Source: Oscillospiraceae bacterium
Lineage (GTDB): Bacteria; Bacillota; Clostridia; Oscillospirales; Acutalibacteraceae
Direction of reading: 5' to 3'
Assembly: GCA_902796905.1 (NCBI GenBank)
Contig: CADBQU010000032.1
Coordinates: 992 to 64,991, forward strand
Length of the DNA stretch: 64,000 bases
The notes under the pieces were generated by a model. The model did no database searches, was not told the origin of the DNA, and saw nothing but the letters and a program-made list of their open reading frames with translations. This document shows positions 1 to 64,000 of this stretch, piece by piece. Within the stretch, counting starts at the first letter, position 1, and each line of letters starts with the position of its first letter. The translations under genes and the position numbers were made by a program.

Positions 1-53
1 ATTATCCGTGGGGTTCATTTTTTTGTATCAAAATATACCGAAACCTTTTATTT

Positions 54-887
54 TTACTGTTCTGCCGTTAATTTTTTAAATTCTTTTGGGGTACATTTTT
101 TAAATTTTAAAAAATTTCGGTTGAATGTTCTTAAAGATTCATAGCCGCAGCTTATGGCTATCTCGCCTATGTTTTCTTCGGTGGAAATAATCATTCCGGC
201 GGCTTTTTCTATCCTTAGCCTATTTATATATTCTTTAAATCCCATACCTATTTTTTCGGAAAAAATATGTGAAATTCTTGAAGTGCTTATATAAATTTCT
301 TTTGACAAATCTTCTATTTTAATATTTTCGGCAAAATGATTTTTACAAAAATTTATAATAGAATTTACCGTTTTGTTTTTAAGACTGTCCGTAAACTCCA
401 TATTTTTAAAAACTTCCGCCAAAAAAGCGGTTAATATTCCGCTTAAAACTATTCTCTCCGTATCTTTCGTATTGCTTAAAACATCATTTTTATTTCTTTT
501 TTCAATATCTGATTTATTTACGGCTTTTTCTTTTAAAAATTCAAGAAAAATTTTTGCGTTTTTCGAAAGACTTTTATTTTTTATTATAGGATTTTTAGGA
601 ATTTTGTTTTTTAAAATTTCCTCCAAAAGCGGAACATAATCTACCGAAAAAATAATCAAATGAGATAATTTTATATTTTCATCTTTATAACTGTGAACAC
701 TGTAAGGAAAGGCTATGCTTAAATCTCCGGAATTTAAAGTATATTGTTCTCCGTTTATTGTAACCATGCTTTTACCGCTTATAATGTACACTATTTCCAC
801 ATATTTATGCAAATGAGGCGGAAAGGTTAAATAATCCGTTAAACCGTTATGAAAATCACTGTCTCTTCTTTCTAAAAAAGCTTCCAT
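54..887 (-). CDS. AraC-family transcriptional regulator (cupin-like N-terminus, C-terminal double HTH)
   Basis: 277-aa ORF. The C-terminal 'ISHIFSEKIGMGFKEYINRLRIEKA...GYESLRTFNRNFLKFKKCTPKEF' is AraC HTH-like. AAGGAG lies upstream of the ATG. Divergent from the GH3 gene. Confidence 0.8.
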   Translation of the reverse strand: MEAFLERRDSDFHNGLTDYLTFPPHLHKYVEIVYIISGKSMVTINGEQYTLNSGDLSIAFPYSVHSYKDENIKLSHLIIFSVDYVPLLEEILKNKIPKNPIIKNKSLSKNAKIFLEFLKEKAVNKSDIEKRNKNDVLSNTKDTERIVLSGILTAFLAEVFKNMEFTDSLKNKTVNSIINFCKNHFAENIKIEDLSKEIYISTSRISHIFSEKIGMGFKEYINRLRIEKAAGMIISTEENIGEIAISCGYESLRTFNRNFLKFKKCTPKEFKKLTAEQ

Positions 888-1040
888 AAAACTTCTCCTT
901 TTAGCATAAAATGTCTTAAACGCAGCTATTTACGACTTGAATTGTAGCATAAAATAGCTTAAAATGCAAGCATAAACAGTATTTGTTCGCCGTAAACCTA
1001 CAAAACAATAAAAACAAAACTAAATACAAGGAGCATTTTT

Positions 1041-3368
1041 ATGAGTATGAAATGGTTAAGAGCAGTAGCTCATCCGTGTTTGCCCTTAGGCGAAAACCAT
1101 ACCGTTATTTCGAACAGCGAAAAACACCGCAAACTTTCCGGAAATGCCGCAGCCGAATGCGCGGTATTAATTAAAAACGAGCAAAACTTTTTACCGTTAA
1201 AAAATGGTACTAAAGTAGCTCTTTTTGGTAAAGGAACAATAGATTATGTGCCTTACGGAGGCGGCAGCGGTACCGTTAACATTAAAGACTGTGTTAACAT
1301 TTTAAAAGGTTTGAAAGAAAAAGAAAAAGAAGGTAAAATTTTATTATATGCTCCTTTAGTAAATTTCTATATAGAACAAACAAAAGCTCATCCGTTCGAT
1401 TTATATAACGAACAAGTAAGAGAAAGAAAAGAAAATGAAGAATACGGCTTTGAACCCGAAGTACCAAAAGAGCTTATAAAATCGGCCGCAAAAGAATGTA
1501 CCACAGCTATAATTACGCTTTCGCTTATGTCTTTAGAAGAATTCGACCGCCATCCCGAAAAAGGCGACTGGTATTTAAGCACAAACGAAAAAAAATTAAT
1601 AGATGATGTAAGCAAAGAGTTTGAAAATATTATTGTATTGCTTAATATTTGTGCCGTTAGAGATATGCATTTTATAAAAGAAAACGACAAAATAAAATCC
1701 GCTTTAATTCTTTGGCTTAACGGTAACGACGGCGGAACCGCAGCAGCCGATTTATTGGTAGGAGATAAAACTCCATCGGGAAAACTTGCGGATACTGTGG
1801 CATATGATATAACCGATTATCCTTCAAATTTAAACTTTAATAAAAACGGTAAAGAAAGCATCGAACAAATTTACGAAGAAGATATATATGTTGGATACAG
1901 ATATTTCAACACCTTTAAAGACAAACAAAAAAAAGTTTTGTATCCCTTCGGTTTTGGTTTATCTTACAGCAATTTTTCCTATGAAAATACAACTTTTTTA
2001 AAAACCGACAAAGAAATTATTGTAGGCGTTGATGTTAAAAACAACGGACCGTTTAAGGCTAAAGAAATAATTCAAGTTTACTTTAAAGCCCCTAACACCA
2101 AAATTTTATGTCCGTCCGTTCAACTTGTGGACTTTAACAAAACCAAACTTTTAAACGTTAACGAAACCCAAAGATTAACATTAAGATTTAATATTTCCGA
2201 TATGGCGGCTTTTGACGATACCGGCAAAATTAAAAAATCGGCGTTTGTTTTAGACGGCGGCGAATACGAAGTTTTTGTTTCAACAAGCAGCGTAGACCAC
2301 ATACAGTCCTTTAAATTTAATTTAGACGAAACGGTAGTAAAAGAAGTAAACGACGTTTTATATCCCGATACACCGTTTGAGCGTTTATTGGGCAACGGCG
2401 AAAAAGAAAAAGTTGAGACAAAAGAAGTTAAAGAATTTAATCCGGTTTTTGAAGAAATTCCTTTCTCTCGCCCCGAAAAATGCGAAATAGATTTTAGAAA
2501 AGTGGCTTCCGGTAAAGAATCTTTAAACGATTTTATTGCAAAATTAACCAACGAAGAACTTTTGCATCTAACAAAGTGCCAGCCTTTTTCGGGCGTAGGT
2601 TCTACCGGTGCCACAGGAAATTTACCGCAATATTTTATTCCCAATTTTAATATGGCGGATGGTCCTGCCGGAATAAGAATAGAAACGTTTTTTGAAATTG
2701 TAACAACCGCATTCCCTAGTGCCACCGCAATAGCCTGCAGTTTTAACAGGGAGTTGGCGCACGAAATAGGTTCTGCCGCTGCAAAAGAACTTAAAGAAAA
2801 CAATTTAACCGTTTGGTTGGCGCCTGCTTTAAATATCCATCGTCATCCTTTATGCGGCAGAAACTTTGAATATTACAGTGAAGACCCCGTACTTTCCGGA
2901 GAAATAGCTGCAGCTGCAGTTAACGGTATACAGGAAAACGGCGTAAGCGCCACCATAAAACATTTTGCGGCAAACAATTGCGAGACCAACCGCAAAACTT
3001 CCAATTCTGTAATTTCCCAAAGAGCTTTAAGAGAAATTTATTTAAAAGGTTTTGAAATAACCGTTAAAAAATCCAATCCATATTGTATTATGACCAGTTA
3101 CAATAAACTTAACGGTGTATATCCTTCTGAAAATTATGATTTATTGGGCCTTATTTTAAGAGAAGAATGGGGATACAAAAATTTGGTTATGACCGACTGG
3201 GTAAATTTTGCCGATTGTGTTAAAGAAGTTAAAGCCGGCAATGACTTAAAAATGCCGGAAAGAGACGATTCTAAAATGTTTGAGGCTTTAAAAGACGGAC
3301 GTCTTAACAGAGGTCACTTAACTGAAGTAGCAAAACACATTTTAAGCACATATTTACTTTTTGAATAA
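1041..3368 (+). CDS. Glycoside hydrolase family 3 (beta-glucosidase-like) with permuted domain order
   Basis: 775 aa, with AAGGAG at 1029-1034. The alpha/beta-sandwich and FnIII-like parts ('PSGKLADT', 'PFGFGLSYSNF') come first. The TIM-barrel motifs ('ADGPAGIR', 'KHFAANNCETNR', nucleophile 'VMTDW') are C-terminal. Confidence 0.85.
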   Translation: MSMKWLRAVAHPCLPLGENHTVISNSEKHRKLSGNAAAECAVLIKNEQNFLPLKNGTKVALFGKGTIDYVPYGGGSGTVNIKDCVNILKGLKEKEKEGKILLYAPLVNFYIEQTKAHPFDLYNEQVRERKENEEYGFEPEVPKELIKSAAKECTTAIITLSLMSLEEFDRHPEKGDWYLSTNEKKLIDDVSKEFENIIVLLNICAVRDMHFIKENDKIKSALILWLNGNDGGTAAADLLVGDKTPSGKLADTVAYDITDYPSNLNFNKNGKESIEQIYEEDIYVGYRYFNTFKDKQKKVLYPFGFGLSYSNFSYENTTFLKTDKEIIVGVDVKNNGPFKAKEIIQVYFKAPNTKILCPSVQLVDFNKTKLLNVNETQRLTLRFNISDMAAFDDTGKIKKSAFVLDGGEYEVFVSTSSVDHIQSFKFNLDETVVKEVNDVLYPDTPFERLLGNGEKEKVETKEVKEFNPVFEEIPFSRPEKCEIDFRKVASGKESLNDFIAKLTNEELLHLTKCQPFSGVGSTGATGNLPQYFIPNFNMADGPAGIRIETFFEIVTTAFPSATAIACSFNRELAHEIGSAAAKELKENNLTVWLAPALNIHRHPLCGRNFEYYSEDPVLSGEIAAAAVNGIQENGVSATIKHFAANNCETNRKTSNSVISQRALREIYLKGFEITVKKSNPYCIMTSYNKLNGVYPSENYDLLGLILREEWGYKNLVMTDWVNFADCVKEVKAGNDLKMPERDDSKMFEALKDGRLNRGHLTEVAKHILSTYLLFE

Positions 3369-3415
3369 ACTTAAAAATCCAATTAATATTCAATTTCCTC
3401 TTTTTTATATTTTTA

Positions 3416-3465
3416 ATGCAATCCGAATATTGCCAAAACCGTGCAATATTCGGATTGCATTTTTA
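3416..3465 (+). terminator. Rho-independent terminator after the GH3 gene
   Basis: 18-bp perfect stem atgcaatccgaatattgc / gcaatattcggattgcat (3416-3433 / 3443-3460) followed by tttt. Confidence 0.65.
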
Positions 3466-3483
3466 TAACTTATATAAATGAAA

Positions 3484-3702
3484 TTTGAATATAATATTCG
3501 CAGACAAAGCAAAGCCAATGCTTTGCTTTAAAAGGCTTTGCCTTTTGGAACCTCCGTTCCGTCTGCTTTATTGAAATTTCAAAATTATTTTTGCGTTGCA
3601 AAAATACAGCCCACGCTGCTCAAAGCCTATGGCTTTGAATTTTGAATATAATATTCGCAAACAAAGCAAAGCTAAAGCTTTGTTTTAAAAGGCTTTGCCT
3701 TT
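3484..3702. repeat. Cluster of repeat-element copies containing a 62-bp direct duplication (3484-3545 and 3641-3702)
   Basis: 'tttgaatataatattcgcaRacaaagcaaagc..gctttg.tttaaaaggctttgccttt' occurs twice with a few substitutions. Additional hairpins lie between the copies (caaagcc-tat-ggctttg at about 3621-3637). Confidence 0.8.
3500..3566. repeat. Four-way-junction (FWJ) intergenic element, divergent sequence variant
   Basis: Outer stem gcagac/gtctgc encloses three perfect hairpins: aaagcaaagc-caat-gctttgcttt, aaaaggc-ttt-gcctttt and ggaac-ctcc-gttcc. There are no unpaired junction bases. Confidence 0.8.
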
Positions 3703-3762
3703 AAATTTATGTACCAATGCTTTTAAATAACTAAAACCTTTTAATGTATTTTAATAAAAAAG

Positions 3763-3795
3763 CCCCGAAAACCGCAAAGGTTTTCGGGGTTGAAT
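3763..3795 (-). terminator. Rho-independent terminator of rplM-rpsI
   Basis: ccccgaaaacc / ggttttcgggg hairpin (3763-3789). On the minus strand it is followed by cttttttatt. Confidence 0.65.
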
Positions 3796-3821
3796 ATTTC
3801 GAAAAAACGAAAATATACAAA

Positions 3822-4220
3822 TTATCTCTTTGAGAACTGAGGTGCACGACGGGCGCCTTTTAAACCGTATTTCTTTCTTTCCTTCATTCTCGGATCACGA
3901 GTGAGAAGACCGGCTTTTTTAAGCAACGGACGAAATTCTTCGTCTGCCGACAATAAAGCCCTTGAAAGGCCATGACGGATAGCACCTGCTTGGCCTGTAA
4001 CTCCGCCGCCGGTTACATTACAAACTATATCGAATTTACCTTCTGTGTTTGTTATGTTTAACGGCTGACGAACGATTAATTTTAAAGTTTCAAGACCGAA
4101 ATAATCATCAATATCCCTATTGTTTACAGTGATTTTTCCGGTACCGTTATAAACTCTTACACGGGCAACAGAACTTTTTCTTCTGCCTGTGCCGTAAAAA
4201 TATGGCTTTCCTTCAAACAT
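3822..4220 (-). CDS. rpsI: 30S ribosomal protein S9
   Basis: 132 aa. Contains '[19 protein letters not shown]' and ends with the C-terminal '...RRAPQFSKR'. Confidence 0.97.
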
Positions 4221-4237
4221 TTATTCTGTCTCCCTTC

Positions 4238-4666
4238 TTAAAATTCCAATACTTCGGGTTTTTGAGCCGCATGGATATGCTCGGCGTCTTTATAAACACG
4301 AAGTCTGGTTAATGCTTTTCTGCCTAAAGTGTTGTCGGGCAACATACCTTTAACAGCTTTGGTCATTGCAAATTCCGGTTTTTCGGCCATTAAAGTTTTG
4401 TAATTAACTTCTTTTAAAGAACCGATGTAACCTGTGTGATGATAGTATTTTTTGCCTATAAGTTTATTACCTGTTAAAACAGCGTCTTTTGCATTAATAA
4501 TAATAACAAAATCTCCGCAGTCAACATGAGGAGTAAACTCCGGCTTAATTTTACCTCTTAAAATATCGGCGGCTTTGGCAGCTGTACGGCCCAAAGGTTT
4601 TCCTGCCGCATCAATAATATACCATTTACGCTGAATATCCTGAGGTTTTGCCATAAATGTAGACAT
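4238..4666 (-). CDS. rplM: 50S ribosomal protein L13
   Basis: 142 aa, N-terminus '[22 protein letters not shown]'. GGGAGG Shine-Dalgarno. Lies immediately upstream of rpsI, the conserved gene order. Confidence 0.97.
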
Positions 4667-4954
4667 AATTTTTCCTCCCTTTTTTCATTAAGCCTAATAA
4701 TTTTAGCACAAGGAAAAGTTAAAGTCAACCAAAATTTATAAAAAAATTAATAATTTTTACAATATCTCTTTTTTTCTTTTATTTTCTCTTAAATACTCTT
4801 AAATGCTCGTTAAAAAAATAAAAAATTCAACTCTCTTTACAAAGACCGAATATTTGCTATAATAGTATTAGTCAACAATATATTCATGTTAAATATTTAG
4901 GTTAAATATTTAGGTTAAAAAATTTTGTTATATTTAAATTTTAAGGAGAAAAAA

Positions 4955-5956
4955 ATGGCAAACAAAGCTATTAACGAACTACCTGTTTTTAAAATAAAAC
5001 AAAACACACAAGGCATTTTTCCTTTAACAATATTTACCGCGGCTTTTACCGCCGTAACGGTTTTACTTTATTTAAATAATAACGGGGCTTTTATAATAAC
5101 CGGATTTTTAACCGTTTTTCTCTTTGTTATTTTTGTGAGCGTTATTTTTAAATTGTTATTTAATAAGCTTATAATTTACAAAAACGGTTTTTATTTTAAA
5201 ACCAATATGTTTAACGGAAAATTTTATAAATTTAACGATATTTTAAAATTTTGGGTTTCTTACGGCAAAACAAGCAACGGGACCCTGCAAAATTGTTTAA
5301 ATTTTAAAACAATTGATACCGAGACAAAAAATATTTCCGTTTTAAAATTTTTATATTGCGATTTTTTAAATGAAGACGCAGTAGATTTTTTATCAAAAAA
5401 CATAAAGCCCAAAGCAATCGGCAGCGATTTTCAAAATTACTGCCCAAAAAGCCTTAATACACCTAATAATTACGATTTTATTATAACCGGAAAGGAAAAT
5501 TCCGGCTTTAGAATTTTTATAAGCTTTGCCTGTTTTTTAATATTTTTATATTTAAGCATAAATACGGCGCTGCACAACAAAATCAACAATTCAAATACTA
5601 TTTATTTTATTGGTTTTTTTGCAATAACTCTGCTGCTTTTTATAGCTTTAACAAAATTAACAGTGCGATATTTTTGCTTTAAAATTTTAATTTATAAAAA
5701 CGGTTTTTACCTAAAAACCAATATGTTTAACGGAAAATTTTATAATTTTAACGAAGTTAAAAGCTGTAAAATAACCACGGTAAGCCGATTGCTGCACTCT
5801 AAAAGCGGCTTTGAAATTTTTTACCGCGATTATTGCATTATTGATTTAAAAAACAAAAAAACTTTAAAAATACAATTTGAAAAATATCTTTATTACACAG
5901 AATTTGACGTTTTAAAAGAAAGGTCGCAAAACAACAGCAAAGCAATTGCTGATTAA
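4955..5956 (+). CDS. Hypothetical membrane protein with an internal two-fold duplication
   Basis: Start moved to the ATG at 4955 (AAGGAG at 4943-4948). '(I/L)IYKNGFY(F/L)KTNMFNGKFY(K/N)FN(D/E)' occurs twice, each time after a pair of hydrophobic helices. Confidence 0.6.
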   Translation: MANKAINELPVFKIKQNTQGIFPLTIFTAAFTAVTVLLYLNNNGAFIITGFLTVFLFVIFVSVIFKLLFNKLIIYKNGFYFKTNMFNGKFYKFNDILKFWVSYGKTSNGTLQNCLNFKTIDTETKNISVLKFLYCDFLNEDAVDFLSKNIKPKAIGSDFQNYCPKSLNTPNNYDFIITGKENSGFRIFISFACFLIFLYLSINTALHNKINNSNTIYFIGFFAITLLLFIALTKLTVRYFCFKILIYKNGFYLKTNMFNGKFYNFNEVKSCKITTVSRLLHSKSGFEIFYRDYCIIDLKNKKTLKIQFEKYLYYTEFDVLKERSQNNSKAIAD

Positions 5957-5970
5957 TAATCGGTAAAACT

Positions 5971-6864
5971 ATGGCAAAAAATAAATCTTTTTTAAACAAA
6001 AACCGCAATAAAAAACCAACTGCAAATATAACTAAAAACTATTTTAACAAAAGCCTTTTTGTTATGGGTTTAAAAAATTCCGTACCGGTAGGTTTAGGAT
6101 ACCTTTCGGTTTCTTTTGCGTTCGGAATTTTCGCGGTATCAAAAGGTATGAAACCTATAGAAGCACTGCTTATTTCCATGTTTAATTTAACCAGTGCCGG
6201 GCAGCTTGCCGCCGTGCCCATAATAGCTTCGGGCGGAAAATTTATAGAGCTTGCTTTAACGGAATTTATTATAAATATAAGATATTCTTTAATGAGTATT
6301 TTGCTTGCCGAAAAGGCCGATAAAAACTTTACGGCAAAAAAACGCGCAGCACTTTCTTTTGGTATTACCGACGAAATTTTTGCGTTGGGATATTTAAGAA
6401 ACGGCAGTTTAAAGTACGAATACTTCTTTGGCCTTTTGCCCATTCCCTATTTTTGTTGGAGCATCGGCAGTATTTTGGGTGCCGTTGCAGGCAACATATT
6501 ACCACAAATAATAATATCCGCTTTAGGCATTATGATTTACGCTATGTTTACGGCTATTGTTTTACCCGAAGCAAAAAAACAAAAAGCCGTTGCCTTTTGT
6601 TCGTTATTATCAATAGCTTTAAGCCTTGCTTTTTATTATATTAAATTTTTAAAAGCCGTGCCTGCAGGGTTTGCTCTTATTATTTGCGCCGTGGCCGCAA
6701 GCGTTATTTCGGCTTTGATTTTTCCAAAAAAAGACGAAGAAGAAACAGAAACGGCAAAAGAGACGGCAGAAGAAATAACAAAAGAATTAAAAGAAGAAGT
6801 AAAAAAGGCAGAAAAAATAACGAAACCGAAAAAAATAAAAAAGCAAAAGGAGAAAACAAACTGA
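5971..6864 (+). CDS. azlC: AzlC-family branched-chain amino-acid exporter subunit with a Lys/Glu-rich C-terminal tail
   Basis: The 'LGYLSVSFAFGIFAV..LTSAGQLAAV' core is AzlC-like. The last ~50 aa are a K/E-rich low-complexity tail. Confidence 0.8.
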   Translation: MAKNKSFLNKNRNKKPTANITKNYFNKSLFVMGLKNSVPVGLGYLSVSFAFGIFAVSKGMKPIEALLISMFNLTSAGQLAAVPIIASGGKFIELALTEFIINIRYSLMSILLAEKADKNFTAKKRAALSFGITDEIFALGYLRNGSLKYEYFFGLLPIPYFCWSIGSILGAVAGNILPQIIISALGIMIYAMFTAIVLPEAKKQKAVAFCSLLSIALSLAFYYIKFLKAVPAGFALIICAVAASVISALIFPKKDEEETETAKETAEEITKELKEEVKKAEKITKPKKIKKQKEKTN

Positions 6865-6865
6865 T

Positions 6866-7186
6866 ATGTCGCTGAAATTTTATATATATTTATTTGTTAT
6901 GTCCTTTGTAACTTTTTTAATAAGAATGATACCCTTTACTTTTTTAAACAAAAAAATAAAGTCCCGCTTTTTAAATTCCGTTCTGTTTTATATGCCATAC
7001 GCGGTTTTGGCCGCTATGACCGTTCCGGCGGTTTTTTATTCCACCTCTTCGGTTTATTCAGCAGCTTTTGGGTTTGCGGTAGCTATTATTCTTTCGTTTT
7101 TAAAAAAAAGCCTTATAACCGTAGCTTTGTGTTCAAGCGCGGGGGCTTTAGCCGTTGAGTTTTTAATTTCGGTAATTTTAAAATAA
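6866..7186 (+). CDS. azlD: AzlD-family small membrane subunit
   Basis: 106 aa, hydrophobic, with an 'IRMIPF' motif. AAGGAG lies inside the azlC 3' end, 1 nt after the azlC stop. Confidence 0.7.
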   Translation: MSLKFYIYLFVMSFVTFLIRMIPFTFLNKKIKSRFLNSVLFYMPYAVLAAMTVPAVFYSTSSVYSAAFGFAVAIILSFLKKSLITVALCSSAGALAVEFLISVILK

Positions 7187-7480
7187 AAACATATAAAAAT
7201 ATTTAAAAATTTTTTAAATATTTTTATATTTTTAAATAACTTTATACTTTAAATATTTCTATACTTTTAATGCTTTTATATTTCTAATGCTTTTATACTT
7301 ATAATATTTTTAATATTTTTGATTTTTTATCTATAACCGCAAAAAAATCCAACGCTTTATTACCGCAAAACTTTGCGGCAATAAAAATATTTTACTGCCT
7401 TTTGCGCCAAAACTTATTTTGGAACCATTTATTGTAAAAACATTAATTATTATCAACCGTTTAACAGTTATTGTGCCGAA

Positions 7481-7515
7481 GTTCTAATCTGTTACACTAG
7501 GCAAACAAGAATAAT
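7481..7515 (+). other. Degenerate partial copy of the right end of the 16493-16769 element
   Basis: 'gttctaatctgttacactaggcaaacaagaataat' aligns with 16750-16785 'gttcgagtcctgtcacactaggcaagcgagaataat'. 30 of 37 aligned columns are identical, with one gap. Confidence 0.5.
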
Positions 7516-7523
7516 GTTAATAC

Positions 7524-7552
7524 TTGTAAAATTAAAATATTTATGATAAAAT
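7524..7552 (+). promoter_or_regulatory. Candidate sigma-70-type promoter of rnpB
   Basis: ttgtaa (7524-7529), 17-nt spacer, taaaat (7547-7552). The -10 lies about 8 nt before the first P1 nucleotide of RNase P RNA. Confidence 0.45.
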
Positions 7553-7559
7553 TAAACTT

Positions 7560-7979
7560 ACCTGAGTTAGTCGGACGGCTGCGGAAAACGGGCTTTAATT
7601 TAAGCCTTGCGTTTTCTGAGGAAAGTCCGAGCATCGTAGGGCGGAATAACGGCTAACGGCCGCCGTGGGCAACCATAGGACGAGTGCAACAGAGATATAC
7701 CGCCGATTTTTTGCCGTAACGATTTTATTTTTTAAAATTCGTTTCGGTTTTTGGTAAGGGTGGAAAGGTGCGGTAAGAGCGCACCGGGCCGATAGGTAAC
7801 TATCGGCTTATGTAAACTCTATTCGATGCAACACCAACCGAAACTATACGCTTGCCCGGCGTGTTTCAAAAGGTGGCTGGAGCGCAGGAGCAATTCTGCG
7901 TCGAGATAGATGGTCGTCTTTAATATAGGAATTTATTTTCTATATTAAAACAGAACTCGGCTTACAGACTGACTCAGGT
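7560..7979 (+). ncRNA. rnpB: RNase P RNA
   Basis: Universal P4 strands 'gaggaaagtccgagc' (7618-7632) and 'acagaactcggcttacag' (7950-7967), with compensatory ccgag/ctcgg. A 13-bp P1 forms between 7560-7572 and 7967-7979. Confidence 0.9.
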
Positions 7980-8099
7980 TTAATAAATATTTTAAATGAT
8001 ATTTAAAATATATTTAAACGTTATATTTTTTATTTTTGTATTATGCGCTTTGGCATTACCGTATTTTGATATATTTTTATAATATTATGGGAGAATATT

Positions 8100-8708
8100 A
8101 TGAAAAAATTTTTTTCGTTAATTTTGTCGGCTTTTTTGTTTTTAAATATTTTTTGCAGCTGCAAAAATAAAGAAACCACTTTTACGGCTTATATAGACGA
8201 AGCCGGATTTTACAATAACCGTATTTCGGTTTATACCGCAGACGATACTGTGGATTTTGACGCAGCGGATGTTACTTTTACTTCAGGCTCTTTTAAGCCG
8301 AAATCTTTTGGAATAGTAAAAATAACATACAGTAAAATAAGCACAAAAGAATCGGTACCAAAAATAACCGCCTCTAAGGTAGAATATTTAAAAGACGCAA
8401 AATACCGTACAATATTAAAAGAAGAATACGAAAAATTAAATAAAGACGATTTTGTTTTGATAGACGTACGAAGCACGGATATTTATAAAAAAATGGGACA
8501 TTTACAAAACGCAATAAATATTTCGGCAAAAAAAATAAATCCTAAAATAAAAACCAAATTCTTACCGGACTTAAACAAAAAAATAGTTGTTTACGGCAGC
8601 AGCGATAAAAACTCCAAAATTGCCAGTCTGTTTTTATTAACATTAGGTTATACGAATGTTTACGATTTAGGCGGAATAGAAGGAAAAGACTATAAATTGG
8701 TTATATAA
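8100..8708 (+). CDS. Lipoprotein with a C-terminal rhodanese-like domain (catalytic Cys absent)
   Basis: Signal peptide and lipobox 'NIFCSC'. Rhodanese fold 'FVLIDVRS..Y..GH..NAINI'. The active-site position reads 'VVYGSSDKNS', with G in place of C. Confidence 0.7.
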   Translation: MKKFFSLILSAFLFLNIFCSCKNKETTFTAYIDEAGFYNNRISVYTADDTVDFDAADVTFTSGSFKPKSFGIVKITYSKISTKESVPKITASKVEYLKDAKYRTILKEEYEKLNKDDFVLIDVRSTDIYKKMGHLQNAINISAKKINPKIKTKFLPDLNKKIVVYGSSDKNSKIASLFLLTLGYTNVYDLGGIEGKDYKLVI

Positions 8709-8712
8709 TTTA

Positions 8713-8806
8713 GGGCGAAGCCCAAAGCCCGAAGCCTAAAAGGCTTCGGGCTTTAACAAAAGCAAAGCTTTTGTTCCGAAAACCTCTGGTTTTCGGGGCT
8801 TCGCCC
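8713..8806 (-). repeat. FWJ intergenic element, order C-B-A
   Basis: Outer stem gggcgaagcc/ggcttcgccc. Hairpins aaagcccgaagcc-taaaa-ggcttcgggcttt, aacaaaagc-aaa-gcttttgtt and ccgaaaacc-tct-ggttttcgg. Confidence 0.9.
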
Positions 8807-8895
8807 GCAGCACCGTAAAACTTTAAAAACCGATTTCGGACAAAAAATCCAAAATCGGTTTTATTTTTTGTTTTATTTTTTTATATTTGTAAAAA

Positions 8896-10173
8896 TCAGT
8901 TTTTATTTTGTAAATTTTTGTTTTGTTCTATTAAATTATCGCTTATAATATCCAGCTGCTCTTTGCCTTCAATTTTATCAACAATATCGCTTTGCTGCGG
9001 AACCTCTTTACTGTTTTTAAACGCCGCCTTTAACATTATGGGCGTAAATACCGCACAGCAAACTACCATAATTACTATAGGTCCGAAAAGCGAAGAGCCT
9101 ATTATTCCTAGGCTTAAACCTTTATTTGCAACTATAAGCGCCACTTCTCCGCGGCAAGCCATTCCGCAGCCTACCTGCAAGGCTTCTTTATTGTTATAGC
9201 CCGAAAGCCTTGCGCCTATTCCGCAGCCTATTATTTTGCCCAAAATAGCGGTTAAAGTAAATACAACCGCAAATAAAATTAAACCTATGCTCATACTTGG
9301 GATTGTAACCTTTAAGCCTATAGACGCAAAAAATATGGGGGTTAAAAACATATATTGAACGGGTTCGAATTTTGCCGAAATATATTCGGCTTTTTTAGTG
9401 GCGGCAATAATAAGACCCGCGCTGAAAGCGCCTATAATATCTGCAACGCCGAAAATCTCTTCGGCAACAAATGCAAACAAAAGGCACAACACAAAAGCCG
9501 CTATGGGGTATCTGTGTAAATTTTTACTTTGCTTGTGTTCTGTATATTTATTAAAAAGTTTAGGGAAAATTAAATAAACCACCGTTACAAACACAAAGAA
9601 CAAAATAATTTTTAATATTACCAAAAATATATTAACCTTTACGCCCGCAAGGCTTGTAACTACGGTAAGCGCTATTAAACCCAAAAAGTCGTCTATAATA
9701 GCGGCGGCAAGAATAGTGTTGCCTACATTTGTAGAAAGCTTTCCCATTTCTTTTAAAGCTTCTACGGTAATGCTTACGGATGTGGCCGTTAAAATTACGC
9801 CTAAAAATACATGGCTTAAAATTGCGGATTTATCCGAACCGCCTATATTAAACAAAAAGCCTACCAAAGTACCGCCTATTAACGGAACTATAACGCCCAG
9901 TAAAGCTACCAAAAAACCGGATTTGCCGGCATTTTTAAGGTCTTTAATATCCGTGGTCATTCCTGCGGCAAACATTATAACAATAACGCCCATCTCCGAA
10001 AGCGAAGAAAGCACCGAAGTTTGCGAAATAACGTTTAACAAGCAAGGACCGAAAACAAGTCCTGCCAAAAGCGCCCCCACTACCTGCGGCATATGGAATT
10101 TATTGGTGATAAGCCCAAAAACCTTTGTACTTATTAAAATTATTGCAATATCCAATAAAAACCTATAACTCAT
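8896..10173 (-). CDS. Cation:proton antiporter (CPA2 / NapA-Kef type)
   Basis: About 12 predicted TM helices, with N-terminal region 'GLITNKFHMPQVVGALLAGLVFGP'. Start placed at the second in-frame ATG (10173), which has GGGGGA 6 nt upstream. Confidence 0.85.
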   Translation of the reverse strand: MSYRFLLDIAIILISTKVFGLITNKFHMPQVVGALLAGLVFGPCLLNVISQTSVLSSLSEMGVIVIMFAAGMTTDIKDLKNAGKSGFLVALLGVIVPLIGGTLVGFLFNIGGSDKSAILSHVFLGVILTATSVSITVEALKEMGKLSTNVGNTILAAAIIDDFLGLIALTVVTSLAGVKVNIFLVILKIILFFVFVTVVYLIFPKLFNKYTEHKQSKNLHRYPIAAFVLCLLFAFVAEEIFGVADIIGAFSAGLIIAATKKAEYISAKFEPVQYMFLTPIFFASIGLKVTIPSMSIGLILFAVVFTLTAILGKIIGCGIGARLSGYNNKEALQVGCGMACRGEVALIVANKGLSLGIIGSSLFGPIVIMVVCCAVFTPIMLKAAFKNSKEVPQQSDIVDKIEGKEQLDIISDNLIEQNKNLQNKN

Positions 10174-10234
10174 TAAAATTCCCCCAAACATAATTACAAC
10201 TTTTTAATTATGGCACTAAAAAAAGCGGTTGTCA

Positions 10235-10346
10235 AGTATTGCAACAAAAGTATTGCAACAAAAGTATTGCAACAAAAGTATTGCAACAAAAGTATAGCAA
10301 TAAAAGTATAGCAATAAAAGTATTGCAATAAAAGTATTGCAACAAA
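10235..10346. repeat. Tandem repeat, 8 x 14 bp (agtattgcaacaaa)
   Basis: Eight head-to-tail units. Units 5-7 carry point variants (agtatagcaataaa x2, agtattgcaataaa). Lies in the divergent promoter region between the antiporter and the GNAT gene. Confidence 0.95.
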
Positions 10347-10621
10347 ATATATTTTGTTTTTTATTTTTAAAATTTTTAGGTCAATATAAAAATTTATAAT
10401 ATAAAAATTTATATTGTAAAATTTATTTTATAATATATGATGTAAACATATTATTTTAAAATAGCGGTTTAAAAGTATATTTAAAATATACCGTCTTGAC
10501 AATCGGCGGTTTGACAGGTATGCTAAAAACAGTAAAGTAAAATTTTACCCATATAATATAAAAATTATTTTGCCGTATTTTTTACGGTTTTAAAAAATAT
10601 ATTTAAAAGGAGCAATTTAAA

Positions 10622-11413
10622 ATGAATTACCTCCGAATTACAAAAGACAATATTGAAAAAGAACATATTTGCTGTGCTATGTCCGGCAAACAAAGCACAG
10701 CAAAAAAAGAATGGCTTAAAAAGCAGTTTGACGAAGGTCTTGTTTTTTACAGAAGCGAAGAACGCGGCAAATGTTTTATTGAATATATTCCCGCAGAAAA
10801 CGCCTGGGTACCCATTAAAGCCAACGGATATATTTACATAAACTGCTTATGGGTTTCGGGTTCTTTAAAAGGAAAAGGTTACTCCAACGATTTACTCGAC
10901 GAATGTATTAAAGACGCTAAAGCCAATGGATATAAAGGGCTGTGCATTTTATCGTCCGAAGGCCGAAAACGCGAATTTTTATCCGACCCTAAATATTTAA
11001 TGCATAAAGGTTTTAAAATTGCCGACACCTCGGATTGCGGAATTATTCTTATGTATTTGCCTTTTAATACGAATACAGCTTTAACCAAAAATGCAAATAC
11101 AAATGCAGATACAAATTTTGATGTGCCTGAATTTAAAGAATGCGCAAAACATCCAAAGGCAGAAAACAACGGATTTGTTTTATACTATACCGACCAATGC
11201 CCGTTTACCTATTACTGGGTGCCAAGGGTACAGCAAACCGCAAAAGAGCATAACATTCCTTTAAAAGTTATACATATTAAAGATAAACAATCCGCTCAAA
11301 ACGTACCGGCGCCCGTTACAACCTATGCATTATTTGAAAACGGAAAATTTATCACACAGGGAATACAATCGGATAAAAAATTTTTGGCTCTTGCAGAAAA
11401 GTGCAAACAATAA
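10622..11413 (+). CDS. GNAT-type N-acetyltransferase with YoaP-like C-terminal domain
   Basis: 263 aa. 'INCLWVSGSLKGKGYSNDLLDECIKDAK' resembles the acetyl-CoA-binding segment. Overall layout is like B. subtilis YoaP. AAGGAG Shine-Dalgarno. Confidence 0.55.
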   Translation: MNYLRITKDNIEKEHICCAMSGKQSTAKKEWLKKQFDEGLVFYRSEERGKCFIEYIPAENAWVPIKANGYIYINCLWVSGSLKGKGYSNDLLDECIKDAKANGYKGLCILSSEGRKREFLSDPKYLMHKGFKIADTSDCGIILMYLPFNTNTALTKNANTNADTNFDVPEFKECAKHPKAENNGFVLYYTDQCPFTYYWVPRVQQTAKEHNIPLKVIHIKDKQSAQNVPAPVTTYALFENGKFITQGIQSDKKFLALAEKCKQ

Positions 11414-11432
11414 TAAAGTAAAAACAAGCAAA

Positions 11433-11524
11433 GGCGGCAAGCCCCCCAAAAAACATTTATGTTTTTTGGGCAAAAGCCAAGGCTTTTGCAAAGCCCGAAT
11501 TTTTCGGGCTTTGGGCTTGCCGCC
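11433..11524 (+). repeat. FWJ intergenic element, order A-B-C
   Basis: Outer stem ggcggcaagccc/gggcttgccgcc. Hairpins cccaaaaaaca..tgttttttggg, caaaagcc-aa-ggcttttg and caaagcccgaa-ttt-ttcgggctttg. Confidence 0.9.
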
Positions 11525-11560
11525 GCAAAACCAAACGCAAAACAAAGGGGAAGCAAAAAA

Positions 11561-12475
11561 ATGAATAATCTTATTCAAATAGAGCATTTAAATAAGCGTT
11601 TCGGCGAAATACAAGCGGTTAACGACCTAAGCTTTAATGTAAAAGAAGGGGAACTGTTTGCCTTTTTGGGCGTAAACGGTGCAGGAAAATCCACCACCAT
11701 AAATATTCTTTGCGGTCAGTTACCCAAAGACAGCGGAACCGTTAATATATGTCAAACAGATTTAGATACCGACACCGGCAATATTAAACGCAATTTAGGC
11801 GTGGTTTTTCAAAACTCCGTATTGGATAAGGATTTATCCGTGCGTGATAATTTGCAAAGCAGAGCGGCTCTTTACGGCATACACGGAAAAAACTTTAAAT
11901 TGCGTTTGGCAGAACTTGCCGAGCTTTTGGACTTTACAAACCTGCTTAAACGTCCGGTAGGTAAGCTTTCCGGCGGACAAAGGCGAAGAATTGATATTGC
12001 CAGAGCTTTACTGCACAAACCTAAAATTTTAGTATTGGACGAGCCCACTACGGGACTTGACCCGCAAACAAGAAATCTTCTTTGGGCAGTGGTAGATAAA
12101 CTGAGACGTGAAGAAAAGCTTACGGTTTTTTTAACCACTCATTATATGGAAGAAGCGGCGGAAGCCGATTATGTAATAATACTCGATCACGGCAAAATTG
12201 CCGCGAAAGGCACGCCCCTTACACTTAAAAACACTTACACAGGAGATTATATTACCGTTTATAACCAAAACGAAACCGAAATTAAAAAGCTGGATATGCC
12301 GTACAAAACCCTAAAAGACGCGTTCCGCGTATCCGTTCCCAATACTGCGGCGGCTACGGATTTAATTTTAAAATTCCCCGAAATATTTAACGATTATGAA
12401 ATTACCAAAGGAAAAATGGATGACGTTTTTCTTGCCGTAACAGGAAAAGGACTAACGGGAGGTATAGAGAATTGA
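11561..12475 (+). CDS. ABC transporter ATP-binding protein (ABC-2 type)
   Basis: Walker A 'GVNGAGKST', signature 'LSGGQRRR', Walker B 'ILVLDEPT'. Start moved to the ATG at 11561, because the track ORF start at 11459 runs through the repeat element. Confidence 0.9.
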   Translation: MNNLIQIEHLNKRFGEIQAVNDLSFNVKEGELFAFLGVNGAGKSTTINILCGQLPKDSGTVNICQTDLDTDTGNIKRNLGVVFQNSVLDKDLSVRDNLQSRAALYGIHGKNFKLRLAELAELLDFTNLLKRPVGKLSGGQRRRIDIARALLHKPKILVLDEPTTGLDPQTRNLLWAVVDKLRREEKLTVFLTTHYMEEAAEADYVIILDHGKIAAKGTPLTLKNTYTGDYITVYNQNETEIKKLDMPYKTLKDAFRVSVPNTAAATDLILKFPEIFNDYEITKGKMDDVFLAVTGKGLTGGIEN

Positions 12476-13374
12476 CAGGACTGGGAACGCTTATTAAGCG
12501 CAACACAAAACTGTATTTTAAAGATAAAGGAATGTTTTTTACATCCCTTATTACACCGGCAATACTGCTGGTACTGTACAGCACTTTTCTTGCAAACATA
12601 TACGAAAGCAGCTTTCGCTCTTTTTGGGAAGCTGCAGGTGTAAAAGTTTCCGATAAATTACTCAAGGGTTGCGTAGGGGGAGAATTAATTTCTTCTCTTT
12701 TGGCGGTCAGCTGCGTAACGGTTGCTTTTTGTTCAAATCTTTTAATGGTGCAGGACAAAGTAAACGGAGCCAAAAAAGATTTAACCATAGCGCCCATAAA
12801 GACCGGAACTTTAGCGCTGAGTTATTATGCGTCCACTTTAATTTCTACGCTTATTATTAACCTTGCGGCGCTTGTTATGTGTCTTTTATATTTGGCAAAG
12901 GTAGGCTGGTTTTTAACGGTAGGGGATGTAACGCTTCTTGCAGCCGACGTAATACTTTTGGCACTGTTCGGAACGGCGCTTTCTTCTTGCATTATATTTC
13001 CGCTTACAACCCAAGGGCAGGCCAGTGCCATAGGTACGGTTATAAGCGCGGGATACGGTTTTATATGCGGAGCATATATGCCTGTTTCGAGTTTTTCAAG
13101 CGGATTACAAAAAATAATTTCTTTTTTACCCGGAACCTACGGCACCGGTTTATTGAGAAACCATGCATTGCACGGTGTATTTAAAGAAATGGAAAGTTTA
13201 GGCTTTCCGTTAAAAATGATAGACTCAATACGCGACAGCGTAGATTGCAATTTGTATTTTTTCGGCAACAAAGTATCTTTAAGTGCTATGTATATTGTAT
13301 TAATTGCAACCATTGCTGCAGCTGTTTTGCTATATGTGGCAATTAATATGCTGCTTGCCAAAAAGCACAAATAA
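12472..13374 (+). CDS. ABC-2 family transporter permease
   Basis: 300 aa with about 6 TM helices. The TTG start overlaps the ATPase stop (aTTGA). Confidence 0.8.
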   Translation: MTGLGTLIKRNTKLYFKDKGMFFTSLITPAILLVLYSTFLANIYESSFRSFWEAAGVKVSDKLLKGCVGGELISSLLAVSCVTVAFCSNLLMVQDKVNGAKKDLTIAPIKTGTLALSYYASTLISTLIINLAALVMCLLYLAKVGWFLTVGDVTLLAADVILLALFGTALSSCIIFPLTTQGQASAIGTVISAGYGFICGAYMPVSSFSSGLQKIISFLPGTYGTGLLRNHALHGVFKEMESLGFPLKMIDSIRDSVDCNLYFFGNKVSLSAMYIVLIATIAAAVLLYVAINMLLAKKHK

Positions 13375-13387
13375 TAAAAATATTTAC

Positions 13388-13496
13388 GGGGCGCCAAGCC
13401 CAAATCCCGAAAGCATCTTTCGGGATTTGGCAAAAGCTTTAAAGCTTTTGCGCCGTACAAAGCCTTTTTGGCTTTGTACGGCGAGCTTGGCGCCCC
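13388..13496. repeat. FWJ intergenic element, variant (C-B-C')
   Basis: 12-bp outer stem ggggcgccaagc/gcttggcgcccc. Hairpins ccaaatcccgaaa..tttcgggatttgg, caaaagct-ttaa-agcttttg and cgccgtacaaagcc-ttttt-ggctttgtacggcg. Confidence 0.9.
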
Positions 13497-13513
13497 TAAC
13501 AACCTAAAAATAA

Positions 13514-13560
13514 AACAACCCAAAAGTTAAAAACCTTTTCGGGTTGTTTTTGTTTTTTGC
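13514..13560. terminator. Bidirectional terminator between the ABC-2 operon and polA
   Basis: aacaacccaaaag / cttttcgggttgtt hairpin, flanked by T-runs when read on either strand. Confidence 0.5.
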
Positions 13561-13619
13561 TATTTTTGTTTTTTATTTAAACAAAATACTTGTAACACTA
13601 CGGTTGCCGATTGCTTTAT

Positions 13620-16298
13620 CTATGCTTTGGCCTTAAGCCAGGTTTTGCCATCGTTTGCAGAGGATATTAAAGGTACTTTTAATTTTGCCGCATTTTGCAT
13701 TTCTTCTTCTAAAATACGCTTTGCTTTTTCCTTATCTTTAACATCGCTTTCCAAAATAAGTTCATCGTGAATCTGCAAAATCAAATCGGCGTTAATTTTT
13801 TCCTCTTTTAATCTTTTATATACATTTACCATAGCTATTTTAATAATATCCGCAGCGGTGCCCTGTATAGGCATATTTCTTGCAACCCTTTCGCCAAAAG
13901 CCCTTATCATATGATTACTGTTTTTAAGCTCCGGCAAATATCGGCGCCTGTTGTAAAGGCTGGTAACAAATCCCTGTTCTTTGGCTTTTTCTACTACTTC
14001 TTCCATATATTTTTCAATATTGGGATAAGTATTAAAATACCCCTTTATAAGCTCCGCGGCTTCATTCCTCGAAATGCCTATATCTTTTGCAAGCGAAAAA
14101 GCTCCTATGCCATAAACTATACCGAAATTAACCGCTTTTGCTCTGCTTCTTAAAGCAGGTGTTATAAATTTTTCGGGTAAATTAAAAACCTTTGAAGCGG
14201 TTATGGTATGAATATCCTCGTTTGACAAAAACGCCTCTATCATATTTTTATCATTTGCTATCGAAGCCAAAACCCTTAACTCTATTTGAGAATAATCGGC
14301 GTCTATTAAAGTTTTTCCTTCTCTTGCAACAAAAAATTTCCTTAATTTTTTACCTTCTTCTCTTCGTACGGGAATATTCTGCAAATTAGGTTCCAACGAA
14401 CTTATTCTGCCTGTTTTTGTTTCGGTTTGATTAAATGTTGTGTGAATTACTCCGTTTTTGTCAGCATTTTTTAAAAGACCGTCGCAATAGGTGCTTTTAA
14501 GCTTTGCAATAACTCTGTACTCTAAAATTTTAGGTATAATTTCGTGTTGGTCTTTTAAAGACTCCAAAACCTCGGCGGAAGTTGAATATCCCGATTTTGT
14601 TTTCTTTTTTGCCGGAAGATTTAATTTTTCAAATAATATAACTCCCAACTGTTTAGGAGAATTAACATTAAATTTTTCGCCCGCAAGATTTTCTATTTCC
14701 GTAAGCAGTTGAGAAAGCCGTATTTCAAGCTCTTCATCCATATTTTTTAATCCTGTTTTATCAATTTTAAATCCCACGGTTTCCATATCCGCCAAAACAA
14801 GACTTAAAGGCATTTCCACATCGCAAAAAAGTTTGTACTGATTAGTTTCTTTTAAAAGCTCTTTTAATTTATAAAAAAGCAAATATCCTTTTACGGCTTC
14901 GGTTTCGGCCGCCGTAATTAAAAGCTCTTCATTTGTATTTTCTTCTTTTGCGCTTTCTTCTTTTTCTTTACCGTTTTCTGTTTTTGAATTTTCGATTTTG
15001 GTATTAAAAACACCTATATATTCGTTAAACATCCCTTCGGTTTTATAATTGCTTTTGTCGGGACTTAATAAATACCCTGCCAAAGAGCAATCAAATAAAG
15101 CCAACGGCAATAAAACATTTTTTTCGTTTTCCTTTTTCTCTTCGTTTTTACTTTCGCTTTCTTTTGTGCCGTTAACGGTATTGTTTTTTAAAAGTATTTT
15201 ATAAATTTCTTTTGAATTGGAAGTTACGATGTTTTTTATATTTGCTTTTAAAAATTCTTCGGTTTGTTCTTTGTTTAAAGTATCAAAGCCGTTTTTAAAA
15301 GCTATAGCCGAACCGTTTTCGGTTAAATTTACAAAAACCGCTCCCTTGGTATATCGGCATTTTTTAAAAAGTAATTCGCTTTCTTCCAAAGAGGAGCTTT
15401 TAGCGGAAGTTTCGTCTTCTGTAGGTTCGTTCTGAAGATTGTATTTTTCCAAAAGCTTAAAAAATTCCAGCTTTCTTAAAAGCTTTGCGGTTTCTTTTTT
15501 ATTTACCGGTTTAAATTTATAATCGTTAAAGTTTAACGAAATAGGAACCTCTTTATATATTGTACCTAAAAAATAACTTAAATAAGCGTTTTCTTTATCT
15601 TTAATAAGTTTTGTTCTTACGCCTTCTTTTATTAACGGGCTGTTTATATTTTCATATACTCCGTTTAAAGACCCAAAGTTTTTAATAAGCTCTATTCCCG
15701 TTTTTTCGCCTATTCCGGCTACGCCCGGAATTTTATCCGACTGATCTCCCATAAGCGCTTTTAAATCTATTAACTGTTTTGGAGTTAAACCGTATTTTTC
15801 CAGTACTGTTTCGGGAGTCATTTTTAAAATTTCGGGTCTTGCGAATTTTGTGGTGGCAAGCAAAACGGAAGTTTCTTTAGATACCAATTGCAAGCTGTCT
15901 TTATCGCCGGTAGAAATAACACAAACATTTTCGTTTTGTTCGGCAGAAAAACTTAAAGTGCCCAAAATATCGTCCGCTTCGTAACCTTCTTTTTCTAAAC
16001 AGGTATAGCCTAAATCCGTTAAAAGTTCTTTTAAAATAGGCACTTGCATTCGTAATTCTTCGGGCATAGGTTTTCTTCCTGCTTTATAACCAGCATATTT
16101 TTTATGCCTAAAAGTAGGGCTTTTAAGGTCAAAAGCTATAACCGCTCCGTCCGGATTTTCGGTTTCCAGCAGTTTGTTTAAAATATTCATAAACCCGTAA
16201 ATTCCGTTGGTGTAAATACCGGTTTTGGTTGAAAGTAATTTTATTCCGTAAAAAGCTCGGTTTATTATACTGTTGCCGTCTACAGCCAAAAGTTTCAT
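13620..16298 (-). CDS. polA: DNA polymerase I
   Basis: 892 aa. 5'-nuclease N-terminus. Pol motifs 'DYSQIELR', 'RSRAKAVNFGIVYG' and 'QIHDELILE'. The central 3'-5' exo-like region lacks a DxE motif and carries a K/E/N-rich insert. AAGGAG Shine-Dalgarno. Confidence 0.97.
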   Translation of the reverse strand: MKLLAVDGNSIINRAFYGIKLLSTKTGIYTNGIYGFMNILNKLLETENPDGAVIAFDLKSPTFRHKKYAGYKAGRKPMPEELRMQVPILKELLTDLGYTCLEKEGYEADDILGTLSFSAEQNENVCVISTGDKDSLQLVSKETSVLLATTKFARPEILKMTPETVLEKYGLTPKQLIDLKALMGDQSDKIPGVAGIGEKTGIELIKNFGSLNGVYENINSPLIKEGVRTKLIKDKENAYLSYFLGTIYKEVPISLNFNDYKFKPVNKKETAKLLRKLEFFKLLEKYNLQNEPTEDETSAKSSSLEESELLFKKCRYTKGAVFVNLTENGSAIAFKNGFDTLNKEQTEEFLKANIKNIVTSNSKEIYKILLKNNTVNGTKESESKNEEKKENEKNVLLPLALFDCSLAGYLLSPDKSNYKTEGMFNEYIGVFNTKIENSKTENGKEKEESAKEENTNEELLITAAETEAVKGYLLFYKLKELLKETNQYKLFCDVEMPLSLVLADMETVGFKIDKTGLKNMDEELEIRLSQLLTEIENLAGEKFNVNSPKQLGVILFEKLNLPAKKKTKSGYSTSAEVLESLKDQHEIIPKILEYRVIAKLKSTYCDGLLKNADKNGVIHTTFNQTETKTGRISSLEPNLQNIPVRREEGKKLRKFFVAREGKTLIDADYSQIELRVLASIANDKNMIEAFLSNEDIHTITASKVFNLPEKFITPALRSRAKAVNFGIVYGIGAFSLAKDIGISRNEAAELIKGYFNTYPNIEKYMEEVVEKAKEQGFVTSLYNRRRYLPELKNSNHMIRAFGERVARNMPIQGTAADIIKIAMVNVYKRLKEEKINADLILQIHDELILESDVKDKEKAKRILEEEMQNAAKLKVPLISSANDGKTWLKAKA

Positions 16299-16407
16299 AA
16301 TTTACTCCTTAAACAAAAAATAAAGCATTATATCGGTGTAATTATTATACCAAATTATCTTTTAAAAAACAAATCTTTATGTTAAAATAAAAAAGGAACT
16401 TTTTATT

Positions 16408-16491
16408 GGGCGGCAGCCCCCAAAAAAAATTGTTTTTGGGGCAAAAGCTTTTAAAGCTTTTGCAAAGCTCAAAGAGCTTTGGGCTGCCGCC
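16408..16491 (+). repeat. FWJ intergenic element, order A-B-C
   Basis: Outer stem gggcggcagcc/ggctgccgcc. Hairpins ccccaaaaa..tttttgggg, caaaagctt-ttaa-agcttttg and caaagctc-aaa-gagctttg. Confidence 0.9.
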
Positions 16492-16492
16492 A

Positions 16493-16769
16493 TAGTGTGA
16501 CAGGACTCGAATCTGCCGCGGTTTCGCTCGCCGCATTTTAGATTGCGGCTTTGCGTTCATTTTTGCAAGGCGTTAGCCTTGCTGCAAATTTCTCGCTTCG
16601 CCGAATAAAAAATCCTGCGGCAGAAACTTTTAACCTATCGAAACTGAAAATTTTGTTATAAGACGAAGCCGATAAAACGCAGGAATACTGTCGTATTTCA
16701 AGTTTTGAGGCAATGTATTATACAAAATTTTGTTTCGTAGGCGTGACAGGTTCGAGTCCTGTCACACTA
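16493..16769. ncRNA. Candidate structured RNA (or MITE-like element) with a tRNA-type T-arm; family not recognised
   Basis: Perfect 19-bp terminal pairing: tagtgtgacaggactcgaa (16493-16511) with ttcgagtcctgtcacacta (16751-16769). Alternative local T-arm acagg-ttcgagt-cctgt (16746-16762). Internal helices 16513-16519/16617-16623, 16530-16535/16544-16549, 16565-16571/16576-16582 (loop gtta) and 16639-16656/16722-16737. Confidence 0.35.
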
Positions 16770-16875
16770 GGCAAGCGAGAATAATCCGAATTTTAAAAAC
16801 ACAATAAAAATAAAAAGCCAAAAAACAATAAAAAAATAAAGAAAATCAAAAATTTAAAAAACAACGGAAAATTAA

Positions 16876-17922
16876 ATGAACACAAAAAACAACAAAAATA
16901 ACATAAACAATTTAAACAATACAAATAATATAAACAACCTAAAAGATATAACCGATATAAAAGATTTTTTTGCAAACGGAAATATACCTGTAGCCTTGGC
17001 ACCTATGGCAGGATGCGCCGACAGGGCGTTTAGAGAAATTTGTATGGAATTCGGCGCTTCGTTTTGCGTGGGAGAACTTTGCAGTGCAAAAGGCGTTTCT
17101 TTAAACGATAAAAAAAGCGAAGAGCTTTTATTTGTTTCGGAAAAAGAAAGACCTATGGGAACTCAGCTTTTCGGCTCGGATACAGACGCATTAAAAATTG
17201 CGGCGCAAAAAGCGTTAAAATACAACCCTTCTTTTTTAGATATAAATATGGGTTGTCCGGCGCCTAAAGTAATATCCTCCGGAGGTGGCTCGGCACTTTT
17301 AAAAAATCCTCAAAAAGCAGCCGAAACAGTAAAGGCTTTAAAAAAAGTTTTAAACAATAAAATCCCTTTAACCTGTAAAATAAGAATAGGTTATGACCAA
17401 AACAGTATAAACGCCGTTTTTTTTGCAAAGGAGCTTGAAAAAGCCGGTGCCGATATGATAACCGTACACGGCAGAACAAAAGACCAAATGTACCGTCCCG
17501 GAATAAACTTTAACGAAATTAAAAATGTAAAACAAGCGCTTAAAATTCCGGTTATTGCCAACGGAGACATTACGGACGGCGCAACCGCAAAATATATGCT
17601 TGATAAAACCGGTGCCGACGGCATAATGATAGGCAGGGCCGCTTTGGGCAATCCTTTTATTTTTAAAGAGGTTAAAGCATATTTAAAAGGAGAAAACTAC
17701 ATTAAACCAAAAAACAGCCAAAAGGCGGAAATATTAATTTATCAGGCAGAAAAAATGCTTAAATACAAAGACCCTCATAATGCGCTTTTGGAAATACGCA
17801 AACATGCGGCATGGTACATTAAAGGTATTAAAAACGCCGCTTTTTTAAGGCAAAAATGTTTTAATATAAATTCTTTAAACGACGTTAAAGAAATAGCTTT
17901 TATTTTTTCAAAATCCGAATAA
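16876..17922 (+). CDS. dus: tRNA-dihydrouridine synthase (DusB-like) with Asn-rich N-terminal extension
   Basis: 'LAPMAGCADRAFR', 'DINMGCP' and 'ITVHGRT' motifs. The first ~30 aa are N/K-rich low complexity. Confidence 0.9.
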   Translation: MNTKNNKNNINNLNNTNNINNLKDITDIKDFFANGNIPVALAPMAGCADRAFREICMEFGASFCVGELCSAKGVSLNDKKSEELLFVSEKERPMGTQLFGSDTDALKIAAQKALKYNPSFLDINMGCPAPKVISSGGGSALLKNPQKAAETVKALKKVLNNKIPLTCKIRIGYDQNSINAVFFAKELEKAGADMITVHGRTKDQMYRPGINFNEIKNVKQALKIPVIANGDITDGATAKYMLDKTGADGIMIGRAALGNPFIFKEVKAYLKGENYIKPKNSQKAEILIYQAEKMLKYKDPHNALLEIRKHAAWYIKGIKNAAFLRQKCFNINSLNDVKEIAFIFSKSE

Positions 17923-17949
17923 TTACCCACCGCAATTATAATTTTCTAC

Positions 17950-18060
17950 GGCGGCGAGCCTTTTTTAAAAACAAAAATTTTTTTATTTTTGTTTTTAAAA
18001 TAAAATTAAAGCCAAAGCTTTAATTTTACAAAAGCCCTTTGGGCTTTTGGGCTCGCCGCC
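17950..18060 (+). repeat. FWJ intergenic element, order A-B'-C
   Basis: Outer stem ggcggcgagcc/ggctcgccgcc. Hairpins aaaaacaaaaat..atttttgttttt, taaaattaaagcc-aa-ggctttaatttta and caaaagccc-ttt-gggcttttg. Confidence 0.9.
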
Positions 18061-18224
18061 CTTTATATTTTTTACCGTTCTTTTTTACCGTCCTTTTTAT
18101 TTTTCCCCGTTTAAAACCGTTAAAAAAGTTATAATGTATCATTATTAAAAATATATTTTAATAAAAAGATATGTTTTAGCGTATTTTTATTTAATATTAA
18201 AATATTAAAATTTTCGGAGAAAAA

Positions 18225-19256
18225 ATGAAACCTCTTTATTTTATTTTAACCGTATTTTTAACGCTTATAATGTTGCTTTTGCCGGTAATAGCTTTAAACG
18301 AATATAAAAAGGGAGAAGATATAAGCTTTTCCCTTTCCGAAAACAAAAATTCCATAAAAGTTTTTGTTAAATCATTAAATACCGTTCAAAACGTAGACAA
18401 AAAAAGTTACCTTTTTTCGGCTGTTGCAAACTCTTTAAGTAAAAACGCAAAAGAAGAAGCCGTAACGGCGGTGGCTTTAAGCTTTAAAACTTATATAGAA
18501 TATTTGAAAACCGAATATCCGCAAAGAAATTTTGATATAGATGATTTTGAGCAAAATTATTTGCCAAAAGAAGAGCTTTTAAAAGCCTTAAAAACAAAAT
18601 GGGGAACAAATTACGAAACCGTTAAAAAAACTTTTTTAAACGGTGTGGAAAAAGCTTTAAAATACAGTATTTATTACAACAACAAACCTATAATGGCAAA
18701 GGTTCATAAAATTTCCGGTGGAAAAACCGAAAGCGCAAAAAACATTTTGGGAACCGATATTCCATACCTTGTAAGCGTAGAAAGCGCCGGAGATTTACTT
18801 AACGAAAACTTTGAATCCAAAACAACCGTTCCGGCAGAAGAATTTAAAAATAAACTTAACGGTTTTTTAAATATTAATATTAATTTTACCGAAAACACCC
18901 AAAATTATATTTCTAAAATAAATAAAACCGAATGCGGAACCGTTACGGGAGTAATTGTTACCGGAAAAACCGCAGCAAACGAAAAAGAAAACCAAAACCA
19001 AAGCCAAAAAGATAAAGATACGCCAAAAGAGATAACCAAAGAAATTAAAGGCGAAGAATTTAAAAATATTTTCAATTTAAAAAGCAGTAATTTTACCGTT
19101 GTTTTTAAAAACAACTCTTTTTTAATAACATCTTTCGGAGAGGGCGACTTTTTGGGATTAAGTATTTCGGGCGCAGAATATATGGCAAATTCCGGCAGTA
19201 ATTTTAAAGATATTATAAATTGGTACTATAAAAATACCGAAATTGTAAAAAAATAA
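18225..19256 (+). CDS. SpoIID/LytB-domain protein (stage II sporulation protein D-like)
   Basis: N-terminal TM anchor. 'EEAVTAVALSFKTY' and 'HKISGGKTESAKNILGTDIPYLVSVES' resemble the SpoIID signature (AQAVAARTY / SxGGxTE..PYLxSV). Contains a Q/K/E-rich insert. Confidence 0.65.
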   Translation: MKPLYFILTVFLTLIMLLLPVIALNEYKKGEDISFSLSENKNSIKVFVKSLNTVQNVDKKSYLFSAVANSLSKNAKEEAVTAVALSFKTYIEYLKTEYPQRNFDIDDFEQNYLPKEELLKALKTKWGTNYETVKKTFLNGVEKALKYSIYYNNKPIMAKVHKISGGKTESAKNILGTDIPYLVSVESAGDLLNENFESKTTVPAEEFKNKLNGFLNININFTENTQNYISKINKTECGTVTGVIVTGKTAANEKENQNQSQKDKDTPKEITKEIKGEEFKNIFNLKSSNFTVVFKNNSFLITSFGEGDFLGLSISGAEYMANSGSNFKDIINWYYKNTEIVKK

Positions 19257-19300
19257 AATACAACAGCAAATCAAAGCCGTAAAAGACAATAATTTGCAAT

Positions 19301-19383
19301 ACGGCGAAAACGCCTTTGGCGTTTTAAAGCCTAAAATTTTATTTTAGGCTTTGGTACAAAATTTAAAATTTTGTACCCGCCGC
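19301..19383. repeat. FWJ intergenic element, divergent variant
   Basis: Outer stem cggcg/cgccg. Hairpins aaaacgcc-tttg-gcgtttt, aaagcctaaaat-ttta-ttttaggcttt and ggtacaaaattt-aaa-attttgtacc. Confidence 0.8.
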
Positions 19384-19444
19384 AGTAAAGCAAACTTTAA
19401 ATTCAAACATTTTTTAAAACCCAAAACTTAATAAAAAATAAAAA

Positions 19445-19482
19445 GAAATCGGACTCATATAATATCCGATTTCCTTTTTGTT
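19445..19482. terminator. Bidirectional terminator (SpoIID-like gene / MacB-like gene)
   Basis: gaaatcgga / tccgatttc hairpin (19445-19473) with T-runs after it on both strands. Confidence 0.5.
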
Positions 19483-19504
19483 ATTTGCTTTTTTCTAAAA
19501 CTTT

Positions 19505-22306
19505 TTATTCGCTTCTTAATGCTATTACCGGGTCTTTTTTAGCGGCAAGCCTTGCCGGAATAAGCCCTGCTATTACCGTAAGTATTGTACTTAATACTAT
19601 TAGTATAATTGCGCCCTCTGCGGGTAAAACGGCTATATTATTAACTCCCGAAAGATTTTTTATTATTAAGTTTGCCGGAACGGTTAAAAGCAACGAAATA
19701 CCTATTCCTAAAACGCCGGAGAAAAATCCCACAATTGCGGTTTCGGCAATAAACACATTGGAAACATTAAATTTGCTGGCTCCCAAGCTTCGCAATATAC
19801 CGATTTCTTTTGTGCGTTCCAAAACGGAAATATACGTTATAATGCCTATCATTATGCTGGAAACCACCAAAGATATTGAAACAAAGCCTATAAGCAGATA
19901 GGTTATCATATTTATAACCTTATTAACATTGCTGATCATAATTCCTATAAAATCGGTGTATTCAATTTTATATTCTTCTTTTTCTTTACCCTTTAAAGAA
20001 TTGTATTTTGCTATTTCGTCCGTTACTATTTCTCTTGCGTCAAAATCCTTTAAATATAAATTAACGGAACTGGGTTTGTTGTAATCAAATGCGCCTAAGG
20101 TATTAAGGTTTGTTTCGGCGGTTGCATTCATTTGAGTTTTTAAAGATTTTAAATACAGCTCTCTTTCGCTTTCGGAAAGCGCCGCCAAAGTAGCTTTTGT
20201 TTTTTGGGGCAAAATGTTTATAAGTTCTTCGTTAGACATATTGCTTACATCTAAAAATTCCGTACCCGTAAAAACATTTATATTTTTATTTTCTTTTTGT
20301 TGTTTTACTATTTCGCTTTGGTTTTCGGTATTTATTAAAAGCTTTGTTAAATCTTCGGTATAGCCTATTGCCGCAAGCGTATTGCCGGAAGAGGTGTTGT
20401 TGGGCTTTATAATACCTACAACCTTTAAAGCCAAAGCGTTTTTATACTGTTCTTTTATATACTCTTCATCCTGAGATTTATCTACCCAAACATTATTGAC
20501 CTTTTTATAAAGCTTTGAATTGGGAATAATTTTAAAAGACGTGTTTAAAATTTGGCTGTACGTAAATGAGGCTTTTTTGTAATCTTCTTTTTTAACCTCT
20601 TCGCCGTTTTCGATTTTCTTTTTAATTTCGTTAAATTCGTCCCAGTCCTTTAAACCTAAAGTATAAAGCGTTTGGTCGGAAATTTCATTGTCTTTATTAA
20701 CTATAACTGCTATTTCGTCGGCATTTTTAGGAAAACTTCCCGTTACCAGACTGTACTGACTTTCCAAAAGCTCTTGATTGTTAATCATTTCGGTCCAGGT
20801 TTCGGTTGTAACGCCCATACTTGCCCACATAGATTTTGCGCTTGACATCATTTCATTTTTGTTTTCAAGTTCGCTTGGATTTATTTTTAAAATTTTTCCG
20901 CTGTCTTTTTGGCTAAAAACCTGCAGGTTTAAATCGTAACCGTATTTAACGCTGGAAACATTCTCTTTTATGGTATTGCCTTTACTGCTTTCCAAATATT
21001 TTTTAAACTCGTAAAGATTGTTGTTTTTAGTGGTAAGCGTTTGGGTTTTTAAGGTTGTACCCACAAAGCCTTTTTGATGAATTTTATTATCGTTATGGGT
21101 TTCTTTATTTTGCATTTCCTCCATAATTTCTTTAGAAGAACTAAAATCCACCGCATTGCTTTGAATACTTAAAGGATAGCTTGATAAAGTATCGGTTTCA
21201 ACCTTTTCGATATACGCGCTCATACCGTTCGAAAGCGCCAAAATAAGCGCTATGCCTATAATGCCTATGCTTCCGGCAAACGAAGTTAAAAGTGTTCTGC
21301 CCTTTTTGGTTTTTAAATTTTGGAAAGAAAGCTCCAACGCCGTTAAAAAGCCCATAGAAACTTTTTTTGACGCCTTTTTGGAAGCTTTGTTAAAAGCCTT
21401 GGCAAAAGCTTTTGAATATTCTTTGTTTGAATTTTTGTTTGTATTTCCGCTTGCATTTTCGCCGGAATTTCCGCTTGTATTTTCTTTATTTAAATTTTTA
21501 TCGTTCGGAGTATTGCTTTGGTTTTCTTTTATTTCTTTATTTTCTTTATTCTCTTTATTTTCTTTATTTTCTGTTTTTAATTCTTCGGATGTTTTTTCCG
21601 CTGATTCTTCCGCAAAAATTTCTTCATCCGTACAAGGATTGCTGTCGGATTTTATTTCGCCGTCCAAAAGCTCTATAATACGGGTGGAATAATCTTGTGC
21701 CAGTTTTGGGTTATGCGTTACCATTATAACCAATTTATCCTTGGCTATTTCTTTTAAAAGTTCCATTATTTGAACGGAAGTAGCGCTGTCCAAAGCCCCC
21801 GTTGGTTCATCCGCCAACAAAATTTCGGGATTATTAACCAAAGCCCTTGCAATTGCCACGCGCTGCATTTGTCCGCCGGAAAGTTGATTGGGCTTTTTAT
21901 TTTTATGGTCTTTTAATCCTACTTTTTCCAAAGCCTCCAACGCTCTGGCTTTGCGTTCTTTTTTAGAAACACCCGAAATGGTAAGAGCCAGTTCCACGTT
22001 TTTTAAAACGGTGCTTTGAGGAATAAGATTGTAGCTTTGAAAAACAAAGCCTATAAAGCCGTTGCGATAGCTGTCCCAATTGCGGCTTTTATAATATTTG
22101 GTAGACACCCCTTTTATTATAAGGTCGCCTTGGGTATATTTATCCAATCCGCCTATAATATTTAAAAGTGTGGTTTTACCAGAACCCGAAGGGCCCAAAA
22201 CAGAAACAAATTCGTTTTGTCTGAAATTTATATTAACATTTTTTAATGCCGTTTGGGTTAAGGCTTCGGTTTTATAAACTTTTGTTATGTTTTTTAAGCT
22301 TAGCAT
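19505..22306 (-). CDS. MacB/FtsX-type fused ABC transporter (ATPase + permease)
   Basis: N-terminal ATPase: 'GPSGSGKTT', '[15 protein letters not shown]', '[11 protein letters not shown]'. Then an ENK-repeat linker, a large extracytoplasmic domain and a C-terminal FtsX 4-TM module. The second ATG (22306) has better spacing from GAAAGG than the first (22312). Confidence 0.85.
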
Positions 22307-22413
22307 AAACATTTACCTTTCTTAAAAAGTAAAATATAAATTTTCGGATTTTAAATTCATAAATTTTTTGATTTTTCATTATATAAATTATTGTTTGCAA
22401 AAATATTAAAATT

Positions 22414-23115
22414 TTATAAATTTTTGCTTTTTAAAAAAGGTAAAACTTTAATTGTAATTATTTGTGCAAAAATTATTTTTAAAATATCCGGTAAAATAAA
22501 GGGCAAAACCGAAAGTGTTAAAATATTTAAAACCGAATAAGAAGAATTTGTAAATATAACCATTGTTAAACAGCCTAAAATATAAGTGGGTATTTGACAC
22601 AAAAAAAGCAACGCCGTTTGCTTTAAAAATCCTAAAGAAAAAACGGAAATAGTTTTATTTTTACTTTTTTCTTCCGTTATATTTTCTGCTTTTTCTTCGG
22701 CTTTGTTTTCTGTTTGGTTTTTGAATTTATTTTTTAATGTTGCGTTGGATTTTGTTTTTGTTTTTTCGCTTTTTTTAAATACGGCGGCAGCCAAAAAAGC
22801 GGTTATTATAAAGCCTAAAATAAAACCGGAGGTAGGGCTTAAAAAAACTGCCATTCCCGTACCCGCAGAAAAAACAGGCACACCCAAAAAGCCTAAAAAA
22901 ATAAAAATCAAAACCGAAACCGCAGCGCATTCCGGCATTATTCCCGCCACCAAAAAAACGCCGAAGCTTTGAAGCGTAAACGGAACAAAAAACGGTATTT
23001 TAATAAGCGAACATATTATTAAAAAAACCGACGCCAACGCTGTTTTTGTAATATAATAAATGCTTTTTTTGTTTCTTTTTTTAATTACTTCTTTGTTTTT
23101 ATTTTTGTTATTCAT
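22414..23115 (-). CDS. bioY: BioY-family biotin transporter S-component with K/E-rich internal insert
   Basis: The 'GFLGVPVFSAGTGMAVFLSPTSGFILGFII' core is BioY-like. About 45 aa of K/N/E-rich sequence are inserted between TM helices. Confidence 0.75.
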   Translation of the reverse strand: MNNKNKNKEVIKKRNKKSIYYITKTALASVFLIICSLIKIPFFVPFTLQSFGVFLVAGIMPECAAVSVLIFIFLGFLGVPVFSAGTGMAVFLSPTSGFILGFIITAFLAAAVFKKSEKTKTKSNATLKNKFKNQTENKAEEKAENITEEKSKNKTISVFSLGFLKQTALLFLCQIPTYILGCLTMVIFTNSSYSVLNILTLSVLPFILPDILKIIFAQIITIKVLPFLKSKNL

Positions 23116-23169
23116 CTTTGCATTCTCTTTAATTATTAATTATTTTTTGGTTTGTTAATTTTGTATTAC

Positions 23170-23261
23170 GGGCGGCAGCCCCCAAAAACAATCAATTGTT
23201 TTTAGGGGCAAAAGCAAATTTTTTGCTTTTGCAAAGCCCTGCGGGCTTTGGGCTGCCGCCC
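23170..23261 (+). repeat. FWJ intergenic element, order A-B-C (near-consensus copy)
   Basis: 12-bp outer stem gggcggcagccc/gggctgccgccc. Hairpins ccaaaaacaa-tcaa-ttgttttt(a)gg, gcaaaagcaa-atttt-ttgcttttgc and aaagccc-tgc-gggcttt. Confidence 0.95.
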
Positions 23262-23266
23262 TTATT

Positions 23267-24253
23267 TTATTTTGTTATATCCATTGTGGCAAAAGCGTTT
23301 AAAGAACTGTCTGCTCTTTCGCTTTCAAAAGCCGCGGCTACGCCCATCATAGCGGCGTTATCTCCGCAATATTTTAATTCCGGAAAATATATGTTAAATT
23401 CTTTATTTTCCGAAAAACGCTTTCTCAGCTCGCTGTTTGCAGAAACTCCGCCCGCCAACGCAATATCTTTATAACCCAAATTTTTTGCGGCTTTAACCGT
23501 ATTTTTATAAAGAATATCGCAAACCTTATATCTTAATGTGGCCGCCAAAACCGGAATATCGGCTTTTTCGTTTTTTTGCTCCAAATTATGCAAAATATTA
23601 ACGGCTGCGGTTTTAATTCCCGAAAAGGAAAAATCCAATTCGCTGCCGGTAACAACAGGTGTGGGAAGCGGATATTTTTTTAAGTCCGGAACAGTGGCGA
23701 TTCTATCCAAATTAACTCCTCCCGGATAACTCAGTCCCATAGCCCTTGCGCACTTATCAAAACACTCTCCCGCGGCGTCGTCTCTTGTACTTGCAACAAT
23801 ATTAAATTTATTATAGTCTTTTACTTCCGTTATAACGGTATTCCCGCCCGAAACCATAAGGCATAAAAACGGAGGCTTTAAATTTTTGTGGGTTATGTAA
23901 TTTGCGGCTATATGCCCTTTTAAATGATGAACCGGAATAAGAGGAACATTTAAGCTTTGCGCCGCTCCTTTTGCAAAATTTACGCCTACAAGCAAAGCCC
24001 CTATAAGCCCCGGTCGGTTTGTAACGGCTACCGCTTCTATATCGTTTTTTGTTATTCCTGCTTTGTTTACCGCTTCTTCCGCTACGGCGTATATATTTTC
24101 CAAATGCCTTCTTGAGGCTATTTCGGGAACTACTCCGCCGTACAGTTTGTGTTCCTCTATTTGCGTTGCCACAATATTGCTAAGCACGGTTCTTCCGTTT
24201 GTAACGGCTGCCGAGGTTTCGTCGCAACTGGATTCTATAGCTAAAATATTCAA
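23267..24253 (-). CDS. tsaD: tRNA N6-adenosine threonylcarbamoyltransferase TsaD
   Basis: 'ILAIESSCDETSAAV' and 'HHLKGHI' motifs. Start reassigned to the TTG at 24253 (GAAAGAAAGGA upstream), because the track ORF extends spuriously through the repeat to 24337. Confidence 0.93.
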   Translation of the reverse strand: MNILAIESSCDETSAAVTNGRTVLSNIVATQIEEHKLYGGVVPEIASRRHLENIYAVAEEAVNKAGITKNDIEAVAVTNRPGLIGALLVGVNFAKGAAQSLNVPLIPVHHLKGHIAANYITHKNLKPPFLCLMVSGGNTVITEVKDYNKFNIVASTRDDAAGECFDKCARAMGLSYPGGVNLDRIATVPDLKKYPLPTPVVTGSELDFSFSGIKTAAVNILHNLEQKNEKADIPVLAATLRYKVCDILYKNTVKAAKNLGYKDIALAGGVSANSELRKRFSENKEFNIYFPELKYCGDNAAMMGVAAAFESERADSSLNAFATMDITK

Positions 24254-24270
24254 AATAATTCCTTTCTTTC

Positions 24271-24364
24271 GGGCGGCAAGCCCAAAGCCCAAAGGGCTTT
24301 GCAAAAAGCAAAAATTTGCTTTTTGCGCCAAAAACAATAAATTGTTTTTGGCGGCTTGCCGCCC
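24271..24364 (-). repeat. FWJ intergenic element, order C-B-A
   Basis: Outer stem gggcggcaagcc/ggcttgccgccc. Hairpins aaagccc-aaa-gggcttt, gcaaaaagcaaa..tttgctttttgc and gccaaaaacaat-aaa-ttgtttttggc. Confidence 0.9.
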
Positions 24365-24461
24365 AACGCTGTTATAAAAATCAAGTCAATCAAAAATTAA
24401 ATCAATCAAAAAATTAAAAATCAAAAAATTAAAAATCAAAAAAATTTAAAATTTAAAAAAA

Positions 24462-25517
24462 TCAAAAATTCAATGTAAAAATATATGCGTCTTCCAAAGG
24501 AGATGTGTAAAAATTTTTGCGTTCGCCGCTTAATTTAAAATTAAATTTTTTATAAAGATTTATTGCTGCGGTATTGCTTTTTCTTACTTCAAGCGAAATA
24601 AACGCGGCGTTTTCGCTTTCGGCATTTTTTATTGCGGCGTCCAATAACGAAACGGCAACCTTTTTGTTCCTGTACTTTTTTAAAACGCCTATATTGGTTA
24701 TGTACCTTTCGTTTAAAACTTTTAAAACTCCTACATATCCAATAGCCGAACGGTTTAAATAATAAATGTAAAATTCGGTGTTTACGCTGTCTTTAAAGCT
24801 TTGGCGGCTCCACGGTTTTTTAAAACATTCTTTTTCTATTATTTCAAGCTCTTCGGCTTCTTTTTCGGTAATACCGTTGCCGTTTAAATTACAGTCGTTT
24901 TTCGGGTTTTCCGTGCTGTTTTTTGCTTTTACGCTGTTTACGCTTTTTGCGCTTATTTTTTTTATATTTATTAATTCGTTTATTTTTTCTTTTAAAGCCA
25001 GCGCCGTTTTATTATAAACTTCTTGGCTTTGCCCGAATGGGTCGGGAATATTTAAAACAATAATTTTTTTATTTTTTATTTCTTCTTTTTCTTCTTTGCT
25101 TAAAGTATTTAAACCGTTAAAATTTTCGCTTTTAAAAAAACTTTCTATAAAAAGCTTATGCGAATTTTCCATTACGGCTATAATATCCGCTTTTTTGCAA
25201 AGCTCAACAGTTAACGGCTTTGGTTTATAATGTATTATGTATTTTCGGTTTATGTTTAAATATTCCAAAGCGTTAACGGATTTTTCATTTACCAAAATCG
25301 TATTATCGGAACCGTTAACGGAGTTAGAATTTGAATTATAATTATTAGAATTATAGTTATTATCGTTATTTTCGTTCCCGTAATTTTCATAATAATTATA
25401 TGCTACGCTTAAACCGGCGCTGTCGGCAACCACGCCTTTTATTTCGGCAGAATTTAAAACCGCCATTGCCAAAGGACTTCGGCAGGTATTTCCGCTGCAA
25501 ACAAATAAAATATTCAT
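24462..25517 (-). CDS. Fusion protein: low-molecular-weight phosphatase (LMW-PTP/arginine-phosphatase type) + RimI-type GNAT acetyltransferase
   Basis: N-terminal part has 'LFVCSGNTCRSP' (CX5R P-loop), 'DSAG' and 'IPDPFG', with an N/Y/S-rich insert. C-terminal part has 'EKECFKKPWS', 'ITNIGVLKKYRNKKVAVSLL' and 'ISLEVRKSNTAAINLYKKFNF'. Confidence 0.85.
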   Translation of the reverse strand: MNILFVCSGNTCRSPLAMAVLNSAEIKGVVADSAGLSVAYNYYENYGNENNDNNYNSNNYNSNSNSVNGSDNTILVNEKSVNALEYLNINRKYIIHYKPKPLTVELCKKADIIAVMENSHKLFIESFFKSENFNGLNTLSKEEKEEIKNKKIIVLNIPDPFGQSQEVYNKTALALKEKINELINIKKISAKSVNSVKAKNSTENPKNDCNLNGNGITEKEAEELEIIEKECFKKPWSRQSFKDSVNTEFYIYYLNRSAIGYVGVLKVLNERYITNIGVLKKYRNKKVAVSLLDAAIKNAESENAAFISLEVRKSNTAAINLYKKFNFKLSGERKNFYTSPLEDAYIFTLNF

Positions 25518-25628
25518 AAACGCTTTCCCCGTTTTTGTCTTAAGCCTTTATTCAGCTTTTATTTTTGGTTTTTTGTTTTAAAATTTGTTTTAAAATTTTA
25601 AATTTAGAATTTTATTTTACATAAAAAA

Positions 25629-25708
25629 GCCCCAAAGCCCTTTGGGCTTTGGCAAAAGCTTTTTTAAGCTTTTGCGCCAAAACAAAAAGTATTTTTTGTT
25701 TTTGGGGC
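25629..25708 (-). repeat. FWJ intergenic element, order C-B-A, short outer stem
   Basis: Outer stem gcccc/ggggc. Hairpins ccaaagccc-ttt-gggctttgg, caaaagctt-tttt-aagcttttg and ccaaaacaaaaa..tttttgtttttgg. Confidence 0.8.
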
Positions 25709-25798
25709 CTTTATTCCTTTATATTTTTATAATACTATAGTAAAAAAATTTTTTCAATCAAAATTAATACCTATTTTGTATATTTTTATTAAAAAATA

Positions 25799-25827
25799 TT
25801 GCACTGATATTTAGCTTGTGATATAAT
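25799..25827 (+). promoter_or_regulatory. Candidate gdhA promoter
   Basis: ttgcac (25799-25804), 17-nt spacer, extended -10 tgatataat (tataat at 25822-25827). Confidence 0.6.
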
Positions 25828-25865
25828 CATTAATTGTAAAAATATAATTTTTTATAAATTTTTAA

Positions 25866-27236
<1,371 letters not shown>

Positions 27237-27388
27237 TATTATTGTTTATTAATATTAACTGATAAATTACCCAAGCGTAAAAATTTATTTATTAATTTAA
27301 TAAATTTAAGAAGTAAAAGCAAAACGGATTTTTATTGTTTTTTCAATAATTTTCGTTTTGCTTTTTATTTTTGGTATTGTTTATATTA

Positions 27389-27482
27389 GGGCGAAGCCCA
27401 AAGCCCGAAGCCTAAAAGGCATCGGGCTTTAACAAAAGCAAAGCTTTTGTTCCGAAAAACTTTTGTTTTTCGGGGCTTCGCC
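27389..27482 (-). repeat. FWJ intergenic element, order C-B-A (close relative of the 8713 copy)
   Basis: Outer stem gggcgaagcc/ggcttcgcc. Hairpins aaagcccgaagcc..ggcatcgggcttt, aacaaaagc-aaa-gcttttgtt and ccgaaaaac-tttt-gtttttcgg. Confidence 0.9.
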
Positions 27483-27522
27483 TTATTATATATTAAACTT
27501 TAATTTTAAGCTTTATTTTTAT

Positions 27523-28515
27523 TTAAAAAATTGTAACGGCTAAATATACGGCGTATATTGCCACAAGCAAAATGCCTTGAAATTTAGAAGATTTTTGACG
27601 GAATAAAATAGGTATCATAGCCACAAGCGTTACCAATATGCATACCGGAAAATCTATAAAAAGACTGTTGTGCGAAACAGGAATAGGTTTATTTGAAATA
27701 ACGGAGCAAAGCGGTAAAATTAAGGAAATATCTATAATATTTGCACCTATAATATTACCTGCCGAAAGCGAAGATTCTTTTTTAACTATTGCGGTTATTG
27801 TAGTTACAAGCTCCGGCAAACTGGTGCCTATTGCAACTAAAGTTACGGCTATAATTCTTTCGTCTACTTTAAGCCAGCGTGCTATGTTTGTGCCGTTGTC
27901 CACCATTAATCTTGAGCCCACAACAATTGCCGCCGCGCCCAAAACAAAAAACAGAATGTTTTTGCCTATATTATTTTTACCGTTTGTATCGGCTTCGTTT
28001 TTCTCTTTATTTTTTTCTTTCAATTCTTTTTCGGCGTCTTTTATATTTAAAGCCGAAATTTCATTTTTTGCGCTTAAAACATTTTGTATCATAAACAAAG
28101 CAAATATTATTACCAAAATAATACTGCCCCAAATATTTAAATATCCCTTTAAACTTGCAATCCACAAAACTACCGTGGCGCTTATAAGCAAAATAATTTG
28201 TTTCATGTATTTTTTTCTGGGGGCAAAAATTGTCATGGCTATCATAGCGGTTGCCATTATAATTGCGGTATTGGCCGTAACCGAGCCCACGGCGTTGCCT
28301 ATTGCCATTTCGTTGGAGCCTTCTGCCGCCGCCATACACGAAACTATCATTTCGGGCAATGTGGTTGCAAGGCTTACTATTGTGGCGCCTATAATAAATG
28401 TAGGTACTTTTAAAATTTTTGCTATAGCTGTAGCGGAATCTACAAATACATCTCCGCCTTTAACCACAAAAAGAATTCCTAAGGCAAACAAAAAACAGGT
28501 AATAAAAATTTGCAT
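27523..28515 (-). CDS. Ca2+/Na+ antiporter (CaCA / YrbG family)
   Basis: Two alpha-repeats ('GNAVGSVTAN', 'GNIIGANIID') separated by a K/E-rich loop. Start at the ATG at 28515, with GGGAG upstream. Confidence 0.85.
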   Translation of the reverse strand: MQIFITCFLFALGILFVVKGGDVFVDSATAIAKILKVPTFIIGATIVSLATTLPEMIVSCMAAAEGSNEMAIGNAVGSVTANTAIIMATAMIAMTIFAPRKKYMKQIILLISATVVLWIASLKGYLNIWGSIILVIIFALFMIQNVLSAKNEISALNIKDAEKELKEKNKEKNEADTNGKNNIGKNILFFVLGAAAIVVGSRLMVDNGTNIARWLKVDERIIAVTLVAIGTSLPELVTTITAIVKKESSLSAGNIIGANIIDISLILPLCSVISNKPIPVSHNSLFIDFPVCILVTLVAMIPILFRQKSSKFQGILLVAIYAVYLAVTIF

Positions 28516-28782
28516 AATAAAAAATCTCCCAAATAAAAATAAAGACCGACTTTTACAAAAATATAAAAATAAGTTTAACAAAAATGCATAAAAAAGTCAA
28601 TATAAATATAAATATACATAAACAATACTGTTTGCAAACCAAAAATAAAATTCTTATAATTTTTTTAATATATTTAAATATATATTAAAAATATAACATT
28701 TTTATACGCGCATTTGCATTAATAAAAACATTAATAAATAAATCAATTAATAAAATTATTAATAATATACCGTTTTTATAAC

Positions 28783-28821
28783 GGCAAAAAACGGCGGACA
28801 AAAGCCTATACTTTTGTCCGC
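28783..28821 (-). terminator. Rho-independent terminator after the amidase gene
   Basis: gcggacaaaag-cctata-cttttgtccgc (28794-28821). On the minus strand it is followed by cgttttttgcc. Confidence 0.6.
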
Positions 28822-28838
28822 TGCTTTTTGTGCTTTAA

Positions 28839-28919
28839 GGGCGAAGTCCCCAAAAACCTTCGGTTTTTGGGCAAAGCTTTAGCTTTGCAAAAGGCTTTTA
28901 GCCTTTTGGGGCTTCGCCC
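28839..28919 (+). repeat. FWJ intergenic element, order A-B-C
   Basis: Outer stem gggcgaag/cttcgccc. Hairpins ccaaaaacc-ttc-ggtttttgg, gcaaagct-tt-agctttgc and aaaaggct-ttt-agcctttt. Confidence 0.9.
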
Positions 28920-28949
28920 GTACCATTACACCAATATAGTTTTTTTAAT

Positions 28950-31900
28950 TTACTGATTATTAAAATGCTTAATAATTCCCGTAGCTATTGCGTCCGCACA
29001 TTTATCGTTAAAGCTTGGGTCTATAATTTTTTGCAATTCGTTTGCATTAGACATAAATCCGTTTTCGGTTAAAACCACTGGACAATTGGAAATTCTGCTT
29101 AAATAAAAATAGTGCCATTTAACGCCGCTCCACGCAGTAACATCGTAAAGTTTTTTATCGGCCGTTGCATTATAAATATATTGCGCCGGCATTTTTGTAA
29201 ACGCATTAAAATGATATGCGTTAAAAGCACTGGGTTTTGCGCTGTCACTTGAATTTCTATGAATAGATACCGCAAAATGAGCGTTGGCGTTCCTTATTGA
29301 TAAAACACGCGTATCCTGCGAAAGTCTAACGTCGGAATTTCTGGTCATAACCACCGTGGCTCCGTAAGACTGTAGCTTTTTTTGTACCTTTTGCGCCAGC
29401 ATTAAAGCTAATTGCGATTCCCTTATGGTTACGCCTTTATTGTTTTTTGCCGTGGCTCCGTAATCGCTTCCGCCGTGCCCTGCGTCCACAACTATTTTTA
29501 CTCCCGAAAGATTATTTCCGCTTACATGCTTTGGATTTAAAAATTTAACAGTCATTTTTCCGGCGGAATCATAACTAACGGTATATCCGTAAAAAGCTCC
29601 TTTTTCTCTTAAATTAAGCCTTAAAGTATATCCCCTTGAATTTTTAATTAAACTGCTGGAAGAAAACAACGGACTGTTAGCCGCATTAAAACTTCCCGAA
29701 AAGCTTTTTAAATTAGGTAAATATATCTCTACATAAGAATAAGTTACGCTTCCCAAAGTATAATCCTGCTTTGAAGGATTTGTATAGCTTTGCGGAAGAA
29801 CGTCTATATTGTACGGTGCTTTATACGTAGAATTTAAAGTAAGGGTTGTATATTGTCCCGAAGTCGAAAATCCCGCAACCGACACTTTATGTTCGGGCAA
29901 AGAACCGTAATATGTTTTAACGCAGGTACCGTTTGAATTTTTTTCGTAAACTCTTTTTCCGTAATCCAATTTATAATAGTACATTCCGTTGGCGTATATT
30001 TTGGCTCCACTGACATAATCCGTTACCCCTTGGCAAAGATAAGCGTTTGTGGGTCTGGAATAATCGTCTCTTGTATCTCCGTTAAAGGTTTCTATTTGAA
30101 ACTTAGTAACTTCTGCTATTTGTTTGTTCCCCGGCAATACGCCCAAATATTTTATTCCTCCCGAAGTATTTCCGCCGGAGGATGGATTGTTTCCGCTTGA
30201 AGGCTTATTGCTGCTTGAAGGCTTATTGCTGCTTGAAGGCTTATTGCTGCTTATAGGCGCAGAAACCGCTTTTTTAACCGTTATACTGCCGCTTTGCATA
30301 CTTTCGGTATTTCCGTTATACGCCGCCGTAAACTTTACTCTTCCTAAATTTTGTGCCGTAGATTTACCTGCAGGCAAAATAAACGTTCCCGTAAATTTAA
30401 CAAAATCGGCCGGTGCGGGGTCGGTTGTTTCTTTGCCGGAGTAAGACCTTTCCAACGTTATTTTTTTACCGTTAAAAGAAGCCTGAACCGTACTGCCGGC
30501 ACGGGCTATTGCCGTTACGCCGAATTCCATATTTCCTTCAAAAGTGTAAGAGGTAGAAGGGTCTATGGATTTTAAAACAACATATCTGTAATTAATACTG
30601 AGTTTTTTGGTTTCGCCTTTATGTGTAAATGTAAAATTGTTTTGTCCTACCTTTAAATCTTGCTGAAAAGAGAAAAATCCGTCGCTGGTGCGTTCTATCT
30701 TTTTACCGTCCATAGTAAGCTCAAATTCCGGGTCAGAAGCACCGGAAATAGCTATAGATGAATTGGTGGTAGTGCTATCTAAACTTGCGGGAGAATTAAA
30801 TGTTAAACCTTTGGGAGAATAATTTTTCATTTTTCCCTGCATATATTTTATTGCCGCAGCTCCGGCACCGGTTTTATCGTTTGTTAAAGCCGAAAAACTG
30901 TCAAAACAAAGCATTCCCGAGTTTATATCGTTTAAAACCATAAGCTCTCTTGTAAGCTGGTCGGGATTTTTATATTCGTTATTTATTTTACTGCTGTAAA
31001 GCAAAAAGCCGAATCTGCTGTTGGAATTTTGCGCTTTTCCGCTTATATACTCCGCCATTTCTTTAAACGGCAAAGAAGCGTTATCGGTAGCCCCTAAATC
31101 GCAAGCTATTACCAAATCAAAAATATTTTGTTCTAAAACGCTTATAATATTTATACCGTTTTCAGCCGTAACGGTTTTATCTGCCGAATTATATCCGCAA
31201 CCTAAAAATGCACCGAAATATTTATTATCGCATACCTTTTTAAAATTATAAGAAAGCGTTTTTAATTTAGCCGCCGAAAGCTTTTCGCAATAGGCACCGA
31301 AACCGCTGTAATTACCTTCGTTTAAGTAAGCCGCGTATATATCGTTACCGTATGAAAACTCAAGATTTTCTACCGTAACGCCCGCTAAAAATATATTGTT
31401 TTTTAAAGAAGCGGCAACTTTACCCAAATATTCCCCTGTTTTTTGAATATCTTGGCTTAATAAATCTTTATTTAAAACAAAATTTATATACGGCTTAATT
31501 TGGTTTGCCGAGCACTTTGCCAAAACCGTATTTAAATCGTTTTCGGTAACTTTATCTAAAGAATAATCGCTTCCGTTTAACAAAACTTCGCAATTTAAAA
31601 ACACGGTATTAAAACCTATTTCTTTAACCTTTAAAATTACCGATTCCGCCGATTCGTCCGTTATGCTTTCTCCTAAATCCGTTTTAAGCGAAAGCTTTAC
31701 TCCGTTAACCGTATCGGAATTTGCAAGCAAGGTTATTTTGCCGTCGCTTAAGGTTTCGTTTATTATATTTGTTACTTCTTTAGACTCTGTTTTGGTTTTG
31801 TTTAAAAGTCCTTTTATAAAATTTTGACCTAAAGGAACGCAGCAAAATGCCGCCGATAAAACCAATACCACCGAAAGAACCACGGCTATAGGAATTAAAA

Positions 31901-32006
31901 ATCTGGGATATTGGGGTCTCATTCTCCTATCCCTTCTTCTTACCGGCTCGTTGGCTTTTTCCACTATTTTTTGTTCGTTAATTTTTATTTCTTCCTTATC
32001 CATCAT
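28950..32006 (-). CDS. Large membrane-anchored cell-wall protein with C-terminal N-acetylmuramoyl-L-alanine amidase (Amidase_3) domain
   Basis: 1018 aa with an N-terminal TM anchor. The C-terminal domain has 'IVVDAGHGGSDYGA', 'VSIHRNS' and 'VLTENGFMSN'. Contains an 'SSNKPS' x3 linker. Start overlaps the stop of the upstream gene (ATGATGA). Confidence 0.8.
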   Translation of the reverse strand: MMDKEEIKINEQKIVEKANEPVRRRDRRMRPQYPRFLIPIAVVLSVVLVLSAAFCCVPLGQNFIKGLLNKTKTESKEVTNIINETLSDGKITLLANSDTVNGVKLSLKTDLGESITDESAESVILKVKEIGFNTVFLNCEVLLNGSDYSLDKVTENDLNTVLAKCSANQIKPYINFVLNKDLLSQDIQKTGEYLGKVAASLKNNIFLAGVTVENLEFSYGNDIYAAYLNEGNYSGFGAYCEKLSAAKLKTLSYNFKKVCDNKYFGAFLGCGYNSADKTVTAENGINIISVLEQNIFDLVIACDLGATDNASLPFKEMAEYISGKAQNSNSRFGFLLYSSKINNEYKNPDQLTRELMVLNDINSGMLCFDSFSALTNDKTGAGAAAIKYMQGKMKNYSPKGLTFNSPASLDSTTTNSSIAISGASDPEFELTMDGKKIERTSDGFFSFQQDLKVGQNNFTFTHKGETKKLSINYRYVVLKSIDPSTSYTFEGNMEFGVTAIARAGSTVQASFNGKKITLERSYSGKETTDPAPADFVKFTGTFILPAGKSTAQNLGRVKFTAAYNGNTESMQSGSITVKKAVSAPISSNKPSSSNKPSSSNKPSSGNNPSSGGNTSGGIKYLGVLPGNKQIAEVTKFQIETFNGDTRDDYSRPTNAYLCQGVTDYVSGAKIYANGMYYYKLDYGKRVYEKNSNGTCVKTYYGSLPEHKVSVAGFSTSGQYTTLTLNSTYKAPYNIDVLPQSYTNPSKQDYTLGSVTYSYVEIYLPNLKSFSGSFNAANSPLFSSSSLIKNSRGYTLRLNLREKGAFYGYTVSYDSAGKMTVKFLNPKHVSGNNLSGVKIVVDAGHGGSDYGATAKNNKGVTIRESQLALMLAQKVQKKLQSYGATVVMTRNSDVRLSQDTRVLSIRNANAHFAVSIHRNSSDSAKPSAFNAYHFNAFTKMPAQYIYNATADKKLYDVTAWSGVKWHYFYLSRISNCPVVLTENGFMSNANELQKIIDPSFNDKCADAIATGIIKHFNNQ
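30195..30248. repeat. In-frame coding tandem repeat, 3 x 18 bp
   Basis: gcttgaaggcttattgct occurs three times with perfect identity. On the minus strand it encodes (SSNKPS)3 in the amidase linker. Confidence 0.95.
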
Positions 32007-33556
32007 ATCACCGATTTCATATTGTCGCGTTGTTTAGTATTTAAATCATTTGTGCTGAAAAATGTATCATAATCAAAAATGCAAAATCCGCGGTATTTAC
32101 TTCCCAGCATACTTTTTGCGTCCTGCACCTGGCGTTTTAAAATAGTGGTGTCGGTTTTCCACTCATCGCTTCCGCCGTCTGAAGCCAAACCTATTTTATA
32201 TGCTCCCAATCCCACTATAAGGCTTATATTGCCGTTAGTAACCAGCGCTTTCCACTGGTTTAAGCATTTTTTATAATCCAGGGTTTTATGTTTATATCCA
32301 AAATATATCTGCGGCATAACATAATCCATATATCCGCTGCTTCTGCCCCAAAGCGAAACATCCGCGTATAAATCGTAATAATTGTTGTTTATATTACCTG
32401 CAGGGCTTATGCCAAACTTTATTTTTGAATTTTTACTTTTAACGGCAGAATATATGTCTTTAACCAAAATATTAATATTGTTTCTTCTGAAATCCTCAAG
32501 CTTTTTACCTGCACCGTAGGTTTTATATGCGGCGCTGTCAAAAGAAGCTGCGGTAGTGGGATAAAAATAATCATCTATATGCAATGCGTCAACTTTATAT
32601 TTACTTACTATTTCTTTTGCGCCGTTTATAATTAAATTCCTGGTTTCTGCATAAGCCGGATTTAAATACCAGTAATTCCCGCTTAAAACCACATAGGTTC
32701 CTTTTTTGTTTTTATCGTTATACCACTGTTTTGTTAAATAATTATTTGGCGTTGCCGCCATAACGCTTGTAGCCGCAAGCCTTAAAGGGTTAAACCAACC
32801 GTGGAACGAAAGACCCCTTTTATGTGCCTCGTTTACCATTATTGCCGTAGGGTCGTAACCCGGAGCCTTGCCGACGGTACCGCTGCAAAACTTTGACCAC
32901 GGATAATAAGAGGATGGGTAAAAAGAATCTCCGTTGGGACGAAGCTGCACCACAACGGTATTAAACCCGTAATTTTTTATTTTTTGCATTATTGCGCTTA
33001 TTTTACTTGTAAACTGCGAAGCGCTTTTGCTTGCGTTAAATACGCTTTCCAAATTCCATTGGGAAAGCCAAATTGCCTTTGTGTTAGAGGCATAGTAAGT
33101 AGGATTATAACAGCCTGAATTATTTCCGCCCGTATTTCCTGTGTTGCCTGTATTTCCTCCCGTATTGCCGTTAGACGGTTTGCTGCTTATGATTGCAGAG
33201 CCATTACCCGAAGAAGATTTTAAAGATGAATTTAAATTACTTCCGCCGCTGTTATTGCTTATTACAAACGAAGACCCGTTATAATAGCCGGAATTTGAAT
33301 TTTTAAAATCGGAAGAATTATTATTGTTTGTATTTGAATTACTGCTTAAAATATCGTCAAAATAAATAATATCGCCGTTAGATGTATTAAGCTCAGGATT
33401 TTCCGGATTATCGTAATAAGGGTTATCCGCAGTATTATAAAAATCTTCGCTTTCGTCATGCAAAAGCACATCCTGTTTTTCGCAAGACGAAAATACCGTT
33501 GTAATAAGCACTGCAACGGTTATTAACGCGAATATTTTTTTAATAATTTTTTTCAT
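32003..33556 (-). CDS. Glycosyl-hydrolase-like family 10 (GHL10 / YngK-like) lipoprotein
   Basis: Start at the ATG at 33556, giving 'MKKIIKKIFALITVAVLITTVFSSC' (lipobox). Core motifs 'GFNTVVVQLRPNGDSFYPS', 'GLSFHGWFNP' and 'DALHIDDYFYP'. An N/S/G-rich linker follows the lipobox. Confidence 0.8.
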   Translation of the reverse strand: MKKIIKKIFALITVAVLITTVFSSCEKQDVLLHDESEDFYNTADNPYYDNPENPELNTSNGDIIYFDDILSSNSNTNNNNSSDFKNSNSGYYNGSSFVISNNSGGSNLNSSLKSSSGNGSAIISSKPSNGNTGGNTGNTGNTGGNNSGCYNPTYYASNTKAIWLSQWNLESVFNASKSASQFTSKISAIMQKIKNYGFNTVVVQLRPNGDSFYPSSYYPWSKFCSGTVGKAPGYDPTAIMVNEAHKRGLSFHGWFNPLRLAATSVMAATPNNYLTKQWYNDKNKKGTYVVLSGNYWYLNPAYAETRNLIINGAKEIVSKYKVDALHIDDYFYPTTAASFDSAAYKTYGAGKKLEDFRRNNINILVKDIYSAVKSKNSKIKFGISPAGNINNNYYDLYADVSLWGRSSGYMDYVMPQIYFGYKHKTLDYKKCLNQWKALVTNGNISLIVGLGAYKIGLASDGGSDEWKTDTTILKRQVQDAKSMLGSKYRGFCIFDYDTFFSTNDLNTKQRDNMKSVI

Positions 33557-33614
33557 AACAGTTACCCTTAAAAATAAAAAAATTATCGGTTGAATTTTAT
33601 TTAAAGTGCATACC

Positions 33615-33695
33615 GGCGGCGAAAACGCTTTGGCGTTTTTAAGCCCAAACTGTGGTTTGGGCTTAAAGAACAAAATAAATTTTGTTCTTCGCCGC
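33615..33695. repeat. FWJ intergenic element, divergent variant
   Basis: Outer stem ggcggcgaa/ttcgccgc. Hairpins aaacgc-tttg-gcgttt, ttaagcccaaac-tgtg-gtttgggcttaa and agaacaaaat-aaa-ttttgttct. Confidence 0.85.
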
Positions 33696-33702
33696 TTAAA
33701 AA

Positions 33703-34410
33703 TTACAACAATTTCCCAAAAACTTCCGTAAAGTCAGGCGAAGAAGCCATTGAAAAATATTTATCGTTTGCTACTATTATATGGTCATATAAAGAAATTT
33801 TTAAATATTTTAAAGCTTGGGAAAGCTGAATTGTGGTTCGGCGGTCGTTAATGCTGGGTTCCGGTAAGCCGTTGGGATGATTATGAGATAAAATAATTCC
33901 CGAAGCATTGTGTTTCATGGCGGTTTCGGCTATAAGCCTTGTATTTATATCTACCGTATTAACGCTGCCCGAAAACATTTCCTCGCATACTATTATTTTA
34001 TTTTTATTATCCAAACACATAACTATAACTTTTTCTTTCGGCTCGCCTTTAAATAAATTTAAAAAGTACTTTGCGGCTTCGGGCAAAGAGTGAATAATAT
34101 CGCAAAAATTGTTCTGTTCGGTTTCATAACGCCTAAACATAGGAACCAGCATTTTAATTAAAATTGCCGAATTTTTACTTATGCCGTTAACCTTTATTAA
34201 CTGGCTGTAATCCGCATTTAAAACTCCCGCAAAAGAGCCGAAAGTTTTTATAAGATTATGTGCTATTTCATTTGTATCCATTCTGGGTATAGCATAAAAA
34301 AGCAACATTTCCAGCACTTTGTGGTCGGGCATACTTAAAGGCATACCCTCTTTTAAAAACTGTTCTTTTACTCTCATCCTATGCCCTTCGTGGACATTTT
34401 CTTTTGCCAT
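33703..34410 (-). CDS. radC: RadC-family JAB-domain protein
   Basis: 'SHNHPNGLPEPSINDRRTT' is the JAMM-like motif. There is an N-terminal HhH-like region. Start at the ATG at 34410, with GGAAGAGGA upstream. Confidence 0.85.
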   Translation of the reverse strand: MAKENVHEGHRMRVKEQFLKEGMPLSMPDHKVLEMLLFYAIPRMDTNEIAHNLIKTFGSFAGVLNADYSQLIKVNGISKNSAILIKMLVPMFRRYETEQNNFCDIIHSLPEAAKYFLNLFKGEPKEKVIVMCLDNKNKIIVCEEMFSGSVNTVDINTRLIAETAMKHNASGIILSHNHPNGLPEPSINDRRTTIQLSQALKYLKISLYDHIIVANDKYFSMASSPDFTEVFGKLL

Positions 34411-34611
34411 AAATCCTCTTCCCAATTTTTTAGTTTTTTCTTTTTTATAATTAATGTTTTAATTTAAGTAAAAATCATTCACTACCAACATTATATTTAT
34501 TCTATTATATTTTATAACATTTATTTAAATTTGTAAAGATTATAAAAAGCAAAATTTGCAAAGGCAAAAATTGCCTTTGCAAAATATTATAAATTTAAAT
34601 GTTTTTATATA

Positions 34612-35289
34612 TTATTTTCGCTTGCCTAAACGTTTTTCCAATTCTTTGCTTAAAAACAGCGTTTTTTCGTATTCTTCTTTTTTTCGTTCAACAAAAGCTA
34701 AGCTTTCGGCCTTTTTTTGTAAACTTTTAAGCTTTTTGTTTAAAAGTGCTTTAGCGCTTTTTTCGTTTAAATCCAAAGCTCCTACAACGGGAAACAATAT
34801 ATCGTTATTTATAATGCCTTTTGTTTTTGCGGGAACAGCGCAAAAAACATTATAATATCTGCCGGCAGATAAAACCGCTTTATGTTTTTTAATTATGTAT
34901 CCGTTTTTATTTAAATAATCCAAAAGTTTTTCGCTGCAGGTCATAGGCTGCAAATAAAGCGGAAAAGTTATTTTAAAAGGAGCGGTGCTTATAATATCTA
35001 TAATTGTATCTCCGCCCATCCCTGCAATAACCGCTGCGGATATTTCATTTTGCTTATATTGGCTAAAACCAAAAGAAAGGCGCAGCGAAATATAATCTGC
35101 CACGCCTTCTTTTTTTATGTTTAAACTTCCCTTTTTAAGGGGTAAGGGCTTTACATCCGAAGCTATAACTCTTTCGGCCTTTTTTGTTTTAATTAAATAA
35201 ATACTTAAATAGGCATGGTCGCAACCGATATCCGCAATGGTTTTATGTTTTTCTATTAAAGAACACAAAGCCGTTAGTCTTTTATCCAT
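34612..35289 (-). CDS. trmK: tRNA (adenine22-N1)-methyltransferase TrmK
   Basis: 'ADIGCDHAYLSIYLI' and 'VIASDV...PL' SAM-binding N-terminus. The C-terminal coiled-coil domain is typical of TrmK/YqfN. Confidence 0.85.
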   Translation of the reverse strand: MDKRLTALCSLIEKHKTIADIGCDHAYLSIYLIKTKKAERVIASDVKPLPLKKGSLNIKKEGVADYISLRLSFGFSQYKQNEISAAVIAGMGGDTIIDIISTAPFKITFPLYLQPMTCSEKLLDYLNKNGYIIKKHKAVLSAGRYYNVFCAVPAKTKGIINNDILFPVVGALDLNEKSAKALLNKKLKSLQKKAESLAFVERKKEEYEKTLFLSKELEKRLGKRK

Positions 35290-35428
35290 TTTTTGCTCCG
35301 TTTTTTAAATTAATAATAAAACAAAAAATTTTTACTTTATTTTTTATTTTGTTTTTTATGTTTTATTTTATTTTGTTTTATTTTGTTTTATTTTATTTTT
35401 TACTTTATTATTAACTAAAGTTTGTGCC

Positions 35429-35530
35429 GCGGCGAAAGCCAAAAACAAAAATTATGATTTTTGTTTTTGAGCAAAAGCAAAGCTTTTGCAAATCAATAAA
35501 TTTAAAAATTTATTGATTTGTTTTCGCCGC
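35429..35530 (+). repeat. FWJ intergenic element, A-B-X (third module replaced)
   Basis: Outer stem gcggcgaaa/tttcgccgc. Hairpins caaaaacaaaaat-tatg-atttttgtttttg and gcaaaagc-aaa-gcttttgc, plus a novel AT hairpin aaatcaataaattt-aaa-aatttattgattt. Confidence 0.85.
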
Positions 35531-35580
35531 ATTGTTTGCACTGTTTTTATTTTTGCATTTTAAATTCGGTTTGGTTTTAT

Positions 35581-35790
35581 TTAACCTTTTATATGCTTGT
35601 TAATTTTTTCTACCAAAGCGTCGGCGTCGGTTCCGTGTACGGAGCAAGCCTCTGCAATGCTTTCGCTTCTTGCCGAAGGGCAGCCCAAGCAGTGCATACC
35701 TATTTCAAAGAAAAATTCCGCCGTAGAAGGATCAAAATCCAAAACGTCTCCTATAATGCTGTCTTTTGTAATTTCCATTTTATTTTCCAT
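35581..35790 (-). CDS. DUF1858 / hybrid-cluster-protein-associated redox disulfide domain protein
   Basis: 'IGMHCLGCPSARSESIAEACSVHGTD' motif. Start is at the ATG at 35790 or 35778. The track ORF start at 35901 runs through a repeat copy. Confidence 0.7.
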   Translation of the reverse strand: MENKMEITKDSIIGDVLDFDPSTAEFFFEIGMHCLGCPSARSESIAEACSVHGTDADALVEKINKHIKG

Positions 35791-35842
35791 CCTTTCTAAA
35801 CAATTATATGTACTTTTTGCTTTTTTATTTAATTTATTGTAC

Positions 35843-35932
35843 GGCGGCAGCCCAAAGCCCTTTGGGCTTTGCAAAAGCAAGTTTGCTTTTGCCCAAAACA
35901 AAAATATATTTTTGTTTTGGGGCTTGCCGCCC
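35843..35932 (-). repeat. FWJ intergenic element, order C-B-A
   Basis: Outer stem ggcggcagccc/ggggcttgccgcc (one bulge). Hairpins caaagccc-ttt-gggctttg, caaaagcaa-gt-ttgcttttg and cccaaaacaaaaat..atttttgttttggg. Confidence 0.9.
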
Positions 35933-35940
35933 TTTATTTT

Positions 35941-37470
35941 TTATTTTTTATGCTTTATTAAAGAATGTCCGTCCATCTGTACCGGTTTTTCTATTCCCAA
36001 CATTTCCAACATTGTGGGAGAAATGTCGCAAAGTCTTCCGCCGTCTTCAAGTTCGCATTTGTAACCTACTATACAAAACGGAACAGGAAAAGTAGTATGT
36101 GCCGTAAACGGAGAACCGTCGGCATCTATCATTTTATCGGCATTGCCGTGATCCGCCGTTATAATAACCGCTCCGCCTTTATCTGTTGCGGCTTTTACAA
36201 CTCTGCCTACGCATTCGTCTACGGTTTCCACAGCTTTTACCGCCGCGTCAAAAATACCGGTATGTCCTACCATATCACAGTTGGCAAAGTTTAAAATAAT
36301 AACATCGTATTTATCGCTCGCTATTGCTTTTTCTACCTGTTCGCATACCGGATAAGCGCTCATTTCGGGTTTTAAATCAAAAGTTGCAACATCCGGTGTG
36401 GGAACCAATATTCTGTCTTCCCCTTTAAACTTAACTTCGTTTCCGCCGTTAAAAAAGAATGTAACGTGAGCGTACTTTGTGGTTTCGGCTATTCTAAGCT
36501 GAGTTTTACCGTTTTTAGATAATGTTTCGCCCATGGTCATATCTAAGCTCTTGGGAGCAAATGCCACCGAAACATTGGGCATTGTGGCGTCGTATTCCGT
36601 CATACAAACAAAATTAACTTTCACGGTTCTTTCACGCTTAAATCCGTTAAAAGAATCATCGCAAAAAGCTCTGGTTAATTCTCTTGCTCTGTCGGGACGG
36701 AAGTTAAAGAATATAACGCTGTCTTTATCCAAAACCTTTCCGCCGCCGGCAATTACCGTAGGAATAACAAATTCATCCGTTAAATGTTTTCCGTCGCCGT
36801 CTATTGTTTCGTAAGATTTTTTTGTGGCTTCTATAGCGTCGTTTTCTTTAATGCCTTCGGCATTTACAATAGCGTTGTAAGCCATTTCAACTCTGTCCCA
36901 TTGAGTATCTCTGTCCATACCGTAGTATCTTCCCATAACGGTAGCAATTTTTCCAACGCCTATTTTTTTAATTTCTTCGGATAACTCCGCTAAATATTCA
37001 ACTCCGCTTGTAGGCGCCACATCGCGTCCGTCAAGCATAGCGTGAATATATACGTTTTCAACTCCGTTTAATTTTGCCATTTTAAGCAAAGCATAAAGAT
37101 GTTCGATATGGCTGTGAACTCCTCCGGGAGATACCAAACCCATTAAATGCAATGAATGTTCTTTTGCATTTTTAACTGCGTTAAGTAAAACGGGGTTTGT
37201 AAAAAAGTCTCCGTCTTTAATGGATTTTGTTATACGGGTAAGCTCTTGGTAAACAACCCTGCCGGCTCCTATATTTGTATGTCCTACTTCGCTGTTTCCC
37301 ATTTGTCCTTCCGGCAAACCTACGTCCATTCCGGAAGCTCCTATATATGTTATTGGGTTTTCCGCAAACAATTTATCCAAATTAGGTGTTTTTGCGGCTT
37401 TAATGGCATTGCCTTTGGTTTCGGGGTTATTGCCGAAACCGTCCATAATAGTTAAAACTAAAGGTTTCAA
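35941..37470 (-). CDS. gpmI: 2,3-bisphosphoglycerate-independent phosphoglycerate mutase
   Basis: 509 aa. 'LTIMDGFG', 'GNSEVGHTNIGAGR' and 'ITADHGNAD' motifs. TTG start with AAGGAGG upstream. Confidence 0.96.
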   Translation of the reverse strand: MKPLVLTIMDGFGNNPETKGNAIKAAKTPNLDKLFAENPITYIGASGMDVGLPEGQMGNSEVGHTNIGAGRVVYQELTRITKSIKDGDFFTNPVLLNAVKNAKEHSLHLMGLVSPGGVHSHIEHLYALLKMAKLNGVENVYIHAMLDGRDVAPTSGVEYLAELSEEIKKIGVGKIATVMGRYYGMDRDTQWDRVEMAYNAIVNAEGIKENDAIEATKKSYETIDGDGKHLTDEFVIPTVIAGGGKVLDKDSVIFFNFRPDRARELTRAFCDDSFNGFKRERTVKVNFVCMTEYDATMPNVSVAFAPKSLDMTMGETLSKNGKTQLRIAETTKYAHVTFFFNGGNEVKFKGEDRILVPTPDVATFDLKPEMSAYPVCEQVEKAIASDKYDVIILNFANCDMVGHTGIFDAAVKAVETVDECVGRVVKAATDKGGAVIITADHGNADKMIDADGSPFTAHTTFPVPFCIVGYKCELEDGGRLCDISPTMLEMLGIEKPVQMDGHSLIKHKK

Positions 37471-37539
37471 AATTTTTCCTCCTTAAAAAATCGCTGCGGC
37501 TTTAACGCCCTAAAGCATTTTTACCGTTGTTTGCCTAAA

Positions 37540-37631
37540 CGAAGCCCAAAGCCCGAATTTTTCGGGCTTTGCAAAAGCAAAAGAATTTGCTTTTGCACAA
37601 AACAAAAATAAATTTTTGTTTTGTGGCTTCG
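37540..37631 (-). repeat. FWJ intergenic element, order C-B-A, inside the pgk-tpiA-gpmI cluster
   Basis: Outer stem cgaagcc/ggcttcg. Hairpins caaagcccgaa-ttt-ttcgggctttg, caaaagcaaa..tttgcttttg and cacaaaacaaaaat..atttttgttttgtg. Confidence 0.9.
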
Positions 37632-37648
37632 CCCCCCGTTTTTAATCT

Positions 37649-38419
37649 TTAGCCGTTTGCGGCAGCTTTTACGATTACTGAAAAATCTTCGGCTTTTAAA
37701 GAGGCGCCGCCTATAAGTCCGCCGTCAATGTCTTCTTTGCTTAATAATTCCGCGGCGTTTTTGGCATTCATAGAACCGCCGTATTGAATAGTAAGAGCAT
37801 TTGCGGCTTTTTCGCCGTAAAGACCTTTTACAACATTTCTTATGTGTGCGCAAACTTCTTCGGCCTCTTCTGCGGTAGCGGTTTTGCCTGTACCTATTGC
37901 CCATACCGGCTCGTAAGCAATTACAACATTTTTAAGCTGTTCTTCGCTTAATCCCAAAAGAGCTATTTTTGTTTGCATAGAAATAAGTTCGGATGTAATT
38001 CCCTGTTCTCTTTGAGTTAATGTTTCGCCTACGCAAATAATTGCTTTAAGACCTGCGTTTATGGCTGCGGTAGCTCTTTTATTTACCGTTTCGTCTGTTT
38101 CGCCAAAATACTGTCTGCGTTCGCTATGGCCTATAATTACATATTCTACGCCCATTTCTTTAAGCATATCTGCCGAAATTTCTCCGGTAAAGGCTCCGCT
38201 TTTTTCAAAATGGCAATTTTCGGCTCCTATTTTAATATTAGAACCTTCTGCGGTTTTTAATGCCGGACAAAGATCTACAAAAGGTACGCACAAAAGAACT
38301 TCACAGCCGTTTGTTTGTACCAAAGGTTTCATTTGTGCAATAAGCTCTTTGGTTTCGTTAGGGGTTTTATTCATTTTCCAGTTACCGGCAATAATAGCCT
38401 TTCTTAAATCTTTTTTCAT
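37649..38419 (-). CDS. tpiA: Triosephosphate isomerase
   Basis: 256 aa. 'AGNWKMN', 'IIGHSERR' and 'AYEPVWAIGTGKTA' motifs. Confidence 0.97.
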   Translation of the reverse strand: MKKDLRKAIIAGNWKMNKTPNETKELIAQMKPLVQTNGCEVLLCVPFVDLCPALKTAEGSNIKIGAENCHFEKSGAFTGEISADMLKEMGVEYVIIGHSERRQYFGETDETVNKRATAAINAGLKAIICVGETLTQREQGITSELISMQTKIALLGLSEEQLKNVVIAYEPVWAIGTGKTATAEEAEEVCAHIRNVVKGLYGEKAANALTIQYGGSMNAKNAAELLSKEDIDGGLIGGASLKAEDFSVIVKAAANG

Positions 38420-38580
38420 AGTTATACCTTCTTTTAATAATAATTTATAATAATTTTATTTTTATCTGTTTTAAATCCGCTTTATTTATATGTTTACTTC
38501 TGTAATTTTTGTAATTTTAACGGAATATTATGTATTTATATTTTTATATATGCATACTGTTTATAAATCTTTATAAATAC

Positions 38581-38615
38581 TTTTTGGCGGAAGAAGTTTT
38601 TTCTTCCGCCAAAAA
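38581..38615. other. 15-bp intercistronic hairpin just downstream of pgk
   Basis: tttttggcggaagaa-gtttt-ttcttccgccaaaaa. It has no U-run after the stem on the transcribed (minus) strand, so it is not a classical terminator. Confidence 0.4.
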
Positions 38616-38618
38616 AAT

Positions 38619-39806
38619 TTATTTATCGTTTAAAGCTGCAATGCCCGGCAATTCTTTGCCTTCTAAAAATTCCAACGAGGCTCCGCCGCCTGTGGATATA
38701 TGGCTCATTTTATCCGAAAAACCAAGCTTTGTAACTGCTGCTACGCTGTCGCCGCCGCCTATAATTGAAATAGCGCCGGAATTTGCAACTGCGGTGGCAA
38801 CCGCAATTGTTCCGCTTGCAAAGTTATCCCATTCGCTTACACCCATAGGTCCGTTCCAAATAACGGTGCCGGCACCTTTAAGAGCGTCCGCAAACAATTT
38901 TTCTGTTTTGGGTCCTATATCAAGTCCCATCCAGCCGTCGGGAATTTCATCGCTGGGGCAAACTTTAAATTCTGTGTCTTTATCGTATTCTTTACCTATT
39001 TTATTATCTATGGGTATTAAAAATTTAACGCCTTTTGCCTTTGCCTTTTCCATCATTTCTCCGGCAAAGCCTATATTTTCTTCATCCAAAAGCGAAGAGC
39101 CGATGCTGTGTCCCAATGCTTTCATAAATGTATAAGCCATACCGCCGCCTATAATAAGCGTATCTACTTTATCTAAAAGATTAACTATAACGCCTATTTT
39201 ATCTTTAACTTTTGCGCCGCCCAAAATTGCTACCAACGGACGTTTCGGGGTTTCTAAAGCTCCGCCTATAAATTCAATTTCTTTTTGAATTAAAAAGCCG
39301 CAAACCGCAGGCAAATACGCTGCAACGCCCGCTGTGGAAGAATGAGCCCTGTGAGCCGAACCGAAAGCGTCGTTTACATAAATATCCGCCAAAGAAGCAA
39401 ATTCTTTTGATAAAGTTTCGTCATTTTTGGTTTCGCCTTTTTCAAACCTTACGTTTTCAAGTAAAAGAATTTCTCCGGGTTTTAATTCGCTTGCAAGTTT
39501 TTTAGCGCTTTCGCCTACAACGTCGCTTGCCATTTTAACTTCTTTTCCCAATAATTCGGAAAGCCTTTTTGCTACCGGTTTTAAAGAAAATTCCGGAACA
39601 AATTCGCCCTTGGGACGTCCCAAATGAGAACATAAAATAAGAGCTGCGCCGTGTTCCAACAAATAGTTGATGGTAGGTAAAGAAGCAACTATACGTTTAT
39701 CGTTTGTAATAACGCCGTTATCAAGCGGAACGTTAAAATCGCAACGAACCAAAACGCGTTTGCCTTTTACATCAATGTCTGTAATGGATTTTTTATTTAA
39801 TGCCAT
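38619..39806 (-). CDS. pgk: Phosphoglycerate kinase
   Basis: 395 aa. '[10 protein letters not shown]', 'SHLGRPKG' and '[14 protein letters not shown]' motifs. AAGGAG Shine-Dalgarno. Confidence 0.97.
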
Positions 39807-39984
39807 ATTATTACTCCTTAAAATTAATCTTTCTTTCAGTCTGATATTATTTTAACAAAAAATAATGTAAAATTCAATATACTTTTACAATTTTTTTGCT
39901 ATATACTTTTAAATAATTTTTTATAATTTTTTTATAAATTATTTGATATGTGTTTTTTCGGCTGTGAGTTAAATTTAACTTAAC

Positions 39985-40079
39985 GGCGAAGAGCCCAAAA
40001 ACAAAATAATTGTTTTTGGGTAAAATTAAAGCCGGGGCTTTAATTTTACAAAAGCCCTTCGGGCTTTGGTCTCTTCGCC
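39985..40079 (+). repeat. FWJ intergenic element, order A-B'-C
   Basis: Outer stem ggcgaagag/ctcttcgcc. Hairpins cccaaaaacaa..ttgtttttggg, taaaattaaagcc-gg-ggctttaatttta and caaaagccc-ttc-gggctttg. Confidence 0.9.
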
Positions 40080-40111
40080 TTAGCGCAACCCTTTTATTTT
40101 TATTTATACTT

Positions 40112-40948
40112 TTATTTATATCTTTTTCTGTATTCTCCGGGAGTAACGCCCGTAATTTTTTTAAACTGCCGCACAAAGTGAAACTCGTTTTGGTACCCTA
40201 CTTTTTCAGCCACAAAGGTTATTTTATCGTCCGTGTTAATTAAAATATTTTTGGCGGCGTCCGTTCTTATAAGTATTAAATCTTTAATGGGCGAAATGCC
40301 GAAAGTTTTTTTATATACCAAATGAAAATTCGAAGCGCTGGTATGTGCCATAAGCGCCAATTTGTTTATATCCCAATTACTGCTGTATTCCTGCACCAAA
40401 GTGTTTCGTATTTCTTTATAAATTTCGGCGTCTTTTAAATTTTGCGGCAATTCCACATTATTTGTTATCGCTCGGCTTAAAAAAATCAAAAAAGAATTAA
40501 GCTCGGCGCAAAGGCTTTCATTTTTAAAAGGCTTTGAAGAAAACCATTCCAATTCCAAACTTCTTATTTTGTTTGTAATTAAACCGTCAAACTTAGGATA
40601 ATAAATTTTGTTTTCCTCTATATTATAATAAGAAAGCAGATTTTTAAAATCATCGTTATTATTTTCTATATGCATCCAATTATGCAAAAGAGGAACCTCC
40701 GCTTTAAAGTACTGCGGCGTAAAAGGCGAATAAAAAACAATTCCGCCCGGTTTGACATCATAAAGCTTTTGGTTAAGCTTAAGTTTAACGGGGGTTAAAA
40801 AATGTAAAAACGTATATTCTTTCATACCGTTTTTTTTGTTTATAACAAAATCCTTTTTTTCGGGCCATTCATGCCTTAAAGCGGTAATTTTTATATAATT
40901 GTTGTCAACATCGCAAATTTTGTTATCAAAGTATTTGTTATTAAGCAT
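40112..40948 (-). CDS. AraC-family transcriptional regulator
   Basis: C-terminal 'LALMAHTSASNFHLVYKKTFGISPIKDLILIRTDAAKNIL...GYQNEFHFVRQFKKITGVTPGEYR'. ATG at 40948 with AAGGA upstream. Divergent from the GH2 gene. Confidence 0.8.
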   Translation of the reverse strand: MLNNKYFDNKICDVDNNYIKITALRHEWPEKKDFVINKKNGMKEYTFLHFLTPVKLKLNQKLYDVKPGGIVFYSPFTPQYFKAEVPLLHNWMHIENNNDDFKNLLSYYNIEENKIYYPKFDGLITNKIRSLELEWFSSKPFKNESLCAELNSFLIFLSRAITNNVELPQNLKDAEIYKEIRNTLVQEYSSNWDINKLALMAHTSASNFHLVYKKTFGISPIKDLILIRTDAAKNILINTDDKITFVAEKVGYQNEFHFVRQFKKITGVTPGEYRKRYK

Positions 40949-41329
40949 TACTGTTTTCCTTTTCGGCAATTTTTTGTTTTTAAATTTTTAAATATGTAGT
41001 GATTTATGTAACGATTTTAAAACAAAAAGGTTTAATTTTTAAACAATATATAATTTTTATTTAAACCATTATAATTTTTTTAATAGAATATGTCAATATT
41101 TTTAATAGAAAAAACACTTTAATTAAAAGAAAAAAGCAAATATACTATTATTAAAAGCTAATATAAAAAGCTAATATTCTTTTTATTTATTTTAAAACCT
41201 AAGTTTTTTACAGCCTATCAACAAATTTAAATAAACCCGGCTTTAAAAATATGATATAAAAAATAAAAAAAATAATATAATAAAAACATAATAAAATAAA
41301 ACAATATAAAAACAAAAGGAGAAAACAAA

Positions 41330-43054
41330 ATGAAGAGAATTCCCAGACCGGAACATCCCAATCCCCAGTTTTTAAGAGAAAACTTTTTAAATTTAAACGG
41401 AACTTGGCAATTTGAAATAGATAACGGCGCTACCGCCGAAAACCGTGAGCTTTATAAAAAAAGCGCTAAGTTAAAACAGTCCATAAACGTTCCGTTTTGC
41501 CCCGAAAGCAAGCTTTCGGGCGTTAAACACATAGACCAAATGGCAGGCGTGGTTTACAAAAGAAGCGTTTTTGTAACGCCCGAACAACTTGAAGGTTTAA
41601 TTTTTATTAACTTCGGAGCTGTAGATTACTCCTGCGTTTTATATGTTAACGAAAAACGTGTAGGCGAGCATAAGGGCGGATATGTAAGCTTTAAATTTAA
41701 TATTACCGAATTTTTGGAAGATGGCTTTAACGACGTAACTTTAATAGTTAAAGACGACAGCCGCAACCCCATGATTCCGAGCGGCAAACAGTCGGGAGAT
41801 TATTATTCTGTAGGTTGTTACTATACCCGTACTACCGGTATTTGGCAAACCGTTTGGCTGGAATATACTCCTAAAAAGTATATAGAAAGCATTAAATACA
41901 GCTTTAATTCCGATTTTACCGAGGTTTTTATGGAAACGGAACTTGTAGGCGACGGAGAGTTTGCCGCAAGCGTATTTTTTAACGGTAAAAAAGTAGGAAG
42001 CGGAAGCTTAAAAACTTACGGTGGAAGAGAAACTTTAATTATTTCTTTAAGCGAAACCCATTTATGGGATTTGGGACAGGGAAATTTATACGATGTTAAA
42101 TTAAACTTTGAAGGCGATGAAGTAAAAAGCTACTTCGGTATGCGGTCGGTTAAATTTAACGGCTATAAATTTTTACTTAACGGACGCTCCGTTTTTCAGC
42201 GCACGGTTCTTGACCAAGGATTTTATCCCGACGGCATTTACACCGCTCCCACCGAAAAAGATTTGGAAAAAGACATTGAGCTTTCTTTAAGCTGCGGATT
42301 TAACGGTGCCAGACTTCACCAAAAAATATTCGAGCCCAGATTTTTATATCACTGCGACCGTTTGGGTTATATGGTTTGGGGCGAATATCCGTCCTGGGGA
42401 CTTGATAACTCAGACCCGCAATCCATATATTCTATTTTGCCCGAATGGATGGCCGAAATAAAAAGAGACTTTAACCACCCCAGCATTATAGGCTGGTGTC
42501 CGCAAAACGAATCATGGCATTACGGAGAAGACGGCAGGCGTCATTTTAAACCGGCAATTCAAATGATTTACGATATTACCAAAGCTTTGGACAGCACAAG
42601 ACCCTGTATTGATGTTTCGGGCGGCTTCCAGGTAGCGGGCGACGCTTTTGACATTCATACTTATGACCAAAATCCCGAAAGCTTTAACAGTTACTTTAAA
42701 GATTTACCCGAAGACAAACAAACTCTTAAAAAAGTTTGGATGGGTTCCGAGCTGAATTACGACGGTAAAAAACCCGTATTTGTTTCGGAATTCGGCGGAA
42801 TGCTTTGGAGCGAAAACAAAGAGAACGCTTGGGGATACGGCGACGGACCCAAAACGGAAGAAGAATTTGTTGAACGGTTCAGGGGTCTTTCTAACTGCTT
42901 ATTAAACAATCCTTATATTTTTGGTTTATGCTATACTCAGTTAACCGATGTAGAGCAAGAGCAAAACGGATTATTCTATTATAACCGCGAACCGAAATTC
43001 AGCCCGCAAAAATTCAAAGATATTTTATCTCAAAAAGCGGCAATAGAAGATTAA
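41330..43054 (+). CDS. Glycoside hydrolase family 2 protein
   Basis: 574 aa. N-terminal sugar-binding region 'LNGTWQFE', TIM-barrel 'FNGARLHQK', acid/base 'CPQNES' and nucleophile region 'VSEFGG'. AAGGAG Shine-Dalgarno. Confidence 0.85.
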   Translation: MKRIPRPEHPNPQFLRENFLNLNGTWQFEIDNGATAENRELYKKSAKLKQSINVPFCPESKLSGVKHIDQMAGVVYKRSVFVTPEQLEGLIFINFGAVDYSCVLYVNEKRVGEHKGGYVSFKFNITEFLEDGFNDVTLIVKDDSRNPMIPSGKQSGDYYSVGCYYTRTTGIWQTVWLEYTPKKYIESIKYSFNSDFTEVFMETELVGDGEFAASVFFNGKKVGSGSLKTYGGRETLIISLSETHLWDLGQGNLYDVKLNFEGDEVKSYFGMRSVKFNGYKFLLNGRSVFQRTVLDQGFYPDGIYTAPTEKDLEKDIELSLSCGFNGARLHQKIFEPRFLYHCDRLGYMVWGEYPSWGLDNSDPQSIYSILPEWMAEIKRDFNHPSIIGWCPQNESWHYGEDGRRHFKPAIQMIYDITKALDSTRPCIDVSGGFQVAGDAFDIHTYDQNPESFNSYFKDLPEDKQTLKKVWMGSELNYDGKKPVFVSEFGGMLWSENKENAWGYGDGPKTEEEFVERFRGLSNCLLNNPYIFGLCYTQLTDVEQEQNGLFYYNREPKFSPQKFKDILSQKAAIED

Positions 43055-43095
43055 TAAATATTAGAAGATTAATAAATATTAAAATAAAAATTTGT

Positions 43096-43142
43096 CAAAG
43101 TCCGAAATTTTTTGGGCTTTGGAGATTTTCCAAAAACAAAAA
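43096..43142. repeat. Degenerate or truncated FWJ element at the left island junction
   Basis: A C-type hairpin caaagtcc..gggctttg, followed by only the left arm of an A-type hairpin (ccaaaaacaaaaa). Host-like sequence ends here. Confidence 0.5.
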
Positions 43143-43324
43143 CCGAGAAAATGCCACGGGTGGATAAGGAAGTACAACAACTAATACATTTCTGGCATTG
43201 CAAGGGTAAAAATCAAGACATCAATTGAAAGATTGGTGTCTTTTTCTATCCTCAAAATCCGCACATTCGACAAAGCAAAGACCTCCTTGTAAAATGGTGT
43301 TACCAAATACAAGGAGGTTTCATT

Positions 43325-43696
43325 ATGAACACATTATTTGAAAAGCAAGGCACAAAGTACAAAATGCAGGGATATTATTACTTGCCTTGCATTGAAACAA
43401 AAGAGCAACCGAAACTGCATATCGGCGTGTGGGCAAACAGGCACAAGAGGTATCTCAAACAATATCATCGCATAAGATACTACAATCTGCTTACCACGGA
43501 AAAGTTATATCCTTATCTCGCTGACATTGAAGAACAGGCTGAAAAGATGTTCTAAGAACTCGTCAAATCACTTGTAGAAAAAGAAAATGTTACGAAAAAA
43601 TTGAAATCGGATAACCCAATGTTATGGGTACAAAAAATGAATAATATCCGTAACCGAGCCACCGAAATTGTAAACGCGGAGGTGGTTTACACTTGA
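43325..43696 (+). pseudogene. tnpV: tnpV (Tn4451-type transposon protein TnpV) interrupted by an in-frame TAA
   Basis: The N-part '...HIGVWANRHKRYLKQYHRIRYYNLLTTEKLYPYLADIEEQAEKMF' stops at TAA 43553-43555. The same frame continues 'ELVKSLVEKENVTKKLKSDNPMLWVQKMNNIRNRATEIVNAEVVYT' to TGA 43694-43696. Confidence 0.75.
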
Positions 43697-43767
43697 AAAA
43701 TATTACATCTACATCACTCCGCCAAAAAGAGAAACACGGCAGAGAACAAGTCCCTGCCGTGCGAGGT

Positions 43768-44148
43768 TTATTCGTCAATTTTGCCTTCGGCATAATCTAT
43801 TTCCATACCAATGCTCCTTACATATTCAGCATAATCAATCAATTTTTGCATATGCTCGGTTTTGAAATTCTGCTGACAATATGTTTCGGGAGTAACCCTT
43901 GCAAGACGGTTGCGAAGCACTTGTATCAGTTTTTTGCTTTGGGTCTTTTCGGCTATATCTTCAAATATTGAGCCAAGCCAGTAAAACTCCTCATCAGAAC
44001 ATTCGTTTTCAAAAAAATGGGATGTAGCAGAAACATCTTCCGATAGAATGTTGGTCATTTCTTTCCAGCATTTTTCTATGCCGAAATCATCATTAGGATC
44101 GATAGACACATAACGTGAAAGAATCTCTCTCAAAAGTTTGGTATTCAT
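43768..44148 (-). CDS. Putative cognate immunity protein (acidic, helical; family not recognised)
   Basis: 126 aa. The ATG overlaps the toxin stop region (TAAtATG), with GGAGGA inside the toxin 3' end. The call rests on position and composition only. Confidence 0.4.
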   Translation of the reverse strand: MNTKLLREILSRYVSIDPNDDFGIEKCWKEMTNILSEDVSATSHFFENECSDEEFYWLGSIFEDIAEKTQSKKLIQVLRNRLARVTPETYCQQNFKTEHMQKLIDYAEYVRSIGMEIDYAEGKIDE

Positions 44149-44149
44149 A

Positions 44150-44656
44150 TTATTTCCTCCGTTTCTTTAATACTGAACTTTGGTCAGAGTTTGGGAAAAC
44201 TGTTGCTATTTTTCCGTTTGTTCGTTTTACGCCGACACGAACGCCCTTATAAACGCCGTATATTGTTTTACCATCGGGTATACGGCGATTACCTTTAAGT
44301 CCGGCAACGTGTTCTCCTGCGTGGCGAATATCCTTTTCTGTCCACGATTTAGGAAACCATGCTTGTCCAACATTCGTTTGTTTTGCCGGCTTTTTATGGT
44401 TCGGTATGTTACCAATACGAACACCATTGGGATAGGTTTTCACGATGTTATACTTGATTCCGTATTTGTCGAGTAACTCCATACATTTCTGGCTGTGTCC
44501 ACCATTATTAAGTCGCAACTTAATAACCATTTTCCCGTTTACACGGGTTTGACTGCGTGTAAACGCACCCTCACTTGAATGAACCAGGGCATAATCGCTA
44601 ACACTTCGTCCTGAGCCTTTGGTGTTGAGATAACGCCCGCTTTTGCTTGTTCCCAT
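44150..44656 (-). CDS. Stand-alone EndoU-like RNase toxin domain protein
   Basis: Start at the ATG at 44656 (TGAtATG coupling with the upstream gene; GAAGGTGGG Shine-Dalgarno). 'NNGGHSQ', 'AWFPKSWTEKDIRHAGEHV' and 'GVRVGVKRTNGKIATVFP' match, from memory, the bacterial EndoU toxin pattern (GGGH ... FPxxWs..kI ... G.I.T.YP). Confidence 0.55.
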   Translation of the reverse strand: MGTSKSGRYLNTKGSGRSVSDYALVHSSEGAFTRSQTRVNGKMVIKLRLNNGGHSQKCMELLDKYGIKYNIVKTYPNGVRIGNIPNHKKPAKQTNVGQAWFPKSWTEKDIRHAGEHVAGLKGNRRIPDGKTIYGVYKGVRVGVKRTNGKIATVFPNSDQSSVLKKRRK

Positions 44657-44657
44657 A

Positions 44658-45335
44658 TCAGCCCACCTTCTTCCATTTGTGGACATAGGTAGTCCAATCG
44701 GGCAGATGATGAAAACGGGTATAACGCTCATACTTACCAAAGATTTTAGGGTTATACGAGCCGTACACGATAACATCCTGCGGTGTTAATTCGGTTAGCA
44801 TTGCTTCAAGTCCTGCTTCGAGGTAATATTTATCCTCTTTGCTTTTACTGCACCCGTAAGTGCCGATTGACACAACACTGTTTTTCGGTATGCCAGAAAA
44901 TGCGGGTATGTAATCAAAAATACCCTTTGTGTACGTTCTTTCATCACCCCAACGGGCATTAGGAATAACATACTTTCCTTGCTGTTGCAAATAATGTCCT
45001 ACAGAACGGCTCACACCGATATTTGCGATTTGTTCCCAAAGCGGCATATCTCGGTAAAGAGAGCAATCGGGCGTAGAGCATATTTGAATGTCTTTCAGTT
45101 TGTCAATGTAATTCTGCGGTATACTGACGAACTCTCTAAATTCGGCATCTTGCTCGTAAAATACAAGCATTTCTTCCGAAGAGTTGATAATTTTATCCCT
45201 TTTTGAAAAAGGAACGGCAACCGAAGGTATGACGATTTCTTTGGGAGCTTCCAAGATAGGAATTTCAAGGAAACCCTCAAAAAAGGCGGTTTCAATCAAC
45301 TTTGAGTTGAAACCATCATAAAATAAATTGTTCAT
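44658..45335 (-). CDS. DUF4417-family protein
   Basis: 225 aa. 'LVFYEQDAEFREF', 'STPDCSLYRDMPLWEQIAN', 'GKYVIPNARWGDERTY' and 'GIPKNSVVSIGTYG' follow the remembered DUF4417 pattern (hFYxDDxxFE...PDFSxYxDMP...Q..N...G..VIP...W). Confidence 0.6.
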   Translation of the reverse strand: MNNLFYDGFNSKLIETAFFEGFLEIPILEAPKEIVIPSVAVPFSKRDKIINSSEEMLVFYEQDAEFREFVSIPQNYIDKLKDIQICSTPDCSLYRDMPLWEQIANIGVSRSVGHYLQQQGKYVIPNARWGDERTYTKGIFDYIPAFSGIPKNSVVSIGTYGCSKSKEDKYYLEAGLEAMLTELTPQDVIVYGSYNPKIFGKYERYTRFHHLPDWTTYVHKWKKVG

Positions 45336-45416
45336 TATAGTTAATAATCCTTTCTCCGCTGCTTGCGGAATTTTCAGTATTTTATCGCGATTTTTTCGCT
45401 ATTTTTGCTTGACAAA

Positions 45417-45445
45417 TTGACAAGCGGGTTTGGATATGCTATAAT
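45417..45445 (+). promoter_or_regulatory. Consensus sigma-70-type promoter on the strand opposite to all island genes
   Basis: ttgaca (45417-45422), exactly 17 nt, tataat (45440-45445). A second ttgaca lies 8 nt upstream (45409-45414). Confidence 0.6.
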
Positions 45446-45451
45446 GAACAA

Positions 45452-45540
45452 ACAGCTAAGTCGGTTATCATAGCATATCCGACGCGGAACTAAGCATTTC
45501 GTTCGTTGTTGCAGCAACTTGCGGAATGCTTTTTCTTTTT
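45452..45540 (+). ncRNA. Predicted ~90-nt small RNA (promoter-to-terminator unit)
   Basis: Begins about 7 nt after the -10 and ends at an intrinsic terminator: aagcatt...aatgctt (45492-45531) plus tttttcttttt. No ORF. Contains cttgcggaat (45518-45527), complementary to the DUF4417 mRNA leader. Confidence 0.4.
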
Positions 45541-45590
45541 ACTATTTACAACCATAGGCATCACCTCCAATATGTAATTTCGCCGTGTTA

Positions 45591-46292
45591 TTAGTACCAA
45601 GAGTCCCTTTCACGCTGACGGTCGTATTCGTCCTCAAAATCATAGTAATTCTTACGTGGGGGACAAATACTATCGATAAAAGTAGCGAACTTAAAGAGGA
45701 TAACATCGTCAAATTCTTTCTCTTGTCGGGAACGCCACTCAACCGTTGTTTTAGCGAGCGTTTCAATACGCTTTTTTGCCGCCGTTTCCGAAACTTCAAA
45801 GTGTTGCATCAGAAACTCCTTCGTAATGTGGATGCCCCTATTGGTAAACTCATGTAACACCTGCTCCGGCATAAGCAGTTGTGCGGCAAAGTAGTTTGTT
45901 TCCACTTCGTACCGACCATAGATTTCTTTGTCGGTAACACTGAAATCGTGATTGTTTAACGGGTGTCCCAATTCGTGCAGAATAGAGTACTTTACGTGAG
46001 TCATCAGTTTACTGTCATCGTAAAATATAATCTGCCTGCCGCCATATTCAAAAATGGTTGCTGACTCACTGCCAAAATCAGTAATATCAATACCATATTT
46101 TAGAGCCTTTTTATAGGTGCGGCACTTAATAGCGGATTGTTCTTTTACAAGACCGATGGGAGAGAATGGGAACGTGGAAATAACACGGGATTTAACCAAA
46201 ATCTCGTTGGCTTTTGAATATGCTGCTGAAAAATTAGGTTTTGTATTACTCGCCACTATTTCACTCCTCGTCATCGTCCTCAAAGATGTCAT
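45591..46292 (-). CDS. immA: ImmA/IrrE-family metallopeptidase
   Basis: 'ILHELGHPLNNHD' is the HExxH motif. The gene overlaps the xre 3' end. Alternative starts are the ATG at 46274 or the GTG at 46256, the latter preceded by GAGGAG. Confidence 0.85.
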   Translation of the reverse strand: MTSLRTMTRSEIVASNTKPNFSAAYSKANEILVKSRVISTFPFSPIGLVKEQSAIKCRTYKKALKYGIDITDFGSESATIFEYGGRQIIFYDDSKLMTHVKYSILHELGHPLNNHDFSVTDKEIYGRYEVETNYFAAQLLMPEQVLHEFTNRGIHITKEFLMQHFEVSETAAKKRIETLAKTTVEWRSRQEKEFDDVILFKFATFIDSICPPRKNYYDFEDEYDRQRERDSWY

Positions 46293-46605
46293 TAAACATC
46301 AATTTCAACATTCCTTCTGCTTTCTTTAATTGCTCCTCGTCTAATTTGCCGAGATTTCTTTGCAGATATTTAAGTTCTTTTTGAGCTTCGGGTATTGGAG
46401 CATTATCCGTACTACCTAAAAGATAATCTGCGGTTGTGTCGAGAGCCTTTGCGATTCGGACAAGAACCTCGCCACTTGGGGTACGTACTCCTTTTGCATA
46501 GTAAGACATTGCCGACTCTGTAATGTTTGCTTTCTTTGCAAAATCTTTCTGTGAAAACCCTTTGGCTTTCATCAATGCGGTAAGCCTTTCACTAAATACT
46601 GACAT
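46261..46605 (-). CDS. XRE-family HTH transcriptional regulator
   Basis: 'LTALMKAKGFSQKDFAKKANITESAMSYYAKGVRTPSGEVLVRIAKALDTTADYLLG', followed by an acidic tail. AAGGAGG Shine-Dalgarno. Confidence 0.9.
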   Translation of the reverse strand: MSVFSERLTALMKAKGFSQKDFAKKANITESAMSYYAKGVRTPSGEVLVRIAKALDTTADYLLGSTDNAPIPEAQKELKYLQRNLGKLDEEQLKKAEGMLKLMFNDIFEDDDEE

Positions 46606-46638
46606 ATATCAAACCTCCTTTAATATTTGCCGATTTTC

Positions 46639-46667
46639 ATTATACTCCTAAATTATAATATTGTCAA
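46639..46667 (-). promoter_or_regulatory. Consensus promoter for xre-immA
   Basis: On the minus strand: ttgaca (46667-46662), 17 nt, tataat (46644-46639). Nearby palindromes atcttgt-gttt-acaagat (about 46713-46730) and aattgtcaatt (about 46739-46749) are operator candidates. Confidence 0.6.
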
Positions 46668-47131
46668 GTGATTTTGAATGTATTTGTATTTGAAGCCTAA
46701 ATTTAATACTATATCTTGTGTTTACAAGATAGTTGAGAATTGTCAATTATATAATCACGGCAGGGAGATTGCTCCCCCCCCTGCCGCTTTGAGTTAAAGT
46801 GCCGCCTTATTCATTGGTTTCTTCTTTTGGTGTGCGATTGGTGCTGATTTCAGCGGTAGAAATCGCCTCGATAACTGCACCGGAGACCACAACGAAAGTT
46901 AGAGAAGAAAAATTTAATGTATCATATTGGGTAAAATGCGTAAAAAACTTAACGATAATTGTGCATAAAGAAAAGGGTGTAACCCCATATCACTGAGGTT
47001 ACACCGCATTTTCAAAAATACTTCCTTATACAGCCAGGGCAAAATTTCCCGGTTTTTGTTTTTCTTATTTAATTTTTGTTTTACTTAATCTTACCAATAC
47101 TTCTTGTTTTTAGTTTTTGGACAATTTTAAT

Positions 47132-47329
47132 TTAATTAACCTGATTTGTTTGGTCCAAATCGTTTAATGCATACTGGCAGCATTGCAAAACCAGCAGATT
47201 AAAAGAAATATCGTTTTCGGAAGCTACGGAATTTAATTGCTCAAAAAGTGTTTCGGTAAATCTGACCGTTCTTGCAACATTTGCGCTTTTTAGATTTTTA
47301 TCTATCTTAAACATACACATTTCCCCCAT
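47132..47329 (-). CDS. Small ribbon-helix-helix-like DNA-binding protein (hypothetical)
   Basis: 'RTVRFTETLFEQLNSVASENDISFNLLVLQCCQYAL' has the beta-strand plus two-helix RHH pattern. The likely start is the third ATG (47314), after GGGGA. Confidence 0.4.
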   Translation of the reverse strand: MGEMCMFKIDKNLKSANVARTVRFTETLFEQLNSVASENDISFNLLVLQCCQYALNDLDQTNQVN

Positions 47330-47351
47330 AATTAGTTTATATCTGAAATGT

Positions 47352-47406
47352 GGTTATATTTATATAACCTAAAACGGTTGCATTTGTATAAATAATATGT
47401 TAATAT
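47352..47406 (+). promoter_or_regulatory. Palindromic operator candidate and promoter in the divergent region
   Basis: ggttatat-tt-atataacc (47352-47369). ttgcat (47378-47383), 17 nt, taatat (47401-47406). Confidence 0.4.
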
Positions 47407-47592
47407 ATGTATAGATGTGGAAGTTTTTGTGTTTTAGAGGTGAATGATTTGGAATGTGAAAATAAATTTTGCGTTTATATGAAAAACGGAAAATGCATTT
47501 TAGAAAAAATCTCACTTGATATTTGCGGTTTATGCAAAAGCTGCGTATATGTAAATATAAAGGACAAAACTTTAGACGCATACAAAAGTTAA
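47407..47592 (+). CDS. Small Cys-rich hypothetical protein
   Basis: 'CENKFCVYMKNGKCILEKISLDICGLCKSCVYV' contains 7 Cys in about 35 aa. The true start is probably internal (GTG or TTG after GAGGTG). Followed by a terminator. Confidence 0.3.
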   Translation: MYRCGSFCVLEVNDLECENKFCVYMKNGKCILEKISLDICGLCKSCVYVNIKDKTLDAYKS

Positions 47593-47666
47593 CTTTAAAA
47601 CCAAACTTTACATTTCCATTAGTTAAAAAACAATTTTTGTTTCTGTTTAAAATTTAATATGTTTTT

Positions 47667-47700
47667 AAAAGCATCACTTTTTGATGCTTTTTTGTTTTTT
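47667..47700 (+). terminator. Rho-independent terminator
   Basis: aaaagcatca-ctttt-tgatgctttt followed by ttgtttttt. Confidence 0.6.
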
Positions 47701-47771
47701 ATATGGTATAATCGGTTTTAAGAAAACTAAAATAAAAAAATAAAAAATTAATCAAAAATTACTGCTGCCGC

Positions 47772-47870
47772 GGGCGATACGCCCAGAGCCCAAAGGGCTT
47801 TTGTAAAATTAAAGCCAAGGCTTTAATTTTACCCCAAAAACAAATTTTGTTTTTGGGGGCTTATCGCCCC
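47772..47870 (-). repeat. FWJ intergenic element, order C-B'-A
   Basis: Outer stem gggcgata/tatcgccc. Hairpins gagccc-aaa-gggctt, gtaaaattaaagcc-aa-ggctttaattttac and cccaaaaacaaa-tt-ttgtttttggg. Confidence 0.85.
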
Positions 47871-47947
47871 AAAATTAATACAAGAACACAAAAATACAAA
47901 TACTTAATGTTACATAATGCTTACATTAAGAAACGGAGGAATAAAAA

Positions 47948-49507
47948 TTGCCGTTGGATAATATTTTTTTAGAAAAACTTGTTTTTGAACTGAAAGAGTT
48001 CCAAGGTTTATACATAGATAAAATATCTATGGGGTTAAGCGGTGAAATTATATTTTTTATAAAACGCAAAAAGCTTGTAATATCTTTACCGCTTTCGTTT
48101 ATAACCGTTACCGAAGAAAAGATTGAAAGCGCCGAAATACCCGGGAATTTTTGTATGCTTTTAAGAAAATACCTTCAAGGCGGGAAAATAGAAAAAACAG
48201 AAAAAATGCCTTTGGACAGAATAGTTAAAATTACGGTTTTAAAAAGAGATGACCTTTTTGAAATTAAATCTTACGATATTTTTATAGAACTTTTTGGTTC
48301 TAAAAGCAATTTTATTTTAACAAAAGACAATAAAATAATAGATTCGTTTTTTAGGTCCGACCTTGAAACCCAAACAAGAATAATAGCTCCGGGAGCAATT
48401 TATACTCCGCCCGAAAATACATCTTTGGGATACAGCCCTTTAATTAACCGTGAGTTGGAATTTAGGAATTGCAAAATAGAAGAACTTTTAAAAAATGCAA
48501 AGCCTACCGTTTTGGCGGACCGAAACGGAAACTATAAAGATTTTACTTTTACCGAAATTAAGCAATACGGAAATTTATATAATAATATATATTTTAAAAG
48601 CTATGCCGAATTAATAAATAATTATTTTTCTACGCTTGTAAATAAACGGAAAAATCAAAACCTTTCGGGGGAACTTAAAAAAACCGTAAAAAATGCAATT
48701 TCCCGAACCGAAAAAAAGCTTATTTTAAGAAAAAAAGATTTAGCCAATGCCGAAAAAAGCGAAGATTTAAGAATATGCGGAGAGCTTATCAAGGCAAATA
48801 TTTACAAAATAAAAAAAGGCGAAAGCTTTATTTTGGCGGAAAATTATTACAACAATAATAAAGAAATCAAAATAAAATTAAATCCGGCAAAAAGTCCGCA
48901 GGAAAATGCCGCAAAATATTTTAAAGATTACAAAAAAAGTTGCAACGCCGTAAAAACCTTGGCAGGGCTTATAGAGGAATGTGAAAAAGAGTTGGAATAT
49001 TTATATTCCGTTAACGAAGAATTAACAAGAGCACATACGGTTTCGGATATGAATGCCATAAAAGAAGAACTGCGTTTTTGCGGGATATTAAAGGGCAAAA
49101 ACAGAAACCAAAATAATAAAAGCAACAAAAACGGCGGTAAAAACGGAAGCAAAAGAAAAATTGCGGAAAAAATTAAAGAAGAAGAGTATTTGGGCTTTAA
49201 AATATTAATAGGCAGAAATAATTTGGAAAACGATCAATTGACTTTAAAAAAAGCCGATAAACAGGATATTTGGTTTCATACAAAAAATATTCCCGGAAGC
49301 CATGTGGTTATAGTTACAAACGGTAAGGAAGTTCCCAACGACGTTATAATGTTTGCCGCCCGTATTGCCGCTAAAAATTCCGCGGCAAAATTAAGTTCGG
49401 GCGTAGCGGTAGATTATACAAAAATTAAAAATGTTAAAAAACCGGCGGGAGCCAAGCCCGGAATGGTAATTTACAAAACAAACAAAACGGTTTTTGTAAC
49501 CCCTTAA
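47948..49507 (+). CDS. rqcH: RqcH / NFACT-family ribosome quality-control protein (FbpA-like)
   Basis: NFACT-N-like N-terminus, central coiled coil and C-terminal 'DIWFHTKNIPGSHVVI' (NFACT-R/DUF814). TTG start after GGAGGA. Confidence 0.85.
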   Translation: MPLDNIFLEKLVFELKEFQGLYIDKISMGLSGEIIFFIKRKKLVISLPLSFITVTEEKIESAEIPGNFCMLLRKYLQGGKIEKTEKMPLDRIVKITVLKRDDLFEIKSYDIFIELFGSKSNFILTKDNKIIDSFFRSDLETQTRIIAPGAIYTPPENTSLGYSPLINRELEFRNCKIEELLKNAKPTVLADRNGNYKDFTFTEIKQYGNLYNNIYFKSYAELINNYFSTLVNKRKNQNLSGELKKTVKNAISRTEKKLILRKKDLANAEKSEDLRICGELIKANIYKIKKGESFILAENYYNNNKEIKIKLNPAKSPQENAAKYFKDYKKSCNAVKTLAGLIEECEKELEYLYSVNEELTRAHTVSDMNAIKEELRFCGILKGKNRNQNNKSNKNGGKNGSKRKIAEKIKEEEYLGFKILIGRNNLENDQLTLKKADKQDIWFHTKNIPGSHVVIVTNGKEVPNDVIMFAARIAAKNSAAKLSSGVAVDYTKIKNVKKPAGAKPGMVIYKTNKTVFVTP

Positions 49508-49524
49508 TAAAAAATAAAAATAAA

Positions 49525-49617
49525 GGCGAAGCCCTCCGAAAACCGTTCGGTTTTCGGAGCAAAGCTTAAAAAATTTTAAGCTTTGCAAAAGGCCTTTGGC
49601 CTTTTGGGGCTTCGCCC
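49525..49617 (+). repeat. FWJ intergenic element, order A-B-C
   Basis: Outer stem ggcgaagccc/gggcttcgcc. Hairpins tccgaaaacc-gtt-cggttttcgga, gcaaagcttaaaa..ttttaagctttgc and aaaaggcc-ttt-ggcctttt. Confidence 0.9.
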
Positions 49618-49804
49618 TAAAAGAACCGTATTAATATATTAAAATATATTAATACATATAACCCTTTGGGGTTGATTTTTACAAAAAAAGTGCTAAAATA
49701 TAATGAAAGAAAAATATAACCTTTTAACTTTTAAAATTTTACCTTTTGTTCTTAAATTTTTGAAGTTTAAAAATTTTTAAAAGTTAAAAAACGAGGTGAA
49801 AAAT

Positions 49805-50149
49805 ATGAAACCCAACGACCAAAAAATATTAGAAGAAAATGCTGCGGATATTTTAAGCGAAATTTTTAAAACAGACGAAAAAGAAAGCAACAGCACCGAA
49901 AAGGCTTTAAAGCTTTCGAAAGAACGCAAACAAAATATTAAAGCCGAAAAAGAAAATCTTAAAAAAGAGCTTAAAAACAAAGCCGATGAAGAAATTAAAG
50001 AAATAAAAGAAAAGCTTACAAAAGAGCTTGAAGATAAAAAGGTTGATATGGAAGAAAATTCAAAGAAAATTCAGGACCGTATAGAAGAGCTTTTTAATAA
50101 GAACGGCGAAAAATACTTAAACGAATTATTCGAAAAAACCATTTCTTAA
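49805..50149 (+). CDS. Small coiled-coil V-ATPase stalk subunit (G/H-like)
   Basis: K/E-rich heptad-like sequence and the first gene of the operon. ATG at 49805, 6 nt after GAGGTG. Confidence 0.5.
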   Translation: MKPNDQKILEENAADILSEIFKTDEKESNSTEKALKLSKERKQNIKAEKENLKKELKNKADEEIKEIKEKLTKELEDKKVDMEENSKKIQDRIEELFNKNGEKYLNELFEKTIS

Positions 50150-50283
50150 TTTTAAATCCGAATTGTTTTTTTAAGGTTTAACGAAATTTAATAAGATTTA
50201 ACAACTTAAAAATTTCAAAAAATCGAAAAAGTAAAAAAATTTAAAAAGGGTTTAAAGTTTTTAAGAAATGCAGGTGAGAGAAA

Positions 50284-51345
50284 ATGTCAAACTTGGCAGA
50301 GAATGCGGTTTACGCAAAAGTAAGAACAAGGTTCGGCAACCGCATAGACAGCAATTTATTTGTGCAGCTTTCGCAAAGCGGAAGCGTTTTAAGCGCAGTT
50401 GAAATTTTAAAACAAACAAAATATAAAAACGTTTTAACGCTTTATAAAGAATCCGTTTGGCACAGAGGAAGTTTGGAAAGGCTTTTAAAAAACCACTCTT
50501 TTTTAGATATTGAAAGTTTGTGTAACTATGAAAAATCTTTGGGAAAAGATTTGTTTTATATAGTTATGCTGGAGTATGAAATAAACGAAATTTTATTTTT
50601 TACAAGGCTTCTTTTGGCGGGCAAAAGCGAAAATTACGGCCTTTATGTTTCGTTTGAATTAAACCGTTTTACGGATATAGATTTAGTAGCTTTAAGCCGT
50701 GTTAAAACCGTAAACGAATTAAGGGAGTTTTTAAGGCCCACCAGATATAAAAAATATGTTAATGAGTTCTTAAAGAACGACAGTATAGATATTTCGGCTT
50801 TGGAATTGGCGTTGGATAAAGCGTATTATACAAAGTCGGTTGAAAAAATTAAAAAGGCCTTTTCGGGAGACGTAAAAAAAGAGCTTTTATATATATTCTC
50901 TTTTAAAGCCGAATATTTGGATTTGTGCTTTATTTACAGGATGTTAAAATTTTATCCCGATGACCTTAAAACAATGCGTTTTTCTACAACGGGAGTTTTG
51001 GCGGAATTAAAAGAGGACGAACAAAAAGCTTTGTTTTTTGCCGAAACAAAAGAAGAGTTTGAAAGTATTTTAAAAACAACGGCTTACGGCAAAAATCAGG
51101 AAAGCTACGCTTCCGTTCCCAATCTTTTGGAAAACGCCTACAAAAAATTTGTTAAACGGCTTATTAAAAATATTCATTTTTCAAGCAGCTCTGCGGTTGT
51201 GCTGTTATCGTATATTTTATATTTGGGCGCCGAAGCAGAAGATCTTACGCATGTTATAGAAGGTTTAAGATATTCGCTTGACCAAAATGAAATTTTAAAT
51301 ATGCTTACTATTTATAATGCGGAAAGGAGCAAACAAAATGGTTGA
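50284..51345 (+). CDS. ntpC: V-type ATPase subunit C (V0 d-like)
   Basis: 353 aa all-helical protein of the size and position expected for subunit C. Overlaps the next gene by 8 nt. Confidence 0.7.
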   Translation: MSNLAENAVYAKVRTRFGNRIDSNLFVQLSQSGSVLSAVEILKQTKYKNVLTLYKESVWHRGSLERLLKNHSFLDIESLCNYEKSLGKDLFYIVMLEYEINEILFFTRLLLAGKSENYGLYVSFELNRFTDIDLVALSRVKTVNELREFLRPTRYKKYVNEFLKNDSIDISALELALDKAYYTKSVEKIKKAFSGDVKKELLYIFSFKAEYLDLCFIYRMLKFYPDDLKTMRFSTTGVLAELKEDEQKALFFAETKEEFESILKTTAYGKNQESYASVPNLLENAYKKFVKRLIKNIHFSSSSAVVLLSYILYLGAEAEDLTHVIEGLRYSLDQNEILNMLTIYNAERSKQNG

Positions 51346-53263
51346 AAATATGCAGATGGTTAATATTTTAGGCCCAAGGGAAAGCCTAAACGATATTATA
51401 GCCGTTTGTATGGATTCCGGCTGCTTTCATTTAGAGGATAAGATTTCGGGTAACAAAAAGGGTTTTACCGTTTACGAGGAAAACCCCTATGCCGAAAACT
51501 TAAGAATAATGAAGGAAATTATGGACCATTGCGGAGTGGAGGTTAAAAACGATTTATGCTACTCCGAGAAGTCAGAAGCAATTGAAGAAAACAGCGAGTA
51601 TTTAACGGGGCTTTTAAATAAGCTTAACGGTTTACAAAGCACCATAACCGCCAACACCGAAAAAATTGAAAATTTAAAAGAAAAAACAAAAAAGATTTCC
51701 AATTTTGTAGGTTTGGACCTTAATGTACATAACGCTATACATTCAAAGTATTTAAAGGTTAGGTTTGGTAGGCTTTCTTTAGACGGTTACGAAAAAATAA
51801 AGGAATATCAAAAAAATTATCCCTACATATTTTTTACTCCCTGTTCTTTTAAAGAAAAATCATGCTACGGAATTTATATGGCTCCCACGGATAAAATTAT
51901 AGAAGCCGACAGAATTTTTTCGAGTTTGTTTTTTGAACGGTTGATTTTACCGGACGATATAGGAGAACCGGAAGAACTTATTGAAATATACAAAAACGAA
52001 ATTAAGCAAAGCGAAGAAGAAGTAAAAAAAGCAAAAGAAGGCATAGACGGTTTCTTTAAAACCGAAGGCGATAATTTTTGGCTTTTATATGCTGCTTTAA
52101 AAAGAAAGCACGATATTTTTGAATGCAGAAAATACGCCGCCAATTATAAAGATAATTATATTTCGTTAACGGGATTTGTTCCAAAAAGCGAATTTGACGG
52201 TTTTAAAAAGCTTTTTAAAAATATTAAAAACGTAAGTATTTTAGATGTGGATGCTTCCAAAGCGGAAAATATGGGTATTACACCGCCTACAAAGCTTAAA
52301 AATATGGCTTTGTGGAGACCGTTTAAATTTTTTGTTGAAATTTACGGTGTGCCCGGTTATAACGAAATAGACCCGACCGCATTTTTAGCCATAACCTATA
52401 CCCTTTTATACGGCGTAATGTTTGCCGATGTGGGTCAGGGAATTATATTGGCTTTAGTGGGCTTATGGATGTACAAATGCAAAAATATGGATTTGGGCAA
52501 ACCGTTAATACCCTGCGGAATAGCCGGAACGTTATTCGGTTTTGTGTTTGGCTCGGTATTTGGGTACGAAGAAGTTTTAGACCCGGTATATAAGGCTTTG
52601 GGATTTGCAAACGGAGCGCCGTTTAAAGTAATGAGCAACGCGGTAAATCTTTTGGCGGTATCGGTAGGAATAGGCGTGGTTTTAACCTGTATGGCGCTTA
52701 TATTGGGTATTTTTGCAAACTTTAAAAAGAAAGACTACGGCAGTGCCTTGTTCGGAGCAAACGGAATAGCCGGTTTTGTGCTTTATGCAAGCTTTTTGGC
52801 TATAGTGGGCAATATGCTGCTTAAATTAAACTTAAGCACAGGTTTATTGGTTGGCATTATACTTTTAATGATTGTGCTGATATTTATGCACGAACCTTTA
52901 GGCGAACTGGTTTCGGGCAACGGATTTAAAATGGAAAATCCGGGAGATTTTATTTTAGAAAACTTTTTTGAACTTTTTGAAGTTTTACTTGGATATTTTA
53001 CAAACACCATAAGCTTTTTGCGTGTGGGCGCGTTTGTATTGATTCATGCAGGTATGATGATGGCGTTCTCGGCCTTGGCAGATATGGTAGGCGGCGGAAT
53101 AGGCGGAATTATAATGATGGTATTCGGCAACATATTTGTTATAGCGTTAGAGGGACTTTTAGTAGGTATTCAGGTATTAAGGCTTGAATTTTACGAGATG
53201 TTCAGCAGATTTTACAACGGCGAAGGAGTACCGTTTACTCCGCTGAAAGTAAAAGAGAACTAA
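51338..53263 (+). CDS. ntpI: V-type ATPase subunit I (a-subunit)
   Basis: Soluble N-terminal half followed by about 7 TM helices, with the essential Arg context 'SFLRVGAFVLIHAG'. ATG at 51338 after AAGGAG. Confidence 0.9.
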   Translation: MVENMQMVNILGPRESLNDIIAVCMDSGCFHLEDKISGNKKGFTVYEENPYAENLRIMKEIMDHCGVEVKNDLCYSEKSEAIEENSEYLTGLLNKLNGLQSTITANTEKIENLKEKTKKISNFVGLDLNVHNAIHSKYLKVRFGRLSLDGYEKIKEYQKNYPYIFFTPCSFKEKSCYGIYMAPTDKIIEADRIFSSLFFERLILPDDIGEPEELIEIYKNEIKQSEEEVKKAKEGIDGFFKTEGDNFWLLYAALKRKHDIFECRKYAANYKDNYISLTGFVPKSEFDGFKKLFKNIKNVSILDVDASKAENMGITPPTKLKNMALWRPFKFFVEIYGVPGYNEIDPTAFLAITYTLLYGVMFADVGQGIILALVGLWMYKCKNMDLGKPLIPCGIAGTLFGFVFGSVFGYEEVLDPVYKALGFANGAPFKVMSNAVNLLAVSVGIGVVLTCMALILGIFANFKKKDYGSALFGANGIAGFVLYASFLAIVGNMLLKLNLSTGLLVGIILLMIVLIFMHEPLGELVSGNGFKMENPGDFILENFFELFEVLLGYFTNTISFLRVGAFVLIHAGMMMAFSALADMVGGGIGGIIMMVFGNIFVIALEGLLVGIQVLRLEFYEMFSRFYNGEGVPFTPLKVKEN

Positions 53264-53284
53264 AAAGTTTAAAATAAAAATTAA

Positions 53285-53367
53285 GGCAAAAGCCGCCTAA
53301 AACAAATTTTTTGTTTTAGGTCAAAAGCTTCGCTTTTGCAAAGCCCAAAGGGCTTTGGGCTTTTGCC
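53285..53367 (+). repeat. FWJ element inside the V-ATPase operon (I/K gap), order A-B-C
   Basis: Outer stem ggcaaaagcc/ggcttttgcc. Hairpins taaaacaaa..tttgtttta, caaaagc-ttc-gcttttg and caaagccc-aaa-gggctttg. Confidence 0.9.
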
Positions 53368-53404
53368 GTACAATAAAACAATAAAAATTTAAGGAGTTTT
53401 TAAA

Positions 53405-53950
53405 ATGAACATTAACACATTATTAACCATTGCACTTCCCCTTTTAAGTCTTGCGGCAGCAGTTTTAGTTGGAATAATGTATATGAAAAAAACGGGAAAT
53501 GCCAAAAAAGCTTTCACTCGTCATTTTGTATCTTTAGCGGTTTTTCTTTGCGTAGCTTTTTGTTTTAGCTTTATAGTAAGCGGAGTTACTTCTTCTAAGG
53601 CTTCGGCTGCTACAGCTTCTCAAACATCGTCTGCAGCTTCCGGCGAAGAAACCGCAGCCTCTGCGGAAACAGCAAAAACAGAAACAACCCCGGCTATAAC
53701 AAATTCCGGTGCCGGTATTGCTACAGGTTTGGCGCTTGTAGGCGCAGGTTTATCTATAGGTCTTGCAGCTATAGGTGCAGGTATTGCGCTTTCGGCAGGT
53801 GCTCCCGCAGCTATAGGTGCCGTTGCGGAAAATCCGAAATCTTTCGGTAAGTCAATTATATTTGTTGCGTTGGGCGAAGCCGTAGCTATTTACGGATTTA
53901 TTATTGCTATACTTATGGTTATTAAAATTCCGGATCTTCCCACACTTTAA
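53405..53950 (+). CDS. ntpK: V-type ATPase proteolipid subunit K with atypical N-terminal half
   Basis: The C-terminal hairpin 'GLALVGAGLSIGLAAIGAGIAL...FVALGEAVAIYGFIIAIL' is a canonical c-subunit with the carboxylate Glu. The N-terminal 2 TM helices plus an S/A/T/E-rich linker are not c-like. Confidence 0.8.
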   Translation: MNINTLLTIALPLLSLAAAVLVGIMYMKKTGNAKKAFTRHFVSLAVFLCVAFCFSFIVSGVTSSKASAATASQTSSAASGEETAASAETAKTETTPAITNSGAGIATGLALVGAGLSIGLAAIGAGIALSAGAPAAIGAVAENPKSFGKSIIFVALGEAVAIYGFIIAILMVIKIPDLPTL

Positions 53951-53997
53951 AAAGCACTTAAAAAACATTTTAAAAAACAAGCGAACATATATGGATT

Positions 53998-54088
53998 TGG
54001 GCCCGCCGAAACAAAACTATTTTTGTTTTGGGCAAAAGCAAAAATGCTTTTGCAAGCCCGAAAATTTTCGAGCTTTGGGCTTAACCGC
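53998..54088 (+). repeat. FWJ element inside the V-ATPase operon (K/F gap), order A-B-C, degenerate outer stem
   Basis: Hairpins gaaacaaaa..ttttgttttgg, gcaaaagca-aaaa-tgcttttgc and aagcccgaaaa-tt-ttcgagcttt. The flanks no longer pair. Confidence 0.7.
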
Positions 54089-54136
54089 ATTTGGGTTTAA
54101 CCCCAATCAATCAAATTTAAAAGGAAACTTTTTAAA

Positions 54137-54448
54137 ATGAAATTCTATTTAATAAGCGATAATCACGATACGGCTTTGGGATTTCGGCTGGCAAAAATAG
54201 AGGGAACTATTGTTTCCGATAAAGAAGAAACCGAAAAAGCAATAGATGAAGCGGTAAAAGACGAAGATATTGCAATTATGCTTATAACCAAAAAAGCCGC
54301 CGAATTTGTGCCGGAAAAATTAAACGATATTAAACTTAATAAAGTAAGGCCTTTGGTGGTAGAGGTTCCCGACAGGCATATTACTGCCGACGATGACATA
54401 AGTAATGTAGCCGATTACGTTAAAGACGCGGTCGGAGTAAAACTGTAA
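54137..54448 (+). CDS. V-type ATPase subunit F
   Basis: 103 aa. The 'MKFYLISDNHDTALGFRLAKIEG' N-terminus is typical of subunit F. Confidence 0.8.
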   Translation: MKFYLISDNHDTALGFRLAKIEGTIVSDKEETEKAIDEAVKDEDIAIMLITKKAAEFVPEKLNDIKLNKVRPLVVEVPDRHITADDDISNVADYVKDAVGVKL

Positions 54449-54457
54449 AAACAAGAA

Positions 54458-54548
54458 CGGCAAAAGATTAAAACAATTTTTTTAAGGCAAAAGTGATTTT
54501 TGCTTTTGTAAAGAACAAAAAGAACAGAAAGACTTTTGTTTTTGCCGT
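54458..54548. repeat. Degenerate FWJ-like element (F/E gap)
   Basis: Outer stem acggcaaaa/ttttgccgt. The B-type hairpin gcaaaagtg..ttgcttttg is recognisable. The other modules are degraded. Confidence 0.5.
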
Positions 54549-54601
54549 ACCAAAATAAACCCGTATCTATATAAACGCTATAGAATTGCAAGGTGAAAAA
54601 T

Positions 54602-55186
54602 ATGGAACAACAAAATATAAATATTTCGGTTTTTTTAAACGAAATTAAAAAAGAAGCCAAGCGTCAGCAAAACGAAATTAAAAAAGAAACCGAAAGCTAT
54701 ATTAAAACTCAGCTTGAAAGCGCCGAAAAAGAGGCCGAAAAAGAAACCGAAAACTATAAAAAAGCCGCTGTTTTAAAAATTAAAAACGAACAGGCAAAAG
54801 AGCTTTCGGAAATTTCTCAAAGCTTTAAAAACGCGGCTATATTAAAACGCGAAAAACATATATCGGAATTAAAGGCAAAACTTTTGCTTAAATTAAACGA
54901 TTTTTTAAAAACGGATGAATATACCGAATTTTTGAAAAAGTCTTTAAAAGAAATACTTAAAAAAGATAAAAATGCCGTTATATATGTAAAAGAAAAGGAT
55001 TTGGAAAATAAAGTCTTTGCAGAGTTTGAAAACCTTAATATAAAAAAGGATAAAACTATTTCGGTAGGCGGAATTAAAGCGGAGGTTAATAACGGCAGTT
55101 TAGTTTACGACGATACTTTAGACAGCAGAATTTTAACCGCTATGCAAAGTATTTACGAAAAAGAAGAACTAATAATAGATTTTTAA
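54602..55186 (+). CDS. ntpE: V-type ATPase subunit E
   Basis: Long N-terminal K/E coiled coil plus a globular C-terminus. ATG at 54602, 6 nt after AAGGTG. Confidence 0.75.
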   Translation: MEQQNINISVFLNEIKKEAKRQQNEIKKETESYIKTQLESAEKEAEKETENYKKAAVLKIKNEQAKELSEISQSFKNAAILKREKHISELKAKLLLKLNDFLKTDEYTEFLKKSLKEILKKDKNAVIYVKEKDLENKVFAEFENLNIKKDKTISVGGIKAEVNNGSLVYDDTLDSRILTAMQSIYEKEELIIDF

Positions 55187-55218
55187 ATTATTAAAACTAA
55201 AATTTTAAGGAAAAAGCT

Positions 55219-57003
55219 ATGAACAGTTGTATTTACGGAATAAACGGTCCGGTTGTAACAGTTAAAAACACAAAAGATTTTTTTGTGGGCGAAATGGTTT
55301 TTGTAGGCAAAGAGCGTCTTATAGGCGAAGTTATAAGCGTTGCTACGGAAGATACGCTTATTCAGGTTTACGAAGAAACCGCAGGGCTTTCCGCAGGCGA
55401 AGAAATTGTGGGAACCAAAAGCCCTATAAGCGTGGATTTGGGACCGGGACTTATAGGAAATATTTTTGACGGTATTGAACGCCCTTTAAAAGAAATGGAG
55501 AAAAAAGGCGGAGCCTTTATTTCCAGGGGCGGAGAATATACTTCTTTAAACGAAGAAAAGCAGTGGGAAGTTACGGTTTTGAAAAAACCGGGCGAAAGAA
55601 TTAAAGGCGGAGAAATTTTTGCCACTGTTAAAGAAACCGAAAGCATAACCCAAAAAATTATGTGTCCGGTTAATGTTTGCGGAGAAATAACCTTTGCAGC
55701 CGAAAGCGGAAATTATACCGTTAACGATACCGTTTTAAAGGTAAAACCCGATAAAAATAAAACAAATGCTATAGCCGGCAGCGAAGAAAACGAAGTTATT
55801 TTAACGTTAAAACAACGCTGGCCCATAAGAAAGCCCAGACCCATTAAAAACAGACTTCCCGTAACGGTACCTCTTATAACCGGTCAAAGGGTTATAGATT
55901 CGTTATTCCCGTTATCTAAAGGCGGAACCGCCGCTATTCCGGGAGGTTTCGGAACAGGTAAAACAATGACTCAGCACCAGCTTGCAAAATGGTGCGACGC
56001 AGATATTATTATTTATGTGGGCTGCGGCGAGCGCGGAAACGAGATGACGCAGGTTTTGGATGAATTTTCGGCGTTGATAGACCCCAGGACCAAAAAGCCG
56101 CTGCTTTCGCGTACGGTTTTAATTGCAAATACTTCAAATATGCCGGTTGCGGCAAGAGAAGCCAGTATTTACACCGGTATTACGCTGGCAGAATATTTTA
56201 GGGATATGGGCTACCACGTAGCTATGATGGCAGACAGCACTTCCCGTTGGGCAGAAGCTTTAAGAGAAATTTCGGGAAGACTTGAAGAAATGCCGGCAGA
56301 GGAAGGCTTCCCTGCTTATTTGCCTTCAAGACTTGCAGAGTTCTACGAACGTGCCGGAAGAGTTACAACTTTAAACGGCAACGAAGGCTCGGTATCGGTA
56401 ATAGGCGCCGTATCGCCTCAGGGCGCAGACTTTTCGGAGCCTGTAACCCAAAATACCAAGCGTTTTACCAGAGCGTTTTGGGCATTGGATAAAAACTTGG
56501 CTTACGAACGCCATTATCCTGCAATTAACTGGATGGAGTCTTATTCGGAATATGCCGATGACCTTGCGGACTATTTTAATAAAAACGTTGATGAAAAGTT
56601 TTTTGATTTCAGACAGCAGATTATTAACATTTTGCGTGAAGAAAACAGCTTAATGGAAATAGTTAAATTAATAGGCGCAGATGTTTTGCCGGATGACCAA
56701 AAACTTGTAATAGAAGTTGCAAAGGCCATAAGATTGGGATTTTTGCAGCAAAACGCGTTTCATAAAGACGACACTTATGTTCCGCTTAAAAAGCAATTTT
56801 TAATGATGAACGTATTTTTAACGCTTTATAAAGAGGGTAAAAAAATAGTTGCGGCGTCTAAGCCCGTAGCGCCTTATTTTACCAGCGGAGTTTTTGAAAA
56901 AGCCGCAAAATTAAAATATGATATAGACAACGAGCATTTTGATAAATTTGACGATTATTTGGCCGAAATTAAAAAAGCGGCGGAAGATACGCTTAACGGT
57001 TAG
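55219..57003 (+). CDS. ntpA: V-type ATPase catalytic subunit A
   Basis: Walker A 'GGFGTGKTM'. 'DSTSRWAEALREISGRLEEMPAEEGFPAYL'. Confidence 0.97.
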   Translation: MNSCIYGINGPVVTVKNTKDFFVGEMVFVGKERLIGEVISVATEDTLIQVYEETAGLSAGEEIVGTKSPISVDLGPGLIGNIFDGIERPLKEMEKKGGAFISRGGEYTSLNEEKQWEVTVLKKPGERIKGGEIFATVKETESITQKIMCPVNVCGEITFAAESGNYTVNDTVLKVKPDKNKTNAIAGSEENEVILTLKQRWPIRKPRPIKNRLPVTVPLITGQRVIDSLFPLSKGGTAAIPGGFGTGKTMTQHQLAKWCDADIIIYVGCGERGNEMTQVLDEFSALIDPRTKKPLLSRTVLIANTSNMPVAAREASIYTGITLAEYFRDMGYHVAMMADSTSRWAEALREISGRLEEMPAEEGFPAYLPSRLAEFYERAGRVTTLNGNEGSVSVIGAVSPQGADFSEPVTQNTKRFTRAFWALDKNLAYERHYPAINWMESYSEYADDLADYFNKNVDEKFFDFRQQIINILREENSLMEIVKLIGADVLPDDQKLVIEVAKAIRLGFLQQNAFHKDDTYVPLKKQFLMMNVFLTLYKEGKKIVAASKPVAPYFTSGVFEKAAKLKYDIDNEHFDKFDDYLAEIKKAAEDTLNG

Positions 57004-57015
57004 GGGGAAAAGCTC

Positions 57016-58392
57016 TTGATTAAAGAATATGTGGGTTTTAGTGAAATAACCGGTTCTTTGGTTGCGGTTGAAGGCACAGAAAACGCAAAAGCCGAAGAGC
57101 TTGTAACTCTTAAAACAAATTCCGGTGAAACCAGAACCGGAAGAATAGTGCAAATTTTAGGCAATACTGCCATTATTCAGGTTTTTGAAGGCGCAAAAGG
57201 TCTTTCTTTGGATAATACCAAAACGGTACTTTCGGGAAAAGCCATGGAAATAGCGTTATCAAAAGAAATTTTGGGAAGAATTTTTGACGGTGCCGGAAGA
57301 CCGAAAGACGGACTTCCGCCCATTGTAAGCGAAACCAAAAGAGATATTAACGGTTCAAGTTTAAATCCGGTTTCCAGAGAATATCCTAAAAACTATATTT
57401 GTACCGGAATAAGTGCAATAGACGCGCTATCTACGCTTATAAGAGGACAAAAGCTTCCGGTTTTTTCGGGCAGCGGTATGAAGCACAACGAATTGGCGGT
57501 ACAAATAGTTAATCAGTCAAACGTAGGTACAAACGAAGATTTTGCGGTTGTTTTTTGCGCGATGGGCGTAAAGAACGACGTAGCGGATTATTTTAAAGAA
57601 AGCTTTAAAAAATCCGGAGTTATGGATCACGTAACAATGTTTATAAATCTTTCAAGCGACCCTATTGTAGAAAGAACCATTACGCCGAGAATTGCTTTAA
57701 CGGCGGCGGAATATTTGGCGTTTACCAAAAATATGCATGTTTTGGTTGTTATGACCGATATGACATCTTATTGTGAAGCTTTAAGAGAATTTTCTTCAAG
57801 CAAAGGAGAAATTCCCGGAAGAAAAGGATATCCCGGATATTTATATTCCGACCTTGCAAGCTTGTACGAACGCGCAGGTATTATAAAAGGGGTTAAAGGA
57901 AGCGTTACGCAGATACCCATTTTAACAATGCCTAACGATGACATTACGCATCCTATACCCGACCTTACGGGATATATTACCGAGGGACAAATTGTTTTGG
58001 ACCGTTCTTTAGACGGTTTGGGAATTTACCCTCCCATAGGCGTATTGCCCAGTTTGTCAAGACTTATGAAAGACGGTATAGGCGAGGGCTATACAAGAGC
58101 CGACCATTCGCCGTTGATGCAGCAGCTTTTTGCTTCTTATGCAAAAGTTAAAGAAGTTAAAAGTTTGGCTTCGGTTATAGGTGAAGACGAGTTATCGGCT
58201 ACGGATAAAAAATATTTGGTTTTCGGAAAAGAATTTGAAAACAGATTTATAGCTCAGGGAATTACCGAAAACAGAGATATTATTACAACGCTTAATTTGG
58301 GTTGGGAAATGCTTAAGCTGTTGCCCAGAACGGAATTAAGCCGTTTGGACGAAGAGCTTTTAAAGCAATATTACGACGAGCCGCAAAAATAA
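57016..58392 (+). CDS. ntpB: V-type ATPase subunit B
   Basis: '[43 protein letters not shown]'. TTG start after GGGGGAA. Confidence 0.97.
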
Positions 58393-58399
58393 AAAATAA

Positions 58400-58486
58400 G
58401 GGCGGCAAGCCCCCAAAAACAAAAATTTGTTTTTGGGGCAAAAGCTTAAGCTTTTGCCAAAGCCTTTAGGCTTTGGGCTTGCCGCC
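58400..58486 (+). repeat. FWJ element inside the V-ATPase operon (B/D gap), order A-B-C
   Basis: Outer stem gggcggcaagcc/ggcttgccgcc. Hairpins ccaaaaacaaa..tttgtttttgg, ggcaaaagctt-aagcttttgcc and aaagcc-ttt-aggcttt. Confidence 0.95.
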
Positions 58487-58563
58487 GTACCAAAAAATAT
58501 ATCAAAATATTTAAAATAAATTTAAATATTTTTAAACTTAAATGAAGAAAGGACTGGAGCTTT

Positions 58564-59175
58564 GTGGCCGATAAAGTTTTTCCTACTAAAGGTAATTTAA
58601 TAAATTTAAAAAACTCATACGCTTTGGCTAAAACGGGCTACGAGCTTATGGACCGTAAAAGAAACGTTTTAATAAGGGAAGTTATGCAGCTTTTAAATGA
58701 GGCTTCGGAAATAAAGGACAGTATAAACAAAACTTATATAACCGCCTACGAAGCTTTAAAAAAAGCAAATATAAAGGGCGGAATACCTGACGACATTGCT
58801 TTATCGGCACCGGTAGAAAACGGAGTAAATATAACCTACCGCAGCGTTATGGGCGTTAATCTTCCTAAATTGTCTTTAACCGAAACCGATGAAAAAACCA
58901 ATCCCTTTACCTACCACAGAACGAATATTGAATTTGACGAAGCGGTAAAAGCGTTTACCGAAGTTAAAAAGCTTTGTGTAAAGCTAGCCGAAATTGAAAG
59001 CAGTATTTACAGGTTATCGGTTAACATTAAAAAAACACAAAAAAGGGCGAACGCTCTTAAAAATATTGTTATTCCTAAATTTACAGAACAGATAGCCTTT
59101 ATAACCGATGTTTTAAACGAGCGTGAAAGAGAAGAATTTTCAAGGCTTAAGGTTATTAAGAAAAAAACAAAATAA
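58564..59175 (+). CDS. ntpD: V-type ATPase subunit D
   Basis: 203 aa. 'VFPTKGNLINLKNSYALAKTGYELMDRKRNVLIRE' is a typical subunit D N-terminus. GTG start. Confidence 0.9.
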   Translation: MADKVFPTKGNLINLKNSYALAKTGYELMDRKRNVLIREVMQLLNEASEIKDSINKTYITAYEALKKANIKGGIPDDIALSAPVENGVNITYRSVMGVNLPKLSLTETDEKTNPFTYHRTNIEFDEAVKAFTEVKKLCVKLAEIESSIYRLSVNIKKTQKRANALKNIVIPKFTEQIAFITDVLNEREREEFSRLKVIKKKTK

Positions 59176-59189
59176 ATTAAATTTGATTT

Positions 59190-59266
59190 GCGGCGAAAAT
59201 AGCCCTTTGGGCTTTGGCAAAAGCAAAAGCTTTTGCCCCAAAACTTTAGTTTTGGATTTTCGCCGC
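59190..59266 (-). repeat. FWJ element after the last V-ATPase gene, order C-B-A
   Basis: Outer stem gcggcgaaaat/attttcgccgc. Hairpins agccc-ttt-gggct, ggcaaaagc-aaa-gcttttgcc and ccaaaac-ttt-agttttgg. Confidence 0.9.
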
Positions 59267-59392
59267 ATTTTAAAATTTGCAATTTTTAAAATTTTAGGTT
59301 TATTTAATATAATTTTTAAAAGAGGAATTTTTTAAAAAATTTTTTAAAGGGTATTAAAACAATATTTTAAAAGGATATAAGGATATATAATT

Positions 59393-59905
59393 ATGATTGA
59401 TAAAATATATGTAATATCGCAAAAAATGATTGATTATTCAAATAAAAATATGCATGATATAAATCATTTTTTAAAGGTTTTCGGATTTGCCCAAATTATA
59501 GCAAAAAATGAAGGCTTAAACAAAGAACAGCTGAATACGCTTTTAATAAGCGCATTGCTGCACGACATAGCGTGTCCGTTATGCCGAGAAAAATACGGAA
59601 ATACAAACGGAGTTTATCAAGAAAAAGAAGGAGAAATTTTAGCAAGAGAATTTTTAAATTCTCCCGATATTAAAAACCTAAGCTTAAAAAAAGAAACCGT
59701 AGAAAGAGCGGTGTTTATTGTGGGGCATCATCATTCGCCTAAAGCTTCAAACGGTTTGGATTTTGATATTTTGCTTGAGGCCGATTTTTTGGTAAATGCA
59801 AATGAAAGCAATTTTAGTTCCGCAGTAATAAAAAACGCCTATAATAATTTATTTAAAACCAAAACCGGAAAAGAACTTTTAAAATCAATGTACAATATTA
59901 ATTAA
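59393..59905 (+). CDS. HD-domain phosphohydrolase
   Basis: 170 aa with 'NHFLKV', 'ALLHDIA' and 'GHHHS' (H...HD...H pattern). Confidence 0.7.
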   Translation: MIDKIYVISQKMIDYSNKNMHDINHFLKVFGFAQIIAKNEGLNKEQLNTLLISALLHDIACPLCREKYGNTNGVYQEKEGEILAREFLNSPDIKNLSLKKETVERAVFIVGHHHSPKASNGLDFDILLEADFLVNANESNFSSAVIKNAYNNLFKTKTGKELLKSMYNIN

Positions 59906-59936
59906 TTAATTAATAAATAAATTAATTAAACAAAAT

Positions 59937-59970
59937 AATAGGCAGCAAACAAAATTGTTTGCTGCCTATT
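59937..59970. terminator. 15-bp perfect hairpin between the convergent HD and MBL genes
   Basis: aataggcagcaaaca-aaat-tgtttgctgcctatt. The U-runs are weak, with attattttgttt on the minus strand. Confidence 0.45.
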
Positions 59971-60084
59971 TAAACTTAAATTATATTTTTAATTTTTAAT
60001 TTTATTTATTATTTTAACAAAAACATTGCAATCTATTTATTCTATCTACTCATTTTTTATTTATTTATGTAATATTATAATACA

Positions 60085-61017
60085 TCATATTATCTCGTAA
60101 TCTCCGAAAGCGGTTACAAGATTTTCGGTTACACCTATTTCTTCCATCCACTTACGGGTAATAAGCGTAGTCCACGGACCGGAATTTTTTCCATCTCCCG
60201 AATCGTTTTCCCAAAGCCACGAAGGGGTGTCCCATAAAGCTATTTTTGGGTTTATCATTTTATAAAGCTTTTCGTCTACAGCCCCCTGACCGTGATGAGC
60301 CATTTGTACTATATCGCTTTTAAGTAAATCTTTTGAACTTTTTATAAGGTCTTCTTCTGCCGCCAAACCTATATCTGCCAAAAACAATACGGATTTTTTA
60401 GGAAACTCCGCTTTAATTACAATGGAAATATCGTTTATTGTATGATAATTTTTATAATTGTTTAAATTATTTAAAACCGTAAACTTAACGCCGTAATCAA
60501 AGGTTTCGTGTTCTTTAAGTATATGGGTTTTAATATTTCTTTTTTCTATACCGTTAAAAAACATTTTTAAAAGGGTGTAGTTTATACTGTTCTGATTGTT
60601 TTCGGTAGTTCTCAGCCATTCGTCGTCGTTTGGAAAATTATAATAAATGCAGTCAATCGAAAAATCATAATTTTCGTTTAATAAACAGTTTGTAAGCGCT
60701 CCGAAATGGTCGGAATGCGGATGAGTAATAAACCAGGCGTTTACTCTGCCGCCCAAAAATTTAATAAGGTTATATAAATATTTTTCGCTTTTTGGTTGCT
60801 CGTTTCCGCCGTCTATAAAAATAACTTTATTTCCTTTTGTTTTTATGGCATAACCCATAGCCTGCCAGCCTTCTTTAGGGCCGAACATATAAAGCGTGCC
60901 TCCGCCGAGATCGTAATTTTTTTTAATCATATTAAAATTAAAATCAACGTTAGAAGCAGAGTTAGCATTGTTTTTTGTTTTTTCGTTTTTTAATTCTTTT
61001 TTAATTTCAAGCTCCAT
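60085..61017 (-). CDS. MBL-fold metallo-hydrolase
   Basis: 'WFITHPHSDHFGAL' (HxHxDH) and a downstream 'MAHHG'. AAGGAG Shine-Dalgarno. Confidence 0.8.
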   Translation of the reverse strand: MELEIKKELKNEKTKNNANSASNVDFNFNMIKKNYDLGGGTLYMFGPKEGWQAMGYAIKTKGNKVIFIDGGNEQPKSEKYLYNLIKFLGGRVNAWFITHPHSDHFGALTNCLLNENYDFSIDCIYYNFPNDDEWLRTTENNQNSINYTLLKMFFNGIEKRNIKTHILKEHETFDYGVKFTVLNNLNNYKNYHTINDISIVIKAEFPKKSVLFLADIGLAAEEDLIKSSKDLLKSDIVQMAHHGQGAVDEKLYKMINPKIALWDTPSWLWENDSGDGKNSGPWTTLITRKWMEEIGVTENLVTAFGDYEII

Positions 61018-61087
61018 AAAAATTCTCCTTATTTAAAAATTAAATATTTAAATATTTTTAAAGGTTTTGGCTATACGCTTTTTGTAC

Positions 61088-61137
61088 GGCGGCGAGTACA
61101 AAATTTAAAATTTTGTGCCAAAGGTGTTTTCGCCGCC
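61088..61137. repeat. Truncated FWJ element (outer stem plus one hairpin)
   Basis: Outer stem ggcggcga/tcgccgcc encloses only gtacaaaattt-aaa-attttgt, the same module as in the 19301 copy. Confidence 0.6.
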
Positions 61138-61153
61138 CTATATACCACCACTA

Positions 61154-61843
61154 TCAGTGCAAATTAGAAAAAAGCATTGCGGCAAAAACCGTTAAAATTC
61201 CGGCAATTACAAGTGAAAGACTACTTACCGCTCCTTCGGTTTCGCCTAAGTTGTAGGCTTCGGAAGTTCCTAAAATATGGGAACAGCTGCCTATTCCAAC
61301 GCCTTTTGCCACCGAGCTTTGTATTTTAAAAATTTTGCACAAAAACGGACAAAGTACACTGCCGGTAATACCCGTTATGGTTATAACGGCAACGGTTATT
61401 CCGGTGTAACCGCCTAAACTTTTTGATAAATCCATACCTATTGCAACCGTTACGGATTTTGGCAGCATTGTTACATATTCGTTGTGCGTAAATCCGAATA
61501 TTTTAGCCGCAGCCCATATACAAGATAAAGAAGTTATAACACCTGTTAAAATACCTATTGCAATAGCTTTAAAATTCTTTTTTAAAATATGGGTTTTTTC
61601 ATATAAAGGTATTGCAAAACAAACCGTTGCCGGCGTAAGCAAAAAATCTAAATATTTTGAACTGTTATAAAAAGTTTTGTACGGAATTTTAAAAATAAGT
61701 AAAATTACAATTACCAAAATAACAGCAAACAAAAAAGGATTAAACCAATTCTTTTTTATTAATTTTTTTAAATAAAATCCTAAAAAGTATGCCAATAAGC
61801 TTAAAACCGTTCCGAAAAATACGGAACTGTTTAAAAAATCCAT
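61154..61843 (-). CDS. lrgB: LrgB/CidB-family membrane protein
   Basis: 229 aa polytopic protein. 'LPKSVTVAIGMDLS' and 'GIGSCSHILGT' are LrgB-like. Lies downstream of the lrgA-like gene. Confidence 0.85.
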   Translation of the reverse strand: MDFLNSSVFFGTVLSLLAYFLGFYLKKLIKKNWFNPFLFAVILVIVILLIFKIPYKTFYNSSKYLDFLLTPATVCFAIPLYEKTHILKKNFKAIAIGILTGVITSLSCIWAAAKIFGFTHNEYVTMLPKSVTVAIGMDLSKSLGGYTGITVAVITITGITGSVLCPFLCKIFKIQSSVAKGVGIGSCSHILGTSEAYNLGETEGAVSSLSLVIAGILTVFAAMLFSNLH

Positions 61844-61905
61844 TTAAAATTTCCTTCCGTTTAAAAATAAAAACATTTAAAATAAAAACATTGTACGGTT
61901 ATATT

Positions 61906-62313
61906 TTACGGTTTAACCTTTGCTTGGGTTTTTGCTTTTTTTCCGCTTTTATTTTTATTTTCGTTTTTTAATTCTTTTAAAATAATAATGTCGGTAATTT
62001 TTCCGGCGGCAAACATTACAATTACGGTAGAAACAATTGCGGTTAAAATATATCCCAAAGCTTTAACTTTTAAAAGCTCAAAATAATTTAATAAAGATAC
62101 TGCCGAGGGAATAAGTATTATGGGCAAAATATCTATTAAAAATTCTCCGGTGGGCTTAACGTCCTGTAGTTTTATTATTTTAAAATAAAGCAACAAATAA
62201 AGAATTATTATTCCGTAAACTCCTGCAGGGATAGTTAAAGGAATAAAATAATGCAAAGCTTCCCCTATTAAAGAAACCAATAGTATAATGCTTAACTGTT
62301 TTATATATTTCAT
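61906..62313 (-). CDS. lrgA: LrgA/CidA-family holin-like protein with K-rich tail
   Basis: 4 TM helices, with 'LLVSLIGEALHYFIPLTIPAGVYGIIIL'. Confidence 0.8.
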   Translation of the reverse strand: MKYIKQLSIILLVSLIGEALHYFIPLTIPAGVYGIIILYLLLYFKIIKLQDVKPTGEFLIDILPIILIPSAVSLLNYFELLKVKALGYILTAIVSTVIVMFAAGKITDIIILKELKNENKNKSGKKAKTQAKVKP

Positions 62314-62558
62314 ATTTTCTCCGCATCCGATTTTTATACCAATATAAAAGTATTATAACATAAAATTTAAAGCTGTTGCTATATAAATTTAATATAATAA
62401 TTAATTAAAACCAATAAAATAAATTTGAATTTAATATTTTTATAGAAATTATATTAACTGTTTGTAAACAAAAAAATATGTGCATTATTTTTATTGACAA
62501 ACAAAATTCATAATGTTAAAATATGTAGCGTGCTACAGAATTAACATTTATACCGTCC

Positions 62559-62652
62559 GCGGCGGATTAAAAGGCTTTGCCTTTTAAATGCTTGCCAAAG
62601 CTTCTCTTTTGGCAAGCATTGCTTAAAACCTCCGGTTTTAAGTTTCCGCCGC
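62559..62652. repeat. FWJ intergenic element, divergent variant
   Basis: Outer stem gcggcgga/tccgccgc. Hairpins ttaaaaggc-ttt-gccttttaa, atgcttgccaaa..tttggcaagcat and ttaaaacc-tcc-ggttttaa. Confidence 0.85.
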
Positions 62653-62690
62653 AAACCCAAACAAAAACCTTAGTTAAGGGAAGTGAAAAA

Positions 62691-63128
62691 ATGGAACAGG
62701 ACACCTTTAGAGTAGAGTATCTTTTAAAAATTATCACCGATAAAATAAAAATTAAAGCCGATACGGATTTTAAAAAGCATAACTTAACGTTAACGCAATC
62801 TAAGGTTCTGGCTTTTTTGGAAAGCAAAAACGGAACGGCCACTCAAAAAGAAATAGAAACCTTTTTAAAATGCTCACATCCTACGGTTGTGGGAATTGTA
62901 AGCCGTATGGAGCAAAACGGTTTTTTAAAAACCTCTTTGGATTTTTCGGATAAACGTAACAAAAATGTTTCTACAACCGAAAAAGCAAAAATTATACATT
63001 TAGAGATAGAAAAGGTTATAGCGCAAACCAACAAAACCATGCTTTTGGGATTTTCGGAAAAACAAAAAAAGGAACTTAACGATTACCTTTTAACCATTTA
63101 CAATAATTTAAACGGCACTTCGATTTAA
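62691..63128 (+). CDS. MarR-family transcriptional regulator
   Basis: 'LTLTQSKVLAFLESKNGTATQKEIETFLKCSHPTVVGIVSRMEQNGFL...DKRNK'. Start at the ATG at 62691, because the track ORF start lies inside the repeat. Confidence 0.85.
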   Translation: MEQDTFRVEYLLKIITDKIKIKADTDFKKHNLTLTQSKVLAFLESKNGTATQKEIETFLKCSHPTVVGIVSRMEQNGFLKTSLDFSDKRNKNVSTTEKAKIIHLEIEKVIAQTNKTMLLGFSEKQKKELNDYLLTIYNNLNGTSI

Positions 63129-63210
63129 ATTTAATATTTATTTTTTGTTTTAATTTTTATCTTTTAACATTTCTTTTAAATAAATTTAAGTTCTCGGGGG
63201 AGGAAAAATA

Positions 63211-64000
63211 ATGATAAAAACATTATATAAAAGTTTAAGAGAATACAAAAAAACCTCTGTTATAACCATTTTACTTTCGGTTTTGGAGGTGGCTTTTGAA
63301 ATTGTAATTCCTTTAAATATGGCAAATCTTATAGATTTCGGTATTGAAGAAGGAAAAATGGCCAATGTTTGGAAATACGGATTAATTTTACTTGTTTTTG
63401 CCTTAATTCAGCTTGCAACGGGCGTTATCTCCGCCAGGACGGGCGCCAAAGCCTCGGCCGGTTTTGCGGCAAATTTAAGGCGGGATATGTTTAATAATGT
63501 TCAAACCTTTGCTTTTTCAAATATAGATAAATACTCTACCGCTTCTATAGTTACGCGTTTAACCACCGACACAACCAATATTCAAAACGCTTACCAAATG
63601 TTAATACGTATGGCTGTGCGCGGTCCGGTTATGATGATATTTGCAATGATAGTTTCGTTTAAAATAAACGCGGAAATATCTTTAATATTTTTAGCGGTTA
63701 TTCCTATATTGGGTTTTTTACTGTTTTTAATAGTAAAAAAGGTGCATCCCATATTTAAAGACGTTTTTAAAACCTACGATCACTTAAACAATGTGGTACA
63801 GGAAAATATAAGGGGTATAAGGGTTGTAAAATCGTTTAATCAGGAAGATTACGAAATAAGCAAATTTAAAAAAATATCCAACCGTATTTATAAAAGCTTT
63901 TCCAAAGCGGAACAAATTTTGGCTTTAAATATGCCGCTTATGCAGGCCTGCGTATATACCGTTATGATTTTAATTTCGTGGATAGGCGCAAAAGCAATAG
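63211..64000 (+). CDS. ABC multidrug-type exporter (fused TMD-NBD), 5' part only (runs off the window)
   Basis: Open frame from the ATG at 63211 (GGGGGAGG upstream) to the window end. 'FSNIDKYSTASIVTRLTTDTTNIQNAYQ' is typical of the type-I exporter TMD. Not in the supplied ORF track because it has no stop in the window. Confidence 0.85.
   Translation, partial: MIKTLYKSLREYKKTSVITILLSVLEVAFEIVIPLNMANLIDFGIEEGKMANVWKYGLILLVFALIQLATGVISARTGAKASAGFAANLRRDMFNNVQTFAFSNIDKYSTASIVTRLTTDTTNIQNAYQMLIRMAVRGPVMMIFAMIVSFKINAEISLIFLAVIPILGFLLFLIVKKVHPIFKDVFKTYDHLNNVVQENIRGIRVVKSFNQEDYEISKFKKISNRIYKSFSKAEQILALNMPLMQACVYTVMILISWIGAKAI

What the first reader, a model, noticed from the sequence alone, without database searches (positions are those of the whole stretch)
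3500..62652. Very dense family of intergenic elements that fold as a closed four-way junction
By eye I find at least 25 copies in 64 kb of an ~80-110-nt element with one architecture. A GC-rich outer stem (for example gggcggcagccc...gggctgccgccc) encloses exactly three adjacent hairpins. Typical modules are A = ccaaaaacaa/ttgtttttgg, B = gcaaaagc/gcttttgc and C = aaagccc/gggcttt. Few or no unpaired junction bases remain, so the fold is cloverleaf-sized and cloverleaf-shaped.

Copies begin at 3500, 8713, 11433, 13388, 16408, 17950, 19301, 23170, 24271, 25629, 27389, 28839, 33615, 35429, 35843, 37540, 39985, 47772, 49525, 53285, 53998, 54458, 58400, 59190 and 62559. Truncated copies begin at 43096 and 61088. 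Almost every intergenic gap longer than about 100 bp holds one, in either orientation.

The element does not resemble the REP/BIME, ERIC, BOX, RUP or Correia architectures as I remember them. No transposase or RAYT-like gene is present in the window.
Basis: seen in the sequence. Interest (0 to 1): 0.8.

Follow-up and report, generated by a model that had tools for sequence, protein, structure and literature searches.

The report
Four-way-junction palindromic repeat family
An uncultured Clostridia bacterium carries, about once every 2.6 kb, a roughly 90-base repeat that folds into a closed four-armed junction and behaves like a new, more elaborate relative of the REP and MITE repeats known from other bacteria.

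Summary
The window holds 23 well-formed closed four-way junctions, two degenerate copies and two truncated ones. Four dinucleotide shuffles gave none, and 75 kb from the nearest relatives gave none.

All copies are one family. A model built from a single copy finds 23 loci at E<0.01. The order is outer stem, then hairpin A, B, C, with a GTA(C) tag on the C side.

Copies are only about 67% identical to each other, yet about 95% of stem positions are Watson-Crick pairs. G·T pairs are as rare as plain mismatches. Changes on both sides of a pair outnumber one-sided changes 205 to 13. This points to constraint on DNA, or on both strands, rather than on one RNA.

All copies are intergenic. They usually lie 4-50 nt after a stop codon and upstream of ordinary terminators, and several sit inside conserved operons whose spacers are 14 nt or less in a relative.

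There is no match in Rfam, plasmids, phages, GTDB genomes or JGI metagenomes. No closer relative of the host was found.

My best reading is a lineage-specific, non-autonomous, REP/MITE-like mobile palindrome that is co-transcribed into 3' UTRs. The mobilising enzyme is unknown, and no presence/absence polymorphism was seen.

The parts
3500..3566 (+). Four-way element; divergent small copy, outer stem GCAGAC
   Evidence: MFE -32.4 kcal/mol with 0 unpaired junction bases. CM E=0.0021. DNA fold z-score -7.5.
8713..8806 (-). Four-way element. It starts 4 nt after the stop codon at 8708 and is followed by a separate hairpin-plus-T-run at about 8828-8875
   Evidence: 93% identical to copy 27388.
11433..11524 (+). 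Four-way element, canonical A-B-C
   Evidence: Strain L046 has an added G that pairs the single unpaired junction C.
13388..13496 (-). Four-way element downstream of polA; orientation weakly determined
   Evidence: MFE -83.2 kcal/mol. CM 53.5 bits on the - strand against 50.9 on the + strand. GTAA follows it in the - orientation.
16409..16491 (+). Four-way element in the divergent polA/dus gap; abuts the 280-nt element at 16492-16770
   Evidence: Strain L047 lost one hairpin through a 20-nt deletion.
17950..18060 (+). Four-way element with the X middle hairpin (TAAAATTAAAGC)
19302..19382 (-). Four-way element, CGGCG subfamily
   Evidence: CM E=0.016. Its ortholog in L068 is cut by the 280-nt element.
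23170..23261 (+). Four-way element, canonical; inverted partner of 24271 on the other side of tsaD
   Evidence: 89% identical to 24271.
24271..24364 (-). Four-way element between the rimI-like gene and tsaD
   Evidence: Conserved in the 96% identity strain L053.
25623..25714 (-). Four-way element with a degenerate outer stem in this strain
   Evidence: CM E=2.9e-8. The L053/L054 orthologs fold better, -47.3 against -41.3 kcal/mol.
27388..27483 (-). Four-way element; its outer edge coincides with a synteny break in strain L053
28839..28919 (+). Four-way element 30 nt after the stop at 28950 (- strand gene), followed on that transcript by a hairpin-plus-T-run at about 28790-28825; GTAC tag
33615..33696 (-). 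Four-way element, CGGCG subfamily
35429..35530 (+). Four-way element in the DUF1858/trmK spacer
35843..35931 (-). Four-way element in the iPGM/DUF1858 spacer; GTAC tag
37536..37635 (-). Four-way element in the TIM/iPGM spacer, which is 14 nt in relative L049
39985..40079 (+). Four-way element with the X middle hairpin
47772..47869 (-). Four-way element upstream of the rqcH-like gene
49525..49616 (+). Four-way element 17 nt after the rqcH-like stop codon
53285..53367 (+). Four-way element inside the V-ATPase operon, between subunits I and K; GTAC tag
53998..54083 (+). Four-way element inside the V-ATPase operon, after subunit K; slightly degenerate
54459..54549 (+). Degenerate copy inside the V-ATPase operon; GTAC tag retained
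   Evidence: MFE only -19 kcal/mol. CM E=0.28. Tag seen.
58401..58486 (+). Four-way element, seed of the model; 8 nt after the V-ATPase B stop codon; GTAC tag
59189..59267 (-). Four-way element after V-ATPase subunit D
62559..62652 (-). Four-way element, divergent. Strain L053 carries a paired deletion, one base from each arm of the middle hairpin
43096..43135 (.). Truncated copy: one C-like hairpin plus half of an A arm, at the edge of the 43-47.7 kb island
61088..61137 (.). Truncated copy: outer stem plus one hairpin, preceded by GTAC
   Evidence: CM E=0.15.

Best explanation
The elements are a lineage-specific family of non-coding, non-autonomous palindromic DNA repeats. In behaviour they are REP/REPIN- or MITE-like. 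They spread by copying into AT-rich intergenic DNA of one uncultured Clostridia species.

**Unit (shown).** An 8-13 bp G+C-rich outer inverted repeat (GGCGGCAAGCCC...GGGCTTGCCGCC) encloses three short palindromes in the fixed order A, B, C. A GTA(C) tag lies just outside the outer stem on the C side.

**Mobilisation (inferred).** The propagating form is the folded single strand. A closed, Holliday-junction-like four-way junction plus the tag would be recognised and cut by an enzyme encoded elsewhere. An HUH/RAYT- or IS200-type single-strand transposase is the leading candidate. Only copies that keep all four helices can found new copies. In addition, one arm of a palindrome can act as template for correcting the other during replication. 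Together these would explain why stems stay perfectly Watson-Crick while their sequences drift.

**Secondary effect (inferred by analogy with REP).** Surviving copies sit where insertion is tolerated, just after stop codons and before the terminator. They are therefore co-transcribed. There the -45 to -85 kcal/mol RNA fold probably blocks 3' exonucleases and dampens read-through, which would tune expression within operons.
For: **One family with shared ancestry.** A single-copy model finds 23 loci at E<0.01, and the better-scoring strand gives a consistent A-B-C order. The consensus appears.

**Spread by insertion.**
- The elements are absent from the nearest relatives.
- Three spacers of the syntenic PGK-TIM-iPGM-DUF1858-TrmK operon measure 14, 12 and -8 nt in relative L049. 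In this species they measure 178, 169 and 291 nt, and each holds an element.
- Copies occur in either orientation and in tandem, convergent and divergent gaps.
- The 4.6 kb island with the TnpV fragment and EndoU toxin holds no full copy, only the 43096 fragment at its left edge.

**Subfamilies and decay, as in transposon populations.** Nearest-neighbour identity is 62-93% and median identity is 67%. Degenerate and truncated copies exist.

**Asymmetric end tag.** Downstream of the C side, GTAC occurs in 5 of 24 copies. G, T and A occupy positions +1 to +3 in 13, 13 and 14 of 24. The background rate of GTAC is 0.0016 per site, and the other end shows no such signal.

**Constraint is on Watson-Crick pairing, not on one RNA.**
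- In 24 loci, 803 of 847 stem cells are Watson-Crick, 18 are G·T and 26 are other mismatches. There are 205 both-sided changes against 13 one-sided.
- On the full alignment 96.7% of cells are paired, against 60.3% in shuffles. All 37 pairs covary, with 0 of 500 shuffles reaching the observed value.
- An arm pairs with its own partner at 98-100%, but with another copy's partner at only 46-60%.
- Both strands fold identically as ssDNA.

**Changes between strains.** A paired T/A deletion affects both arms of one hairpin. One loop differs as TTT against AAA. An added G pairs the one free junction base. One hairpin was lost by slippage.

**Co-transcription.** Copies lie 4-50 nt after stop codons, with separate canonical terminators beyond them. 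In tandem gaps, 13 of 14 are nearer the upstream stop codon. Five lie inside the V-ATPase operon.
Against: - No transposase, RAYT or IS200-type gene is present in the 64 kb window or in the 7 kb extension.
- There are no target-site duplications.
- No empty-site polymorphism was seen. All orthologous sites examined in contigs of 96-99.8% identity are occupied, so there is no direct sign of recent mobility.
- No two copies are more than 93% identical. This fits an old family kept by selection in place at least as well as it fits an active one.
- The strong bias towards a position just after stop codons could reflect a host function rather than tolerated insertion.
- The GTAC tag is exact in only 5 of 24 copies.
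- Only about 71 kb of one species could be examined.
Confidence: 0.55

Rival explanations
1. The primary, selected role is in RNA. The element would be a 3'-UTR or intercistronic module that the host keeps because its very stable fold stops 3'-to-5' exonucleases, and possibly RNase J from the 5' side. It could also act as a processing 'punctuation' mark that sets the stoichiometry of operon products. How it spread would then be secondary.
For: - Copies lie a median of about 17 nt after stop codons and upstream of canonical terminators. In tandem gaps, 13 of 14 are nearer the upstream gene.
- Five copies lie inside the V-ATPase operon and bracket the high-copy K subunit.
- The A-B-C strand matches the transcribed strand in 10 of 14 tandem gaps.
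- Structure is kept despite about 33% sequence divergence.
- REP elements in E. coli act in this way (bioRxiv 10.64898/2026.03.23.713779).
Against: - G·U pairs are no more common than plain mismatches, 18 against 26 in 847 cells. One-sided changes number 13 against 205 two-sided. That is unlike RNAs selected on one strand.
- Four of 14 tandem copies are antisense to the transcript, and 4-5 copies lie in divergent promoter gaps.
- No loop or junction nucleotide is conserved that could serve as a protein or RNase recognition site.
- The nearest relatives manage the same operons without the element.
Confidence: 0.2
2. The element has a host function at the DNA level. Extruded four-way or cruciform structures would serve as binding or organising sites for nucleoid proteins, gyrase, or junction-binding proteins such as RuvA, RecU or HU, or as replication or recombination signals.
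For: - Pairing is strictly Watson-Crick and the fold is identical on both strands.
- A-tracts lie in 5' arms and T-tracts in 3' arms throughout.
- One synteny break lies exactly at an element's edge.
Against: - There is no regular spacing. Distribution follows gene ends rather than chromosome coordinates.
- The element is absent from the nearest relatives, which share the same housekeeping machinery.
- Extruding about 90 bp of nested palindromes from duplex DNA is energetically costly, and nothing here shows that it happens.
Confidence: 0.07
3. The elements are compound intrinsic transcription terminators, that is, stacks of terminator hairpins.
For: Each inner hairpin resembles a small bidirectional terminator, with an A-tract, a G+C core and a T-tract. 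Most copies follow stop codons.
Against: - The outer stem is usually not followed by a T-run.
- Ordinary single-hairpin terminators with T-runs occur separately, downstream of or beside the elements: about 8828, 27310, 28790, 38586 and 59941.
- Copies sit between genes of conserved operons such as V-ATPase, the glycolytic genes and rimI-tsaD.
- Some lie in divergent gaps.
Confidence: 0.04
4. The elements are tRNA-derived or tRNA-mimicking, either SINE-like retro-copies or RNase P/Z punctuation signals.
For: They are cloverleaf-sized and four-armed, and they lie between genes, as tRNAs do in mitochondrial punctuation. An RNase P RNA gene is present in the window.
Against: - ARAGORN finds no tRNA and Rfam has no hit.
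- There are no unpaired junction bases, no conserved D or T loops and no CCA or discriminator base. Arms are 6-16 bp rather than 4-7 bp.
- The element is a perfect palindrome on both strands.
Confidence: 0.03
5. The pattern is chance or an assembly artefact.
For: None found.
Against: - Shuffles and relatives give 0 copies, against 23 in the window.
- The same elements appear in independent assemblies from several ENA and Logan samples.
Confidence: 0.01

Closest known systems
REP / BIME / REPIN elements of Proteobacteria (mobilised by RAYT, an HUH Y1 transposase)
   Same: - High-copy, extragenic, G+C-rich palindromes in an otherwise ordinary genome.
- Mostly located after stop codons and inside operons, and co-transcribed.
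- A short asymmetric tetranucleotide lies at the foot of the structure: GTAG or CGTC in REPs (PMC3733652), GTA(C) here.
- No target-site duplication.
- Subfamilies exist within one genome.
- Known RNA effects are mRNA stabilisation and partial termination.
   Different: - REPs are single 20-40 nt hairpins, or pairs of them forming one long hairpin. Here there are four helices closing a junction with 0-2 free bases.
- Stems here are perfect, whereas REP stems carry conserved mismatches.
- The host is a member of the Clostridia.
- No RAYT was seen in the 71 kb available.
Bacterial MITEs (Correia/NEMIS, ERIC, RUP, BOX, SPRITE, QMITE)
   Same: Short, non-coding and non-autonomous, with terminal inverted repeats. 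They prefer AT-rich intergenic DNA and give stable RNA structures (PMC10969869). BOX is also modular.
   Different: - MITEs have target-site duplications and fold as one long, imperfect stem-loop.
- Their copies decay by uncompensated mutation.
- Here there is no duplication, the junction is closed and branched, and compensation is Watson-Crick only.
Parvovirus / AAV inverted terminal repeats (T- or Y-shaped DNA hairpins nicked by the HUH protein Rep) - from my own knowledge
   Same: A DNA strand in which an outer palindrome encloses smaller palindromes to give a closed multi-way junction. A nick site lies just outside the outer stem, and the inner arms give the enzyme its orientation.
   Different: These are three-way junctions at the ends of a linear viral genome, not four-way junctions dispersed in a chromosome. 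No Rep gene was seen here, and no flip/flop of arm order relative to the tag (5 of 5 GTAC tags lie on the C side).
Integron attC sites - from my own knowledge
   Same: DNA elements recognised as folded single strands, in which structure is conserved while sequence is not.
   Different: An attC site is one imperfect hairpin with extrahelical bases. It is tied to gene cassettes and an integrase. Neither is present here.
Selfish palindromic elements of organelle genomes (Volvox palindromic repeats, yeast mitochondrial GC clusters, fungal double-hairpin elements)
   Same: Short hairpin-forming repeats that fill intergenic DNA of one lineage, are absent from relatives, and are thought to spread as selfish DNA (PMC2670323 and PMC4478555, listed).
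   Different: They occur in organelles, form one or two hairpins, and have no closing outer stem.

Membership tests
REP / REPIN | A single imperfect palindrome of about 20-40 nt, or an inverted pair forming one hairpin | tested here: not met
   Elements are 67-111 nt, with four helices around a closed junction.
REP / REPIN | A conserved GTAG or CGTC tetranucleotide at one end | tested here: inconclusive
   GTAC is exact in 5 of 24 copies, and G, T, A are enriched at +1 to +3 (13, 13 and 14 of 24), on the C side only. Read on the complementary strand this is 5'-GTAC followed by the palindrome. It is similar in kind but is a different tetranucleotide.
REP / REPIN | A RAYT gene in the same genome, flanked by the repeats | not testable with these tools
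   None in the window or the L056 extension.
REP / REPIN | High copy number, extragenic, enriched after gene ends | tested here: met
   25 copies in 64 kb, all intergenic. In tandem gaps, 13 of 14 are nearer the upstream stop codon.
MITE | Terminal inverted repeats | tested here: met
   An outer stem of 8-13 bp in most copies.
MITE | Flanking target-site duplication | tested here: not met
   No consistent direct repeat at the two ends of 23 copies.
MITE | A parent insertion sequence with matching ends | not testable with these tools
   No IS is present in the accessible sequence.
tRNA or tRNA-derived element | Cloverleaf with conserved D and T loops and unpaired junction bases, detectable by ARAGORN or Rfam | tested here: not met
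Intrinsic terminator | A G+C-rich hairpin immediately followed by a T-run | tested here: not met
   Flanks of the outer stem lack T-runs in most copies. Separate canonical terminators lie nearby.
Any Rfam 15 family | Score at or above the family's gathering threshold | tested here: not met
   Only RNase P RNA passes. No element hit even at E<=1.

The most novel reading that the evidence does not exclude
These elements define a new class of bacterial mobile DNA. Its transposition substrate would be a closed, Holliday-junction-like four-way fold of a single DNA strand. An as yet unknown structure-specific enzyme would read the shape plus a GTAC tag. The four helices would co-evolve through strictly Watson-Crick, arm-templated compensation. 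This would be neither a REP nor a MITE in mechanism.
Probability: 0.2. Interest if true: 0.85.

Novelty: new variant of a known kind. Interest (0 to 1): 0.62.

Why it matters
- If the reading is right, the structural range of bacterial interspersed repeats extends from single hairpins to a fully closed four-way junction.
- It would be an unusually clean natural case in which DNA-level (Watson-Crick only) covariation can be told apart from RNA-level covariation.
- It predicts a structure-specific mobilising enzyme in an uncultured Clostridia lineage. Such an enzyme could become a tool for single-strand DNA insertion.
- The elements also break short-read assemblies of this species, since most contigs are 2-6 kb.
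- They sit inside essential operons, so they probably shape expression of glycolytic and V-ATPase genes. That is testable once an isolate or a metatranscriptome is available.

Tried and rejected
**Database and pattern searches**
- Rfam at the gathering threshold and at E<=1 gave no element hit. ARAGORN gave none.
- The pattern GCAAAAGC..GCTTTTGC..AAAGC in viral contigs gave 25 hits, all chance Ala-Lys-Ala coding matches.
- The pattern TTTTGCN{0,1}AAAGCCN{3,14}GGCTTTGGGC has 7 hits in the window. It gave 10 single chance hits in GTDB species genomes and 8 in JGI metagenomes. None matches the model.
- A second viral scan on the outer stem gave 6 chance hits and no model match.
- blastn of one copy against plasmids and phages gave nothing.

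**Attempts to reach more of the genome**
- I concatenated 25 element translations, hoping to retrieve spurious ORFs called over copies on other contigs. The search returned nothing at E<=10.

**Alignment problems**
- A MAFFT alignment of 20 copies was out of structural register, so RNAalifold recovered only 3 pairs. I replaced it with a single-sequence model and a model-based alignment.

**Ideas considered and dropped**
- That the 43096 fragment and sequence near 47762 are two halves of one copy split by the island. The sequences do not support this.
- That tsaD, flanked by inverted copies 23170 and 24271, is a composite transposon. It is an ordinary housekeeping gene.

**Literature**
- Searches for four-way, cloverleaf, multi-hairpin or nested palindromic bacterial repeats found no description of such an element.

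Full report

I then ran a blind sliding-window MFE scan for closed junctions. The criteria were an outer stem of at least 4 bp, exactly three branches, at most 4 unpaired junction bases, at most 140 nt, and dG/nt at or below -0.35. They are 67-111 nt long, with outer stems of 4-13 bp and 0-2 unpaired junction bases.

Four dinucleotide shuffles of the window gave none; the best shuffle reached -0.32 kcal/mol per nt. About 75 kb from the nearest relatives gave none. As single-stranded DNA, both strands adopt the same fold with the same energy, with z-scores of -7 to -14.

Copies at 25623 and 54459 are degenerate. Those at 43096 and 61088 are fragments. On my ORF map all copies are intergenic, and 25 of 39 gaps of at least 100 nt hold one. 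'Almost every gap' is therefore somewhat overstated.

**2. One family, with an orientation**

A covariance model built from the single copy at 58401 finds 23 loci at E<0.01 and the weaker copies below that. At each locus one strand scores better. That strand always gives the same order: outer stem, A-like hairpin (CCAAAAACAA type), B-like hairpin (GCAAAAGC, or a TAAAATTAAAGC variant), C-like hairpin (AAAGCCC or AAAAGGC type), outer stem.

In that orientation the four bases after the outer stem are GTAC in 5 of 24 copies. G, T and A occupy positions +1 to +3 in 13, 13 and 14 of 24 copies. The upstream side shows nothing comparable, and GTAC occurs at only 0.0016 per site in the window. There is no target-site duplication.

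**3. Structure conserved, sequence not, and Watson-Crick only**

Median pairwise identity between copies is 67%. The nearest neighbour of any copy is 62-93% identical. Despite this:
- Of 889 MFE pairs in 23 copies, 882 are Watson-Crick and 7 are G·T.
- Each 5' arm pairs with its own 3' arm at 98-100%, but with the 3' arm of another copy at only 46-60%.
- On the model-based alignment, 96.7% of cells are paired against 60.3% in shuffles. All 37 pairs show changes on both sides, and moving the partner column by one drops pairing to 52-58%. This alignment is fitted to the model and contains both strands.
- With one strand per locus, there are 803 Watson-Crick cells, 18 G·T, 10 A·C and 16 other. 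There are 205 two-sided changes against 13 one-sided.

An RNA selected on one strand normally shows many G·U intermediates. Here wobble pairs are no commoner than plain mismatches. The constraint therefore acts on DNA complementarity, or equally on both strands.

Every hairpin has its A-run in the 5' arm and its T-run in the 3' arm.

**4. Host and range**

The window encodes PolA, iPGM, PGK, TIM, an RqcH-like protein, a V-type ATPase operon, glycoside hydrolases and an RNase P RNA of class A.

PolA is found at 100% identity only in a 76.5 kb NCBI/ENA contig and in a few short contigs. The next best of 5.8 billion proteins is 61% identical. Named homologues are from Clostridia, Oscillospiraceae and Acutalibacteraceae. 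No closer relative was found in that protein collection, and the element could not be found anywhere else.

Contig L056 overlaps the window at 100% identity and extends about 7 kb beyond its left end. It carries two more closed four-way copies with yet other arm sequences. The family is therefore not limited to the window, but genome-wide dispersal remains untested.

**5. Evidence that copies arrived by insertion**

The PGK-TIM-iPGM-DUF1858-TrmK gene order is shared with a relative. The table gives the spacer lengths in nt.

| Spacer | Relative L049 | This species |
|---|---|---|
| PGK-TIM | 185 | 199 |
| TIM-iPGM | 14 | 178 |
| iPGM-DUF1858 | 12 | 169 |
| DUF1858-TrmK | -8 | 291 |

Each of the three enlarged spacers holds an element.

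Copies also separate the rimI-like gene from tsaD and lie between V-ATPase genes. A 4.6 kb island with a TnpV fragment, an EndoU toxin, DUF4417 and an IrrE/HTH pair has higher G+C and holds no full copy, only the 43096 fragment at its left edge.

**6. Position relative to transcription**

In tandem gaps, 13 of 14 copies are nearer the upstream gene's stop codon, at distances of 5-47 nt with one at 97 nt.

Ordinary terminators, meaning one hairpin plus a T-run, exist separately. At 8713 and 28839 one lies just beyond the element on the same transcript. At 27388 a terminator lies beside the element. Element-free gaps also have them, at about 38586 and 59941.

The elements are therefore transcribed as part of 3' UTRs or intercistronic RNA and are not themselves the terminators. 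The A-B-C strand matches the transcript in 10 of 14 tandem gaps, which is not significant. Four or five copies lie in divergent gaps.

**7. Variation between strains**

Contigs of the same species from other samples are 96-99.8% identical. Every orthologous site examined is occupied, so there is no direct evidence of current mobility. The differences seen are informative:
- An added G in L046 pairs the only free junction base of copy 11433.
- A 20-nt slippage deletion in L047 removes exactly one hairpin of copy 16409.
- In L053 the middle hairpin of copy 62559 has lost a T from one arm and the paired A from the other.
- The middle loop of copy 27388 is TTT in one strain and AAA in the other, which is what a loop inversion would give.
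- Some single substitutions break pairs.
- L053 joins window position 27482, the outer edge of copy 27388, to 62448 through 46 nt of new sequence.

**8. Interpretation**

Shared ancestry, together with insertion into spacers that are tight in a relative, makes spread by copying close to certain. The strictly Watson-Crick compensation, the equivalence of the two strands, the asymmetric tag at the foot of the structure and the lack of target duplications all fit elements handled as folded single-stranded DNA. REP/RAYT and IS200/IS605 work this way, and parvoviral ITRs with the Rep protein are a structural parallel; these comparisons rest on my own knowledge.

Two processes would keep stems perfect while sequence drifts: founder selection among structure-competent master copies, and arm-templated correction at palindromes, as known from quasipalindrome template switching (also my own knowledge).

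The placement in 3' UTRs then predicts REP-like effects on mRNA, namely stabilisation of the upstream segment and partial read-through control. REP325 in E. coli was recently shown to act as such a dual regulator (bioRxiv 10.64898/2026.03.23.713779).

What is shown: the fold prediction, the family relationship, the tag, the covariation pattern, the positions and the enlarged spacers. What is inferred: the single-strand intermediate, the enzyme and the RNA effects.

**9. Comparison with known families**

The element behaves like a REP or a MITE but fails defining features of each.
- It is not a single 20-40 nt hairpin, its tag is not GTAG or CGTC, and no RAYT can be checked, so it cannot be filed as a REP.
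- It has no target duplication, so it does not fit a MITE.
- It is not a tRNA, a terminator or any Rfam family.

REP dimers with structured spacers, and REPs nested in other palindromes, have been described (PMC3733652). I found no report of a regular closed four-way junction.

I therefore class it as a new variant of a known kind. There is a minority chance (about 0.2) that it represents a mechanistically new class of structure-specific mobile DNA.

**10. Verdict**

The finding is real and unusually clean. It comes from a lineage with no closer relative found in the collections I could search. Its mechanism remains inferential, because only about 71 kb of the genome is accessible and no mobilising gene or insertion polymorphism was seen. 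Interest 0.62.

Noticed in passing
window 16492-16770 (also L068 4408-4687; L045 about 310-590): A 280-nt, highly structured element lies directly against the 3' edge of four-way copy 16409. Its RNA MFE is -123 kcal/mol with z -11.2. It has a perfect 19-bp terminal inverted repeat (TAGTGTGACAGGACTCGAA / TTCGAGTCCTGTCACACTA), and its 3' end resembles a tRNA T-arm plus acceptor strand. There is no Rfam hit even at E<=10 and no ARAGORN call. In strain L068 a 96% identical copy sits elsewhere. There it cuts the ortholog of four-way copy 19302 in its middle hairpin and is followed by DNA not found in the window. In L045 the DNA to its right also differs. It is either mobile or an integration/rearrangement hot spot, and it may target the four-way elements.
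   Followed up: partly
window 43200-47700: An island with higher G+C (0.39-0.41). It carries a truncated TnpV (43325-43555), a bacterial EndoU nuclease toxin (44150-44776), DUF4417 (44658-45335), and an IrrE-like M78 peptidase with an HTH repressor (45591-46605). It holds no full four-way copy; a truncated copy lies at its left edge (43096). It is probably a remnant of an integrated mobile element.
   Followed up: partly
window 27482 and 62448; L053 4433-4590: In a strain of 96% identity, window positions 27482 and 62448 are joined through 46 nt of novel sequence. About 35 kb of essential genes therefore lies elsewhere in that genome. One breakpoint is exactly the outer edge of four-way copy 27388. 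This could be a rearrangement or an assembly join.
   Followed up: partly
window 23170-24364: The housekeeping gene tsaD is flanked by two four-way copies in inverted orientation. They are each other's closest relatives, at 89% identity.
   Followed up: partly
window 3486-3714: The stretch ttgaatataatattcgca(g/a)acaaagcaaagc, together with part of copy 3500, is repeated about 155 nt downstream. This gives a partial second copy (CM E=0.35) in a 453-nt convergent gap that also holds other hairpins.
   Followed up: no
window 7563-7980: Bacterial RNase P RNA, class A, 255.8 bits, in a 913-nt gap that has no four-way copy.
   Followed up: yes
window about 46600-47950: Gene orientation and GC skew both switch sign here. 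Cumulative skew reaches its minimum near 47-48 kb, within a 1.3 kb stretch that has no ORF of 80 codons or more. This could be a replication-related switch or only a divergent operon boundary.
   Followed up: no
window 13620-16298: PolA of this species is 892 aa, against 835-871 aa in nearly all the listed homologues. It lacks the precomputed PF22619 (DNA_polI_exo1) hit that most of them carry.
   Followed up: no
L068 1329-1363 against window 22362-22380: The bioY/macB-like spacer is about 55-60 nt longer in several strains of 97% identity than in the window (162 against 101 nt). The extra sequence includes a short local duplication and does not match the element model.
   Followed up: no

Follow-up and report, generated by a model that had tools for sequence, protein, structure and literature searches.

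An extragenic palindrome of palindromes, REP-like in genomic placement, keeps its fold rather than its sequence in a Clostridia genome

What is conserved in a palindromic repeat whose letters change from copy to copy is the question raised by the element at 19302 to 19382 of a 64,000-nucleotide stretch of DNA from an Oscillospiraceae bacterium, a small gut organism of the Acutalibacteraceae (the whole stretch analyzed, referred to here as the window). This palindromic intergenic repeat has a four-way-junction fold, with a closing stem and three hairpins, and its letters read ACGGCG / AAAACGCC-ttt-GGCGTTTT / AAAGCCTAAAAT-ttt-ATTTTAGGCTTT / GGTACAAAATT-taa-AATTTTGTACC / CGCCGC. It is a copy of the subfamily labeled T3 (no strand assigned); CGGCG pairs with CGCCG in its closing stem, and its hairpins, all three perfect, measure 8, 12, and 11 bp. 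Folding it as DNA gave z scores of −8.7 for the + strand and −9.6 for the − strand. Two convergent genes flank the site, spoIID (+, stop at 19256) and a 935-aa open reading frame (ORF) (−, stop at 19505), and in the gap that they leave a hairpin and T-run can be read from the sequence at 19447 to 19485. Because the copy sits between the spoIID stop and this hairpin and T-run, it would belong to the 3′ untranslated region (UTR) of spoIID.

RNAfold gave the same plan for all 18 copies listed in a preliminary description of the repeat, three hairpins within an outer stem, with energies between −40 and −85 kcal/mol. Elements have a median size of 87 nt (range, 68 to 111 nt). The closing stem is GC-rich and usually starts with GGCG or GCGG at its 5′ end (commonest 5′ arm, GGCGGCAAGCCC), so that the two ends of the element read GGCG.../...CGCC; its arms are inverted repeats of 5 to 13 bp, stand about 70 nt apart, and enclose exactly three abutting hairpins. 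The hairpin stems have a median length of 9 bp with loops nearly always of 3 to 4 nt, and in 75% of copies the junction leaves 0 or 1 nt unpaired. Either DNA strand, or either transcript, is predicted to fold as a hairpin-capped four-way junction. We find the element to be an extragenic palindrome of palindromes that is REP-like in its genomic placement.

The host genome (1.64 Mb, 34.5% GC, 97% complete) carries at least 237 elements and about 250 copies in all, the 237 scanned copies alone making up approximately 1.3% of the genome. A strict scan of the whole genome, which demanded perfect hairpins of ≥7 bp and a closing stem of ≥6 bp, returned 220 three-hairpin and 38 two-hairpin elements and none with four or five hairpins, while a relaxed scan returned 237 with three, 61 with two, and none with four. 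No elements were recovered by the strict scan from a first-order Markov copy of the genome, and the control for the relaxed scan likewise gave 0. A looser scan, in which 6-bp stems could contain G·T pairs or mismatches, yielded mostly chance hairpins in this AT-rich genome and was replaced by the stricter one. When the window was searched against Rfam 15, RNase P was the sole match at the gathering score, and the sub-threshold matches over elements were at chance level (best E, 0.2 to 0.8). In the literature searched, no description of a closed three-hairpin repeat was found.

At least six sequence subfamilies, with labels that include T1, T2, T3, and T4, have this architecture in common. Their existence changes how part of the preliminary description is read, which held that several copies had exchanged hairpin modules for unrelated sequence that still forms a perfect hairpin. 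Most of these copies are members of sister subfamilies: the T3 hairpin AAAACGCC occurs 18 times in the genome and the copies at 19301 and 33615 are T3 members, and the AAAAGGC hairpin, typical of T2, occurs 66 times and is carried by the copies at 62559 and 3500. Of the listed cases, only the copy at 35429 looks like a T1 member whose third hairpin is its own.

Within the window, T1 copies on the + strand lie at 11433 to 11524 (closing stem GGCGGCAAGCC; module A = CCAAAAAACA, B = CAAAAGC, C = CAAAGCCCGAA), 16409 to 16491 (hairpin A shorter than in the orthologous copy of strain contig L156), 17950 to 18060 (long hairpin A, variant B module TAAAATTAAAGC), 23170 to 23261 (one unpaired A at 23204 in the window strain, where strain contig L148 has the pairing G), 35429 to 35530 (private third hairpin AAATCAATAAATT), and 39985 to 40079 (variant B module, closing stem GGCGAAGAGCC). 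Three further + strand copies occupy gaps between V-ATPase genes: one at 53285 to 53367 (I/K gap; found in all strain contigs covering the site), a degenerate one at 53993 to 54086 (K/F gap), and one at 58401 to 58486 (B/D gap) that is the top match to the model at 101 bits. On the − strand, T1 copies are found at 24271 to 24364 (in the gap between tsaD and a rimI-fusion gene), 25625 to 25712 (weak closing stem), 35843 to 35931, 37540 to 37631, 47773 to 47868 (variant B module; closing stem GGGCGATA.GCC with one mismatch), and 59189 to 59267 (closing stem GCGGCGAAAAT). The same strand holds a T1-like copy at 8713 to 8806 (closing stem GGGCGAAGCCC, A-B-C module order on the − strand), its near relative at 27382 to 27490, also T1-like, with a long hairpin containing one mismatch, and a long copy at 13388 to 13496 (closing stem GGGGCGCCAAGC; hairpins of 14, 8, and 14 bp). 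Copies with no strand assigned are a short one at 3500 to 3566 (closing stem GCAGAC/GTCTGC; hairpins of 10, 7, and 5 bp; AAAAGGC module), a T4 copy at 28839 to 28919 (GGGCGAAG.CC / CCAAAAACC / GCAAAGC / AAAAGGCT), a T4-type copy at 49525 to 49616 (closing stem GGCGAAGCC), the second T3 copy of the window at 33616 to 33695, and a T2-type copy at 62559 to 62652 (GCGGCGGA / TTAAAAGGC / ATGCTTGCCAAA / CTTAAAACC). All nine outer-stem variants that the preliminary description had listed (cag/ctg, caag/cttg, gaag/cttc, gag/ctc, aaaag/ctttt, gaagag/ctcttc, gata/tatc, gcagac/gtctgc, and gcgccaagc/gcttggcgc) are present where it placed them.

Covariation was evaluated on a model-based alignment of 34 copies and 37 pairs, using 500 shuffles and five measures. 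The structure of the covariance model was supplied by hand; an RNAalifold consensus on a MAFFT alignment recovered only two of the four helices. Cells in the alignment were paired in 98.3% of cases versus 83.9% in shuffles, and 30 of the 37 pairs showed changes on both sides. Double-sided cells numbered 151 compared to 28.7 ± 4.8 in shuffles, and one-sided cells numbered 7. Sliding the 3′ partner by 1 to 3 columns lowered the covariation score from 0.383 to ≤0.055. A model-based alignment leans toward the structure used in fitting, and a test of the outer arms based on nhmmer is free of such bias: in copies retrieved purely by sequence, the longest perfect helix of the outer arms averaged 9.5 within a copy versus 6.1 between copies. 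Covariation among the 34 aligned copies is statistically strong, since on each of the five measures all 500 shuffles fell short of the real alignment, and the condition under which the preliminary description would have failed, a lack of supported covariation, did not arise. The proposal that the fold and not the sequence is kept has three independent lines of support: this covariation, the age and rate of the copies, and the recurrence of the architecture in another genus.

Pairing in these elements is close to perfect and shows little trace of wobble. Only 33 of 6795 hairpin stem positions were non-Watson-Crick, G·T was not commoner than A·C (14 each on the transcribed strand), and G·U pairs made up approximately 0.6% of cells in the 34-copy alignment. 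Neither the transcribed nor the A-B-C strand was enriched in G·U; counts by strand were 84 versus 65 (p = 0.14). Mean folding energies of the two strands were equal (−53.2 and −52.6). Within a given module, AAA and TTT loops are both common, and mixed loops are rare.

Perfect stems could reflect recent multiplication, a possibility addressed by comparison among copies and strains. For T1 copies, the median nearest-neighbor identity was 0.847 and no pair reached ≥0.95, and a recent burst was rejected on this basis. Nearest-neighbor substitution classes were not used, because sequence alignment shifts register in stems of variable length. Where checked, copies keep their positions across strains that differ by about 2%, and no presence/absence polymorphism between strains was seen at nine sites compared, five of them in strains 97.5 to 98.3% identical. 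Elements diverged between strains by 4.58% (a rate that rests on 502 sites and 23 differences), other intergenic DNA by 4.75%, and coding DNA by 1.48%. Several of the 23 differences, at 16408, 23204, and 54062, are uncompensated, and decaying, truncated, and internally deleted copies exist. The copy at 53993 carries a G:C to A:T double change in its outer stem in strain L143 and a 40-nt internal deletion in strain L142, and in hairpin A of the 17950 copy, indels relative to strain contig L155 are matched between the two arms. These comparisons show the copies to be old. Since old copies that drift at the intergenic rate are still approximately 98% Watson-Crick at stem positions, pairing has been restored in place and not merely inherited from a recent burst.

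Placement of the elements relative to genes is non-random. The midpoint falls outside called ORFs in 211 of 237 elements, and the gaps holding copies are tandem (150), convergent (38), or divergent (15), equivalent to 0.97, 1.28, and 0.31 per kb. Copies lie at a median distance of about 35 nt past stop codons, occur inside operons such as that of the V-ATPase and between convergent genes, and are rare in divergent gaps. The A-B-C module order of T1 runs along transcription in 86 copies and against it in 30 (74% versus 26%), a bias that points to some RNA-level or transcription-coupled effect. At head-on genes, T1 orientation follows transcription and not replication by 9:3, and an orientation driven by replication is not supported by this small sample. 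Downstream of oriented T1 copies, A prevails (50 to 68% A and 18 to 30% T at positions +8 to +16); no U-tract follows these copies, and an intrinsic (Rho-independent) terminator was therefore rejected. No direct repeat indicative of target-site duplication was found on either side of 87 oriented T1 copies, where the sole feature is a weak TA...TA preference that extends the stem.

The element is unevenly distributed among related genomes. Two genomes of the same genus contained none, in 400 kb of one (G017) and 251 kb of the other (G006); as G006 has 34% GC, this absence is not a composition effect. A genome from a different genus (G097) carries 14 elements per 400 kb with the same architecture, and their hairpin sequences differ both among copies and from those of the host genome. 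It also contains decayed IS200-like Y1 fragments, which are unflanked by elements. Single copies were found elsewhere, one at 1940 to 2048 of contig L071 from a GC-rich relative and one in a further genome (G044). Searches of phage, plasmid, and JGI metagenome collections gave no T1 match, and an origin from a phage, a plasmid, or another metagenome organism was rejected on that ground.

Genes that might mobilize the element were sought in the host. No match to RAYT/Y1_Tnp (PF01797) was obtained in the 97%-complete genome, while control genomes do match, and TnpB and reverse-transcriptase genes were absent from the genome searched. Neither a multi-copy ORF nor a parent insertion sequence was found in a genome search by multi-copy ORFs rather than by individual DDE transposase family. 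Genes flanked by two elements were considered as mobilizer candidates and proved uninformative because the elements are too dense. The copies multiplied at some time in the past, but the genome now shows no apparent means of moving them.

Among known systems, the element most readily invites comparison with REP, BIME, and REPIN sequences of Proteobacteria, which are mobilized by RAYT. Like them it is high-copy, extragenic (211 of 237 here), and palindromic, lies mostly after genes and inside operons, and falls into several sequence groups within one genome. Compensatory changes that keep the hairpin are a further likeness (here in 30 of 37 pairs); they are reported to be common in REPINs, for which a "clover" fold has also been discussed (PMC3116915). 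The REP/REPIN unit, however, is a single imperfect palindrome of 20 to 40 bp or an inverted doublet, whereas here a closing stem holds three hairpins over a median of 87 nt. The REP 5′ tag is a conserved GTAG or CGTC (PMC3733652), which is missing from the present element with its GGCG/CGCC ends. Copies here are also much more diverged and the host is a Clostridia-class Firmicute; membership in the RAYT/REP system was rejected, as the genome is without any Y1 transposase gene.

Other intergenic repeats share individual features. Among bacterial MITEs, Correia/NEMIS, ERIC, and pneumococcal BOX elements are intergenic repeats of approximately 100 to 150 nt with inverted ends and stable folds that are often cotranscribed with their neighbors, and BOX elements are modular (boxA, boxB, boxC). 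MITEs have terminal inverted repeats, to which the closing-stem arms correspond, but they fold as a long imperfect hairpin, in contrast to the strict and almost fully paired four-way junction seen here, where target-site duplication, a parent insertion sequence, and near-identical copies are lacking. Hairpin elements of organelles (double-hairpin elements, the repetitive hairpin-forming elements of sponge mitochondria [PMC2800124], and algal and fungal mitochondrial palindromes) are likewise short, intergenic, and hairpin defined. They too fall into families of differing sequence and are regarded as selfish and mobile, although no enzyme is known for them. Compared by description and not by sequence, they differ in having one or two hairpins, without a closing stem or a fixed number of three.

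We put at about even odds a reading in which this is a REP-like, structure-constrained palindromic element shaped by arm-to-arm template switching together with selection for the junction shape, as DNA or RNA. Part of it would be a mutational engine, in which replication copies one arm from the other by template switching in quasi-palindromes and would, in one step, either revert a mismatch or make it a double change. We infer such arm copying from the near absence of G·T intermediates, the lack of strand bias, the occurrence of AAA and TTT loops in the same module, and the matched indels between two strains. The preliminary description had offered an RNA junction, a DNA cruciform, or templating of one arm by the other; for the perfect pairing, the data favor the last of these. 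Scarcity of G·T fits arm copying at whatever level selection acts and is not by itself proof of a function in DNA. Template switching over the approximately 70 nt that separate the closing-stem arms is less well documented than switching across a loop of 3 to 4 nt. In quasi-palindromes, one arm is copied onto the other to give perfect stems and multibase "compensatory" changes in one event (PMC8794818; PMC7202029), and template switching can both create and maintain perfect hairpins (PMC8794818). It is, however, a mutation mechanism and not an element family, and leaves copy number, the three-hairpin plan, and placement after genes unexplained. Selection for the junction itself would be the other force, since arm copying cannot by itself account for a stem that invariably encloses three hairpins rather than four. 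In the weakest step of this scheme, the role would be REP/BIME-like, either as a very stable 3′ or intercistronic transcript structure or as a DNA site for a junction-binding protein; such a role is expected from the placement after stops, in operons, and in convergent gaps and from the orientation of T1 with transcription. No protein partner or mobilizing enzyme was found in the genome, and the notion of a recognized junction is our inference.

A structured RNA could account for some of the same observations, namely, a 3′-UTR or intercistronic four-way junction kept by RNA-level selection (e.g., to block 3′-to-5′ exonucleases or to act as a signal for processing or insulation), with DNA palindromy a mere consequence. 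Very stable folds, the positions after stops and within operons with depletion in divergent gaps, the 86:30 and 9:3 orientation ratios, and the place of the 19302 copy in what would be the spoIID 3′ UTR all speak for it. This reading is nonetheless hard to reconcile with G·U at approximately 0.6% of cells and only 7 one-sided against 151 double-sided cells, with strands that fold equally well and show no G·U excess on the transcribed or the A-B-C side, or with the 26% of T1 copies in opposite orientation. Rfam holds no matching family, an A-rich flank stands where a U-tract might follow, and absence from two genomes of the same genus would be unusual for a needed regulatory RNA. We consider RNA-level selection alone to be somewhat unlikely. 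If, instead, old dead repeats looked perfect solely through template-switch mutation, their shape would be a functionless by-product; the element rate between strains does equal that of other intergenic DNA, decayed, truncated, and internally deleted copies exist, and perfect stems are known to arise by template switching. Against that account stand the constant number of three hairpins across 237 elements, with no case of four, the recurrence of the architecture with different sequences in another genus, the retention of about 250 copies in a compact 1.64-Mb genome, and the non-random placement and orientation, and we judge it to be unlikely.

Least probable in our estimation, and very unlikely, is an active or recently active non-autonomous transposon (MITE or REPIN) served by a transposase in trans, with stems that are perfect because the copies are young. 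The element is high-copy, extragenic, and restricted to lineages, its closing-stem arms are in effect terminal inverted repeats, several subfamilies coexist as REPIN groups do (PMC3116915), and one gene could be missing from a genome that is 97% complete. Against youth and mobility stand a median nearest neighbor at 85% with no T1 pair ≥95% identical, the lack of presence/absence polymorphism at the nine compared sites, and the failure to see target-site duplication. The genome also lacks Y1/RAYT, TnpB, and reverse-transcriptase genes and any multi-copy ORF, and T1 is unmatched in the phage, plasmid, and JGI metagenome collections.

The reading of a REP-like element renewed by arm copying can be taken further, as a tentative possibility that we regard with some doubt: the family may be one lineage of a wide, previously undescribed, structure-defined class in which the folded strand, with four perfect helices and hardly any linker bases, mimics a Holliday junction, a candidate junction-specific factor reads shape and not sequence, unrelated sequences recur across bacterial groups, and arm-to-arm copying renews the pairing. 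The architecture was seen in the host genome, the genome of a different genus (G097), and the GC-rich relative (L071). Were it true, these elements would represent a heritable nucleic-acid shape with freely drifting sequence.

With about 250 copies changing at the intergenic rate, a near-flawless four-helix junction, and an almost complete absence of the wobble intermediates that stepwise compensatory evolution should leave, the family provides a natural case of shape without sequence. Through this family, whether perfect stems are maintained by selected pairs of mutations or by one-step template switching, a long-standing question, becomes testable in real populations. It also brings REP-like biology to gut Clostridia that have no RAYT transposase and poses the problem of what reads a capped four-way junction and why it has three hairpins and never four. 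In practical terms, the elements break metagenome assemblies and cause false N-terminal extensions in gene calls. Separately, at least one element adjoins a rearrangement breakpoint between strains.

As read from the sequence, the T3 element (T1 to T6 being subfamily labels coined in this analysis) at 19302-19382 consists of a closing stem (ACGGCG with CGCCGC) that encloses three perfect hairpins, AAAACGCC-ttt-GGCGTTTT, AAAGCCTAAAAT-ttt-ATTTTAGGCTTT and GGTACAAAATT-taa-AATTTTGTACC, with no free bases between the hairpins. Folded as single-stranded DNA, it reached -33.1 kcal/mol on the + strand (z = -8.7) and -33.4 on the - strand (z = -9.6), and none of 200 shuffles folded as well. The preliminary description had held that copies of this repeat keep their structure rather than their sequence. 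That observation was confirmed: all 18 copies it named folded into an outer stem with three hairpins (-40 to -85 kcal/mol), and every outer-stem variant it listed was found with a complementary change in the opposite arm.

The 1.64-Mb genome containing the window (53 contigs, 34.5% GC) was scanned for this plan. With perfect stems required, 38 two-hairpin and 220 three-hairpin elements were recovered genome-wide, and none with four or five; a relaxed scan, which covered up to four hairpins, gave 61, 237 and none with four, and Markov-1 controls contained no three-hairpin elements in either scan. Together the 237 elements occupy 20,638 nt (1.3% of the genome), with a median length of 87 nt and a median hairpin stem of 9 bp; loops were of 3 or 4 nt in 669 of 711 hairpins, and 177 copies had at most one unpaired junction base. 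Whichever strand is considered, hairpin 5' arms in this set contain little T (A 49%, C 29%, G 13%, T 9%), and A:T pairs therefore greatly exceed T:A pairs.

Clustering and element listing resolved several sequence subfamilies on one common plan. T1, whose modules are called A, B and C in order, forms a cluster of 114 copies (closing stem GGCGGCAAGCC; modules CCAAAAACAA, CAAAAGC and CAAAGCCC), and its matches numbered 150 by covariance model and 175 by nhmmer. T2 (closing stem GCGGCGGTT; TTAAAAGGC, CGCCAAAAGC, TTAGGCAAACC) and T3 (GCGGCG; AAAACGCC, AAAGCCAAAAC, GGGACAAAAT) share a joint cluster of 65 copies, followed by T4 with 10 (GGGGCGAAGCCC; CCAAAAACC, GCAAAGC, AAAAGGC), T5 with 11 (GCGCCAAA; CCAAAAC, CAAAAGCC, GGCAAAGC) and T6 with 8 (GGCGGCG; a variable hairpin, CAAAGCC, CCGCAAAC). 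About 29 elements lie outside all five clusters. The further proposal that some copies had whole modules replaced by unrelated sequence was thus only partly upheld. The element at 19302-19382 and the copy at 33615 belong to T3, and those at 62559 and 3500 carry T2-type modules, so the supposed replacement mostly reflects subfamily membership. Among the copies named as replaced, only that at 35429 is a T1 element with a private third hairpin. Module swaps are nevertheless real: at least four T1 copies have a TAAAATTAAAGC hairpin in place of module B.

Covariation was assessed in 34 distinct T1 copies from the window and other contigs, aligned by a T1 covariance model in which the four helices were specified by hand. 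Standard pairs made up 98.3% of cells, compared with 83.9 ± 0.6 in shuffles; both-sided changes occurred at 30 of 37 pairs (13.2 in shuffles), including every one of the 11 closing-stem pairs, and double-change cells numbered 151 (28.7 ± 4.8 in shuffles). None of 500 shuffles attained the observed value on any of five measures, and the covariation score fell from 0.383 to 0.055 or less when the 3' partner was slid by one to three columns. Because a model-based alignment leans towards its own model, the test was repeated on 158 full-length copies found by sequence alone (nhmmer); here the longest perfect helix between outer arms averaged 9.5 when both arms came from one copy and 6.1 when they came from different copies. 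The outcome that the preliminary description had named as refuting, a lack of statistically supported covariation, was therefore not borne out, and the main interpretation, that the folded form is maintained, is supported.

Age and change were examined using strain contigs, that is, contigs from other metagenomes with identical or 97%-identical flanking proteins, which are 97.5 to 100% identical to the window. All nine covered element sites (16408, 17950, 19301, 23170, 24271, 49525, 53285, 53993 and 59189) were occupied in these strains. Within the genome, T1 copies had a median nearest-neighbour identity of 84.7% and an all-pairs mean of 70%, and the nearest-neighbour comparison yielded no copy with a relative at 95% identity or above. 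Between the window and strains at 97.5 to 98.3% identity, differences amounted to 1.48% in coding sequence, 4.75% in other intergenic sequence and 4.58% in elements, the last resting on 23 differences in 502 element sites. The elements are old and drift in sequence at the intergenic rate. Were every change between strains left unpaired, several per cent of pairs would be lost over this short divergence alone, against a standing level of non-standard pairs of about 1.7% in the 34-copy alignment and 0.5% in the scanner set. Since the copies are old, their pairing is renewed in place. Both pairing-keeping and new unpaired changes were seen between strains. Hairpin A at 17950 carries matched indels in both arms (A5-C-A5/T5-G-T5 in one strain, A4-C-A4/T4-G-T4 in the other), and a G:C pair at 53993 is A:T in another strain; mismatches at 23204 and 54062 occur in the window strain alone, the 16408 copy has a shortened hairpin, and one contig (L142) has a 40-nt internal deletion in the 53993-54086 copy that removes module B and parts of A and C. 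The ends of this deletion lie at short T-runs.

Whether the selected form is DNA or RNA was weighed together with how pairing is renewed. One-sided (wobble) cells numbered 7 and double-sided cells 151 in the 34-copy alignment, and non-Watson-Crick stem positions, oriented by transcribed strand, comprised 14 G·T and 14 A·C, with no G·T excess. The two strands were close to symmetrical: in RNAfold structures, G·U pairs came to 84 for the A-B-C strand against 65 for its complement (p = 0.14), with mean energies of -53.2 and -52.6 kcal/mol. AAA and TTT loops are both frequent in each T1 module and mixed intermediates are rare, as though the loop were inverted as a unit. Wobble scarcity, strand symmetry and loop pattern all fit copying of one arm from the other, and template switching at quasi-palindromes has been documented to form and to mend perfect stems in one step (PMC8794818; PMC7202029). 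These features are compatible with either DNA or RNA and do not prove a DNA form, because arm copying yields Watson-Crick-only stems whatever the function. A purely DNA view is weakened by the orientation of T1, which tracks transcription: of 116 tandem gaps, 86 have A-B-C on the transcribed strand, as do 9 of the 12 whose genes oppose the direction of replication that GC skew indicates. The shape is renewed in place, most likely by arm-to-arm template switching combined with selection for the junction.

Convergent gaps held 1.28 copies per kb, tandem gaps 0.97 and divergent gaps 0.31. Median distances were about 35 nt after the upstream stop and about 70 nt before the next start. Intrinsic terminators were ruled out as an identity for the elements, since the flank downstream of them is A-rich. 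The element at 19302-19382 lies between the stops of a spoIID homologue (19256, + strand; relatives are PF08486) and a 935-aa ORF (19505, - strand). By inspection of the sequence, a candidate bidirectional terminator, a hairpin flanked on each side by T-runs, stands at about 19447-19485, in which case the element would be part of the spoIID 3' untranslated region; this hairpin is absent from the terminator scan because its loop exceeds the length that scan accepts.

No target duplication was seen in the element flanks examined. The 97%-complete genome contained no Y1/RAYT, TnpB or reverse-transcriptase genes and no multi-copy ORF, and T1 matched nothing in collections of phages, plasmids or JGI metagenomes; the families and collections searched thus offered no candidate mobiliser or reader. 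No Rfam family matched the element, and a literature search returned no description of it. The nearest described system is REP/REPIN, where compensatory changes have also been noted. The element is best classed with REP-like extragenic palindromes, as a new variant that is strictly a four-way junction and lacks a RAYT transposase.

The host is a gut member of the Acutalibacteraceae (Oscillospirales) whose best PolA relatives are 57% identical. T1 had no matches in 18 same-genus and 22 other genomes, and weak matches in 2 of 400 genomes of the family. Three-hairpin elements were absent from two same-genus genomes (G017, 400 kb; G006, 34% GC, 251 kb), and one from another genus (G044, 193 kb) had none by scan and one copy by model. 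Across 80 relatives' loci (1.39 Mb), a single GC-rich element of the same architecture was found at L071:1940-2048 (GCGGCGGGAC, three hairpins, GTCCCGCCGC), in a 57% GC locus of Ruminococcaceae MAG RUG13829. Another genus (G097, a 1.1 Mb genome sampled over 400 kb) had 14 three-hairpin elements and none with four; several share the closing stem GGGCGCAGCCCC with widely different yet always perfectly paired hairpins, so the plan recurs where the sequence does not. G097 also carries four fragments of IS200-like Y1 transposases, all decayed, with stop codons and frameshifts (L158 (G097:C16) 2783-3089 and 11647-11832; L159 2057-2284); none is flanked by elements.

Further observations concern the strains and the window. 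Three independent short-read assemblies (L152, L153 and L154) terminate within the 19302-19382 element, at 19331 or 19354; the elements disrupt metagenome assemblies. In strains about 97.8% identical (L155:2400-2450 and L156, compared with window 19257-19300 and 59902), the spoIID stop is followed by a 34-nt hairpin and then the reverse complement of window 59902-58435, a between-strain inversion or rearrangement whose left breakpoint immediately adjoins the T3 element. In a set of 5.8 billion proteins, no relative of the SpoIID homologue (18225-19256) fell in the range from 97% down to 39% identity; the species occupies a long, isolated branch. A degenerate copy at 54456-54560 in the V-ATPase F/E gap (closing stem ACGGCAAAA/TTTTTGCCGT) contains a 9-nt insertion (AAAGAACAG) in L143 and L144. 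Longest-ORF calls cross elements at 11330-11587, 23267-24337 and 35581-35901, giving false ORFs or false N-terminal extensions. The window also holds a bacterial class A RNase P RNA at 7563-7980 (255.8 bits) and about nine tandem copies of a 14-nt unit, AAGTATTGCAACAA, at 10206-10345, upstream of an ORF at 10622. At about 47000-48000, GC skew turns from negative to positive and gene orientation from mostly - to mostly +, which looks like a replication-origin-type switch.
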